Shown piece by piece: positions 1-45,127 of a DNA stretch of 45,127 bases (position 1 is the stretch's first letter; the number at the start of each line of letters is the position of its first letter). The position numbers and the translations under genes were made by a program. Source of the stretch: Candidatus Bathyarchaeia archaeon (GTDB taxonomy: Archaea; Thermoproteota; Bathyarchaeia; Bathyarchaeales; Bathycorpusculaceae); NCBI GenBank assembly GCA_049512075.1, contig JBEKXL010000019.1, positions 1 to 45,127 of the forward strand. The letters run 5' to 3'. The notes under the pieces were generated by a model, which had not been told where the DNA came from, ran no database searches, and worked only from the letters and a program-made list of their open reading frames with translations.

Positions 1-1
1 A

Positions 2-305
2 GCGCGCTGGCTTGTCCCTAAAATGGTTAAAAATGGTTTTTATTCTTCTTTTGTCTTTTCGAGTTGGATATGGGCTTGTTTTCTGGGCAAATCTTGGCCG
101 CGCGCTAAGATGGCAAATCAACGGGTTCCAACAAATCCTGAAGGAAGTGGAGTTTTTCCATAACACGTTGAGGCTGCACCTAGCCCGTTTGGAACTTCAA
201 GGCACGCAAGAGGGCTAAAAACAGATGCACACCTCAAAACTGCCCCCAAACCCGAAAATAAGAATTATAGCCATTTTACACCAATTTCGGGACAAGGCAG
301 CGCGC
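2..305. mobile_element. MITE-like non-coding element bounded by imperfect ~46-bp terminal inverted repeats starting GCGCGC
   Basis: Left end GCGCGCTGGCTTGTCCCTAAAATGGTTAAAAATGGTTTTTATTCTT (2-47) vs reverse complement of right end GCGCGCTGCCTTGTCCCGAAATTGGTGTAAAATGGCTATAATTCTT (260-305): 38/46 identical by eye. No credible internal ORF; mobility is inferred only. Confidence 0.5.
226..305 (-). repeat. 80-bp GCGCGC-anchored dispersed repeat, copy A
   Basis: Ungapped match of 71/80 nt to 10394-10473. Confidence 0.9.
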
Positions 306-402
306 GCTTGAGCGTCTCACCGATGCAGTCTACAGCACGATACCGTGAACAGTACGCGCTTTCGGATTGTTTACGGGCTGATGGAAATGGAATGCCCAGG
401 TG

Positions 403-643
403 CTATTTACTCTCGAGTATCGACTTCAGGGCTGTCCAATCTTCGAGGCTGAGCACACGTTCAGTGAGCTTGAGGAAGCCTTGGAAAGCTTCAGGGGGCA
501 TGCTTGCCTGGCCCGCCCTAATCATTTCAACTCTTTCGTACAGGTTCATCGCAGGAAGCATCATCTCAAAATTCTCTCTAAGCTCATCGGGCTTTTGACT
601 GGCCATAATCATCTTGAATGTGGCGACCAACTCCTCGTTCGTA
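403..643 (-). pseudogene. 3' remnant of a hemerythrin (HHE)-domain-like protein, truncated at GCGCGC
   Basis: TNEELVATF...MMLPAMNLYERVEMIRAGQASMPPEAF...VLSLEDWTAL resembles the C-terminal tail of HHE proteins. The first ~16 codons of the ORF are read from the repeat element. Confidence 0.55.
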
Positions 644-1120
644 GCGCGCATGCGTGTTCCTAAAATGACTTTATGAAAGACGACCTGCATATATACTGCC
701 TGGGCTGGCTAGTCCGTCTTTGACCATGGTCTGTGCGACCGGTAAAATGACTGGACGTTGCCCGTGAGCTGCTAAAGTAGTGGGTTTCTCGCCCGGATGA
801 GTGATTGCAGCCTAATGCCAGCCTGAAAGAATGGAGGTCGAATGGAGAATCAGGGGAGGTGTGGCAAAAAGCTTAACTCTACTGCTTCGCATTGGATTGT
901 AGGTTGGCATTGGGTCGGCTTGGGGGCGCCAGGTTCGTGCAGCGTCTTTCATGAGTGGTCAAAAATGGTCATAATTCCATTTTGCAGGTTTCTGCCGCGT
1001 TCGAGGAAAACAAGTACCTATGAAGATCAAGGACAGATATGGAGCCCAAAACCCTGCCTAAACCATGAAACCCGGATAAAAACCATTTTAGGCCAATTTA
1101 GGAACAAGCATGCGCGCTAC
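641..1120. mobile_element. Second MITE-like element with ~27-bp terminal inverted repeats
   Basis: GTAGCGCGCATGCGTGTTCCTAAAATG (641-667) vs reverse complement of 1094-1120 GTAGCGCGCATGCTTGTTCCTAAATTG: 25/27. A partial internal copy of the repeat body lies at ~955-996. Confidence 0.5.
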
Positions 1121-1147
1121 TCATCTCGCTATATAGAAATCGGGAAT

Positions 1148-1314
1148 CTATTCATTTATTCGGTCAAAGGTAAACCTTTCAATATGCTTTTTCTTACCAT
1201 CTGATTTTTTGAGGTTCAAAGCCTGAATGAGTTTATCTTGTGCCTGTTTCTCTAAGCCATGTGCCTTCTGTTTCAGTTCCACAGCTTCTTTCTGATACTT
1301 CTCCATTTCTCCGA
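1148..1314 (-). pseudogene. 3' gene remnant (coiled-coil tail, reminiscent of restriction-modification S-subunit C-termini) truncated at (GC)5
   Basis: LGEMEKYQKEAVELKQKAHGLEKQAQDKLIQAL begins directly after GCGCGCGCGC at 1315-1324. Family assignment is tentative. Confidence 0.35.
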
Positions 1315-1422
1315 GCGCGCGCGCTTGATAGAACAGGCCACAAAACATGAGTCTACACTATTCGCAAATGTCGTTACTCAAGGCGACAAAACGAATGGAC
1401 AAACTATAGAGGTGATTGCGAA

Positions 1423-1596
1423 ATGAGAAAAATCTTGGTTTCTCTTCCAGATGGCGTTGTCGATCTGTTAGACAAAGAGGTTGTGGGCAAGGTCGGAGAA
1501 GGCTACTCCGATACTCTCAGAACTATAATTATGAATTGGCTTTCTGAGAAAGGTTATCTCACAAAAGGTGGAAAACATGAAAAAGACGGTTGTTAA
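1423..1596 (+). CDS. Ribbon-helix-helix (CopG/MetJ-like) DNA-binding protein, 57 aa (not in ORF track)
   Basis: Hand translation MRKILVSLPDGVVDLLDKEVVGKVGEGYSDTLRTIIMNWLSEKGYLTKGGKHEKDGC; beta strand KILVSLP followed by two helices; GAGGTGA RBS upstream. Confidence 0.8.
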   Translation: MRKILVSLPDGVVDLLDKEVVGKVGEGYSDTLRTIIMNWLSEKGYLTKGGKHEKDGC

Positions 1597-1726
1597 GCGA
1601 GAACTTGCAGAAGAAATCGACCTATTGGACACCGAACTTTCAAGTCTCGTAGAACTGCTTGAAGAAAAAGGCATAGTAACTCAAGCCGAGTGGGAAAAGC
1701 GAATCAAACAAAGAACAAAAGTGTAA
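1577..1726 (+). CDS. Small helical protein, 49 aa, overlapping the RHH gene (not in ORF track)
   Basis: MKKTVVKRELAEEIDLLDTELSSLVELLEEKGIVTQAEWEKRIKQRTKV; LLEEKGIVTQAEW resembles a SHOCT-like motif; AGGTGG RBS. Confidence 0.75.
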   Translation: MKKTVVKRELAEEIDLLDTELSSLVELLEEKGIVTQAEWEKRIKQRTKV

Positions 1727-1738
1727 GTTTTCAAGAGA

Positions 1739-2308
1739 TCAAACAATAGGTCGTATACCTATCTCCGCCAACTTTTTCTCAAGTTCTTTGGGTTGTGCTG
1801 CGGGAATTAGATTAGTATCGTTCACCATCTTTACGAGTTCAGAATCTCTTGTAATGAAAATATTGCAGTTGTTACCTATCGCCGCATCAAGCTGAAAAGC
1901 GTCACCAACTGAGAAATTGCTCTTCTTCAATAATTGCAAAATCGAGTCCCAACCTTCATTTGTGGGTACCATCAAGGTGATGATGTCGGTATCTACGAAG
2001 GGTTTTAGGAATTTATCTTCAACTTCATTATAAACCTCAAGCAAATCAGCTTCTGACAGCTTTCTTGGATAGCGATGGCGAAGAAAATCATCAAGAGTTT
2101 CACCCTTTTGAACCCTTTTCCATATCCACTTATTCTCTTGCTCTCTATCCATTAATTCCAAAGCTGTGTAGTACGTTGTCCAGCATCGAATCTTCTTACG
2201 CTTTATTGTTTCTAACAATAACATGGAATCATGGTCTCGATTTCGAACATAATCCAATATTACGTTTGTATCAATATAGGGACGAGGCTTCTTTCTTCGT
2301 GGCGTCAT
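1739..2308 (-). CDS. PIN-domain (VapC-like) ribonuclease
   Basis: YIDTNVILD, conserved E, GDAFQL and FITRD PIN motifs. Confidence 0.85.
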   Translation of the reverse strand: MTPRRKKPRPYIDTNVILDYVRNRDHDSMLLLETIKRKKIRCWTTYYTALELMDREQENKWIWKRVQKGETLDDFLRHRYPRKLSEADLLEVYNEVEDKFLKPFVDTDIITLMVPTNEGWDSILQLLKKSNFSVGDAFQLDAAIGNNCNIFITRDSELVKMVNDTNLIPAAQPKELEKKLAEIGIRPIV

Positions 2309-2318
2309 TCTGTATCAC

Positions 2319-2372
2319 TTAGCGTTTCGGCTTATGTTTTCTATACTTCGGCTTCTTCTTTTTGGGTGACAC
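2319..2372 (-). CDS. Putative 17-aa highly basic peptide upstream of the PIN gene
   Basis: GTG start, MSPKKKKPKYRKHKPKR*, GAGG upstream; stop is 10 nt before the PIN start. Confidence 0.35.
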   Translation of the reverse strand: MSPKKKKPKYRKHKPKR

Positions 2373-2467
2373 AGTTTCAGCCTCTTCGCTAGAACCAGTT
2401 ATATCCTACACCTCCTCACTATATAAATTCTCGAAAACTTAGCGCGCGCGCTTGAACCACTAGAAAG

Positions 2468-3025
2468 ATGGATGAAAAGAGCGTGTCACCATCTGTAAAA
2501 AAACGTAAGCGTGGGCGTAAGGTGCCAGAAGGCAGGGTTGTTATTGGAAAGAACGTTCCGTTCCATTGGGGAAAAAGCGAAACAGTGGCATGGGAAGTTC
2601 ATGGCGAAAACATAGGCATGATTGAAAGCTATAAGACAAGGAAAGAAGCCTGCCTAATGTTTCCATACCTCAAGAAAGTAAACACCTATCAGACTCCCAC
2701 AAAAATCTGTCCACTACTCAAGTCCGAAGGAGCAATAATGAATCCCTACGTTGTAGACTGGAACAACTGCTTCGTCCCAAAAGAAGAAGACATGAAAACA
2801 CCTAACAAAATGGTTTGGGCAGTTAAAGGCTGGAGTCAAGAAAAAGGCAGGTGGATAACCTGTGCACACCTGCAAAGCCAAGAGACAAACCCATCTGAAC
2901 TGCGAAAGACAGCAAACAATGACCCAAAAACCATGGCCAAAGCAGACAAACTAAACCTTATGAAATCAGAACTGCCCGAACTGAAATACTGGTTTACCTT
3001 TGAACTTGAAGAATACGAGGAATAG
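2468..3025 (+). CDS. Hypothetical protein (accessory, basic N-terminus)
   Basis: 185-aa ORF coupled to the next ORF; start could be the GTG at 2483. Confidence 0.7.
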   Translation: MDEKSVSPSVKKRKRGRKVPEGRVVIGKNVPFHWGKSETVAWEVHGENIGMIESYKTRKEACLMFPYLKKVNTYQTPTKICPLLKSEGAIMNPYVVDWNNCFVPKEEDMKTPNKMVWAVKGWSQEKGRWITCAHLQSQETNPSELRKTANNDPKTMAKADKLNLMKSELPELKYWFTFELEEYEE

Positions 3026-3027
3026 CT

Positions 3028-3306
3028 ATGAAACCACAACCAAAACGATCACAAGTCAGACTTTCTGAGGAGTTTGTTGGAGATGGTGACAGAGCCTTGC
3101 GGATAAAAGGATGCGAGTTCCCGCTGATATTTCTGTCAAACAGATTCGTAGATTTGGGATGGGATGGGTATCTGATTAGAAACTTGAAAGAATATCAGAA
3201 ATGTCTGTTCAACGATGAATTTACTTCGCTAGCACCAACTTTCAATGTTGAAAGTCTGATGAAAGCAAAAGAAATGTCAAAGAAGTTGCTCACCAAAGAG
3301 ACATAG
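3028..3306 (+). CDS. Hypothetical protein
   Basis: 92-aa ORF 2 nt after the previous stop; GAGGA RBS. Confidence 0.65.
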   Translation: MKPQPKRSQVRLSEEFVGDGDRALRIKGCEFPLIFLSNRFVDLGWDGYLIRNLKEYQKCLFNDEFTSLAPTFNVESLMKAKEMSKKLLTKET

Positions 3307-3599
3307 AAGGAAGAATAGTCACCCTCAATTTCTGATTTTGCGTACAAGCTATGGCTGAACTGAGATTCCTTTTTTGTTTTTCTGTTCCATGCTTTCGACT
3401 ATTGAGCTACCCAGATTTTGCGGAAAAGTAGCAGAGAAGTAGCGGCATTTTTTCAGTCTTATGCTATTTTGGTGATATATGAAAAATCCAAAAATCTAGA
3501 TTGTCCGTTAACTAAGGAGAATGGGAAGTCTCAGGGTCTTTCGGTGAGCATTGTTGCCAACCCCAAATCAAGAATTGTTTAAGAGCATTTATGATTTCA

Positions 3600-3821
3600 C
3601 TATTCCTTGACCATTATGACGTGCACATAGCAATCATATGCGGTCATACAAACGGGTTTATAGCCTTTCAGAGCGAGTTTATTTATTACTTGGGGTAATT
3701 TCGGGAGTTTTCCATAATCCATTGGACTTTCGGACACAATAATGTATCGTTCTGTGACCTCATTTAACCATGAATCGTCTCTTGAGCTATAATCATTGAT
3801 TATGTAATTTCCTTCTGCCAT
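3600..3821 (-). CDS. Small hypothetical protein
   Basis: GAGGTGA RBS before MAEGNY; ends INKLALKGYKPV...HVIMVKE. Confidence 0.65.
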   Translation of the reverse strand: MAEGNYIINDYSSRDDSWLNEVTERYIIVSESPMDYGKLPKLPQVINKLALKGYKPVCMTAYDCYVHVIMVKE

Positions 3822-4448
3822 GTCAATCACCTCTTATCATAACACTTTTTATCCCAGTCGTATGTATGTGCCTTCAAACGAACCCATAAAAGTGAAAACC
3901 TCTTTAACTTCTGTGGTTGCTCCAATTTTTGATATCCAGATAATCTTATAGTTTATGAATCACAGATAAGAATCGAAGGTTTCGTTCCATGACCTGATAT
4001 ACGAAAGAATAGGCGGGGTATGGCTTAGAATTGGTGATAGGTAGAAGGAGCTACTATCATAGGTTCAAGTCAGTTTGTCTAGTTGATTCTAGCGTTTTTC
4101 TGTTCTACGCTTTCAACATATTCTTTTTAAGCCAGTTTGACCGTATTTCTCATTAGAAGAAGTCGGTCATGTGAAGACGGACTTCGGGAGATATCTCCAC
4201 TTTAGACCTTGAGACCTTAGCAAGTTTTCTGACATAGGTGCGATTTTTCATTTAATCTTACGGAGGATTCCCTCTATTCCATGTCTGCTAATGCGCGCCT
4301 AGTCGACATGCTAAAAGCAGTGAGAGGACGGAGCACATCTTACGTCTTGCAAAACTGAGAATGGAACTTTGAACGACCAGTCATCAATGTGACTCTTCAC
4401 CCACACGGAGAAAGTTAATAAGAGAAGAATTCAATTTTGAACGTGAAG

Positions 4449-4646
4449 ATGAAGCGTAGAATGAATAGTCGAACAGTTCGAGAGTTCCTGTCGTTTGCGC
4501 TCATGGCAGGGTTCTTCTTCGTAGTTTTCTACCTTAACATCGGTCTTCAATACAAGATATTCATGGCTGTCTTGGTCTTCGCAATGGTCTTTCTTCTTGG
4601 ATTCGCCGATGAGGCTGTCAAACAAATAGAAAACAGGAAATTCTGA
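4449..4646 (+). CDS. Small two-TM membrane protein
   Basis: Two hydrophobic segments with basic flanks. Confidence 0.7.
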   Translation: MKRRMNSRTVREFLSFALMAGFFFVVFYLNIGLQYKIFMAVLVFAMVFLLGFADEAVKQIENRKF

Positions 4647-4807
4647 AACACGAGCAGACACGGTGGATGATAACGCAGGGCTAGGAGGTTCTGCAATCGC
4701 GCGGTTTAAATTTGCTCATAGGTTTTTAGGCCACTCCACAACTGACATGTTGGCGAGCAGTCTTGTCACTGCGGCAAGCTGTCTCGACTGAAGAGGTGCA
4801 ATTTCAA

Positions 4808-5497
4808 ATGGAAATTGTTGAGGGCATACACAAGGTGGACGGGGTTAACGCGAACGTCTATCTGATAATCGACGGAGGAGAGCTGGCCGTCGTCGACACT
4901 GGAATGCCGAAAAACGCTGAGAAGATCCTTGATTACGTTCAGAGGATAAGCCAGCAGTCTTCAAACATCTCGCGGATACTCTTAACCCATTGCCACGTAG
5001 ACCATGTTGGAAGTGCCTTTGAACTCAAGCGGCTCACGAACGCGAAGGTTGGAGTTCACGAGGAAGACGCGGACTTTGTATCTGGGAAGAAGACACTTCC
5101 AAGCCCAAAGGGTTTCACGGGCGTTCTCTTCAAGGCCATGTCACCGTTTTTCAAGTTCAAGCCAGTCGAGCCGGACACGATACTCCAAGAAAACGACAAG
5201 GTTGGCAGACTCACAGTCATTCACACGCCCGGACATACGCCTGGAAGCGTTTCTCTATATGACCCAGAGAGAAAGGTGCTGTTCGTGGGCGACACCATCA
5301 GGTTTGCCAATGGAAAGATAAGTGGCCCACAGGAACGGTTCACGTTAGACATGCAGCAGGCATTACAGTCGGTCAAAAAGATTTCACGCTTAGACTTCGA
5401 TTTGATGCTAAGCGGTCACGGTGATCCCCTGAAACCTAACGCGTCGGAGAAGGTCAAGGAACTCTCTGACTCCTTGGAAGGAAAACTTTGCGCCTAG
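4808..5497 (+). CDS. MBL-fold metallo-hydrolase (glyoxalase II-like)
   Basis: VDTG, THCHVDH, HTPGHTPG, GD and SGHG motifs; probable start MEIVEG. Confidence 0.92.
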   Translation: MEIVEGIHKVDGVNANVYLIIDGGELAVVDTGMPKNAEKILDYVQRISQQSSNISRILLTHCHVDHVGSAFELKRLTNAKVGVHEEDADFVSGKKTLPSPKGFTGVLFKAMSPFFKFKPVEPDTILQENDKVGRLTVIHTPGHTPGSVSLYDPERKVLFVGDTIRFANGKISGPQERFTLDMQQALQSVKKISRLDFDLMLSGHGDPLKPNASEKVKELSDSLEGKLCA

Positions 5498-5557
5498 CAA
5501 CCTTGCAGAAAAGTGTAGGAAGCACTCGCCTGACAAACTGAACATTCTGAAAACGAG

Positions 5558-6811
5558 TTAATCCTTCATCACTACAAAGGCGTAGGCTGCAAGAATTGGC
5601 ATTATGCTGACAGAGGATATGAAGGCATAAACTGGTGAAAAAGTGTACAAGTAACCTCCCAGATAGGGCCCCGCGAAGGATGCTACTAGGCCGAAAGTCT
5701 GGGGGATTGAAACCCAAAGCCCTCTTTTTGCTTTAGGCGCGATTGTGCCGACGAAAGAGTAGACTAACTGAGATGTAATGGCTGAGCCGCCCAAGAGAAA
5801 CGCAAAGAACATGAGTGTCGGGATTTCCCTGAACAGGAGGAGAGGAATTATTGAAGCAAAATAAAGTAAGAGGCAGACGCCCATAGCTATTGATTTCCTC
5901 CACTTATCGCTTGCGCGGCCCATGGCCACCCCTATGAAAGTTATTCCTGCATAGTTGATCGAACCGAACAGTCCGATTTGCACTTCATTCATTTTGATGC
6001 TTTCGTTTAGAAACGTCTGGACGAAGGGCCTTCCGATGCCTATGAAGAAAGATGAAAATGCCAGAAATATTGACCAAACAAGGATCTTTCGCCAGAGCCC
6101 CTTTTCTTCGGGCGCGTGCAAAGCAAGAATCATCCTTTGCCAGAGTCCCTTCTTCCGAGGTGCATGAGCAGATTCGTTTTCCTCTGTTGTCTCCTCTTTT
6201 CGAGGATGCTGGTCGTGAAGAAAGAAGAAAACGCCGGTTGCGACCGCGGAAAGAACTGTTGAAATGCGGAGAACCCACTGCATCCCCATAATCGTTGCTA
6301 GGTAGCCGCCGATTCCGGGGGCGAAAATGTAGCTGAAGGAGTAACTAGCCCAAACAATCGCGAGGACCGAGGCCAACTTCGTCTTGTCGCTCACACACGT
6401 GATGACGTAAGCAGTTACGGCTGGAAGACCAATCATAGACAGCCCCCAACAGAAAGTCCCAGGAATCAGTTGCACCCAGTTGCCAGCGAAAGAATAGATA
6501 AGAGGTGCGAATACCCACGGCGTCCAAGACAGTATCAATATCTTTTTGCGATCAAAACGGTCGGCCAGCAAACCTCCGAACAGTGGGACCAGAGCTGCAA
6601 ATCCCATCAAAGTGGACAGAACCAGGCCGAGTTGCACGTAGTCGGCGCCCAAAGATCTGATGTACAGGGGAAAAAACCAGAAATACAATCCCTCACCAAA
6701 AGCGCCCACCACGTTGGAGAGGCAAATCAACAGAACGTCCCGTGTCAGACCTTCAGAAGGAAAAGCATAGGACAGAAGACGCTTGTAATCTGCCATTTGA
6801 ACAATCGCCAT
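5558..6811 (-). CDS. MFS transporter
   Basis: About 12 hydrophobic segments; GLLADRFDRK and GRASDKWRK motif A copies; start uncertain. Confidence 0.92.
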   Translation of the reverse strand: MAIVQMADYKRLLSYAFPSEGLTRDVLLICLSNVVGAFGEGLYFWFFPLYIRSLGADYVQLGLVLSTLMGFAALVPLFGGLLADRFDRKKILILSWTPWVFAPLIYSFAGNWVQLIPGTFCWGLSMIGLPAVTAYVITCVSDKTKLASVLAIVWASYSFSYIFAPGIGGYLATIMGMQWVLRISTVLSAVATGVFFFLHDQHPRKEETTEENESAHAPRKKGLWQRMILALHAPEEKGLWRKILVWSIFLAFSSFFIGIGRPFVQTFLNESIKMNEVQIGLFGSINYAGITFIGVAMGRASDKWRKSIAMGVCLLLYFASIIPLLLFREIPTLMFFAFLLGGSAITSQLVYSFVGTIAPKAKRGLWVSIPQTFGLVASFAGPYLGGYLYTFSPVYAFISSVSIMPILAAYAFVVMKD

Positions 6812-6944
6812 CTGAGCATTTGACTGTTGAAGACTTACATAGAAAATCAAGGGAAGGCTTTATGCTTTCTCAATCCGACTTGGTGCGCGCCTTGATGTGC
6901 GCTCAGTATTTATGAGAGTCATGCCCTTCAGGAGGTTGAGGATC

Positions 6945-7829
6945 ATGATGAAAGGTTTGACTTTCTATTTGGTCGACGTGTTTGCTGAAGAAAAATACGC
7001 TGGAAATCAACTTGCCGTGGTCAGAAATGCCGGTGCACTCTCCAGCGCCCATATGCAAAGAATCGCAAATGAAATGCACTTTTCTGAAACAGCCTTCATC
7101 CTTTCAGACGCGAAGCGAAATGGCGGATACGACGTTCGCATCTTCACGCCCGCAAGGGAAATGCCTTTCGCTGGACACCCAACCTTAGGCACTGCTTACG
7201 TGATAAGACACAGTTTAGTCAACGAAAACATCAACAAGGTAGTGCTTAACCTAAAAGTGGGGCAGATACCCGTTACTTTCGAAAAAGAGGAAAACCAAGA
7301 GGTACTATGGATGAAACAGATACCGCCGATCTTCGGTGAGACCTTTGATGCCGCAAACATCTCGCAGATGTTGAACCTTAGCCTCGAAGAGATCGACAAC
7401 AACTATCCTATTCAAGAAGTGTCCACAGGCGTTCCTTTCGTCATAGTTCCCCTGAAAACCCTCGACGCAGTAAAACGGGTCAGAATAGACAAGGACAAAC
7501 ACCTTGCACTGGCAAAAGAAACACAAGCAGAAACTCTTGTTTTCTGTCCTGAAACTTACAAAAAAGAAAACAATCTGAACGTACGAGTCTTTGTGGACTT
7601 GCACGGGATTCCCGAGGATCCGGCGGCCGGCTCAGCCAACGGCTGTTTGGCGGCTTACCTTTCCAGATACCGCTATTTTGGCGATGACTCAGTTAGTGCC
7701 AGAGTGGAGCAAGGCTACGAAATAGGCAGGCCCTCTTTACTGCATATCAAAGCGGAAAACAGAGAAGGAGAAATACATGTTTGCGTAGGAGGAAAGGTAG
7801 TGATGGTCGCCAACGGAGAACTCACCTGA
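6945..7829 (+). CDS. PhzF family isomerase/epimerase
   Basis: VDVFAE..YAGNQLAV, SETAF, RIFTP..EMPFAGHPTLG, EDPAAGSA, EQGYEIGRPS. Confidence 0.93.
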   Translation: MMKGLTFYLVDVFAEEKYAGNQLAVVRNAGALSSAHMQRIANEMHFSETAFILSDAKRNGGYDVRIFTPAREMPFAGHPTLGTAYVIRHSLVNENINKVVLNLKVGQIPVTFEKEENQEVLWMKQIPPIFGETFDAANISQMLNLSLEEIDNNYPIQEVSTGVPFVIVPLKTLDAVKRVRIDKDKHLALAKETQAETLVFCPETYKKENNLNVRVFVDLHGIPEDPAAGSANGCLAAYLSRYRYFGDDSVSARVEQGYEIGRPSLLHIKAENREGEIHVCVGGKVVMVANGELT

Positions 7830-7900
7830 TCCAAGAGCAACGCAAGACTCACAAATGCTTGTCCACATCAGGCGTGCATGCAGCTCCGGCGTGAGTGCAG

Positions 7901-7993
7901 TTACCGCGTGCGTTTCTTAACAAACCACTCCGCATCGGGCTTTCTAGCCCGAATTGGTACTGTATCATGCTCAAACAGTGAAGTTTTCTTCAT
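7901..7993 (-). CDS. Putative 30-aa small protein
   Basis: MKKTSLFEHDTVPIRARKPDAEWFVKKRTR*; GGAGTGGAG RBS; AT-rich TATA-like tract at ~8060-8080. Confidence 0.45.
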   Translation of the reverse strand: MKKTSLFEHDTVPIRARKPDAEWFVKKRTR

Positions 7994-8180
7994 CTTCTCT
8001 CCACTCCCTGAAGAGAGAGAAACGACGGATTATGCTCAAGTGCTTTTTCAAAATAGAAACTATATTCTATATATTCTATAGAGGTTTCAGCACCGCCCAG
8101 GCTGGTGTTGCTATCACATCTGGCTTCCACATTATACCTAATGGGCACAAGATTTGCACGGTGCAGGAGCGAGTGAGAAA

Positions 8181-8822
8181 CTAGGTTTCAGGAGTTTTGT
8201 CGACGATTTCGTCTTTCTTGGTTTCGGTCTCTTTGCTTCCAGCTATTGAAATGACAACCTCGACTGCTATGATAATAATTATCAGAGCCAATATCAAGTA
8301 CACGCCCGACTGATCGCGCATAAAAAGTGCAAGATGCCCTATCCAAGGGATTCGAAGAATGACTTTACCGACCACAAGGCTGGCCGGTACTAGCCCACCT
8401 GGCGGCGGCCCGGGTGCGTTGTTCGCATCTCCTTGAGTGATAAAAACGATTTGGCCGTCTACCGTTGTTTCTCCGATTGCCCTGTGAACTATTAATTCGT
8501 CGCTCCCTGGACTCTTATGGAAAACGAGGATGTCGCCGACGGGGTATGGCCCTGGGTGGATGTCTGAGGCGTTTACTCCTTGAATTATGATCAAATCTCC
8601 CGTGTGAAGTGTTCGGGCAAACGGGTGGGACCATCCGTCGCACTGATTCGGCTGCACGAGGCACATGCTTCCTGAAGCGACAGCTAACATTGGATAGTTA
8701 GTGTTAAGCGCGAATCTCAGGCCAAACCAGAAGCCAAACACCACTACAACAATCAAAACAATCATTATCGCTGTCTGGAAATACTCGTTTTTCCACAACC
8801 GTCTAAGTCTCGAAGTTGTCAA
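8181..8822 (-). CDS. sec11: Archaeal signal peptidase I (Sec11-type, S26B)
   Basis: N-terminal TM, VASGSM, GDL, IVHR, TQGDAN, VGKV..RIPWIG, C-terminal TM. Confidence 0.92.
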   Translation of the reverse strand: MTTSRLRRLWKNEYFQTAIMIVLIVVVVFGFWFGLRFALNTNYPMLAVASGSMCLVQPNQCDGWSHPFARTLHTGDLIIIQGVNASDIHPGPYPVGDILVFHKSPGSDELIVHRAIGETTVDGQIVFITQGDANNAPGPPPGGLVPASLVVGKVILRIPWIGHLALFMRDQSGVYLILALIIIIIAVEVVISIAGSKETETKKDEIVDKTPET

Positions 8823-8942
8823 TGGCTTGCCTTCTCTTCGTAAACGCTTTGGGTGAGTTAGTGGTAGGCGACTTTAAAACCTAGCGCTTCAAAGATGAAA
8901 AAGAGGGGGAGGTCGCGTCCTAAGGTGAGCAGCGCGTCGGTT

Positions 8943-9113
8943 TTAGATCTTCCTCTTGCTTAGCACTTCACGGAATTGCTTGTGACACTTCGGGCATTCG
9001 TAAAGCCCAATCTCAAGCTCCGTTCTCTTTCCTGACTTGTCAGGGCGACCTGCCATTTTCCACGACTTCTTTGGCTTTGAAACTTCGGTTCCACATTTTG
9101 GACATTTAGGCAA
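8943..9113 (-). CDS. Cren7-like chromatin protein with zinc-ribbon cysteines
   Basis: P-K-K-S-W and IGLYECPKCHKQFR correspond to Cren7 PEKVW and IGLFKDPETGKYFR; two CPKC motifs; GGAGG RBS before the TTG at 9113. Confidence 0.75.
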   Translation of the reverse strand: MPKCPKCGTEVSKPKKSWKMAGRPDKSGKRTELEIGLYECPKCHKQFREVLSKRKI

Positions 9114-9774
9114 TTTAACTTCCTCCAATGTATTTCGATATTCATGGTTTTCTGATGATGATAGATAAATAACTTTCCATTAATCGGTTTTGGCGTAAAA
9201 CTTGAGTTAGGCTTGTTTTGTTGAATAGTGTTATGTTTGGTGATGAAGCTGCGAAAGAGAAGTGCCTACAGGACTTTTTGTGAACGTTTTAGGCAGTTTG
9301 GGTGGTGGCGCGCGCGCAAAACACGCCAGTCGGAGCCTTCCTCACGTTCTGGGGATGAACTGCTCAAGAAAAACCTTCCAAACCCCCTTTTTTGTATACT
9401 GCCCGAAAGTATTGTCGCTCTTTTTTCTTGATATTGTACCGCAGAAAATCAATCTGCAACATCCTTTCACACAGGGAGTTTGTCTCCAACCATGTCTCTG
9501 AGCAAGCTATAATAGACCTAGCGCGCACACCTAAGGATTTGACAAAACTAACTTTCTTCTGTTTTATGGTTCTCTATTCCATTTCTCTAATACTTAGTGA
9601 CTCAATGATATTGAAGTTTTGAGAATACCCAAACCAAAATACGTTTAAGTATTATTTGATCCCATCTCTATTATTGAAGCTTGTCGCGCACGCAACAGAT
9701 TGCGCAGAGCCTTTTCTCACGTTTTAACGCGCAGTATATATTGCAGGACAACAACTCCATTCGGGGGCTAGAGG

Positions 9775-10350
9775 ATGATTCTGGCGTTCATCATACCCTT
9801 AATTCTTTTCGCAATTCTTCTTTCTGTGAAAAAGAAACTCCTGAGAAGGCACTGGTACATGCTATTTTCGCTCGGTTTTGTTCTTACGTTTCTTGTTTCA
9901 TTCGTTTCTGTTTGGAGTGCTTGGAACCCGTACGAGCGGAGCGACTCTCTAAATGAGTATTGGGAGACGAAGTACTCAGGAGCATCGAGTCTATCGTACC
10001 CGCTTGAGCTGAGTGTCTATGTCGCTCCCCTGCCCGTCCGAAACTTCACCGCAATGCAAAACATATCCTTTGATGTTTCCGTTGCAAATCAAAAGGTGCT
10101 GGAAACAAATGGCACGTTAACCTTCGATATAGGAACCGCGCTAATAGGAAACCCTGCACCTCTAAGTTATCAATTGGAACCTCCTTTCTCCTCTGATGCA
10201 GTCTACTTTTTCGAGTTCCTGCTTTTCCTATTCACCCTGTTCAATATGATAGGGTTTGCACTGGGACTGATTCTGGCGTACGTTGTTTCAAGATACTTGC
10301 AACAAAGAAGCACCTTGCAGCAAACGACAGATCGCTCGATACCCCTCTAG
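9775..10350 (+). CDS. Hypothetical membrane protein (3 TM, extracellular loop with N-glycosylation sequons)
   Basis: Hydrophobic N- and C-terminal segments; NFT, NIS and NGT sequons. Confidence 0.7.
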   Translation: MILAFIIPLILFAILLSVKKKLLRRHWYMLFSLGFVLTFLVSFVSVWSAWNPYERSDSLNEYWETKYSGASSLSYPLELSVYVAPLPVRNFTAMQNISFDVSVANQKVLETNGTLTFDIGTALIGNPAPLSYQLEPPFSSDAVYFFEFLLFLFTLFNMIGFALGLILAYVVSRYLQQRSTLQQTTDRSIPL

Positions 10351-10393
10351 CACGCGAAGGTGCCGTCTCAAAGATAGAATCGGTCGCTATAAA

Positions 10394-10473
10394 GCGCGCT
10401 GGCTTGTCCCGGAATTGGTTTAAAGTGGTTATTATCCTTATTTTCGGATTTGGGGGCAGTTTTGAGGTCTGCA
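10394..10473 (+). repeat. 80-bp GCGCGC-anchored dispersed repeat, copy B
   Basis: 71/80 identical to the reverse complement of 226-305; intergenic, upstream of lhr. Confidence 0.9.
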
Positions 10474-10611
10474 GTGCCAGCGGACTTGGTTCCAAGTTCC
10501 ACCGACTTCCTTCGCCCTGTCATTGTCCATGCTTCAGAGATGGTTTCCAAAACGCTTTTACCTAGGGTTTCAAGCTTATTCCAACTGGTTTCAAGGTAGG
10601 TTAGGCGAATA

Positions 10612-13491
10612 TTGAACGATAGTCCGGCAAATGCTTTTGAGCTGCTTGTAAAGCCTGTGCGAAAGCTCATTAACCAGAAGGGATTTCCAAGGCCGACCGA
10701 GCCTCAAGAAAAGACTATCCCCCTGATTCTTGAAGGAAAGAATGTTCTCCTGATTTCGCCTACGGCTACTGGCAAGACTGAAGCTGCGTTCTTGCCGGTC
10801 TTGAGCACACTTCTTCAGGGGCAGCAAGGAGTCCCTGGAATTAAGGTCTTGTACATCACTCCACTGCGGGCCTTGAACAGGGACATGCTTGAGCGTCTCG
10901 AGTGGTGGTGTAACAATCTGGACATAAAGTTGGCTGTCAGACATGGAGACACTGAAACCAAAGAGAGAGTGCGTCAGTCCAGAAGCCCGCCGGACATTCT
11001 AATAACGACTCCCGAGACTTTGCAGGCAATTCTGTCCGGCTGGATCATGCGCCAGCATCTCCAGAAAGTGCAGTGGGTCATACTTGATGAAGTGCATGAA
11101 ATGGCGGACAGTAAGCGCGGAAGCCAGCTAGCCCTAGCCTTGGAACGGCTCAGGGCTATGATCGGCAGAGACTTCCAGCTGATAGGCTTGTCCGCAACGA
11201 TTGGCAGCCCAGAGAGAGTTGGCCAGTTTCTCGTCGGCAAAGGAAGAAGCGTCGAAATCGTGCGGGTTCCAGTTGCAAGAATGATGCATTTGAAAATCAT
11301 TTTTCCAACGCCTGACGATGAAGACGTGCGATTGTCAACGCAGCTCTACACGCACCCCGAAGTCGCAGCTCGATTACGAATCATCCGAGATTACATCGAA
11401 GAACACAAGTCCGTTCTGCTTTTTACAAACACGCGTGCCGTGTCTGAAGTCTTGGCCAGCAGGTTCAAAGTTTGGGACATCGACTTTCCAGTGTCCATTC
11501 ATCACGGCTCGCTCGCCAAGCCATCCCGCATCGCAGCCGAAAAAGGGTTGAAGAGCGGCGAGTTGAGGGGGCTTGTCTGCACGAGTTCGCTTGAACTGGG
11601 CATCGACGTCGGTAGCATAGACCTCGTCATTCAATACATGAGCCCAAGACAGGCAACGAGGCTTATCCAACGTGTGGGAAGAAGCGGCCATAGCATCGGC
11701 CGAGTGGCCGAAGGAATCATAGTGGCGTTAGACTCGGACGATGCGCTCGAGGCCTTAGCCATAGCCAAGAAAGCGCTGAAAGAAGACTTGGAGCCGGTGC
11801 AGATTCCGCCAAAGCCCTATGACGTTCTTGCACATCAGATTGCAGGCCTGCTGCTCAAGAACAGACGGCTAGGTTTCGACGAGATTCTAGAGCTCTTCAA
11901 GAACGCGTATCCCTATGAAGACTTGACGGTTGAAGATGTTGAGAAAGTTCTCAGGTACATGCATCAGCGTTTCCCACGTTTGGCCTGGGTCTCGTTCGAG
12001 GATAAGATGGTTTTGAAGCCGCGGCAGGCCAAAGCGCTGTTTGAGTATTATTTTGACAATCTGTCCATGATTCCTGTAGAGAAACAATTTCTCGTAGTGG
12101 ATGAGACGAGCGACTCTTCAGTCGGAGTCTTGGATGAGGCGTTCATGGCAGAGTTCGGCAAGCCGGGCACGAAGTTCATCATCAGAGGAAGCCCATGGAT
12201 AATTCAACACGTTTCCGAGGAGAGAGTGCACGTCAGACCCATAGACGATCCAACAGGAGCCATACCCAGCTGGATAGGCGAAGAAATTCCTGTGCCCTTT
12301 GAAGTCTCGCAGGAAGTAGGCGCCATGAGAGGATTCGTGGAAGAACAGTTAGGAAAGAAAAGGTCGATCGAGAGCATTGCAACCGAGTTAAGTGAACAGT
12401 ATCCTGCTGACCAAGACGTTATTCTGCGCGCATTAACAGAAACGGTTGAACACGTAAATGCTGGTTATTCCGTCCCTACGGATAAGCGAATAACCGTCGA
12501 AGACTGGGGCGAGTTCGTTCTGATTCACATCAACTTCGGTTCGCTTACGAACAGAGCCTTGGCTCAGTTGTTGGGCCAGTTGCTCTCTGAAAAAATCGGC
12601 TACACGGCTGTGGTTCAGCATGATCCGTACCGAATCTTCGTGCAGACGATGGGTACAGTTAACGCAGATCACATTGTCAAATTGTTTAGCGAAATGCAAG
12701 CCTTGTCTGAACGGGCTGTTAGAGACGGTTTGACAGCGGCCACTGTGAAAACTGGGCTTTTCAAGAGGCGAATTATACACGTGGCGCGTCGCTTTGGAGC
12801 GTTGCAGAAGTGGGCTGACTTCGGCAGTGTGAGCCTTCAGAAGTTGGCGAAGAGTTTTGAGGAAACGCCCATTCACGAGGAAGCCTTGAAGGAGGTGTTC
12901 ACCAAGGACTTGGACCTGGACAAGCTCATCAGCGTTCTTGCAGAAATGCGGAAGGGCGAAATCACGGTTCGAAAAATTGAAACTGGCGGAAACGCATCGC
13001 CAATTGCTCGTGCAGGAATTGAGCGCATGAGCATGAAAACCGATTTAATTCCTCCCGAGAGAATGCGGGCCGTGCTCATAGAGTCCGCAAAGGCAAGGTT
13101 GCTCAACGAGACAAACAGTTTTCTGTGCACGAACTGTTGGAGCTACATGGAGATGATGAGGGTCAAGGATTTGCCTGACAGGCCGAAATGTCCAAAGTGC
13201 GGTTCGTTCGCGATTGGGCTTCTCAGGGTTGAAGAGGAGAAGGCGCTGTCCATGGTTGAAAAGGGAAACGAAAAGCTGAGCAAGAGCGAAGAAAAACTGC
13301 ACAATCAAGCCCTGCAAACAGCCCAACTAATAGAGAAATATGGGAAAGCCGCCGCGGTCGCCTTTTGTGCCAGAAGAATGCAGCCCTCAGACGTTAAAGC
13401 CATTCTAGAAAAGGAATCTAGGCTCAATGACAGATTCTATGAACTCGTCCTTGAAGCGGAACGCAAAGCCATGAGTAAGAGGTTCTGGTAA
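10612..13491 (+). CDS. lhr: Lhr-like SF2 DEVH-box helicase with C-terminal zinc ribbon
   Basis: PTATGKT, TPLRAL, DEVH, LSAT, HHGS, TSSLELGIDVG, QRVGRSGH, IPSW.GE; CTNC and CPKC near the C-terminus. Confidence 0.93.
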   Translation: MNDSPANAFELLVKPVRKLINQKGFPRPTEPQEKTIPLILEGKNVLLISPTATGKTEAAFLPVLSTLLQGQQGVPGIKVLYITPLRALNRDMLERLEWWCNNLDIKLAVRHGDTETKERVRQSRSPPDILITTPETLQAILSGWIMRQHLQKVQWVILDEVHEMADSKRGSQLALALERLRAMIGRDFQLIGLSATIGSPERVGQFLVGKGRSVEIVRVPVARMMHLKIIFPTPDDEDVRLSTQLYTHPEVAARLRIIRDYIEEHKSVLLFTNTRAVSEVLASRFKVWDIDFPVSIHHGSLAKPSRIAAEKGLKSGELRGLVCTSSLELGIDVGSIDLVIQYMSPRQATRLIQRVGRSGHSIGRVAEGIIVALDSDDALEALAIAKKALKEDLEPVQIPPKPYDVLAHQIAGLLLKNRRLGFDEILELFKNAYPYEDLTVEDVEKVLRYMHQRFPRLAWVSFEDKMVLKPRQAKALFEYYFDNLSMIPVEKQFLVVDETSDSSVGVLDEAFMAEFGKPGTKFIIRGSPWIIQHVSEERVHVRPIDDPTGAIPSWIGEEIPVPFEVSQEVGAMRGFVEEQLGKKRSIESIATELSEQYPADQDVILRALTETVEHVNAGYSVPTDKRITVEDWGEFVLIHINFGSLTNRALAQLLGQLLSEKIGYTAVVQHDPYRIFVQTMGTVNADHIVKLFSEMQALSERAVRDGLTAATVKTGLFKRRIIHVARRFGALQKWADFGSVSLQKLAKSFEETPIHEEALKEVFTKDLDLDKLISVLAEMRKGEITVRKIETGGNASPIARAGIERMSMKTDLIPPERMRAVLIESAKARLLNETNSFLCTNCWSYMEMMRVKDLPDRPKCPKCGSFAIGLLRVEEEKALSMVEKGNEKLSKSEEKLHNQALQTAQLIEKYGKAAAVAFCARRMQPSDVKAILEKESRLNDRFYELVLEAERKAMSKRFW

Positions 13492-13708
13492 ACCGGCATG
13501 CTGCCGTTCCAAAGTGAAAGAACCCGGCTCTTCCCATTTTGAAATGATATAGAAACCATATCTCACCGCTTAGCTAGCGCTCCGGCACTGCAATTTGCTC
13601 AGCGTAGCAATCTTCTGCGAATGAGTGTGACTTACAACAAGTTTTAAATGAATCCCTACCTATCTCTGCCTAGACACCCTGCTGCTTACCACGTGAGGAA
13701 AAAACACT

Positions 13709-14035
13709 TTGGAAATAAGCCGGAAGAAGCTTCGAGAAGAAGTTCTTGAAAGAATCAAGTACGTTAAAACATGTGTTTTAGCGAGAGAAGCGTGTTTGCT
13801 GGTTCGCACCAACCGCGCTGTGCTCGAGCCGAAGGATGTTCAGGAAATCTGCCTTTCGATATCAAAGCTCTGCAAGGAAGAAGGCTGTCAGGAACCAAGC
13901 GAAATATGCCGCAAGGCTGCTGAGGCCGCGGGTTCAGGAGAAGAAGAAAAATACCTTGAACTATGCGCTCAAAGCTGCATGAAATGCGGAGAAGCCCGTC
14001 AGCCCCCGCCGAAGAAAGCCACGTACGTCTCTTGA
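13709..14035 (+). CDS. Cysteine-rich helical hypothetical protein
   Basis: 108 aa, 9 Cys including CAQSCMKC; GTGAGG RBS. Confidence 0.75.
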   Translation: MEISRKKLREEVLERIKYVKTCVLAREACLLVRTNRAVLEPKDVQEICLSISKLCKEEGCQEPSEICRKAAEAAGSGEEEKYLELCAQSCMKCGEARQPPPKKATYVS

Positions 14036-14117
14036 ACCATCGAAAGTGTTTAAAGCAACAAAACCGTTGGTTAAACCAGAAAATACAAGAAAGCCACACA
14101 GTAACGGAGGTCTCACG

Positions 14118-14594
14118 GTGTTCATAGCGCCCTTTGTTCCAAGTCCACCACAAGTTGTTCGTCAAATGTTGGTGCTGGCCGAGTTGAAGCCCGGCGAAGT
14201 TATCTTCGACTTGGGAGCAGGTGACGGTAGAACTGTGATAATGGCGGCAAAGGATTTTAGTGCAAGAGCAGTCGGCGTGGAACTGCGAGAGGACCTGGTT
14301 AAGAAGGCCTTGGGCACCGTTTATGAGCAGAATCTGCAGGACAGGATAACTATGGTCAACGGAGACATGTTCAACGTTGACCTAACATCAGCAGACGTCA
14401 TCTTCCTTTACTTAACCACAAGCGCAAACGAGAAGATCAAGGGGAAGCTTGAAAGTGAGCTCAAACGCGGTGTGCGCATCGTTTCTCACGATTACGAGAT
14501 CGTTGGCTGGAAACCCGTCAAGGTTGTGAATTATTGTGAAAATCAAACCTTGGGGTTCCCTTCCCACACGATTTACCTCTACATGAGACCCTAG
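14118..14594 (+). CDS. Protein-lysine methyltransferase, aKMT/FAM173-like
   Basis: PFVPSP..VVRQML, DLGAGDGR, AVGVE, LYL...NEK...LESELK.G.RIVSHDY.I.GWKP, HTIYLY, closely following recalled Sulfolobus aKMT; GGAGG before the GTG at 14118. Confidence 0.85.
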   Translation: MFIAPFVPSPPQVVRQMLVLAELKPGEVIFDLGAGDGRTVIMAAKDFSARAVGVELREDLVKKALGTVYEQNLQDRITMVNGDMFNVDLTSADVIFLYLTTSANEKIKGKLESELKRGVRIVSHDYEIVGWKPVKVVNYCENQTLGFPSHTIYLYMRP

Positions 14595-14607
14595 TTGGTG
14601 AGACGCC

Positions 14608-15033
14608 ATGTCCCACAGTTCTTTCAAGACCACAGTGAGAGTAACGTGGGTGGACACCGACGCAGCAGGGGTCGTGCACTTTTCAAGATTCTTCGTGTAT
14701 TTTGAGAGGACAGAAGAGGAATTTTACCGATCTCTGAGGCTCAGCTTCACGGACTTTAGAAACAAGGGACTTTGGCTTCCAAGGGTAGAAGCTTTCTGCC
14801 AGTACAAGAAACCAGCAAGATTTGAAGATATGCTTGAAGTTGAGTTGACCCTTGAGCAATTAAGAGAAAAGTCTGTCAAGCTCGGCTTTACCGTCACAAA
14901 CAAAGAAACGGCGGAACTGCTGGCAACCGGTTACTTTGTGGTTGTGGCAGCTGACAAAAACACTGGAAAGGCCACGCAGATTCCAAAAGAATTCGTTGAC
15001 AAACTAAAACCCTTTGCCAAGCAGATTTTATAA
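14608..15033 (+). CDS. Acyl-CoA thioesterase (4HBT/YbgC hotdog fold)
   Basis: VRVTWVDTDAAGVVHF, YKKPARFED. Confidence 0.92.
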   Translation: MSHSSFKTTVRVTWVDTDAAGVVHFSRFFVYFERTEEEFYRSLRLSFTDFRNKGLWLPRVEAFCQYKKPARFEDMLEVELTLEQLREKSVKLGFTVTNKETAELLATGYFVVVAADKNTGKATQIPKEFVDKLKPFAKQIL

Positions 15034-15071
15034 GAGACGCGGATTCTTGATTCCAAACAGTGAAGGACACA

Positions 15072-15599
15072 ATGCAATATATTCCATGGAAGTACATCGC
15101 AGACTGGAAATGCATTTCATGCGGCGACTGTTGCAGACTCTACAGCGTCGTCATAGACTTCGGAGAATGGCTTGGAATCATCAAGAACTACGGAGTGGAG
15201 CACACAGCTTCCGACCTGAGCAAGCTGTTCATAAACCGAAGGAGCGACGGCTCGTGCGCGTTCCTTAACAATGGTTCAAACACTTGCCTTTGTGGACTGC
15301 AGCACATGAAGCCTAAGGCGTGTCAACTCTGGCCCTTCAAGGTTCTGCCAAGACCCCAATATGGATACCCAAGCGAGGCCCTCTACCTCTACCGTGAAAA
15401 ACCGTTATTCGTTTACGCAGATCCGATGTGTAGAGGTCTTAGAATGGGAAGGCCTACATTTGAATTTGCAAATTACACCGTGGGAGAATTTGTGGAAATT
15501 GCAACTGGAACTCGCAGAAACCAATTCAGAACTACAGGCGGAGTAAGATTTTCTCAGCCTTTCCTTAGTGTAAGGCATAGCGCTTTTGATCACTTTTGA
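15072..15599 (+). CDS. YkgJ family CxxCxxCC cysteine-cluster protein
   Basis: CISCGDCC, CAFL, KPKACQLWPF, CRG. Confidence 0.88.
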   Translation: MQYIPWKYIADWKCISCGDCCRLYSVVIDFGEWLGIIKNYGVEHTASDLSKLFINRRSDGSCAFLNNGSNTCLCGLQHMKPKACQLWPFKVLPRPQYGYPSEALYLYREKPLFVYADPMCRGLRMGRPTFEFANYTVGEFVEIATGTRRNQFRTTGGVRFSQPFLSVRHSAFDHF

Positions 15600-15821
15600 A
15601 TTTATGTCAAGAGAATCCCCTTCACGACTTCCAAGCCTGACAATCAATGCTGGTAAGAAACCAATGGTGAGATTCCGATGGAAGATATTGAGCCCCTATT
15701 GTTCTGATGTAGCCTAACGCAATACGGGACGTCGACTAAGAAAGCGAGATCCACACTTGTTGGACAAATCAGGTTATAAGCACCGAGCCCAGATTCTTCG
15801 ATGGCACAGCTGGTTTGGAAG

Positions 15822-16598
15822 ATGGTCAAGCCGGAAATTGGTCTCTCCATGCTTTATTGTCTGGGGGAACCCTTCAGTAAGATGGCGGAGCAGATTCCTG
15901 AGGCCAAAACAACCTACGTAGAACTCGTTGATGACGGTTTGCACGCTTTGGACAAGAAGAAGGTTGCAGCACTGAATAGGATAAAACAGTGTTATGACAA
16001 GAAGTACACGGTGCACGCACCCTTTGTCGGCATAAACATAGCGCTACCACCAAGTCCCCTGCTTAACACCACGCTGAGGAGATTGAAGAACTCAATCGTC
16101 AACGCCGCTGCTCTAGATTGTGAGATGTGGGTTTTTCATCCTGGCTTAAGAACAGCTACCAGCATGTTTTATCCTGGCATGGACTGGGCCAGAAACTTGG
16201 AAAGCGTTCGACTGCTGTTCAGGTTTGCACGGGACCACGGTGTTGAGGCGTGTGTTGAAAACATTATGGAAGCGTTTGTTATGAAGAACGTGGACGAGTT
16301 CAGAAGATTTTACGATGAAATTGGCGAGGACATAGGGCTGGCTTTTGACACTGGACACGCTAACGTGGTCGGGGAACTGGAGGGTTTTCTAACAGGTTTT
16401 TCAGACAAGATAGTCCATGTGCACGCCCATGACAACCATGGAAAATCCGACGAGCACTTGGGCGTGGGCTACGGCAACATAGACTGGGACATAGTGGCGA
16501 AGCATTTGAAAAGAGCATCTTTCAGCAAAGCGGTGATTATCGAATCTGTTGAGCATATTGACGAGAGTATTCAGAGGCTAGAACGGCTACTCCTCTAG
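15822..16598 (+). CDS. Sugar phosphate isomerase/epimerase (xylose isomerase-like TIM barrel)
   Basis: VHAPF, FHPG, VEN, FDTGHA, HVHAHDN.G..DEH. Confidence 0.9.
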   Translation: MVKPEIGLSMLYCLGEPFSKMAEQIPEAKTTYVELVDDGLHALDKKKVAALNRIKQCYDKKYTVHAPFVGINIALPPSPLLNTTLRRLKNSIVNAAALDCEMWVFHPGLRTATSMFYPGMDWARNLESVRLLFRFARDHGVEACVENIMEAFVMKNVDEFRRFYDEIGEDIGLAFDTGHANVVGELEGFLTGFSDKIVHVHAHDNHGKSDEHLGVGYGNIDWDIVAKHLKRASFSKAVIIESVEHIDESIQRLERLLL

Positions 16599-17510
16599 CA
16601 ATGGGATATCCAGCTTCATGAAGTCTTCTGCGACGAGTGTATTCTTGAAAATTCTCTTTGCTTGCTTCAGCACCTTGCTTGTGTCCTCGTATCTCTGGCT
16701 GATGTGTGTTAGAACGAGTTTCTTGACCTTTGCTTTCTTTGCGGTTCTTGCGGCTTGACTTGGGGTCGAATGGCAATATTCCTTTGCTCTTTCAGCCAGC
16801 TCTTCACCCAGGGTGCTGTCGTGTATCAACAGGTCCGCGCCTGACGCGAACTTTTCGAGGAGCTTGAATGGACGAGTGTCACCCGTGTAGACTATTTTTC
16901 TGCCCTTTCTTGGTGTATCCATAACTTCCTCTGGTTTCACAACGCGCTGGTTTGGGAGTCTAACGTCCTGTCCGCGTTGAAGCTTTCCCCACAGAGGGCC
17001 TTCTTGGACTCCTAGAGCCTCGGCTTTCTCGGGGTGGAATTTTCCGGGTCTAGGTTTTTCTTTGTAGGCGTACGCAAAGCTTGGAATCACGTGTCTCGAC
17101 TGAATCGCTTCTACACAATACTCTTCTCCGTCGCAAACGACACCTGCTTTTTCAATCTCGTGAATTTCAACGGGAAATGTTAGGGCGAACGGCACTGTCT
17201 CTCTTATCGCCTCCAAGAAATCATTAATTCTGGGTGGCCCGTAGACGTCGAGCTTTCTCTCCCTGTTAAGCAGGGCCATGGTCTGCAACAATCCCGGAAG
17301 CCCCAGAACGTGGTCTCCATGCATGTGGGTTATGAAAATCTTCATTTTCCTATTCAGACTACCCCTGGCCAAAAGCATCTGCCTTTGGACGCCTTCACCG
17401 CAGTCAAACATGAGTTGTTCACCCTCGCGTTGGATTAGTATTGCGGGCAAGCTTCTCTTGGGCGTTGGCACGCCTGCGGCAGTACCCAGAAAAACTATGT
17501 GCAAACTCAA
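16587..17510 (-). CDS. rnz: Ribonuclease Z
   Basis: FLGT..GVP...R, FDCGEG.Q, THMHGDH, exosite GP motif, YTGDT, HST, LTHISQRY. Confidence 0.96.
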   Translation of the reverse strand: MSLHIVFLGTAAGVPTPKRSLPAILIQREGEQLMFDCGEGVQRQMLLARGSLNRKMKIFITHMHGDHVLGLPGLLQTMALLNRERKLDVYGPPRINDFLEAIRETVPFALTFPVEIHEIEKAGVVCDGEEYCVEAIQSRHVIPSFAYAYKEKPRPGKFHPEKAEALGVQEGPLWGKLQRGQDVRLPNQRVVKPEEVMDTPRKGRKIVYTGDTRPFKLLEKFASGADLLIHDSTLGEELAERAKEYCHSTPSQAARTAKKAKVKKLVLTHISQRYEDTSKVLKQAKRIFKNTLVAEDFMKLDIPLLEE

Positions 17511-17513
17511 GGG

Positions 17514-18551
17514 TTACACCTTTTCGAACACGACGATTTCCCTAGTTAGGCTCCGGTGGACATAGACAAAATGGGACTCTAGATGTTTATAGCCCAAGCT
17601 TGTGCCCACGTGCACGATGCCCAGTTTCTTGGGAGCGGCCATACAAATTCTCCTTCCATTACTCAGTACTTCATGTACAGCTGTCAGCACTTCTTCGATA
17701 ATCTGTTTTGTGGTACGCTTCATAGTGCTCGAAGAAATGCCGTACGGGGGGTCAGTTACAACGCAGTCAACCTTGATCAGCGGTGGGTATTTTGCGTCGG
17801 CAATGATGATGCCTTCTGGTCTGACGTTGAAGTGAGCCATGTTCCTGATGGTTCCTTTAGCCATTCGACGCTGAATATCTATGCCTAGCGCTTTGCAGCC
17901 AATGAGTTTGGCTTCAATGAGCATGGTTCCTGTTCCGCAGAACGGGTCGAGAACCACATCTCCTATCTTGGGCTCTGCCAGGTTTATCATGCACCTTGCG
18001 AGTTTCGCCTGCATTGCGGACGGGTGGAAGAAGGGTTTTTTCCTTGGACGCCTCTCCATGAAGGGTTTGGCTTGAATCTCCGCAAGCTTGACTCCGAAAA
18101 CGAACCTGTCTTCAGTGAGTACCCCTATGAATGTCTTGTCAGGCGTCTTCAGTTTTACTTTTGCCGTGGGGCACTTGTCGACTATCAAGGCGCCGAGCGT
18201 TCTTTCGAGGGTCATGCCGTTGATTTCGGACGAGTATTCTCTGATGTGTTTCACGCGTACGACGAAGCTCTCGCCCCGTTTCAGCACCTCTTCGAGTCTA
18301 GCGTTTTGTACGGCTTTGATTATGCTGCTTGTTTCTGAACTGCTGGTAAAGAGTTCAAGTGCGCAGAGTCTCGTGAATGCTGCTCTGCGTTTAAGGTCTT
18401 TCACGCATGTGGGGTCTGCTTCCAGTCTTAGAACCTGGTCGAGTTTTTCTGTGACCTGGTAGGAATGATCTTCAGCTTCGAGTATTGCTCTTACTTCGGA
18501 GACGGGCAAGTCTTCATGCTCACCCGAAAGGAAAAGGAAGAGTTTGGCCAC
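17514..18551 (-). CDS. trm11: tRNA m2G10 methyltransferase (THUMP + MTase)
   Basis: LSGEH, THUMP region, PFFHP, DPFCGTG, TDPPYG, VHRSLTR. Confidence 0.9.
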   Translation of the reverse strand: MAKLFLFLSGEHEDLPVSEVRAILEAEDHSYQVTEKLDQVLRLEADPTCVKDLKRRAAFTRLCALELFTSSSETSSIIKAVQNARLEEVLKRGESFVVRVKHIREYSSEINGMTLERTLGALIVDKCPTAKVKLKTPDKTFIGVLTEDRFVFGVKLAEIQAKPFMERRPRKKPFFHPSAMQAKLARCMINLAEPKIGDVVLDPFCGTGTMLIEAKLIGCKALGIDIQRRMAKGTIRNMAHFNVRPEGIIIADAKYPPLIKVDCVVTDPPYGISSSTMKRTTKQIIEEVLTAVHEVLSNGRRICMAAPKKLGIVHVGTSLGYKHLESHFVYVHRSLTREIVVFEKV

Positions 18552-18563
18552 GTTTGTGCTCCT

Positions 18564-19436
18564 TTAGCGTGCAAGCTCTCTGCTTATTACTGGAGCAAGA
18601 GACACCTTGCTCACACTGCTTGGAACGCTGTCGGTGCCCACGATTTCTTCTACCCCAGTTTGGAGGATTAGTCGTTCTGCTTTCCCGATTAGTAGCGGAT
18701 GAACGCATGCAACATAGATTCGTTGGGGATTCAGTTCTTTCAGAATCTTCGCCGCTGCGACAATTGTTCCTCCGGAACTGACTATGTCATCGAAGATTAT
18801 GACGGTCTTGCTCTTTATGTCGAGGGTTTTCATTTCCATACTGACTTGTCCAGTATAGCGGTCCCTATTCTTTTCCAAATATCCGCATTCTCCGCCCAAG
18901 ATTTTTCTTGCTTCTTCAGCGATGTGAATCGCACCCTTGTCTGGTGAAAGCGCAAAAGCTTTCGCGTGGCCTTTCTTCACGAAGTATTCGGCAAGAAGGG
19001 GGATAGCGGAGACGCTTCGTGCTGGAAAAGGAAAGTGTGAGAGCACTTTGTCTTGATGAACGTTCACCGTTATCAGCTGCTCAACGCCGGCGGCTTTGAG
19101 CATGCGTGCGATTGTTTCGGCGCTTATGGGCTCGCCCTGGAGGAAGATTCTGTCTTGGCGTGCGTACGCCAAGTAGGGTACGATGGCTGTTACTTTTTTG
19201 GCGCCGTTTCTCTTTGCAGAGTCTGCCATGAGTGCTAGTTGAATGAGTCTAGTGTCTTGAGGAGGACTCGTCGTCTGAACTATAGCAACGTCTTCGTTTT
19301 GCAGTTGGCCTTCCAACCGCAAGTAGTTTTCGCCGTCTGGAAAAGTCTTAAAGGCCACGGGCACGGTTTCAGCTTTGAGAGTCTGGGCGACTTGTTTTCC
19401 CAGTTGTGTAGAAGCGGGTCCAAGGATTATCTTCAT
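18564..19436 (-). CDS. prs: Ribose-phosphate pyrophosphokinase
   Basis: FPDGE, PYLAYARQD, SPDKGA, DDIVSSGGT; probable start MKIILG. Confidence 0.95.
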   Translation of the reverse strand: MKIILGPASTQLGKQVAQTLKAETVPVAFKTFPDGENYLRLEGQLQNEDVAIVQTTSPPQDTRLIQLALMADSAKRNGAKKVTAIVPYLAYARQDRIFLQGEPISAETIARMLKAAGVEQLITVNVHQDKVLSHFPFPARSVSAIPLLAEYFVKKGHAKAFALSPDKGAIHIAEEARKILGGECGYLEKNRDRYTGQVSMEMKTLDIKSKTVIIFDDIVSSGGTIVAAAKILKELNPQRIYVACVHPLLIGKAERLILQTGVEEIVGTDSVPSSVSKVSLAPVISRELAR

Positions 19437-19473
19437 TTTTCTCGCCGTGTTTACAATGCCACGGGTTTGTCTT

Positions 19474-20757
19474 TTAGGTTTTCCCGGCTTCCTCGTATTG
19501 CTCGACGAGTTCTTTGGCTCTGTCCACGCGGACTTTGCGTTCTTCAACCATCTTCGCCGCTACCTTGTCGATGAGGTCTCCGGTTGCTCCCGCCGTGACA
19601 GCTATGTTTCTGGCGTGAAGTGACATGTGGCCACGCTGTATGCCTTCGTGCGCCAGCGCGCGTAATGCGCCGAGGTTCTGAGCCAAGCCCACGGCCGCGA
19701 GGACTTCGCCAAACTCGTTGGCAGTTTTTACACCGAGGATTTTTAAGGCTATCTTGGCTATCGGATGCGTCCTCACAGCGCCGCCTACTAGGCCAACTGC
19801 CATTGGCAGTTCAATGGAGCCGACTAGGTCGCCGTTTTCGTTCTTTTCCCATGTTGAAAGCGAAGTGTAATGGCCTGTCCTTGCCGCGTATGCGTGGGCT
19901 CCGGCTTCGATTGCCCTGTGATCGTTGCACGTTGCGAGTATGACCGCGATTATACCGTTCAGTATTCCCTTGTTATGGGTTGCCGCCCTGTACGGGTCTG
20001 CCGCTGCGAAAGCATAGGCGTTCACGATGCCGTCAACGATGTCTTCTCCGGCGACTGAAGCTTTTGGCACAAGGCATGAGGCTCTTACCAGACGTTTTGT
20101 GGCCAGGTTCGACACTATTCTCAAGTAGACATGACCGTTTGCTATGCGCTCTATCATAGGAGCCACTGCCTCGGCCATCGTGTTCACGGCATTCGGCCCC
20201 ATGGCGTCACGGCAGTCCACCTGCATTTCCACTATCAGCATCTGCCCCTGCGTCGTGCTGATTATCTTCGCTTCCACGTCCTTTGCCCCGCCCCCAGCTG
20301 AAACAAGCACGGGGTCCTGCTCGTTTGCTTTCTTCAAGATTTCGTCTCTTGACTGGATCACTCGCATCCTTGCCGCGTAGGGATCCTTGACGTTTACAAC
20401 CTGTATCTGTCCAATCATGATCGGCGGCGTGCTACTCGTGTGAAACCCACCGCCGTCTCTTGCCATCTTTGCGGCGTAGCTGGCCGCAGCCACGACTGAA
20501 GGCTCCTCGATGGCCATGGGAATTAGGTAGTCACGCTTGTTTATGAGAAAGTTTGTGCCTATGCCCAATGGCACGGGGAAGGCTCCTACTACGTTTTCGA
20601 TCATGCGGTCAGCCAAATCCATGGGCAAAGAGCCCGTGTTCTGTAACAGTTCAGTCTCTTCGTCCGTCAGATCGGCAAATTCCTTAACCGCAGCTAGGCG
20701 TTGTTTGGGGCTTAGCTTGTAAAAGCCTGAAATCAGCGAGGATTTTTGCATGCTCAT
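19474..20757 (-). CDS. mvaA: HMG-CoA reductase, class II
   Basis: ENVVG, EEPSVVAA, DAMGPN, THNKGI.NG, GIQRGHMSLH. Confidence 0.95.
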   Translation of the reverse strand: MSMQKSSLISGFYKLSPKQRLAAVKEFADLTDEETELLQNTGSLPMDLADRMIENVVGAFPVPLGIGTNFLINKRDYLIPMAIEEPSVVAAASYAAKMARDGGGFHTSSTPPIMIGQIQVVNVKDPYAARMRVIQSRDEILKKANEQDPVLVSAGGGAKDVEAKIISTTQGQMLIVEMQVDCRDAMGPNAVNTMAEAVAPMIERIANGHVYLRIVSNLATKRLVRASCLVPKASVAGEDIVDGIVNAYAFAAADPYRAATHNKGILNGIIAVILATCNDHRAIEAGAHAYAARTGHYTSLSTWEKNENGDLVGSIELPMAVGLVGGAVRTHPIAKIALKILGVKTANEFGEVLAAVGLAQNLGALRALAHEGIQRGHMSLHARNIAVTAGATGDLIDKVAAKMVEERKVRVDRAKELVEQYEEAGKT

Positions 20758-20830
20758 CTTTTCTCCTTGACTAGAGATTCAAAACATGGTTCACTCTGAG
20801 CTTTTTAAGTTTTGGCAGAATCGGCGCGCG

Positions 20831-21844
20831 CTAGACATCTCTTTTTGGCAGGGCTACTGCAGATATTCCTAGAGTTTTGCGGATTTCTTTTGCTAGGGTT
20901 TCGCCGTTGCTGACCCGTGAGTTGTCGGTTATGACGTGTTCAGGTTTTGAACGCCTCACGTATTCAAGCAAACCGTTGAAGTCTGAGTGGTCGCTGAGGG
21001 CTACCACGTACTCTTTGTTGTCGGTCTGGCGGATTGCTGAATCGAATTCCCATCCACTTACGAGAACACGGAAATTGTTCAGACCGACGTTGCTCCTGGA
21101 TTCCATGTGATAGAAGGCTACGCACGGTGCGTTGCTGTCTAGCAGTTTTTCCGTGTCTGGCTCTGTGGACAGCATCAGCCGTCCTATGTGCATGCCGTGT
21201 TTTTCGCAGACCTTTGAGACCTGAAAAACCTTCTCAGGCGCAAGGAAAGGAACGTTCAAGTCGGCCTCGTGTAGGATCTGCATGACCTCCTGAAGCTTCC
21301 CGTGATAACCGAAAACGTAGACCGTGCCTTGTTCCAGCCCCCTTTCAACTAGGGAAACTAGTGAGGCCTTGACGTTTGTTCCGAAAGAGCGTTTGCAGGC
21401 TGGGCTTCCATACGTGGCTTCGATGACAAGAACGTCTGATTCAAGGACGGGAGTGTCGTCGATTCTGAAGTCCCCTGTGAAGACTATCCGTTTTCCCTCA
21501 AAATCTTCAACCAGCACTTGAGCCGCTCCTAGAATGTGGTCGGCCTTGAAAAATGTTATCCGTTCTCCATCATACCGTATGGTTTGGCCGTAGTCAAGGG
21601 TTTCTACCAAGCCACCCAACAGAAAAAGCGGGCTCCGCATGACATCGATCATGTCTTTCGTGGCTTTCGTCATCAAGACCTTCTTGCACGCTCTCAAGCT
21701 CTGCCTCAATCCCACCATGTGGTCAGCGTGAGCATGAGTGACAACTCGGAGGGGTTTGGACTCCTCAAAAGCGTCACACGCGACATTCTTGCCGAGAAGG
21801 ACAGCACCGCGATCTGTTACGGTAGCTCTTGAGGACAAAGCCAT
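20831..21844 (-). CDS. MBL-fold (beta-CASP-like) nuclease
   Basis: THAHADH, HILGAAQ, TGDF, IEATYG, LSDHSDF; TAATG overlap with the upstream gene. Confidence 0.85.
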   Translation of the reverse strand: MALSSRATVTDRGAVLLGKNVACDAFEESKPLRVVTHAHADHMVGLRQSLRACKKVLMTKATKDMIDVMRSPLFLLGGLVETLDYGQTIRYDGERITFFKADHILGAAQVLVEDFEGKRIVFTGDFRIDDTPVLESDVLVIEATYGSPACKRSFGTNVKASLVSLVERGLEQGTVYVFGYHGKLQEVMQILHEADLNVPFLAPEKVFQVSKVCEKHGMHIGRLMLSTEPDTEKLLDSNAPCVAFYHMESRSNVGLNNFRVLVSGWEFDSAIRQTDNKEYVVALSDHSDFNGLLEYVRRSKPEHVITDNSRVSNGETLAKEIRKTLGISAVALPKRDV

Positions 21845-22260
21845 TACCACCCGTGTTTCTGCGTTATCCTCGGGGCTAGCCACTCAACGAGTTCCCGGGG
21901 GTCTCTACACTCTATCTTGACCTTTATGGGTCCTAGGGGGGATTCTGCGTTTTCTTTGGAGAAGGAAATGTGTCCGACGTATGCCACCTGCTTGTTCAAG
22001 CAGAACCTGATGGCCTTCTTCTCCATGCCTTCGAGAAAGACGGCTCGGGCAGCGCCGCGAATGTGTTCCCGGCGAAGAAGATCACACAGTCTAGTGAGTG
22101 ATTCTTTTCCTTTACCTTCCCCTACCAGAAGGCTTGCCTTATGAAGAGGTTTCACCTGCAGGTTTACGTCTCCGAAGATGTTCCTGACGGCCTCTTCCAC
22201 TTTTTCTTGTGATTCTGTAGAGTTGATTTCGGTTTCCACGTGAAGGCTTATTTCTTCCAT
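21844..22260 (-). CDS. UPF0201/DUF54 RNA-binding domain protein
   Basis: TES.EKV..AV.NIF, LNKQVAYVG.ISF, SPLGPI. Confidence 0.88.
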   Translation of the reverse strand: MEEISLHVETEINSTESQEKVEEAVRNIFGDVNLQVKPLHKASLLVGEGKGKESLTRLCDLLRREHIRGAARAVFLEGMEKKAIRFCLNKQVAYVGHISFSKENAESPLGPIKVKIECRDPRELVEWLAPRITQKHGW

Positions 22261-22814
22261 TTCTCCTCCACCTTCCTCAAGACGTGCTTGACCCTGTTTC
22301 TCACGACTTCCAAGGCTTCCTCGTTCACTACAGTATACTCTGCCATGGCGATGACGTTGCCCAGTCCGACGCCGAGTTCGCGCAGGTCTCTTTCGTGAAA
22401 AACGTCCCAGCCTTCAGCGTCATCACTTCTTCGCCTCCGGTAAAGCCTCTGGAACCGCGTTTCTGGAGAGGAACAGATGGCTATGAGGTTAAACTTCGGA
22501 AAACGCTTTTTGAATTCCTCAACTTCGTCCAGGCTTCTTATCCCGTCTACGACGACTTTGTGTTTTTTCGCTTCTTCTATTTTCGGGATGCATCTTTTGG
22601 CTATGACATCTTTTCCTTCCTTTTCTCGCAGTTCCAGCATTATTTTTCCGATGTTCTCGGGGTTTGGCTGCAAGTTTTTCTTTTCTGCTTCCTGTCTCAC
22701 CACGTCGCCCATCACCACCGCATCGTAGCCGTTTTCCTTTGCAACTTTGAGGACGAGAGATTTTCCTGAGCCTGGCATGCCCGCCACGCCTAGTACGAGT
22801 TTCTGGTCAGCCAT
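22248..22814 (-). CDS. UPF0200 nucleotide kinase (dephospho-CoA kinase-like P-loop)
   Basis: GMPGSGKS, MGDVVR, VDGIRS, RD.REL..G. Confidence 0.88.
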   Translation of the reverse strand: MADQKLVLGVAGMPGSGKSLVLKVAKENGYDAVVMGDVVRQEAEKKNLQPNPENIGKIMLELREKEGKDVIAKRCIPKIEEAKKHKVVVDGIRSLDEVEEFKKRFPKFNLIAICSSPETRFQRLYRRRRSDDAEGWDVFHERDLRELGVGLGNVIAMAEYTVVNEEALEVVRNRVKHVLRKVEEKWKK

Positions 22815-22913
22815 CTTTCTTGCCCTTGAAAATGTTCTGGTTGTTCAACAGATAGTCTTTTTTACATTAAAAGCGTTTATGACAGCAAATAGTGTACAGG
22901 CGGTGGAGTGCGC

Positions 22914-23480
22914 GTGTCAGAGCCGATTAGGAGTTTTGTAGCGTTCGACATGGACAGCGAGTCTGTTTTGAAGAGGCTGACGGAGGTGCAGGCGCTGCTG
23001 GCAGGAACGGGCGCGGATTTGAAAGTTGTTGAGCCTAAGAACATCCATATAACCGTTAGGTTTCTTGGAAACGTCACGGCGAGAAAGGTTGAAGAGATTT
23101 TTGATGGCATGAAGAGGGCGCTGTTTGTTCCTTTCGACGTTAAGATTTGTGGTGTGGGCGCTTTTCCAGACGTACGCTACCCGCGCGTTGTGTGGGCAGG
23201 TATAACCGAGGGCGCTGACAAACTGCGAGGAATCTTCAGTCAACTGGAGCCTCATCTGCGGAGTTTGGGGTTTGCGCCTGATCCCAAGGGCTTCAGTCCG
23301 CACCTGACGATTGCCCGGGTAAGGTCCGGGAGGAACAAGGCTGAGCTTGCCAAATTCATCAGTGAAAACGTGGGTTACGAGTTTGGAACTGTTAGAGCTG
23401 CATGTTTACGGCTAAAGAGAAGCGAGTTGACACCGAAGGGACCCGTTTACTCGACGCTCAAAGAGGTCTGCCCGCAATGA
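22914..23480 (+). CDS. thpR: RNA 2',3'-cyclic phosphodiesterase (2H)
   Basis: Two HxT motifs: HITVRFLG and PHLTIARV. Confidence 0.95.
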   Translation: MSEPIRSFVAFDMDSESVLKRLTEVQALLAGTGADLKVVEPKNIHITVRFLGNVTARKVEEIFDGMKRALFVPFDVKICGVGAFPDVRYPRVVWAGITEGADKLRGIFSQLEPHLRSLGFAPDPKGFSPHLTIARVRSGRNKAELAKFISENVGYEFGTVRAACLRLKRSELTPKGPVYSTLKEVCPQ

Positions 23481-23499
23481 TGAGAAGAAGGACCCGTTA

Positions 23500-24930
23500 A
23501 TGCAAGAGAAAATGGAAACAGTCCTTTCCACCGTTCTGAAACAAGTCACGCCCAAAGACGATGAACGCTCCAAAATGAACGCGCTGGCCAAGAAACTGGA
23601 GACGAAAGTTGCTTCTGCATCGAAGCGTTTGGGTGTGAAAGCCATAGTGCGAGTGGAGGGGTCGTTTGCCAAGGACACGTGGCTGAGCAGTGAACTGGAC
23701 ATCGACGTTTTCATGCGGGTCCCCCGTTCGATTCCGAAAGAGTCACTGGGCGACGCTTGCCTAAAGATTGCCAGAAAGGCAACGGAAGGTTCGATGCAGA
23801 TTGAGAGGTTTGCTGAACATCCATATCTGGAGGCCATAGTTGAAGGCGTCAGAGTGAACGTTGTGCCATGCTACGCTGCTAAACGTGGCGAATGGTTGAG
23901 CGCTACTGACAGAACGCCATTCCACACTGACTACGTTAACAAGCGTTTGGACAAACCGATGCGAAATGAAACGCGCTTGCTGAAGAAGTTCATGAAAGGC
24001 ACTGGCGTGTATGGTGCAGAGATTAAGGTCGGCGGTTTCAGCGGTTACCTCTGCGAACTCTTAATCCTGTATTACAAAACCTTCACAAAGACGTTGGAAG
24101 CCTTCGCCAAAAGCAAACAGAGAATCATCGTGGACATCGAGAACCACTACAAAAACAGAGAGAATGAACTCTTTCTTCTCTTTGATGAACCACTGGTCAT
24201 CGTAGATCCGGTAGATAGGGCAAGAAACGTGGCTTCCGCAGTACAAACACAGAAGCTCTACAGCTTCATAGCCGCGGCACAAGCTTTCCTAAGAAAACCG
24301 AACACTGAATTCTTCTATCCGCGGAAGACGACGGCACTAAGCGCGGAGGAAATGGAAAAGGGATTGAAGAATCGTGGCTCGAAAATCGTTTTTGTGGTTT
24401 TCAACGGCGTCAAGACCGTACCCGACGTGTTGTGGGGCCAGCTCTACAAGAGCCAACGTTCTCTCCGCAAGCTTGTGCAACTGAGCGACTTCAAGATTTT
24501 GCGAGACCTTGCATGGAGTGACGAGAAAAACTCAAGCATGTTCATATTCGAGCTTGAACACTGCTGCATTTCGCCTGTCAAGAAGCACTTGGGACCGCCG
24601 TTGGACAAGGAGAAGGAATGTGAAAAATTCGTCATGAAATACGCGGACAGCAAGGACACGGTTTGTGGACCCTATGTGGAGGACGGCAGATGGGCTGTCT
24701 TGGTTCGGCGGAAATCTACTGATGTCTGTGACCTGTTCAGGCAGAGGTTAAAGGATGGGGGAAGAAGCGCAGGTGTGGCTGAGGGAATCTCGCAGGTTCT
24801 CAAGAAAAGTTTCACAGTTCTAGTCAACGAGGAAATTGCTGAAGTCTACAAAACCAACGGCGAGTTCGCCATATTTTTGACGGAGTTCTTGCAGGGCAAG
24901 CCTAAATGGTTAGAATCCCGGTCAGCGTGA
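23500..24930 (+). CDS. cca: Archaeal CCA-adding enzyme (class I)
   Basis: GSFAKDTWL..ELDIDVF, AEHPY, DRTPFH, GVYGAE, GFSGYLCELL, DPVD..RNVA. Confidence 0.96.
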   Translation: MQEKMETVLSTVLKQVTPKDDERSKMNALAKKLETKVASASKRLGVKAIVRVEGSFAKDTWLSSELDIDVFMRVPRSIPKESLGDACLKIARKATEGSMQIERFAEHPYLEAIVEGVRVNVVPCYAAKRGEWLSATDRTPFHTDYVNKRLDKPMRNETRLLKKFMKGTGVYGAEIKVGGFSGYLCELLILYYKTFTKTLEAFAKSKQRIIVDIENHYKNRENELFLLFDEPLVIVDPVDRARNVASAVQTQKLYSFIAAAQAFLRKPNTEFFYPRKTTALSAEEMEKGLKNRGSKIVFVVFNGVKTVPDVLWGQLYKSQRSLRKLVQLSDFKILRDLAWSDEKNSSMFIFELEHCCISPVKKHLGPPLDKEKECEKFVMKYADSKDTVCGPYVEDGRWAVLVRRKSTDVCDLFRQRLKDGGRSAGVAEGISQVLKKSFTVLVNEEIAEVYKTNGEFAIFLTEFLQGKPKWLESRSA

Positions 24931-26179
24931 GAACGATTAGAGTTATTCCGAGTATCCAAGTGTAGAATGCGAAGTAATGGAATCTCTTACTCCTCACCAA
25001 GTTTGAGACGACTCTTATCGCAATGTAGCCCGCAACCGCGGCCAGAACCACGCCGACCAACAATGTTGTGGAACTTATGTTTTGGACGGCGAATTGACCG
25101 CGATTATGGTATGCTTCGAAGGCCGTGTCTCCTATTATCGCGGGGATTGAGAGAAGGAATGAGAACCTGAATGCATTTTCTCTTTTCAACCCCAGCAGCA
25201 GGGCGGTTGAGATAGTGGCCCCGCTTCTGGACAGGCCTGGAAAACTCGCGAGTCCCTGAGCGACACCCATGATGAACGCTGTCAAAGGGGTTATGGTGCC
25301 GAGGTTTTCTTTTCCAAGTCTAGAAGTGTAAAGCCATGTAGCACCGACTAGGAACGTCACGCCGATTATGAATAGTGTTTGGAAAGTTTGTTCGAGGAAT
25401 TCGGCATAGAGTACCCCGATTATTCCTGTGGGTATAGTTGCCACGACTATGAGCGGTATGAGCCGACCATATTCTGACGTGAAGTCCAGATGCACCAACG
25501 CCGTGAGTATGTCCTTGACGTCTTTTCTGAAGTAAAAAACGACCACTATTAGCGTTCCGAGATGAAGGGTTACATCCAAGAGCGGTGTAACTTCCAAGTT
25601 CATCAAGTGCTGAGCTATTTTCAGGTGGGCAGTGCTCGAGACGGGTAGCCATTCTGTCAGGCCTTGGATTATGCCCAGTGGAACTATTTCCAGAATGCTC
25701 ACATTTCCTATTGCAAAATAGACTGTCTGGGAGGACCCCATCATGCCAGCGGTGTCATTGGCATAAACGACAATGGAGTGCGATCCTTCGGCGAGGTTGG
25801 CCAAAGTCGTATTCACGAGTGTCGTGATGTTTGACTGCCCGTCCAAACTGTAACCGGCCCATGAGATAGATGCATTCACGGTGAACGTCAAAGGTAGTCT
25901 CGACACTGTGAACGTCGTGTTTTCGGGCGACAAAATCGAGATGTTTAAACCAATCTCGTTTGCAGTTAGAAAAGTCGCATAGGGCGAGTCTGCACTTGAA
26001 GCAACGGCGCTTACGCAACTTGTACGACCGCTACCTGCGAACAGCATCAGGCCGAAAATGAGCGTGCAAACTGACAACAAGAGAATCGGTCGCGCAGTCT
26101 TTTGACAGGCCAACCTGATCTGTTTGAGCCTCGGAGCTTTGCACAAATTCAGATTGTTCTTACGTGCTACGTTTGCCAA
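24902..26179 (-). CDS. uppP: Undecaprenyl-diphosphate phosphatase (UppP/BacA) with N-terminal TM and Ig-like extension
   Basis: GIIQGLTEWLPVSSTAHL, FPGLSRSGATI, FSFLLSIPA; preceded in frame by an ILSPEN..YSLDG..HSIVVYANDTAG module; start uncertain. Confidence 0.88.
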   Translation of the reverse strand: MANVARKNNLNLCKAPRLKQIRLACQKTARPILLLSVCTLIFGLMLFAGSGRTSCVSAVASSADSPYATFLTANEIGLNISILSPENTTFTVSRLPLTFTVNASISWAGYSLDGQSNITTLVNTTLANLAEGSHSIVVYANDTAGMMGSSQTVYFAIGNVSILEIVPLGIIQGLTEWLPVSSTAHLKIAQHLMNLEVTPLLDVTLHLGTLIVVVFYFRKDVKDILTALVHLDFTSEYGRLIPLIVVATIPTGIIGVLYAEFLEQTFQTLFIIGVTFLVGATWLYTSRLGKENLGTITPLTAFIMGVAQGLASFPGLSRSGATISTALLLGLKRENAFRFSFLLSIPAIIGDTAFEAYHNRGQFAVQNISSTTLLVGVVLAAVAGYIAIRVVSNLVRSKRFHYFAFYTWILGITLIVLTLTGILTI

Positions 26180-26260
26180 GTTGATCCTCCGAATGGACGT
26201 TTCGGATTAGTTTTAAGAGATAGTGAAGATAAGTTGTTTATACGCGTGGTGGTGTCGTCG

Positions 26261-26800
26261 GTGAGTGAGTACCCTCTTGGAAGTGCTGAAGACCGAAAAA
26301 TGCTTTCTTCTATACCTATAGAAAGGTTGGTGGATTACTTGTTCCTTCAAGCCCGAAACCTGTGGAGAGTTGACGGACTATACTTTCTGGGCATCGAGAA
26401 AAAGTTCGGCACAGAAGCTGCAACAGAGATTGATGCCGGCGTGTGGGAAGCCATGGCTGGAATCGAAGCGAAGAGCCTTCAGAAAATGTTCAAAGTCGGA
26501 GAAAACCCTGACGTGGCCAAGATACTGGAACTCCTGCAGAAGTCAAGCTGGGCTCTGGATCAACCCTTCAAGACCACCGAAATAAGCAATGAACACGCAG
26601 TTCTCAGCGTGGGCAGGTGCAGAACCCAGGAGACCCGTTTAAGCAAGGGATTAGGCGAGTTTCCATGCAAGAAAGTACGGTTTGGCTACTTGAGAAATTT
26701 CGTAAAGACGTTGAACCCGAAAGTTGAGGTCAAATGCCAAGTCTGCCCACCCGACAAACACCCCAAAGACTCATGGTGCAAATGGGAATTCACACTGTGA
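26261..26800 (+). CDS. DUF6125-like (V4R-related) protein
   Basis: W..DGLYFLGIE..FG.EAA..ID..VW, CRTQ..R, FPCK, CPPD.HP...WCKWEF. Confidence 0.8.
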   Translation: MSEYPLGSAEDRKMLSSIPIERLVDYLFLQARNLWRVDGLYFLGIEKKFGTEAATEIDAGVWEAMAGIEAKSLQKMFKVGENPDVAKILELLQKSSWALDQPFKTTEISNEHAVLSVGRCRTQETRLSKGLGEFPCKKVRFGYLRNFVKTLNPKVEVKCQVCPPDKHPKDSWCKWEFTL

Positions 26801-27098
26801 TTTTCGGAATTTGCATTTTCTGTTTTCGCTTGCGGAAAAGCGTAAGCTCATCTTTCTGGCCAGCGGAAGAGTTGCCCTCACATAGCGCGCGCCTTCTACC
26901 TTGGGACTGAGAAAACGCTTTAGCTTTAGGAATACCTTCAAAAGTTGCCAAGGAAGGCAGAATTGTTGAATTTCAAGAACTCAGCATCTTCTTGGATGAA
27001 GCCAATGTCTCCGATAACGAATAGGTTATTGGTGGTTGGACCATAGAACTTTGTACCTATAAACTTTAAAAGGTCAAAGCTTGCATATTATAATTGAA

Positions 27099-27154
27099 TC
27101 ATTGAGAAATCGATTTCCCTTCAACTGCTGAGGGGGTGGTACGTTTCTCAATGA
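27099..27154 (+). promoter_or_regulatory. Long hairpin upstream of the secreted dockerin protein
   Basis: TCATTGAGAAA / TTTCTCAATGA perfect 11-bp stem plus inner CCCTTCA / TGAGGGG stem. Confidence 0.5.
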
Positions 27155-27178
27155 AATAGAAATGGAGAAAGGGTAAAC

Positions 27179-28690
27179 ATGAAAAACGGTAGATACTATA
27201 TTACCTCTGTGATACTTTTAGGGCTAATGTTGACAAGCACATTCGCAGTATTTCGCGTATACGCACTAGCAACACCATGGGTTGGATACGTTAAGCCTTC
27301 ATACCCTGATTATGCTCCGAGCGGAATGCCGGATTTTGACGAGAAGCAGCCCCAGTTTACCACTGACCAAGGACATGTGCAATATTCCTGGTGTGTTCCA
27401 GTAGCTGTTGCAGATTCGCTGTGGTGGCTTGACTCAAAATACGAATCAAAGAACTACACGAATCCGGTGCCTCCTCCAACAGTGAGCGATCACTTCAACT
27501 TGGTAACTGCTTATGGCCAATGGGACGATCATGACCCCCAGAACGTTTTTGGACTTGTCGCTGAGTTGGCAGGCAACATGCATACGGATGGCATAGGAGT
27601 AGGTGGGGGTTATGTTGGAACAAGGTATGCAGATATTCAGCCCGGGATTAATACCTACCTAACAAACCATGGCGTAGCCGGATTGTTCGAGGTTCACGGA
27701 GCGGATTTTCCAGTCTTCAGCTGGATTGACCAACAGGTCGAGGCGTGTCAGGACGTTGAGCTTTGCCTCGAATTCTGGTACTTCACCGGCCAGAACTGGC
27801 AACCAGTTACAAACCCAATCTTTGAATTGGGTCACTGCGTGACTTGCGCTGGCGTCAACTCCACAACAAGCCAGGTGCTTGTAAGCGACCCCTATTATAA
27901 CGCTTTCGAAGCTGGTCTGGTTCCGGGGCGCTCACCTGTTCCGCACACGGACCTCACCACCGCCGTCCACAACAACGCAACATTGGTATCACAAGATGCC
28001 TACAACGTAGTCCAATTTCCTATACCACCACCGCCTGGCTATCCTATTGGTGTGTTGGAGTTGCAGAACTATCTGCAAATCAATGGCTTCACCATTGACC
28101 CGAACTGGCATGCTTTCATCAGAGGTGCCGTCGCGGTTTCACCAGTGCCCACGCATGATGTCGCGGTAACAAACGTAACCACGTCTAAGACTGGATGTAC
28201 GCCCATGCCCACGGTTGGTCAAAACATGACTATGACTGTTAACGTTACTGTTGCAGATACTGGCGATTTCGATGAAAGCAACATCACGGTTACGGCATTT
28301 GCCGCGCCAAGCATGCCACCATCGATTGCAATAGGCCAAGTTAACGTGAGTCTTACCGCTGGGAGTAGTGCAAACCTGACTCTGACATGGAATACGACAG
28401 GAGCATCTTATGGCAGCTACACCATCAGCGCCACGGCAGGACCAGTTGCGGGCGAAACATACACAGGAGATAACACGCTCTCAGACGGAACGACACTTGT
28501 AACAATTCCAGGCGACATAAACGGTGATGGCAAAGTCGGCCTCTCAGACCTATCCATACTGGCGAAGGCTTACGGAACCACACCGGGCAGTCCAAAGTGG
28601 GTCGCCAACGCGGACCTAAACGGCGACGGCAAAGTCGGCCTCTCAGACCTATCCATACTAGCAAAACACTACGGACAACACTACCCATAA
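27179..28690 (+). CDS. Secreted protein: papain/C39-like peptidase domain + CARDB-like Ig domain + dockerin type I
   Basis: Signal peptide; WCVP (Cys), GHCVT (His), VSDP (Asp); HDVAVTNVT CARDB-like start; two DxNGDGKVGLSDL repeats. Confidence 0.85.
   Translation: MKNGRYYITSVILLGLMLTSTFAVFRVYALATPWVGYVKPSYPDYAPSGMPDFDEKQPQFTTDQGHVQYSWCVPVAVADSLWWLDSKYESKNYTNPVPPPTVSDHFNLVTAYGQWDDHDPQNVFGLVAELAGNMHTDGIGVGGGYVGTRYADIQPGINTYLTNHGVAGLFEVHGADFPVFSWIDQQVEACQDVELCLEFWYFTGQNWQPVTNPIFELGHCVTCAGVNSTTSQVLVSDPYYNAFEAGLVPGRSPVPHTDLTTAVHNNATLVSQDAYNVVQFPIPPPPGYPIGVLELQNYLQINGFTIDPNWHAFIRGAVAVSPVPTHDVAVTNVTTSKTGCTPMPTVGQNMTMTVNVTVADTGDFDESNITVTAFAAPSMPPSIAIGQVNVSLTAGSSANLTLTWNTTGASYGSYTISATAGPVAGETYTGDNTLSDGTTLVTIPGDINGDGKVGLSDLSILAKAYGTTPGSPKWVANADLNGDGKVGLSDLSILAKHYGQHYP
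28529..28659 (+). repeat. Perfect 32-bp direct repeat encoding the dockerin duplication
   Basis: GGCAAAGTCGGCCTCTCAGACCTATCCATACT at 28529-28560 and 28628-28659. Confidence 0.95.
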
Positions 28691-28748
28691 TCCCATTTTT
28701 CTCTTATTTGTGGGCTGCGCCTTGTTCCATTAGATTGAAGAGCGTTCT

Positions 28749-29207
28749 GTGAAATGGATCTTCGATCTGCAGCCCATGGTCACATCGACCTTCGATCTAG
28801 TGCTCTCGGCCCCAGAACATGCGCGCGCGCATGGTGGTATGCTCGCATTTCCTAACATGCCAAGATTGTTCGATTTGTGGTCCAAGTATGGTCAACGAGT
28901 AAAAGCTACGGGAGAAGATCGCTACATTGGCAGACAACTCTTCTCGATATTTGCTCAGGCAGGTTTTAGTTCGATTGACATCCATCCTTTCCCAATAAGC
29001 GGAACGCAGCAAAATCCAGAAGCTTTTAAGATGCTTGTAGGAGTTCCTGTTCAGATTCTGGAGCGTGACAAAGGTGCCATGATCAATGAGGGCATAGCCA
29101 AGGCAGAGGATTTCAGAGAAATGCTGCATGAATTCAAATCAGTGCTAAGCCATCCAGGCGCCTTCGCCATGGGATTAAGCTTCCTTGCAATAGGAAAGAA
29201 TCTCTGA
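28749..29207 (+). pseudogene. Truncated class I SAM methyltransferase (C-terminal half), disrupted at (GC)5
   Basis: TFDLV remnant, then GCGCGCGCGC at 28821-28830, then HGG..FP...DRYIGRQL..IF.QAGF; no motif I glycine-rich loop. Confidence 0.65.
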
Positions 29208-29413
29208 TCGCGCATGGAAAGACCATGAAGCGTGCGCTAGGTGCTGAAGACTACTACCGAATAGAAAAAGAGGGGTGCGCAGGAGATATCTCCACCATAG
29301 GGTGCAAATGGGAATTTGCACTCTAGTTGCGGCAGTTTATATCTCATTTTTCTCGCTTGGAATATCCCACTACCGTTAAATAGGCACTTCAACAGAGTCC
29401 TCAAATGAAGAGG

Positions 29414-30529
29414 ATGTGGACGTCGACGGATGCCGTTTATGAGCAACTTGCGAAGGCCTTGGATGGACTGCCAAATGGGTTTCCAAGAACGCCTTCCAGC
29501 GTTGAGATACGAGTTCTGAAGAAGATTTTCTCACCTGAGGAAGCGAAGCTGGCAGGGCAGCTAAGCGGGTCTATGGAACCGGTTGGCGCTATAGCTAGTC
29601 GCGTCGGACTTTCTCCAGAAGAAACGAGGGAAAAGTTGGTGGGGATGGCTAAGCGTGGACTTGCGTGGCATCATGAAGAAGACGGGAAGTTGTTTTTCAG
29701 GCTGGCGCCTTTTGTCGTCGGGATTTACGAGGCGCAGCTAGAAAGCATGGATCACGAACTAGCCCACCTGGTCGAGGAATACTTGGCAAACGGCGGGGCA
29801 GCCGGAATCATGAAGCCTCAACCAGCCATACACCGAGTCATCCCTGCACATAAAGCCGTGAAGTCGGAGTGGATACTACCCTACGACGACGTCAAAGCCA
29901 TACTCCTCAAGTCTAAAACATTCGGTCTACGTGACTGCGTCTGTCGAAAACAACAGGATCTAATCGGCCGCAAGTGCACTTTTCCGCTTAGAACCTGCCT
30001 CAATTTCTCCTCACTCGAAAGCCCTCCGAACGGGTACACAATTTCGAGAGAAGAAGCACTAGATTTTCTTGACAAAGCTGAGGAAATGGGCCTTGTTCAC
30101 ACGGTCAGCAACGTGATGAAAGGAATAGGCTATGTCTGCAACTGCTGCGGTTGCTGCTGCGGAATACTCAGAGGAATCAACGAGTGGGGCATAGAAAACT
30201 CTGTGGCCCATGCAAACTACTATGCCGCCATCGACCCCGACGAATGCGTAGGATGCGGAACATGTAGAAAAAGATGCCAAGTGCACGCCATCTCCGAAAA
30301 AGACGGAATATCAGTCGTAGACACGAAAAGGTGCATCGGCTGCGGACTGTGCGCCACGGGGTGCCCAAACGGAGCAGCAGAACTCAAACGAAAACCTGAA
30401 AACGAAATCGTCAATCCTCCACGAGACTTCGCCACATGGGAACACGAACGCATGCACAAACGAGGCCTAAGCAGACAATCTGAACCCAGCACCAGCTCTA
30501 AACAAAAGGGAAAGCCTGCTTCTCTATGA
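29414..30529 (+). CDS. 4Fe-4S dicluster protein with N-terminal winged-helix-like domain
   Basis: CVCR, CNCCGCCC and two CxxCxxCxxxC ferredoxin motifs. Confidence 0.9.
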   Translation: MWTSTDAVYEQLAKALDGLPNGFPRTPSSVEIRVLKKIFSPEEAKLAGQLSGSMEPVGAIASRVGLSPEETREKLVGMAKRGLAWHHEEDGKLFFRLAPFVVGIYEAQLESMDHELAHLVEEYLANGGAAGIMKPQPAIHRVIPAHKAVKSEWILPYDDVKAILLKSKTFGLRDCVCRKQQDLIGRKCTFPLRTCLNFSSLESPPNGYTISREEALDFLDKAEEMGLVHTVSNVMKGIGYVCNCCGCCCGILRGINEWGIENSVAHANYYAAIDPDECVGCGTCRKRCQVHAISEKDGISVVDTKRCIGCGLCATGCPNGAAELKRKPENEIVNPPRDFATWEHERMHKRGLSRQSEPSTSSKQKGKPASL

Positions 30530-30532
30530 GCT

Positions 30533-31312
30533 CTAGTTGATTTTTGCCACTGCCACCGTGCCAGTCAAGACACTGCTGTTGAGAAAGGTGATTTCCTTAC
30601 CAGAATCCAGTAGAATCCTCGTGTAGAAAGGCGTGAGTTCCTTGACCACGCCTTCCTCATTCATATAGGTCGTGTAGACCCTGTCACCCTGCGAGTAGGG
30701 AAGTCTGCGTCGCACGATTGCTTCTGAAGCTGGAAATGTCGTGACGATTACTCCCCCTTGGACTATGGCAGTGTTCGGAATGACCACCAGACCTCCGATG
30801 TCATTCCGTATTCGCGTTACCATCGCCGTTATCTCTTCTACCTTGCCTAGAATGTTATTCACCATAACAATGTCGCCTATGCTGAACGGGCGGGTCATGA
30901 GCACTAACGTTCCGGCGAGAATATTGCCCACAAACGTGGATATGACAAGACCGATAATAATCGACGCGATGCCTCCACCTAGCAACAGTGTAGTCGGTGA
31001 AACCTGAAATATGCCAAGTGAAGCAAAAAACACCACGATGCCCACGACTAGAACCATGAAGAACTGAAAGACCGCGGCGAGGTGAACGCCAACGTGTTTT
31101 GATAAAAGGGCTTTAGAGCGCCTAATGAAAAGGATAATAATCAGGCCAAAGGAGACAACTATCACCGTTCTAACAGTCTGATGAATCAGCAGAGTCAAGT
31201 GTACCTGTGCAGCAAACAACTGGTCATACGCGAACACAAGGCCAAAGGCCACAACTATCAGGATCACTATAACTAGCGCAAACCTCTTAACAGAACTCAC
31301 GAAGTCAGCCAA
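30533..31312 (-). CDS. Small-conductance mechanosensitive channel (MscS) family protein
   Basis: TM helices; NILAG..L...RPFSIGD, G.VEEI, IPN; a second beta-domain-like copy at the C-terminus. Confidence 0.85.
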   Translation of the reverse strand: MADFVSSVKRFALVIVILIVVAFGLVFAYDQLFAAQVHLTLLIHQTVRTVIVVSFGLIIILFIRRSKALLSKHVGVHLAAVFQFFMVLVVGIVVFFASLGIFQVSPTTLLLGGGIASIIIGLVISTFVGNILAGTLVLMTRPFSIGDIVMVNNILGKVEEITAMVTRIRNDIGGLVVIPNTAIVQGGVIVTTFPASEAIVRRRLPYSQGDRVYTTYMNEEGVVKELTPFYTRILLDSGKEITFLNSSVLTGTVAVAKIN

Positions 31313-31412
31313 TTCTTTTCACACCAAACACAGCTATCATGCAGATCCTATTCTATAGGTTTTCCCTCGACTTGATGCACGTGCCTTGCCTCCCATTCTC
31401 CGATATTCAGAA

Positions 31413-31505
31413 GCGCGTATGGTTAAATCGGCTAAAAATGGTTTTACAGCTAAAACTTGACGCAAAAGGCGAATCAGTTTAACCGTTTTAGACAGAAAGC
31501 GCGTC
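31413..31505. repeat. Degenerate short inverted pair of the GCGCGC-anchored repeat
   Basis: GCGCGTATGGTTAAATCGGCTAAAAATGGTTTT on the left; reverse complement ACGCGCTTTCTGTCTAAAACGGTTAAACTG on the right. Confidence 0.5.
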
Positions 31506-31622
31506 GAGAGGCCCAAACCACAATTCCAACACGTGCTAAATCATATCTAGTCTAGAACGATGAAGAACCTGGTTTTGAAGCTGAGCCAGCGTGAGTTCTC
31601 CTAATCACCTTTCGGTATTGTG

Positions 31623-32021
31623 CTAAAGCCCATCAATTCTTTCGGCATCGATGTAGTAACCGCCGCGCCCGCCCTCGACCCCTGGTACCCCGCTTCTGAC
31701 AACCCCAAAAACCCTCACGCTCACAGAATCAAAGACATCCGAACCATTTGCCGTTCCATCGCGGCCGTTCCAACGCACTCCGATAGTTACGTTAGAGCTG
31801 AGTTCGAAGTTCCATAAGATATCATAGCCGATAAATGGACCAGTGAGGTTGCCTTCAACCACGACTTCCCTGTTCACCCACGCAACGGGATTAAGCAGGA
31901 TTTGGTCTATCGAGACTCTCTGTTGGGCGGGAGTGAAAACGACGAGTCCAAAAAAGGCCGCAACGGCGCTTATGGCCAAAACGGTGCAAACAATCACCAA
32001 GACCACTGCTTTCTTTCTCAT
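31623..32021 (-). CDS. Membrane-anchored hypothetical protein (OB-fold-like)
   Basis: N-terminal TM; SIDQIL.NP..W....V.VEG; V.VFG.V; YYIDAE.I; GGAGG RBS. Confidence 0.75.
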   Translation of the reverse strand: MRKKAVVLVIVCTVLAISAVAAFFGLVVFTPAQQRVSIDQILLNPVAWVNREVVVEGNLTGPFIGYDILWNFELSSNVTIGVRWNGRDGTANGSDVFDSVSVRVFGVVRSGVPGVEGGRGGYYIDAERIDGL

Positions 32022-32343
32022 GCTCCTCCCCAAGTACATTCCAGATTGAACTCACATTTAAGACTTTACTTCATTCTTCTTGTCCATATTAGCATACGTG
32101 TGCGTGAAAGGGGCATTATCCGAAGCGCGCGCTATTTGGTGATGCCTTTCTAAGATTCTTGCCAGCATCAGAACTCGTACGCATGACCCCGCAACGGTCC
32201 TGCAACATTCTCCAAAATAGAGACTTGCAAAAGCTCAATCAAAAGACTTTCGTTCGCTATTCAGTCCGCGAGCGCGGTACAGATATTAACTTTGACTACA
32301 TTAGTCTGGGCTATACTAGCCTCTATTGGGAAGCCTTCGAGGT

Positions 32344-33324
32344 ATGAGCGCTCTGATCAGCAGGTACTTCACGTCGTTAATCGTGGTTCTAAGCATAATC
32401 CTGGGATTTGCTCTTCCACAGGTGGGAGTTATTTGGAGCGGTGCGCCCTACCTGACTCTTCTGCTGATGTTCCTGATGTTTTTTGTCACGCTAAGCATAG
32501 AACCGAACGATATCGCCCATGCAATTGGGAATTATCCAATCATACTAGTGGGTTTGTTCACGACGTTTGTCCTAGTGCCCGTGCTGGCACTTTCCACAAA
32601 ACCCTTTTTCCCGGCCATAATCTACGCCGGAACTATACTTGCCCTCTGCTGCCCATCCGCGATCGTCTCTTCGTTCTGGACCAAGGTTTTCAAAGGAGAC
32701 ATTGCCACCGCTCTAGTCATGAGCATAATCACGAACCTGTTCTCGATAGTCACAATACCCGCAACAATGCTCATCGCCGTGGGCACATTCCTCAACGTTC
32801 CCATTACAAGCATGATGCTCAATCTGGCAGAAATAATCCTAATTCCCATGACCGCCTCCTTTCTGCTGAGGAGATTCGTTCACCTTGACTGGAATAGAGT
32901 CAGCGGTTACGGCTCCAGAGTGGAACTGGGCATACTCGTTCTCGTGGTTTGGGGGTCCACCGCGTCAGGAGTCGAACCAGTGAGAAACAACGTTGCACAA
33001 TTTGCTTCACTGAACGCTTTCATGCTTGGAATACTCGCACTCGCCTTCACTTCGACCCATTTTCTCACCAAGAGATTCGGGCACAAGAAGGCGATATCAA
33101 TCGAGATTTCGACAACAGTGAAGAACGCAGCCCTCTCCCTAGTTATAGGTCTAGCCACGTTTCCCACGCTGATACTTCCCCCATTAATTGCAAATCTCAT
33201 CGCGCAAAACCTGTTCCTCATCCCAGCAAAGGCCATAACAGAAAAAATAGCGGCACACCAGACGCTGGTTCACAAGCAAGATCAAAGACAGAAGGGCGAT
33301 GGTGATGTTGCCACTAACGCATAA
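32344..33324 (+). CDS. Bile acid:sodium symporter (BASS) family transporter
   Basis: CCPSA.VS, GD.A.AL, E....KNA.L motifs; about 10 TM. Confidence 0.9.
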   Translation: MSALISRYFTSLIVVLSIILGFALPQVGVIWSGAPYLTLLLMFLMFFVTLSIEPNDIAHAIGNYPIILVGLFTTFVLVPVLALSTKPFFPAIIYAGTILALCCPSAIVSSFWTKVFKGDIATALVMSIITNLFSIVTIPATMLIAVGTFLNVPITSMMLNLAEIILIPMTASFLLRRFVHLDWNRVSGYGSRVELGILVLVVWGSTASGVEPVRNNVAQFASLNAFMLGILALAFTSTHFLTKRFGHKKAISIEISTTVKNAALSLVIGLATFPTLILPPLIANLIAQNLFLIPAKAITEKIAAHQTLVHKQDQRQKGDGDVATNA

Positions 33325-33380
33325 AATGACAGACGGAGCTCCAAATAATCATATCTGAGGGTTCGCCATATTGTTGCAGG

Positions 33381-33764
33381 ATGGATATGAAGTCCAAACT
33401 TATCTATGTTGGGATAAGAGTCACGAATCTGCAGAGATCTATCGATTTTTACACGAAAGTACTCGGCATGAATGTTAAGGGTCGAGGCAAGATCGACCAA
33501 ACTAAGGGCGAGGCTGTCGGGCTTGAAAGCGAGAAAGACGGTTTCGTATTGGAACTCAACTATTACGAAATAGACAGCCCGTTTAACACAAAATACGTGG
33601 TAGGAGAAGGATTGGATCACCTTGCGTTCAAAGTTGACAACTTGGAGAAAGCCTTGGAAGAAGCAAAGAACGCCGGACACAGGACTATCCTCGAAATGAA
33701 AGCGGACGGTGGCCGATGGGCCTACATAGAGGACCCGGACGGAATCTGGATCGAACTATTCTAG
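33381..33764 (+). CDS. VOC/glyoxalase I family protein
   Basis: GIRVTNLQRSIDFY..VLGM, LELNY, HLAFKV, EDPDGIWIEL. Confidence 0.92.
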   Translation: MDMKSKLIYVGIRVTNLQRSIDFYTKVLGMNVKGRGKIDQTKGEAVGLESEKDGFVLELNYYEIDSPFNTKYVVGEGLDHLAFKVDNLEKALEEAKNAGHRTILEMKADGGRWAYIEDPDGIWIELF

Positions 33765-33931
33765 CGCCGCAATGCACTCTAGTCCAACTGGAATTTCTCG
33801 CCTTCTTGTAAACGCGCGTAAGCATCTGCGGAAAGAGGAAGGTTCCTGAAGAAAAAACACGAAGAACCTGCCAGAGAGGACAGTCTCTTGGCTTCGCAGT
33901 TCTCACATCGCCTGCCTGTGAAAAGCCAAGC

Positions 33932-34426
33932 CTAGTAGACTGCAAGAATCTTACCAAAATAAAGTGTGTGATAGTCATCTTTCGGGTAGAAAAGCGTCTT
34001 TACATCGGCTGGAACGATGTCAGGTCTGACTTCGAGTTTGTGCATAACCTTGCACTCGTAGTGAATCTTGCATTCTCGGATTACGGGCACCTTCACGCTC
34101 TTTCCTTTCATGAGGCTCAGTTTGCACTCCTTGAGCTTGTCATGCGCCCTGCCGCTGACTTCACCGCAATGGCTTACAGCTTTATCGAGCCCTTCACCAG
34201 GCACGTTCACCGTAAACTCATCGCTGTCTTCAATGAACTCGTGTGTGAACCGTGAATGTCTTACAGCCACCAGAAAGACAGGCATCCGCCAGAAAACTCC
34301 CACCAAGCCCCAGCCAATCGTCATTACATTACACTTTCCATCCTTCTTCGCACCGACCAACAAACAGCCTGGATTTTCCAGCTTCGTCAGTGTCTCAGGA
34401 ACGAACTCATCAAACTTTACATTCAT
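33932..34426 (-). CDS. Flavin reductase-like FMN-binding protein
   Basis: NVMTIGWG, VR.SRFT, FTVN, CG..SGR..DK, YHTLYFGKI. Confidence 0.9.
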   Translation of the reverse strand: MNVKFDEFVPETLTKLENPGCLLVGAKKDGKCNVMTIGWGLVGVFWRMPVFLVAVRHSRFTHEFIEDSDEFTVNVPGEGLDKAVSHCGEVSGRAHDKLKECKLSLMKGKSVKVPVIRECKIHYECKVMHKLEVRPDIVPADVKTLFYPKDDYHTLYFGKILAVY

Positions 34427-34463
34427 ATCGCTCACCATGAATCCCCTGCTCTGGATGTTTGTT

Positions 34464-34781
34464 TTAGAGTGGTTTTCCACATTTAACGCATTTGGGTCCG
34501 ATGGGCGGCTGAACGGTGTGACATTTCTTGCATTCTACGACTAATTGAGTTCCGCAGTTTTGGCAATAGTCACCGAAGAATGTGGGTTTTCCGCATTTCG
34601 GACAGTTAAGAGATAGCGAAAGTCCGCAGTTACTGCATCTTACCCAGTTGGGCTGGATTGGTGTGTGGCATTTGGGGCATCTGGTTTCTAGCGGGTTCAC
34701 TTTGCCGCACATGGGGCAGACGTTTGAGTTTGGAGGAACTAGCTGACCGCAGTATTTGCACGGTTTTTTGAAGCCTGACAT
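34464..34781 (-). CDS. Poly zinc-ribbon (DZR-type) protein
   Basis: Eight CxxC motifs in 105 aa. Confidence 0.85.
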   Translation of the reverse strand: MSGFKKPCKYCGQLVPPNSNVCPMCGKVNPLETRCPKCHTPIQPNWVRCSNCGLSLSLNCPKCGKPTFFGDYCQNCGTQLVVECKKCHTVQPPIGPKCVKCGKPL

Positions 34782-34895
34782 GAACTGTCACTATTAGGAG
34801 AGTTTTGCAGGTAATTGAGTAATATAGTTTTTCACGAGGAGGGCCTGAACAGAAGCTTCTTATATTTCAGATCCAATCTCTAGACTGTCAAAAAC

Positions 34896-35570
34896 ATGGA
34901 GTTGTTTAAAGTGCCGTTTATACCCTTCACAAGAAACTTCGCTGACAACAGCACAGAGGCAGGATTTCAGTTCACGTTCTTCTGCGACGTCTGCTCTGAC
35001 GGATACAAAACAAATTTTGTCGAGTCAAAAACCTACAAGAAAGCAGGACTCTTGCGTGGCTTGGGCAGAGCCGCATCCCTAGGCTCTTCAGTCTTGGGCC
35101 GAAGCGGAGGATACGAAGCCGAGAGCGGAGCTGACATCATCGCCGAACGGTTTCAAGGCATGTCCCCAGCTTGGCACAAGGAGCACGAAGAAGCCTTCAA
35201 GCTGGCCCAAAACGAAGCCATGGGGCACTTCCACAAATGTCCCAAATGCCAAAAATACGTTGACGACACATGCTGGAACGACGAAAGCGGACTCTGCATA
35301 GAAGACGCCCCGAGAGCCGCTTCCGAAATAGCGGCTGCAAGAGCTACCCAGATGAAAGAGCAAATATGGAAAAAGGCAGAAGAAACCCAAATATTCACCG
35401 GCGAAATCAAACCCACACAAACCATATGCCCCCAATGCGGAAAACCAGCAGGAGAAGGCAAGTTCTGCACAAATTGCGGAGCCCCACTCGCAATGATAAA
35501 ATGCTCAAGATGCGGAGCACAAAACGCGGCAGGCACCAAATTCTGCGCAGAATGCGGAAACAAACTCTAG
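34896..35570 (+). CDS. Zinc-ribbon domain protein (C-terminal double zinc ribbon)
   Basis: D.ST..GFQF.F.CD.C, CPKC, CPQC, CTNC, CSRC, CAEC. Confidence 0.88.
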   Translation: MELFKVPFIPFTRNFADNSTEAGFQFTFFCDVCSDGYKTNFVESKTYKKAGLLRGLGRAASLGSSVLGRSGGYEAESGADIIAERFQGMSPAWHKEHEEAFKLAQNEAMGHFHKCPKCQKYVDDTCWNDESGLCIEDAPRAASEIAAARATQMKEQIWKKAEETQIFTGEIKPTQTICPQCGKPAGEGKFCTNCGAPLAMIKCSRCGAQNAAGTKFCAECGNKL

Positions 35571-35631
35571 ACCAAACCACCAGATAGGATACGTTTTTCA
35601 ACAATAAAACAGAAGCCAGAAAGAGATAAAG

Positions 35632-36978
35632 TTGGAAAACAGCAACGAAGAAGAAGAAGAAGACAAAACTGTAATCGAATGCCAGATGAGTTATGCGCTT
35701 CTCGACGAGAACGGTAAACAGGTTACCACAGGCGATTGTAATGGAGCGATAAACAAAGAATATCTCACCCTGTATCCAAAGTTCGGTGACATTCTACCTT
35801 TCCACCTGAGAGAGATAAGCCTGATCGAAGCAGAAAACTACCAAATCACGTTACCGATGTTCTCAAAAGAGAAACTGACCCTGTTCGATCTAGGCCACTG
35901 CTACGAAGACTTCCACAGAGTTCTCTCAGACCTCAGAAACGAGGTAATTATCAAGGACTTGCTCATGAACGAAACCGTCCGAAAACCTGATGTCAACATG
36001 GAATTCACCTGCACAGACGAAAAAGGAAACGAGAAGCAAAAAGGGCCAGCGAAAACTCGCCTGTACGAGACGGGCATGGTAATAATACCTGAGAAAGGCG
36101 AGTTTCTACGAGTACCCTACAGCGACGTCACAGGCGTTTCGGAGGAAAACTACACCATCAAAGTGGGGACAGAACAAGGAGAACAGTTCCTCTTCGAGAA
36201 AATGGGGTCCGAGTTCGGTCCCTTCCTCAAGCAATTCTCAGACGTCTACAACGAACTCCAAACCAGAGCAGTCTCCTCACTCAAGGCGCTCTATCCACCC
36301 ATAGACTCCGTTTCGCTCAGGAGAGTCTCTGCAATCATGAGGGAGGGAAAGGCCGCTAAGCGGGCTGACATAGAAGCCATCAATTCAAGATTGTGGCAAG
36401 AACTGGAGAAGAAAATAACCTCAGTCGGCCTAAACGACCCATACGCTTTTCTGAAGGAATTAGGTCGACAAGAGGAGATAGCCATAGGGTTCAAACGAGG
36501 CCTGATGGGCGACCTGACGGGCGAATACATCTGGTTTTTGGTACCGATTTACGGCACGGTCGAGAAGGGTTACGGAAACGCTATCGCCATGGAGGCGACA
36601 GAAGCAACTGGCGAAGAGAGCACCGGAAAAGCCACGTACTTTTTCAGAATGGTCAGCAGAAAAGACTTTCCGACTTCAAAAACCCCTGAACAGCTCGACG
36701 GCGAGGTAGACAAGCTCATCAAGACGATAAACAGGTGCATGCTCGACATAAACTTCCGAAGAGAACCCATTTACCTCCCAGAAGAAAGGCTTGATGAAGC
36801 CGACTACGTCAAATACAAAATCGCCTCACAGAGAATTCCATCCTTACAGATTCTAAGGAACCTGTACATTGGAAGAGTGATACACGCGTCGCCGGAACAG
36901 TGGAAAAACGACACTATGGAACTGCTTAGGTTCAACGTCGCAACCCTAGATGACTCGACCAAATGGAAAAGACAATGA
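35632..36978 (+). CDS. Conserved hypothetical protein with two predicted PH-like beta-sandwich repeats
   Basis: 448 aa; repeated pattern LPFHLREISLIE..NYQI and VPYSDVTGVSEENYTI; LDINFRREPIYL motif; PH fold is inferred. Confidence 0.75.
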   Translation: MENSNEEEEEDKTVIECQMSYALLDENGKQVTTGDCNGAINKEYLTLYPKFGDILPFHLREISLIEAENYQITLPMFSKEKLTLFDLGHCYEDFHRVLSDLRNEVIIKDLLMNETVRKPDVNMEFTCTDEKGNEKQKGPAKTRLYETGMVIIPEKGEFLRVPYSDVTGVSEENYTIKVGTEQGEQFLFEKMGSEFGPFLKQFSDVYNELQTRAVSSLKALYPPIDSVSLRRVSAIMREGKAAKRADIEAINSRLWQELEKKITSVGLNDPYAFLKELGRQEEIAIGFKRGLMGDLTGEYIWFLVPIYGTVEKGYGNAIAMEATEATGEESTGKATYFFRMVSRKDFPTSKTPEQLDGEVDKLIKTINRCMLDINFRREPIYLPEERLDEADYVKYKIASQRIPSLQILRNLYIGRVIHASPEQWKNDTMELLRFNVATLDDSTKWKRQ

Positions 36979-37152
36979 GAAGACCCTCCTCAACTCGCGT
37001 GAAAACGCCTCAGGGTTTCCTACAATCTGTATGCACTGCGCCTCTTGCGTGCTATCGTATGACTCTCACGACGAGGAATCAGCCTATTTGATCTTGCGAT
37101 AGAAGGCAAGTGTTAACAGGAACAGAGAATGACTGAATTTTGGAGATGGACT

Positions 37153-37626
37153 TTGGCGAAGAAGAAGACTTGGTGTGAGAAACTTCAAGACAGCAAAGAC
37201 CTGCCAAGAGTCGAGAAAATTACTGAGAGGATGAGCAAGAAATGGGGAACAGGCACGGTGGTCATTCCAGCACCCATAGAAGTTGATGAGTTAATGAGAA
37301 GAGTGCCCGAGGGAAAATTGACTACAATAAACCACATTCGAGAAGCCCTGGCCAAGAAACACGAGGCCACAATCGGCTGTCCTATCACCACTGGCATTTT
37401 CGCTTCGATCGCAGCCCACGCAGCAGAAGAACAGAAACAGAAAGGACGAAACATCATTACTCCCTACTGGCGCACTCTCAAAGTCGGCGGTGTCATAAAC
37501 GAAAAATATCCTGGCGGCACAGAAGAACAGGAGAAACTCCTAACAAGAGAAGGGCACAAAGTGGTGCAAAAGGGTAAGAAGTACGTCGTGGTCGAATACG
37601 AGAAGTCGTTGACAAGGCTCTCCTAG
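37153..37626 (+). CDS. MGMT/ATL-family DNA-binding protein lacking the PCHR active cysteine
   Basis: VPEGKLTT, CPITTGIF, TPYWR, KYPGG...Q..LL..EGH. Confidence 0.85.
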   Translation: MAKKKTWCEKLQDSKDLPRVEKITERMSKKWGTGTVVIPAPIEVDELMRRVPEGKLTTINHIREALAKKHEATIGCPITTGIFASIAAHAAEEQKQKGRNIITPYWRTLKVGGVINEKYPGGTEEQEKLLTREGHKVVQKGKKYVVVEYEKSLTRLS

Positions 37627-37774
37627 CGTTTGCCTTCGTGCGCGCGCGCTGCCTACGATAAAAGACTATCTTCGATGCGCCCATTCTAGTTTATTGTAAA
37701 AGAACGTGCGTGCGCATCAGTAAAATGCTTTTTATGCTATTGCATCACATAAGCTAAGGGTGAGGTGGAGGATT

Positions 37775-38347
37775 ATGGAGTTTAAAGGAAGTCAAACTGA
37801 GAAGAATTTGTTGGCAGCGTTTGCTGGCGAATCTCAGGCTAGAACAAGATACAGCTTCTTTGCAAGTGCGGCTAGAAAGGAAGGCTTCGAGCAGATATCG
37901 GCCATTTTCCAAGAAACGTCTGACAACGAGAAGGAACACGCGCAACTCTTTTTTGAGCATCTTAGAGGAGGGACCGCGGAGATCACTGCGGGCTATCCTG
38001 CAGGCATCGTCGGTTCGACCGCACAGAATCTGAAGGCGGCTGCTGACGGCGAGAAGTTCGAGTGGGGGACACTTTACCCCGGCTTTGCTGAAGTGGCAGA
38101 GAAAGAAGGCTTTAAAGAAGCAGCTAGAACCTTTCGTCAGGTCGCAAAGGTGGAAGCATACCACGAGCGACGATACCTGAAACTTCTCGAAAACGTCGAA
38201 CAAAACAAGGTCTTCAAGAAAGACGCGCCGATAAAGTGGAAGTGTCGAAACTGCGGCTACGTGCATGAAGGCCCTGAAGCCCCCGAGAAATGCCCAGTTT
38301 GCGGTCACCCGAGAAGCTATTACGAAGTCTGGTGTGAAAACTACTGA
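37775..38347 (+). CDS. rbr: Rubrerythrin
   Basis: NLLAAFAGESQAR, NEKEHA, VEAYHE, C-terminal WKCRNCGY..CPVC. Confidence 0.96.
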   Translation: MEFKGSQTEKNLLAAFAGESQARTRYSFFASAARKEGFEQISAIFQETSDNEKEHAQLFFEHLRGGTAEITAGYPAGIVGSTAQNLKAAADGEKFEWGTLYPGFAEVAEKEGFKEAARTFRQVAKVEAYHERRYLKLLENVEQNKVFKKDAPIKWKCRNCGYVHEGPEAPEKCPVCGHPRSYYEVWCENY

Positions 38348-38413
38348 ACAGACAATCCAGAGATTCAGAATTTTAAGCGCTTCAAATTCGAAAGCTAACG
38401 CGCTCTGGGTGCG

Positions 38414-38683
38414 TTAGCCGATCAATTCGACGGATGTTCCGATAGCCCAGCCGGGTACTCCTTTGCGGAATTTGGCTTTGACCACGCCGTTCTTGCCGTG
38501 CAAACCGATGATTTCTCCGATAAGCTTTTTCTTTCCTTCCGTCCAAACCACTTTTCGCCCAATGAGTTGGCCTGCCTTAGAGACAGAATCCGCATCGGCA
38601 AATCGGATTAGACACCACTTTGACATTTGAGTTCTGATACCTATGCGATAGTTTGCTATCGTTCCATAAACAGGTTGAGACAC
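38414..38683 (-). CDS. rpl35ae: 50S ribosomal protein L35Ae
   Basis: G.I.NYR.G, LIGRKVVW, G.I...HG.NGVVKAKF..G.P..AIG. Confidence 0.93.
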   Translation of the reverse strand: MSQPVYGTIANYRIGIRTQMSKWCLIRFADADSVSKAGQLIGRKVVWTEGKKKLIGEIIGLHGKNGVVKAKFRKGVPGWAIGTSVELIG

Positions 38684-38851
38684 GAGCCTTCACCATTGCA
38701 ACACCTCCTGTAAAACACACAACTAGCTTTTAAATCTGCTTCGCCCCAACGCCCGCCAGCCACTCATCGACAATTCTTACACTTCTGAATCCGGCTCCCA
38801 CCCCAAAAAGCCGCTCGCGACTGGAAAACCGCCGCATAATCAGCCCCGATC

Positions 38852-38880
38852 GCGCATATCTGCGCATATCTTAATATGCG
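38852..38880. promoter_or_regulatory. Putative operator: tandem GCGCATATCT x2 and palindrome CGCATAT-N4-ATATGCG over a TATA-like TTAATA
   Basis: Read directly in the divergent intergenic region between rpl35ae and the SSB-like operon. Confidence 0.5.
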
Positions 38881-38997
38881 ACCAAGCGCATTACATTAAC
38901 AGGTAGAATTCTCTTAGAAAAGAATGCTGACAAAAGAGCCTCAGAAGGATTTGTCGTTTTCCTTGACCATTCTACTGAAGAATATTAGGTGGAAACT

Positions 38998-39189
38998 ATG
39001 GAATCAACAAACAAGCAGGCAAGCACACCTGTGCGATCATGGAGGAGCAGAGCGGGAATAGGACATCCGCCTAAAGTAGATTACTATGCTGAGCTGAACG
39101 CTTGGGTGCAACATGCAATAGTAGAAGCAGAAAAGAACAAAGACTTCAACAAGAAAAATCAGTTCCTAATCCTTCTAAAAGACCTCTGA
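38998..39189 (+). CDS. Small hypothetical protein
   Basis: 63 aa; AGGTGG RBS; upstream of the OB-fold gene. Confidence 0.65.
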   Translation: MESTNKQASTPVRSWRSRAGIGHPPKVDYYAELNAWVQHAIVEAEKNKDFNKKNQFLILLKDL

Positions 39190-39247
39190 AATTTGCTAGG
39201 AACGGATTCTACAATAGAAAAACACAGGAAAAAAGAGTGGAAAAACC

Positions 39248-39892
39248 TTGAGAAACAGAGTATCAGCCGGTGAGTATCTCGCTTTTCTTTCTGTAAAATA
39301 CGAAGTTGACCCTGACGTTCTTTTCAATGCGCTGATCTCAGCAGGAGAAAATCGAAAATCCAAGTGTGGGAACCTTTCCGTCGAACGTCGCGGTGAAACA
39401 CAAGACAAAGTCGTCTTTCTGATTTTGAAAGACTCCAAAGTTGTTGCACAGTTTCCTATATTCAAGGAATTCCTCTTGGAACGAGACAATCCAGTTAGAA
39501 GATTCATGAAGACCGACATGATCCGCAGACATTTGGTCAAGAAAAACAGGACGACACACTCCCTTCCCATAAGAGATTTGCGAACTGGAATGAGCCAGAT
39601 TAATCTGAAGGCCAAAGTCCTGGAGATTCCAGCATCAAAACTCGTCTTCACCCGTTTCGGAAACTACGCCAGCGTAGCAAACGCTCTGATAGCAGACGAA
39701 ACCGGTACAATCAAACTATGCCTCTGGAATGAACAAATAGGCTCCATCTCCATTGGAGACACCATTCAACTCGAGAATGCGCGAGCATCAACGTACAGAG
39801 GCGAAAGACAGTTAAACATTGGAAAAAAAGGAACACTGAACAACATCAAAAACATGGTAACCCAACAACCAGAAGCGCTGTGCAATTCTTAG
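39248..39892 (+). CDS. Single-stranded DNA-binding (SSB/RPA OB-fold) protein with N-terminal extension
   Basis: IRDL..GM..INLKAKVLE, IADETGTIKLCLWNEQ, GD.I..ENA...YRGE.QLNIG. Confidence 0.85.
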   Translation: MRNRVSAGEYLAFLSVKYEVDPDVLFNALISAGENRKSKCGNLSVERRGETQDKVVFLILKDSKVVAQFPIFKEFLLERDNPVRRFMKTDMIRRHLVKKNRTTHSLPIRDLRTGMSQINLKAKVLEIPASKLVFTRFGNYASVANALIADETGTIKLCLWNEQIGSISIGDTIQLENARASTYRGERQLNIGKKGTLNNIKNMVTQQPEALCNS

Positions 39893-39987
39893 GATGCGTC
39901 AAATCGGAAGGCTTGGATACAGAAAAAAGACTTTAGAACGGTGGACGAAAAAAACAATCTGACTTCAAGGCACGCGAGGAATGATGT

Positions 39988-40266
39988 ATGAAAATAGTAA
40001 AAGGCTGGAGAAGAATAGGCAACCAGAGAGGATACATAAACTGGACGACGGGACAAAATCTTGTCGTTACAAAGAAACAGTATGGAGAACACTACTTGGC
40101 ACTGCTGTTCCCGAGAATAAGGGATGATGAGGAAGGAAAGAAAATATCACCCGAGTTTCCGACAGAATCAAAAGCGGAATCATTTGCTATGGACTGGATG
40201 AACAAACATCCGAGAGGACAGGATGAGCCGCACGCGCGGTCATGTGACCAGTGTCAACAGTCTTAA
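39988..40266 (+). CDS. Hypothetical protein
   Basis: 92-aa ORF; GAGGA RBS; A.DWM.KHP.G motif; tail overlaps the feoB stop. Confidence 0.7.
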   Translation: MKIVKGWRRIGNQRGYINWTTGQNLVVTKKQYGEHYLALLFPRIRDDEEGKKISPEFPTESKAESFAMDWMNKHPRGQDEPHARSCDQCQQS

Positions 40267-42156
40267 TGCGACTCCGCCTAGAATTATTGCAAAGGCTATT
40301 TCAAACAGAGTTATGAACAGGGCCTTCTTCCCGCCAAACTCTCTTACCAGGGCGGAGATAGTAGCAACACAAGGTATGTAAAACATTGCTACCAAGGTGA
40401 AGACGACCATCTGAACCGGCGTCAAAGCCTGCAAGCCCGCTGGTGCAAGAAGGGCAGCGAGCAAAATGAGCGACAACTCCTTTCTCAGAACGCCGAATAT
40501 CAAGGTTACGCCCGTAATGACGGGCAATCCGAGCCACACAACAGTGACGGGGCTGAGCAAGTTTGCAACAGGGTTCAACAAGCCAAAAACATCCGCCGCC
40601 TTTATCACGAGGCTTCCAACAACTATCAAGGGAAAAGCTATTTTTACGAATTCTGCCAGCCTGAACCACGTCTCCTTCAACACAGTCTTAAGCTGCGGCA
40701 TCCTGTAATCAGCCATCTCCATTATCAGAGCGCTCGGCTCACCTGGCAGGACCCTGAAAGCCAACCGTCCGAGCGCGAAGATGACCAGCAAGTCGAAGAC
40801 ATAGAGGACTAAGGCCCACTGGATACCGATAAACCGACCCACAAGCCCCAGTATGATGACTGTGCGCGCGGCGCACGGCACGAGCGTCGTCACAAACGCG
40901 GCGAGTGTTCTCTCCCTTTGCGTTTCCATTATTCTGCATCCAAGGCATGCGGGAACGTTACAGCCGTAGCCGAGCATCATCGGAATGAACGCTTTTCCAT
41001 GCAGTCCTATCTTGTGCATCGCGTTGTCCATGAGGAATGCTATTCGGCTGAGGTAGCCCGAGTCCTCCAAGAAGTACAGAACGATGTAGAACGGGATTAT
41101 GTAGGGCAGCGCCACCGTCACGCCTGCTATAAGGCCCTCTGCAATGCCGCCCCAGACTAGGCTGCCCAAGATTCCGGTTCCGAATAGACTCGTGGACAGA
41201 GGTTGCAGCCTGTCGAGGAGGTTGCTCAAAAGGTTTGAGGCGTAATTTCCGAAGGTGAAGATGGAGTAGAAAATGAGAAGTAGCGACAGGGCCATGATGA
41301 GGTATCCTGCGAATTTGTGTGTCGTAATGCTGTGAAGCTTCTCTGCCCCCGTGGGTTTCAGAGGAGGCACCAGCTTCTGGGCCTGTCGGACAACGCGCCC
41401 GGCAGCCTCGTAACGCTCGGAGGTTATCACAGTTGAGCAGGGGTGGCCGTGGAGGTTCTCGATTTCGCCAGCAAGTTCTCTTGCTACGTCGACGGCCCGC
41501 GGTGCCAGTCTGGCGACCTCTCTTGCTATCTCCTCGTCACCCTCCAGCAGCTTGACGGCCACGTACCTCGGAGGGTAGTAGAATTGAACGCCTTGAAGAA
41601 TCTCATTAATCCTTGCGATCCTTTCTTCAACTTCTTCCCCGTACCTGACCTCGCACCTCATGGTCTGTCCCTTTTCGATGACCTCAACCGCCCTTTCGAG
41701 AAGTTCATATATGCCTATTCCCTTTGTGGCAACGGTCGTTATCACTGGCACTCCCAGAAGTTCTTCAAGCTTCTTCGTGTCGATTTCGATGCCCTTCCTC
41801 TTCGCGATGTCGACCTGATTCAACGCTACGATCATCGGAGTCTCGAGTTCCATCAGCTGCAGGGTGAAGAACAGGTTTCTCTCGAGGACCGAGGCGTCAA
41901 CGACGTTTATCACTAGGTCTGGCCTTTCAACCGCTATGTATTTTCTGGACACCAGTTCCTCCAGGGAATAGGTGGAAAGAGAGTATATGCCTGGAAGATC
42001 GACTATGTCTATCGTGTAGCCTTTGAAGCTGAGCGTCCCCTCCGCCCTTTCAACGGTTTTCCCAGGCCAGTTCCCGATGTGCTGATGCAGACCTGTGAGA
42101 TGGTTGAATATGACGGATTTTCCGACGTTCGCGTTTCCTGCCAACGCAATAATCAA
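40240..42156 (-). CDS. feoB: Ferrous iron transporter B
   Basis: [49 protein letters not shown]. Confidence 0.97.
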
Positions 42157-42167
42157 TTTCTTCTGGG

Positions 42168-42884
42168 TCAGACTTTTTCAGCCTCAACGAAGATTATCTC
42201 GGTCATGCCCCTGCCAAGGGCTAGTCTCGAACCCCTTACGAGGATTTCTAGGGGGCCGTGAAACGGGGCTGACTTCACAACAGTTATCTCCGTGCCAGGA
42301 GTAAGGCCCATGTCAGAGAGCCTTTGCAGAACCTTGTGTTCTCCACGTATGAAGGATACTTTGCCGCGCTCGCCCTTCTTGAGTTGGTCTATCGAGACAG
42401 GGATAAGCTCTCGTTTTCCAGATTCCTCAAGGTCCTTCCTGTGCAGTTCTACGCATTCCTCGCAGGTCGAAAATGGCAGGTCACAGGCTGGAATAATCTT
42501 GTCGTCGTCTGGGCACCGGTCTGGGTGTTTTAGAAATCGGCAGAGGGACTCTTCGGCCTCATCAGATAGGGCGTGTTCCATCTCACAGGCTTCTGAGTGA
42601 ACTCTATCCTCCCTTATTCTTAGGACGTCATGCAGAAACCGTTCCAGCAACCGATGCTTTCTCGTAACTCTCTCAGCGACTTGAAAACCCTTGCGAGTAA
42701 GGTTGGCCCCGCGATACGGTGAATATCTCACATAACCTTTCTTGGCAAGCTTCTGCAACATCTCAGTCACACTTGCAGGTGCAATCTTGAAATGCTCTGC
42801 AATCTCGGTCGTGGATGTAGATTTTCCGTTTCGAGAAAGAATGTAAATCGCCTTCAAATAGTCTTCAATGCTCTTGCTCGACAT
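42168..42884 (-). CDS. DtxR/IdeR family metal-dependent repressor with C-terminal FeoA domain
   Basis: EDYLKAIY, SVTEM..KL, RKHRLLERFL, EACEMEH, CP; RL.DMGL.PG...GP....RGS..ALGR. Confidence 0.93.
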   Translation of the reverse strand: MSSKSIEDYLKAIYILSRNGKSTSTTEIAEHFKIAPASVTEMLQKLAKKGYVRYSPYRGANLTRKGFQVAERVTRKHRLLERFLHDVLRIREDRVHSEACEMEHALSDEAEESLCRFLKHPDRCPDDDKIIPACDLPFSTCEECVELHRKDLEESGKRELIPVSIDQLKKGERGKVSFIRGEHKVLQRLSDMGLTPGTEITVVKSAPFHGPLEILVRGSRLALGRGMTEIIFVEAEKV

Positions 42885-42900
42885 CGCATCACCGACGTTG

Positions 42901-42955
42901 TTTAGGCATACCTAAACTTCTTACGCAGCCTAATAAATCTTTAGGCATGCCTAAA
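42901..42955. promoter_or_regulatory. Tandem DtxR-type operators
   Basis: TTTAGGCATACCTAAA (42901-42916), TTTAGGCATGCCTAAA (42940-42955) and a degenerate TTACGCAGCCTAA between them, just upstream of the repressor start. Confidence 0.85.
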
Positions 42956-43316
42956 TGTTTTCTACATTATAAGGAGAAGCATTTTGCAGAAAAAGAGGAG
43001 TTCTGCGAAAGATATCTCCATTTAGCTAGCAAAAGGGAATTTGCAACATGGTTTTAGGAGATTACACGTGTTTTCTCTTTCTGAAGAGCCCAATGCCAAA
43101 AGAACGGATTCGCGTGGAATCTAGCCGATTGTTGCTTGTCCACGTTCTAGCGGCGGGCCACAAGCACTACATGTGCTTTTTGCTCGTCATCTTCGTTAGT
43201 TCAGTCACAACAGTTAATAACATGATTGGAGAAACCTTGGAGTCTTATCATACTCGAGGGAATGAGAAACGAGCGGTTCAGGGACTAAGATAGTTCTGAC
43301 TTCTTCAGCTACTGAG

Positions 43317-44828
43317 ATGAGCGACTACCACAACGATCCCTTTACCGCCTTTATCGCTGCATTTTCGAAAGGTCCAGTGCCACTTTGGATCCTAAGAAAA
43401 GCTCTTTATCCGTCTGTTGAAAGCAACTGCGACGGAAGTGCCAAGTACGCACCTTATGGTCTGAGAAAAGTCGAAGCCTTGCTGCTAGAAAACGGTTTTA
43501 CAGATTCAGATGTAGCGGTAGTTCACCCGTCGAACCTCGATGATTTCATCGGGCCCAATACGAAGGTTGTTGGCATTTCCTCAATGGATCCAACAGGAAT
43601 GGGATACGTCAGCAAGACATATTCTTCGCTGGTAGGCGGCGGAGCGCCATTGAATGCTGTTGAATTCGAAGCACTAGTAAGGCATCGGAGCATACAAAAA
43701 CACAAACCTAAGATAATTGTAGGCGGCTATGGTGCCTGGCAGGTTCAGCGAAAGAAAGTGGCAGAAAACTATGGAATAGACTGTGTCCTCATCGGCGGAG
43801 CCGCAGAGACCATCATTGATGTTTTCGACAAAGCAGTCAGCGGAGAACCCCTGCCGAAAGTAGTGCGCCCCGGAAACGGGTCAAAAGACAGAGATATGCC
43901 TCTGATTAGGCATGCGGCGATTCACGGTGGAGTAGAGATCTCTGAGGGATGCGGTCGAAATTGCCAGTTCTGCACACCTACCACGCAAGGCAGGAGTGAC
44001 GTGCCCTTGGACAAGGTCATGAAAGAAGTTGAGACGACTATCCGAGAAGGCGCGTCTCGCATAACATTGATAACTGAAGACTTGTTTCTGTATGGCGCGA
44101 AAGACAAGTGCTTCATACCAAACAAGGAAGCCGTGCTTAAGCTCGTCAGGAGCATAGCAAACTATCCCGGAGTCAAGGCGATACAGCCTTCGCACATGTC
44201 TTTGGCTCCTGTTGTTTATGATCCCAGTATGGTCCAGGAAATAGCCGAGATTCTCATCGATTATAACTGGTTTTACCATGAGCATAAGCCCATAGTGACT
44301 TCCGAAACTGGAATTGAAACCGGAAGCGTCAGGCTCATGCGGAAGTATATGGCTGGAAAGCCTTTGCCATTCAAGCCTGAGCAGTGGAAGGAAGTCGTCA
44401 CTCAAGCCTTTGGGATATTGAACGACAATAGTTGGTATCCCCTCGCCACATTGATAATCGGTCTCCCTGACGAAAGAGAGGAAGATGTAGCCGAAACGCT
44501 TGAACTGATGGATGATTTGAAAGACTACAATGCCTTCTATGTTCCCCTATTCTTCGTCCCGCTCGAAAACTGTCTCTTGATGAACAAACGTGGAGCTGAG
44601 ATTGATTCTCTCTCCAAAATTCGGTGGGAGTTTCTGACTCGTTGCTGGCAATACAACGTTCGAATCTGGCGACACACTTTCCTAGAGCACAGATTCACCA
44701 ACCCTATTCTCTACGAACTCGTGAAGCGAATGCTGATACCATACAGCGCCAGGGTCCTTGGAATCTACTACAGAATAAAGCACGGTGAAGCTATGATGGA
44801 CGCCATCTGGAAAATGGCAAACGCCTAA
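43317..44828 (+). CDS. B12-binding domain radical SAM protein
   Basis: APYGLRKVEA.L, VGISSMDP.G, IIVGG.GAWQ, GCGRNCQFC, GIETGS, LIIGLP.E; the true start may lie upstream (see findings). Confidence 0.93.
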   Translation: MSDYHNDPFTAFIAAFSKGPVPLWILRKALYPSVESNCDGSAKYAPYGLRKVEALLLENGFTDSDVAVVHPSNLDDFIGPNTKVVGISSMDPTGMGYVSKTYSSLVGGGAPLNAVEFEALVRHRSIQKHKPKIIVGGYGAWQVQRKKVAENYGIDCVLIGGAAETIIDVFDKAVSGEPLPKVVRPGNGSKDRDMPLIRHAAIHGGVEISEGCGRNCQFCTPTTQGRSDVPLDKVMKEVETTIREGASRITLITEDLFLYGAKDKCFIPNKEAVLKLVRSIANYPGVKAIQPSHMSLAPVVYDPSMVQEIAEILIDYNWFYHEHKPIVTSETGIETGSVRLMRKYMAGKPLPFKPEQWKEVVTQAFGILNDNSWYPLATLIIGLPDEREEDVAETLELMDDLKDYNAFYVPLFFVPLENCLLMNKRGAEIDSLSKIRWEFLTRCWQYNVRIWRHTFLEHRFTNPILYELVKRMLIPYSARVLGIYYRIKHGEAMMDAIWKMANA

Positions 44829-44902
44829 AAGTTTTAAGCACAGTCGGCTTCCACGGGTCAATGGTTAGAGGCAACGCGAGAGATGTCTCCACATGCGTGC
44901 CT

Positions 44903-44924
44903 GCGCGCATGTGTGTTCCTAAAT
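44903..44924 (+). repeat. Copy of the GCGCGC-anchored repeat end
   Basis: GCGCGCATGTGTGTTCCTAAAT vs GCGCGCATGCGTGTTCCTAAAA at 644-665: 20/22. Confidence 0.75.
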
Positions 44925-45017
44925 TCGGTGTTTAGGTGCAGGGAGGCGGAGCAGTGTTCTTGTGTCGTGTCGTTTGTGTGTGCGCGCAACGGGTTTAGGC
45001 TCCTCTATTTCAAGGGT

Positions 45018-45066
45018 GTGGGGGAAGAGAACCCCGGGGCTTGCCCCGGGCGGTGAATTCCCCCAC
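45018..45066. other. Very stable GC-rich nested hairpin
   Basis: GTGGGGGAA / TTCCCCCAC outer stem; CCCGGGG-CTTG-CCCCGGG inner stem. Confidence 0.7.
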
Positions 45067-45127
45067 TTAAGCCTTTATACTGAGCGTGTGTTACGAAAAT
45101 GTGGAGATAACCTTGGAGATGGAGGCC

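Follow-up and report, generated by a model that had tools for sequence, protein, structure and literature searches.

Short alternating G/C tracts at rearrangement junctions in a genus of Bathyarchaeia and their possible origin from transposon ends

Results

Alternating G/C runs and gene fragments in the window

The window, i.e. the entire stretch of 45,127 nucleotides analysed here (Candidatus Bathyarchaeia archaeon, contig JBEKXL010000019.1; genome G000), contains 26 alternating G/C runs of at least 6 nt. All nine (GC)4-5 tracts described in a preceding sequence-only reading (300, 1315, 2442, 9308, 20824, 26885, 28821, 32125 and 37640) and all ten GCGCGC hexamers listed there are present, and, as claimed, long ORFs contain the runs at 12426, 19656 and 40864. 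Four CGCGCG-type runs (4698, 23182, 33813, 40233) were absent from that list. The long tracts had all been placed outside intact genes, which holds for seven of nine with respect to ORF calls; tract 1315 is located within an ORF of 66 amino acids and tract 28821 within a chimeric ORF, the only homologous part of which begins 3 nt past the tract.

A MITE copy at 2..307 has 292 bp between GCGCGC (2-7) and GCGCGCGC (300-307), with the inverted ends TGGCTTGTCCCTAAAATGG and (reverse complement) TGCCTTGTCCCGAAATTGG; 21 and 13 self-BLAST repeats, respectively, start or end at its two tracts. Another copy (644..1117; 462 bp between two GCGCGC hexamers; ends ATGCGTGTTCCTAAA and, reverse-complemented, ATGCTTGTTCCTAAA) adjoins a truncated hemerythrin-like gene. 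The remaining 3' fragment (403..645, minus strand) corresponds to residues 145-224 of 224-amino-acid PF01814 proteins, and homology starts exactly at the hexamer GCGCGC 644-649, in agreement with the proposed break of an HHE-like tail at 644. The missing N-terminal part was absent from the ORF beyond the MITE (1148-1348). A further MITE left end (GCGCGC ATGTGTGTTCCTAAA; 44903..45127) runs into the contig end.

Two solo (GC)5 tracts (1315..1324 and 2442..2451) flank a 1.1-kb block which contains a PIN-domain gene (1739-2308, minus strand) and had no match in the examined stretches of G002 and G004. The coiled-coil tail thought to be broken at 1315 was not confirmed, and the 66-amino-acid ORF had no Pfam match. 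The possible gene tail from 2451 onwards was not upheld either: the ATG at 2468, 16 nt downstream of the tract, is preceded by a stop codon, and there is therefore no continuing frame.

The (GC)5 tract at 28821..28830 marks the break of a SAM-dependent methyltransferase gene that had also been suspected. The 5'-truncated gene (28833..29207, plus strand) covers residues 151-272 of about 274. An intact gene is found in metagenome contig L159, in which the breakpoint is tract-less and the downstream DNA identical; the ancestral sequence at the breakpoint, GATG/ATGGTGG (break at the slash), is without a GC run. The identical junction is present in metagenome contig L160. The window and the X5 strain are colinear as far as 28821 and once more beyond it, starting at 28831, with matches on the two sides falling on different X5 contigs; this strain retains the long allele, and the junction is very recent. 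In an X5 contig, a MITE end lies beside a copy of a 46-nt stretch resembling window 30212-30257, and the same motif occurs just upstream of the intact methyltransferase gene in L159.

Of the three claimed frame breaks, homology thus stops at the tract in two (644 and 28821); 1315 had no Pfam homologue to compare. Homology also stops at a tract at 182 of 714 non-MITE repeat boundaries, and gene fragments of cas1 and of TBP paralogues likewise terminate at bare tracts.

Elsewhere in the window, a 1.29-kb insertion specific to G000 (9186..10474) comprises tracts 9308-9317, 9521-9526 and 10394-10399, ORF 9775-10350 and a partial MITE end (10394-10474). At this site G002 has 70 nt and G004 147 nt, the short forms starting alike as judged by eye. 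The solo (GC)4 tract 20824..20831 replaces 1,111 nt of G002, including a 193-amino-acid ORF, and 303 nt of G004; its final C contributes to the stop codon of the minus-strand gene 20831-21883, and a 10,550-nt contig of run X5 spans it. The solo (GC)4 tract 26885..26892 is located downstream of gene 26102-26800; homology ends at 26790 for G002 and at 26810 for G004. Relatives have tracts of their own 0 nt (X3 and X4 contigs) and 12 nt (G004) after the end of that gene. The variable block 31446..32133 (ORF 31623-32039, minus strand), whose right edge is the (GC)4 tract 32125-32132, is represented by 186 nt including a MITE end in G002 and by 232 other letters in the X5 strain. Finally, the (GC)5 tract 37640..37649, 13 nt past the stop of gene 37129-37626, is decayed but present in G002 (GCGCGCG-GC-GCC), and the G004 alignment is broken around it (37616-38253).

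Genome-wide distribution of the tracts

G000 contains 575 alternating G/C runs of 8-10 nt and only six longer ones. Runs of 6, 7, 8, 9 and 10 nt number 669, 195, 284, 186 and 105, followed by three of 11, two of 12 and one of 13 nt; for comparison, there are 71 AG runs of 8 nt and five of 10 nt. Run lengths in G002 likewise stop at 10 (53, 28 and 20 runs of 8, 9 and 10 nt, one each of 11 and 15 nt). The predicted intergenic enrichment was borne out: 460 of the 575 runs lie outside ORF calls, and GCGCGCGC was observed 518 times in intergenic DNA, for which an order-1 Markov model predicts 5.8 occurrences and an order-2 model 24, intergenic here meaning uncovered by our own crude ORF set, which misses some real genes (e.g. 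18564-19547 and 26102-26800). Within ORFs, 119 occurrences were observed versus 13-24 expected. The tract excess in G000 is far beyond chance. It is limited to the genus, being present in five of five genomes (one of them assembled in 8 contigs) as against 0-9 hits each in 26 other genomes.

A functional motif under selection in intergenic DNA, be it a site for a regulator or chromatin protein, a terminator or an insulator, would suit the palindromic sequence, the 460 of 575 intergenic locations and the mildly elevated frequency within 20 nt after stop codons. This explanation is nevertheless highly improbable. Convergent, divergent and tandem spacers have much the same tract density (1.08, 0.76 and 0.99 per kb), no fixed distance to gene starts or stops was found in G000 spacers, lengths range from 6 to 10 nt with odd values included, and the 26 genomes of sister genera and families show no enrichment. 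For the most part it is already refuted, because positions are not conserved: genomes of 95% identity do not keep each other's tracts, and positions differ between species.

That the tracts are assembly or library artefacts (chimeric joins or linker sequence) has a negligible probability. Contigs frequently terminate in MITE copies, and of 1445 runs, 52 are found no more than 300 nt from a contig end, a zone making up 1.9% of the genome. Against this explanation, the signature is common to the five genomes of the genus, including the one in 8 contigs; tracts shared with G002 decay by point mutation; the junction at 28821 recurs identically in L160; and, as the proposed check of junction-spanning sequence required, contigs from other samples cross 20824, 26885, 28821 and 32125. 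In addition, a k-mer assembler would not be misled by a run of just 10 nt.

Tracts at seams between related genomes

Tracts reach 4.32/kb at distances of up to 15 nt from the ends of G000/G002 alignments; genome-specific DNA has 0.38/kb and the interior of alignments 0.05/kb. Indel and synteny breaks relative to the 95%-identical genome cluster at tracts, as had been proposed. Of the 575 G000 tracts, 100 are at a repeat boundary, and a repeat extends across just two. The tract is often adjoined by a few variable nucleotides ('ata', 'cattg', 'aggtatta'). According to the junction table, 19 of the 45 G000/G002 junctions are tract-less at every edge.

Four junctions could be polarised by another genome or contig (window 20824, window 28821, C16:27811 and window 9186-10474). 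At all four the intact or ancestral-type allele is tract-less, and these junctions are therefore not static sites. In the first three the longer form has no tract at either breakpoint, and only the short allele carries one. Among 10 aligned G000 tracts of at least 8 nt, two are identical in G002, five substituted and three partly gapped; tracts in aligned DNA decay like neutral sequence.

These alleles also bear on the idea that Z-DNA- or cruciform-prone (GC)n tracts are pre-existing fragile sites or recombination hot spots which provoke breaks beside them. At C4:14722, C4:42265, C21:34240 and C16:32220 both genomes retain the same tract with different flanking DNA on at least one side, the length stop at 10 could reflect instability of longer runs, and alternating CG beside deletion end points is a known hot spot (Freund 1989 and Wang 2006, as cited in PMC13174585). 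Such hot spots would require the tract to be there beforehand, whereas here the tract comes with the rearrangement in the three cases in which only the short allele has it. Moreover, a break within the tract followed by resection should erase it, and the origin of about 575 tracts in a single genus is left unexplained. We therefore regard this mechanism as improbable.

Transposable elements with GCGCGC ends and candidate repair enzymes

Genomes of the genus harbor an IS5/IS1182-like insertion sequence of about 1.1 kb with one DDE transposase, which scores 86 bits and thus below the NCBIfam IS1182 cut-off of 270 bits. All inverted ends of this IS and of several MITE families have GCGCGC as their invariant first bases, then 6 variable ones and GTYSC-TAAAT; the flanking runs measure 6/6 nt in 27 of 35 complete copies. 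In other Bathyarchaeia MAGs, most of 59 recovered IS left ends read GCGCGC followed by TGGCTTGTCCC. In G002, the allele without the C39 IS is also devoid of GCGCGC at its left junction, so the hexamer moves with the IS. It is very unlikely that GCGCGC is the terminus by chance. The transposase was found in five of five genomes of the genus and in one of 26 others, and the tract excess is distributed likewise. Of the three mechanisms offered by the sequence-only reading, a transposase with a GCGCGC core is thereby supported.

The base outward of solo tracts is T at 390 of 552 ends, compared with about 35% expected from our own estimate of intergenic base composition, and at 55 of 70 MITE outer flanks (counted from the flank table); outward TA occurs at 157 of 552 and 37 of 70, respectively. 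Solo tracts and IS/MITEs have a common A...T flank bias. Solo tracts are not nearer to extant IS/MITE ends than random intergenic positions (41 of 569, or 7.2%, versus 6.7% within 500 nt), and tract number is out of step with such ends (69 tracts and 6 ends in G003; 3 tracts and 14 ends in G032). No orthologous pair of MITE and bare tract with both flanks conserved was found among the genomes compared. A 285-bp module without IS-like inverted ends is bordered by bare GCGCGCGC on both sides in five dispersed copies. Five other Bathyarchaeia genomes with IS and Ku have AGCGCGCGCT counts of 0, 3, 4, 16 and 3 (control counts 1, 0, 0, 14 and 3).

A complete Ku/LigD end-joining operon is located at C16:5124-8191 (Pol, Lig and PE labels assigned by eye). 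Ku/LigD also occurs in other Bathyarchaeia genomes, and Ku had no match in G001 or G003, the assemblies of which are 77% and 93% complete, respectively. RVT_1 was found in none of 31 genomes; a PolX palm had no match in G000 and one sub-threshold match in G003.

Discussion

The tracts are genuine, specific to the genus, located at rearrangement junctions, newly written in derived alleles and unconserved, and the resident IS and MITEs end in GCGCGC. The association with junctions that had been claimed for recombination or repair scars is supported, each check suggested in the sequence-only reading having come out in its favour. We infer, with a probability of roughly 0.55, that the tracts are junction scars derived from transposon-end sequence. 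IS or MITE ends would be cut during excision, during abortive or alternative transposition, or during transposase-initiated loss or capture of neighbouring DNA, and on resealing of the broken chromosome the self-complementary GC termini would be fused. Two hexamers joined with an overlap of 2-6 nt would yield 10, 8 or 6 nt but never 12, in agreement with a mode at 8 and a sharp limit of 10 nt. Afterwards the scar would be functionless and mutate away. Since breaks would recur at such ends, one tract flank would often remain conserved and the other undergo exchange, deletion or truncation.

An origin from transposon ends is favoured by (i) the shared GCGCGC termini, the hexamer moving with the IS and the common flank bias; (ii) the parallel distribution of transposase and tract excess; (iii) the density at seams, the tracts in derived alleles and their lack of conservation; (iv) the length stop at 10 in G002 and the Ku/LigD operon; and (v) the 46-nt motif, beside a MITE end in X5 and upstream of the L159 methyltransferase gene. 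Against it speak the five genomes without tract excess, in which IS plus Ku are evidently insufficient, tract numbers that do not scale with element ends, solo tracts that are no nearer to such ends than random positions, the missing MITE/tract allele pair, the bare-tract 285-bp module and the cas1 and TBP-paralogue fragments, as well as the missing Ku in G001 and G003 and the 19 of 45 tract-less junctions. Moreover, even cores extended by chance at their flanks would give fewer runs of 9 nt than the 186 observed and more of 11 nt than the 3 observed, so the fusion arithmetic is incomplete.

Several of these observations would suit a repair activity independent of the IS, in which a genus-specific enzyme (a polymerase, terminal transferase, ligase accessory factor or nuclease) closes double-strand breaks of any kind with a short, length-capped alternating G/C filler, and the IS ends in GCGCGC for unrelated reasons. 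The strictly genus-specific excess alongside far more widespread IS and Ku, the many tracts and few IS ends in G003, de novo tracts as in the methyltransferase gene, modules and gene fragments bounded by bare tracts, the absence of spatial linkage to extant elements and the variable nucleotides beside tracts are all in line with it. A precedent is DRT3, described as producing strictly alternating dinucleotide DNA (PMC13174585). We nonetheless consider it rather unlikely. A resident transposon ending in the same hexamer would be a very improbable coincidence, solo tracts have the A...T/TA bias of MITE outer flanks, and no candidate enzyme emerged from RVT_1, PolX palm and Ku/LigD, the last not being genus-specific. 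Moreover, with 19 of 45 junctions tract-less, GC writing is not a general joining route.

Scars left by transposon ends have parallels. Cut-and-paste transposons of the Tc1/mariner, hAT and PIF/Harbinger groups leave excision footprints, i.e. duplicated target and/or terminal transposon bases at the former element site. As in these systems, functionless decaying scars outnumber living copies, and the TA flank bias matches insertion sites; in contrast, the scar here is a uniform palindrome, (GC)3-5, with a hard stop at 10 nt, and where it occurs, flanking DNA has usually been lost or replaced over tens to thousands of bases. Genome-scale footprints of this kind for archaeal IS elements were not found in the literature searched. 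Bacterial Ku/LigD and eukaryotic TdT/Pol mu leave short, heterogeneous filler or N-nucleotides at end-joining junctions. Here, too, joint bases are new to both parents and a Ku-LigD operon is present, but the palindrome is fixed and alternating, and Ku does not track tracts across genomes. Yeast mitochondrial GC clusters, HIP1 and REP are 8-bp fixed words or structured units of 30-50 bp, often positionally conserved. They share with the tracts the character of lineage-specific GC-rich palindromes in AT-richer spacers, at deletion or recombination end points; the word found here differs in being 6-10 nt long, unconserved and tied to an IS terminus. IS1272 of Staphylococcus aureus (IS1182 family) is described as undergoing 'inverted-repeat-replacing' transposition without target duplication, in which a 22-30-bp stem-loop target is replaced, no solo scars being reported for it (PMC5678879). 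Transposase superfamily, insertion without target duplication, replacement of target DNA and palindromic joints are common to both systems, whereas the palindrome in the present genus is the terminus of the element itself, and solo tracts prevail.

Whether the system counts as undescribed, as had been suggested, depends on which mechanism writes the solo tracts. If they are transposon-end scars, the principle is already known and the form alone is new. As the tracts most likely come from GCGCGC transposon ends, the hundreds present in the peat archaeon studied here and in its nearest relatives would constitute a readable record of genome rearrangement.

Length, sequence and distribution of the G/C tracts

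The genome assembly to which the window belongs (as contig C19) comprises 2.73 Mb in 86 contigs and is designated G000. All (GC)4-5 tracts and GCGCGC hexamers that the sequence-only reading had listed in the window were found in place, and alternating G/C runs of at least 6 nt number 26 there. In the whole genome, 669 such runs are 6 nt long, 195 are 7 nt, 284 are 8 nt, 186 are 9 nt and 105 are 10 nt; longer runs comprise three of 11 nt, two of 12 nt and one of 13 nt. All other dinucleotide repeats drop approximately three- to fourfold per extra base (AG runs, for example, 71 at 8 nt and 5 at 10 nt), and compared with them the G/C runs show a hump at 8–10 nt and a hard stop past 10 nt. The cap at 10 nt was seen again in a 0.44-Mb sample of G002, a genome of the same genus (53, 28 and 20 runs of 8, 9 and 10 nt, one of 11 nt and one of 15 nt).

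The tract core in G000 is GCGCGCGC in 249 copies versus CGCGCGCG in 34. Among intergenic GC-type tracts, 390 of 552 ends are followed outward by T, 89 by A and 73 by C; past this first base conservation is absent and the information content is near 0. Pairs of neighbouring runs at most 12 nt apart, as expected of short double-tract footprints, are rare (15 of 1383). When coding DNA was defined with our own crude ORF caller (2,748 ORFs covering 81% of the genome, some genes being missed), 460 of the 575 tracts of 8–10 nt fell outside ORFs, 8 across an ORF edge and 107 inside. The intergenic enrichment that had been claimed for the window thus extends to the genome: intergenic GCGCGCGC was counted 518 times as against 5.8 expected from an order-1 and 24 from an order-2 Markov model, models of higher order being contaminated by the tracts themselves. 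Within ORFs, 119 copies were observed and 13–24 expected.

The 10-mer AGCGCGCGCT is present in 115 copies in G000 and in 29, 87, 69 and 98 copies in the four other genomes of the genus, with 2–6 copies of a reversed-pattern control in same-genus genomes. The 26 genomes of other genera from the same family and order contain 0–9 copies each.

We consider the view that the tracts are purely regulatory motifs to be weak. Their density is similar in convergent, tandem and divergent spacers (1.08, 0.99 and 0.76 per kb, respectively), and the tracts of G000 keep no sharply defined distance from start or stop codons, which together rule out a promoter or terminator element. Ten G000 tracts of at least 8 nt lie inside G000/G002 alignments; G002 is identical at two, substituted at five and partly gapped at three. 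Among eight such tracts of G002, three are identical in G000, two substituted, two partly gapped and one is a pure 11-nt insertion. Decay is thus about that expected of neutral sequence at 5% divergence, and the positional conservation of a REP- or HIP1-like motif was not seen between G000 and G002 (2 of 10 identical, no favoured spacer type or distance).

Tracts at seams between relatives and within the genome

G002 is approximately 95% and G004, a further genome of the genus, approximately 82% identical to G000. Homology between the window and G002 breaks at 9185/10475, 15523/15738, 20821/20834, 26790, 31445/32134 and 43000/43267, and two of these breaks match tracts (20824–20831 and 32125–32132) to the base. 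At 15523–15738, 214 nt in G000 stand opposite 2.0 kb in G002 and 2.6 kb in G004; since the G000 junction has no GC tract, not all indels are marked.

By our own count, 26 of the 45 colinear G000/G002 junctions in 0.44 Mb of G002 have a run of at least 6 nt at one edge or more, and 19 have none. In a recurrent form of junction, one genome carries a few bases plus the tract and the other 90–4,800 unrelated bases with tract-less edges. The tract-only allele is that of G000 at C16:27811, C16:47148, C21:34240, C19:20824, C23:9400 and C4:33693 (contig:position), and that of G002 at two junctions. Close to alignment ends (up to 15 nt away; 13 tracts in 3,010 bases), runs of at least 8 nt in G000 reach a density of 4.32 per kb, as compared with 0.38 per kb in genome-specific DNA, 0.05 per kb in the aligned interior and at most 0.31 per kb when intergenic aligned bases alone are considered.

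Repeat boundaries within G000 likewise concentrate at the outer edge of tracts. A repeat boundary is present at 100 of the 575 tracts; repeats run across two others, and the remaining 473 are not bordered by any repeat. The last figure, together with the lack of flank information past the first base, rules out a flanking repeat common to all tracts. Repeats of at least 200 bp other than miniature elements (MITEs, see below) have 714 boundaries, of which 134 adjoin a tract in just one of the copies and 48 do so in both. One 285-bp module consists of the 3' end of a dockerin-type gene and downstream DNA with a repeated ATTACATCTGACATTACAA motif, and lacks IS-like ends. Its copies at C13:8732-9018, C26:22422-22708, C3:152456-152738, C6:79187-79465 and C8:6408-6694 carry GCGCGCGC at both sides and have unrelated outer flanks, while further copies are cut short at various points with a tract at every cut. 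Some modules are thus bounded by tracts on both sides, as would be expected of integron-like cassettes; many alleles instead oppose a tract-only form to a tract-less long form.

Several individual genes were also recorded. Two cas1-like copies were recognized by eye at C1:349156-349804 and C2:64828-65476; the latter is 5'-truncated and begins directly after (GC)5, and its C1 paralogue reads on. A TATA-box-binding-protein-like gene of about 200 aa, also assigned by eye, has five paralogues (C21:1673-2363, C32:6582-7270, C4:130998-131676, C27:11817-12437 and C1:104869-105480), at least one of which has a repeat boundary ending at a GCGCGCGC tract. The 503-aa product of window 27179–28690 carries a dockerin type I domain at its C terminus (E=2.2e-10) and matches CARDB weakly; the 3' end of the gene is part of a multi-copy family, as three differing contig continuations depart at 28690 in each of three sequencing runs of other samples (X3, X4 and X5). 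The block at 1424–2308, between the (GC)5 tracts at 1315 and 2442, holds a PIN-domain gene (1739–2308, minus strand; Pfam E=2.6e-6) and two small ORFs on the opposite strand, and is possibly toxin-antitoxin-like.

Direction of change at single junctions

The cleanest case for the direction of change is the tract at 28821, where the sequence-only reading had proposed a truncated methyltransferase. Window 28833–29207 indeed corresponds to residues 151–272 of 274-aa SAM methyltransferases, and the preceding 28 ORF residues match nothing. A metagenome contig (L159) encodes the intact methyltransferase. This contig reads GATG/ATGGTGG at the breakpoint (slash), without a GC run, and downstream of the junction it matches the window at all aligned bases (approximately 270 nt); a second contig (L160) has the same allele as the window. 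At 20824, G000 has GCGCGCGC and the flanking gene is shortened by one residue; the alleles of G002 (1,111 nt) and G004 (303 nt) are longer, tract-less and alike by eye in their first bases. At C16:27811, G000 has 'ata' plus the tract, and both relatives have long tract-less spacers. At the methyltransferase joint as compared with L159, and at 20824 and C16:27811 as compared with G002 and G004, the tract bases are absent from both parental sequences, as filler inserted during end joining would be.

These junctions bear on the possibility that the tracts are merely fragile sites, i.e. Z-DNA or other non-B sequences at which DNA breaks. In PMC13174585, (CG)n is cited as a hot spot of deletions, and some other seams have the tract in both alleles; in the three cases 20824, C16:27811 and 28821, however, it is missing from the longer comparison allele, and we regard a pure fragile-site explanation as weak.

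DNA was also gained together with tracts. Window 9186–10474 represents 1.29 kb acquired in G000, with three tracts and a partial MITE end, where G002 and G004 have short forms whose starts are alike by eye. The second truncation that had been proposed, that of a hemerythrin (HHE) gene at 644, was borne out as well: window 403–645 (minus strand) corresponds to residues 145–224 of 224, and homology begins at the GCGCGC at 644. This hexamer is a MITE end, and the ORF at 1148–1348 beyond the MITE does not match the missing hemerythrin part.

Assembly chimerism, raised by the sequence-only reading as a possible objection, was addressed with population data from other samples, which consist of Logan contigs only, i.e. 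assembled sequence in which read-level heteroplasmy is not visible. An X5 contig (10,550 nt, 141 differences) crosses 20824 and 26885, and X3 contigs cross 26885 (6,975 nt, zero differences), 28821 (1,167 nt) and 32125 (3,021 nt). Because contigs from other samples span them, the joints are not assembly chimeras, and a pure artefact is a weak explanation of the tracts. The X5 strain is colinear with the window up to 28821 on one contig and resumes at 28831 on another; in place of window 31402–32133 it has a different sequence of 232 nt, which extends to the 32125 tract. For other relatives, contigs depart from the window at 26800 directly into CGCGCGCGGG or CGCGTGCGGG.

A family of insertion sequences and MITEs ending in GCGCGC

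GCGCGC followed by TGSCTTGTCCCKAAAWTGG or a variant occurs at 52 sites in G000. Complete elements number 35 (119–1,319 bp), four of which are IS-sized (900–1,319 bp), and in 27 the flanking runs are 6 nt on either side. Inverted repeats are clear, and the outer flank is TA at the left end of 17 elements, at the right end of 20 and at both ends of 10. Elements of 119–490 bp are non-coding, multi-copy and have inverted ends as in the autonomous IS, and are hence MITEs. Four sub-families share the layout GCGCGC-N6-GTYSC-TAAAT, in which N6 is variable and the hexamer invariant. By pattern, 107 IS/MITE ends were recognized in G000, and MITE copies are present in G001, G002 and G004 of the same genus. 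The window contains MITE copies at 2–307 and 644–1117 and partial ends at 10394 and 44903.

An intact autonomous IS on contig C39 encodes a transposase of 335 aa (P0001). Domains detected in the C32 copy are DDE_Tnp_1 (PF01609, E=6e-17) and an N-terminal DUF772 (PF05598, E=5.6e-6). Since the best NCBIfam matches of P0001 score below cut-off (IS1182, 86 bits vs 270; IS5_4, 69.4 bits vs 140), the element is a superfamily relative of IS5/IS1182 and not a member of a curated family. The transposase is present in all five genomes of the genus and in one of 26 others. Related IS were located at 80 loci, nearly all in Bathyarchaeia MAGs, and most of 59 left ends read GCGCGC/TGGCTTGTCCC. Two loci (L145 and L151; 62–64% protein identity) are on contigs binned as Dehalococcoidia and Patescibacteria, reflecting either mis-binning or transfer to bacteria; L151 has GCGCGC at both ends. 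A domesticated transposase resident at a fixed locus is ruled out, as the IS flanks differ in the four genus genomes carrying it and G002 has no full copy.

The hexamer might be a 6-bp duplication of abundant (GC)n targets. This is disfavoured, as 27 of the 35 copies have 6-nt runs at both ends though solo tracts are mostly 8–10 nt long, and as the allele of G002, which lacks the C39 IS, has aaaac/gacgataa at the left junction. As GCGCGC is missing from that allele, the hexamer arrives with the element. A clean empty site was not found. According to PMC5678879, IS1272 replaces palindromic targets without target duplication.

Other transposase-like genes recognized by eye are an IS110-like ORF of 323 aa (C9, approximately 66.5–69.1 kb) and a 359-aa DDE/zinc-finger ORF in three copies (C12:49828-50905, C14:54920-55997 and C2:146701-147694); no GC tract was found at the repeat boundaries of the copy inspected (C12).

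Transposon ends as a probable source of solo tracts

Systems with which the tracts may be compared are the footprints of Tc1/mariner and hAT elements, TdT N-nucleotides, yeast mitochondrial GC clusters, HIP1 and REP. Full-text literature searches yielded no paper on such tracts in archaea. The best-supported account is a causal link between tracts and transposon ends, the tracts being junction scars derived from them; we put its probability at slightly above one half (about 0.55). It is favoured because the IS termini are exactly the repeat unit of the tracts, which is very unlikely to be coincidence, and because the flank bias is shared. As expected of an excision footprint, the tract is derivable from the element termini, and the A...T/TA bias is common to solo tracts and element flanks. 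Two GCGCGC hexamers fused via a self-complementary overlap of 2–6 nt would give 10, 8 or 6 nt, but never 12; this arithmetic matches the mode and the cap and leaves many 9-nt runs unexplained.

Other findings argue against a simple by-product of transposition, among them the 285-bp module without IS-like ends and the five genomes outside the genus that have IS and Ku but no tract excess (see below). Allele pairs of a MITE and a bare tract were found neither at three MITE loci in four relatives nor at the 45 G000/G002 junctions (approximately 0.44 Mb of G002), and the three loci had no clean MITE empty sites in relatives. IS/MITE ends number 30 in G001, 41 in G002, 6 in G003, 52 in G004 and 14 in G032, a genome outside the genus, and do not scale with tract counts; G003 has 69 tracts versus 6 recognized ends. 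Solo tracts are no closer to extant ends than chance predicts (41 of 569, vs 6.7% of random intergenic positions).

End joining and a possible GC-writing activity

An end-joining operon at C16:5124-8191 of G000 encodes a LigD-like polymerase domain of 280 aa, a Ku protein of 270 aa and a ligase-phosphoesterase fusion of 467 aa, Ku being assigned by Pfam and the other two by eye from motifs. It is a bacterial-type operon in an archaeon and apparently complete. Ku was also detected in G002 and G004 and, among other Bathyarchaeia, in G010 and G031-G035, whereas the searches of G001 (77% complete) and G003 (93% complete) yielded none. Ku/LigD does not track the tracts, as Ku occurs in G010 and G031-G035 without an excess and was not found in G001 and G003, which have one. 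G031-G035 all possess both IS and Ku, and their AGCGCGCGCT counts (0, 3, 4, 16 and 3) lack an excess over controls (1, 0, 0, 14 and 3), which rules out that IS plus Ku is sufficient.

Alternatively, a joining activity, independent of the IS or derived from it, might itself write the GC run. The restriction to the genus, the tract-rich G003 and the modules bounded by bare tracts speak in its favour; we nevertheless think it unlikely. A reverse transcriptase as the writer was rejected because RVT_1 was found in none of 31 genomes, and PolX because the genus gave no above-cut-off match to the PolX palm. According to PMC13174585, DRT3 enzymes make strictly alternating dinucleotide DNA.

A broader proposal is put forward tentatively, and we hold it to be doubtful: a DNA-joining activity of the genus may close broken chromosomes with an alternating G/C palindrome of capped length (at most 10 nt), either because the GCGCGC-ended transposase behaves in a new way or through a genus-specific enzyme. 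It would act on ordinary DNA ends, beyond excision sites, and delete, capture and shuffle modules the size of genes, often enough for this to be seen between strains with 99–100% identity around the junction.

Implications

If the tracts are scars, every tract records one past event of breakage and joining as a dated and readable mark, and together they would map the sites and frequency of rearrangement across the genome of an uncultured archaeon. The data point to a single transposon family, or to an activity connected with it, as the source of much of the truncation of genes, gain and loss of cassettes and decay of synteny between species at 95% identity. To our knowledge, little is known about the repair of transposon-induced breaks in archaea, and the transposase, the MITEs and the Ku-LigD operon offer a concrete archaeal system for its study. 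For annotation, tracts signal pseudogene boundaries and likely misannotated chimeric ORFs such as that at window 28749–29207. If instead a dedicated enzyme writes the GC run, repair joints would be the site of a novel type of sequence-specific DNA synthesis.
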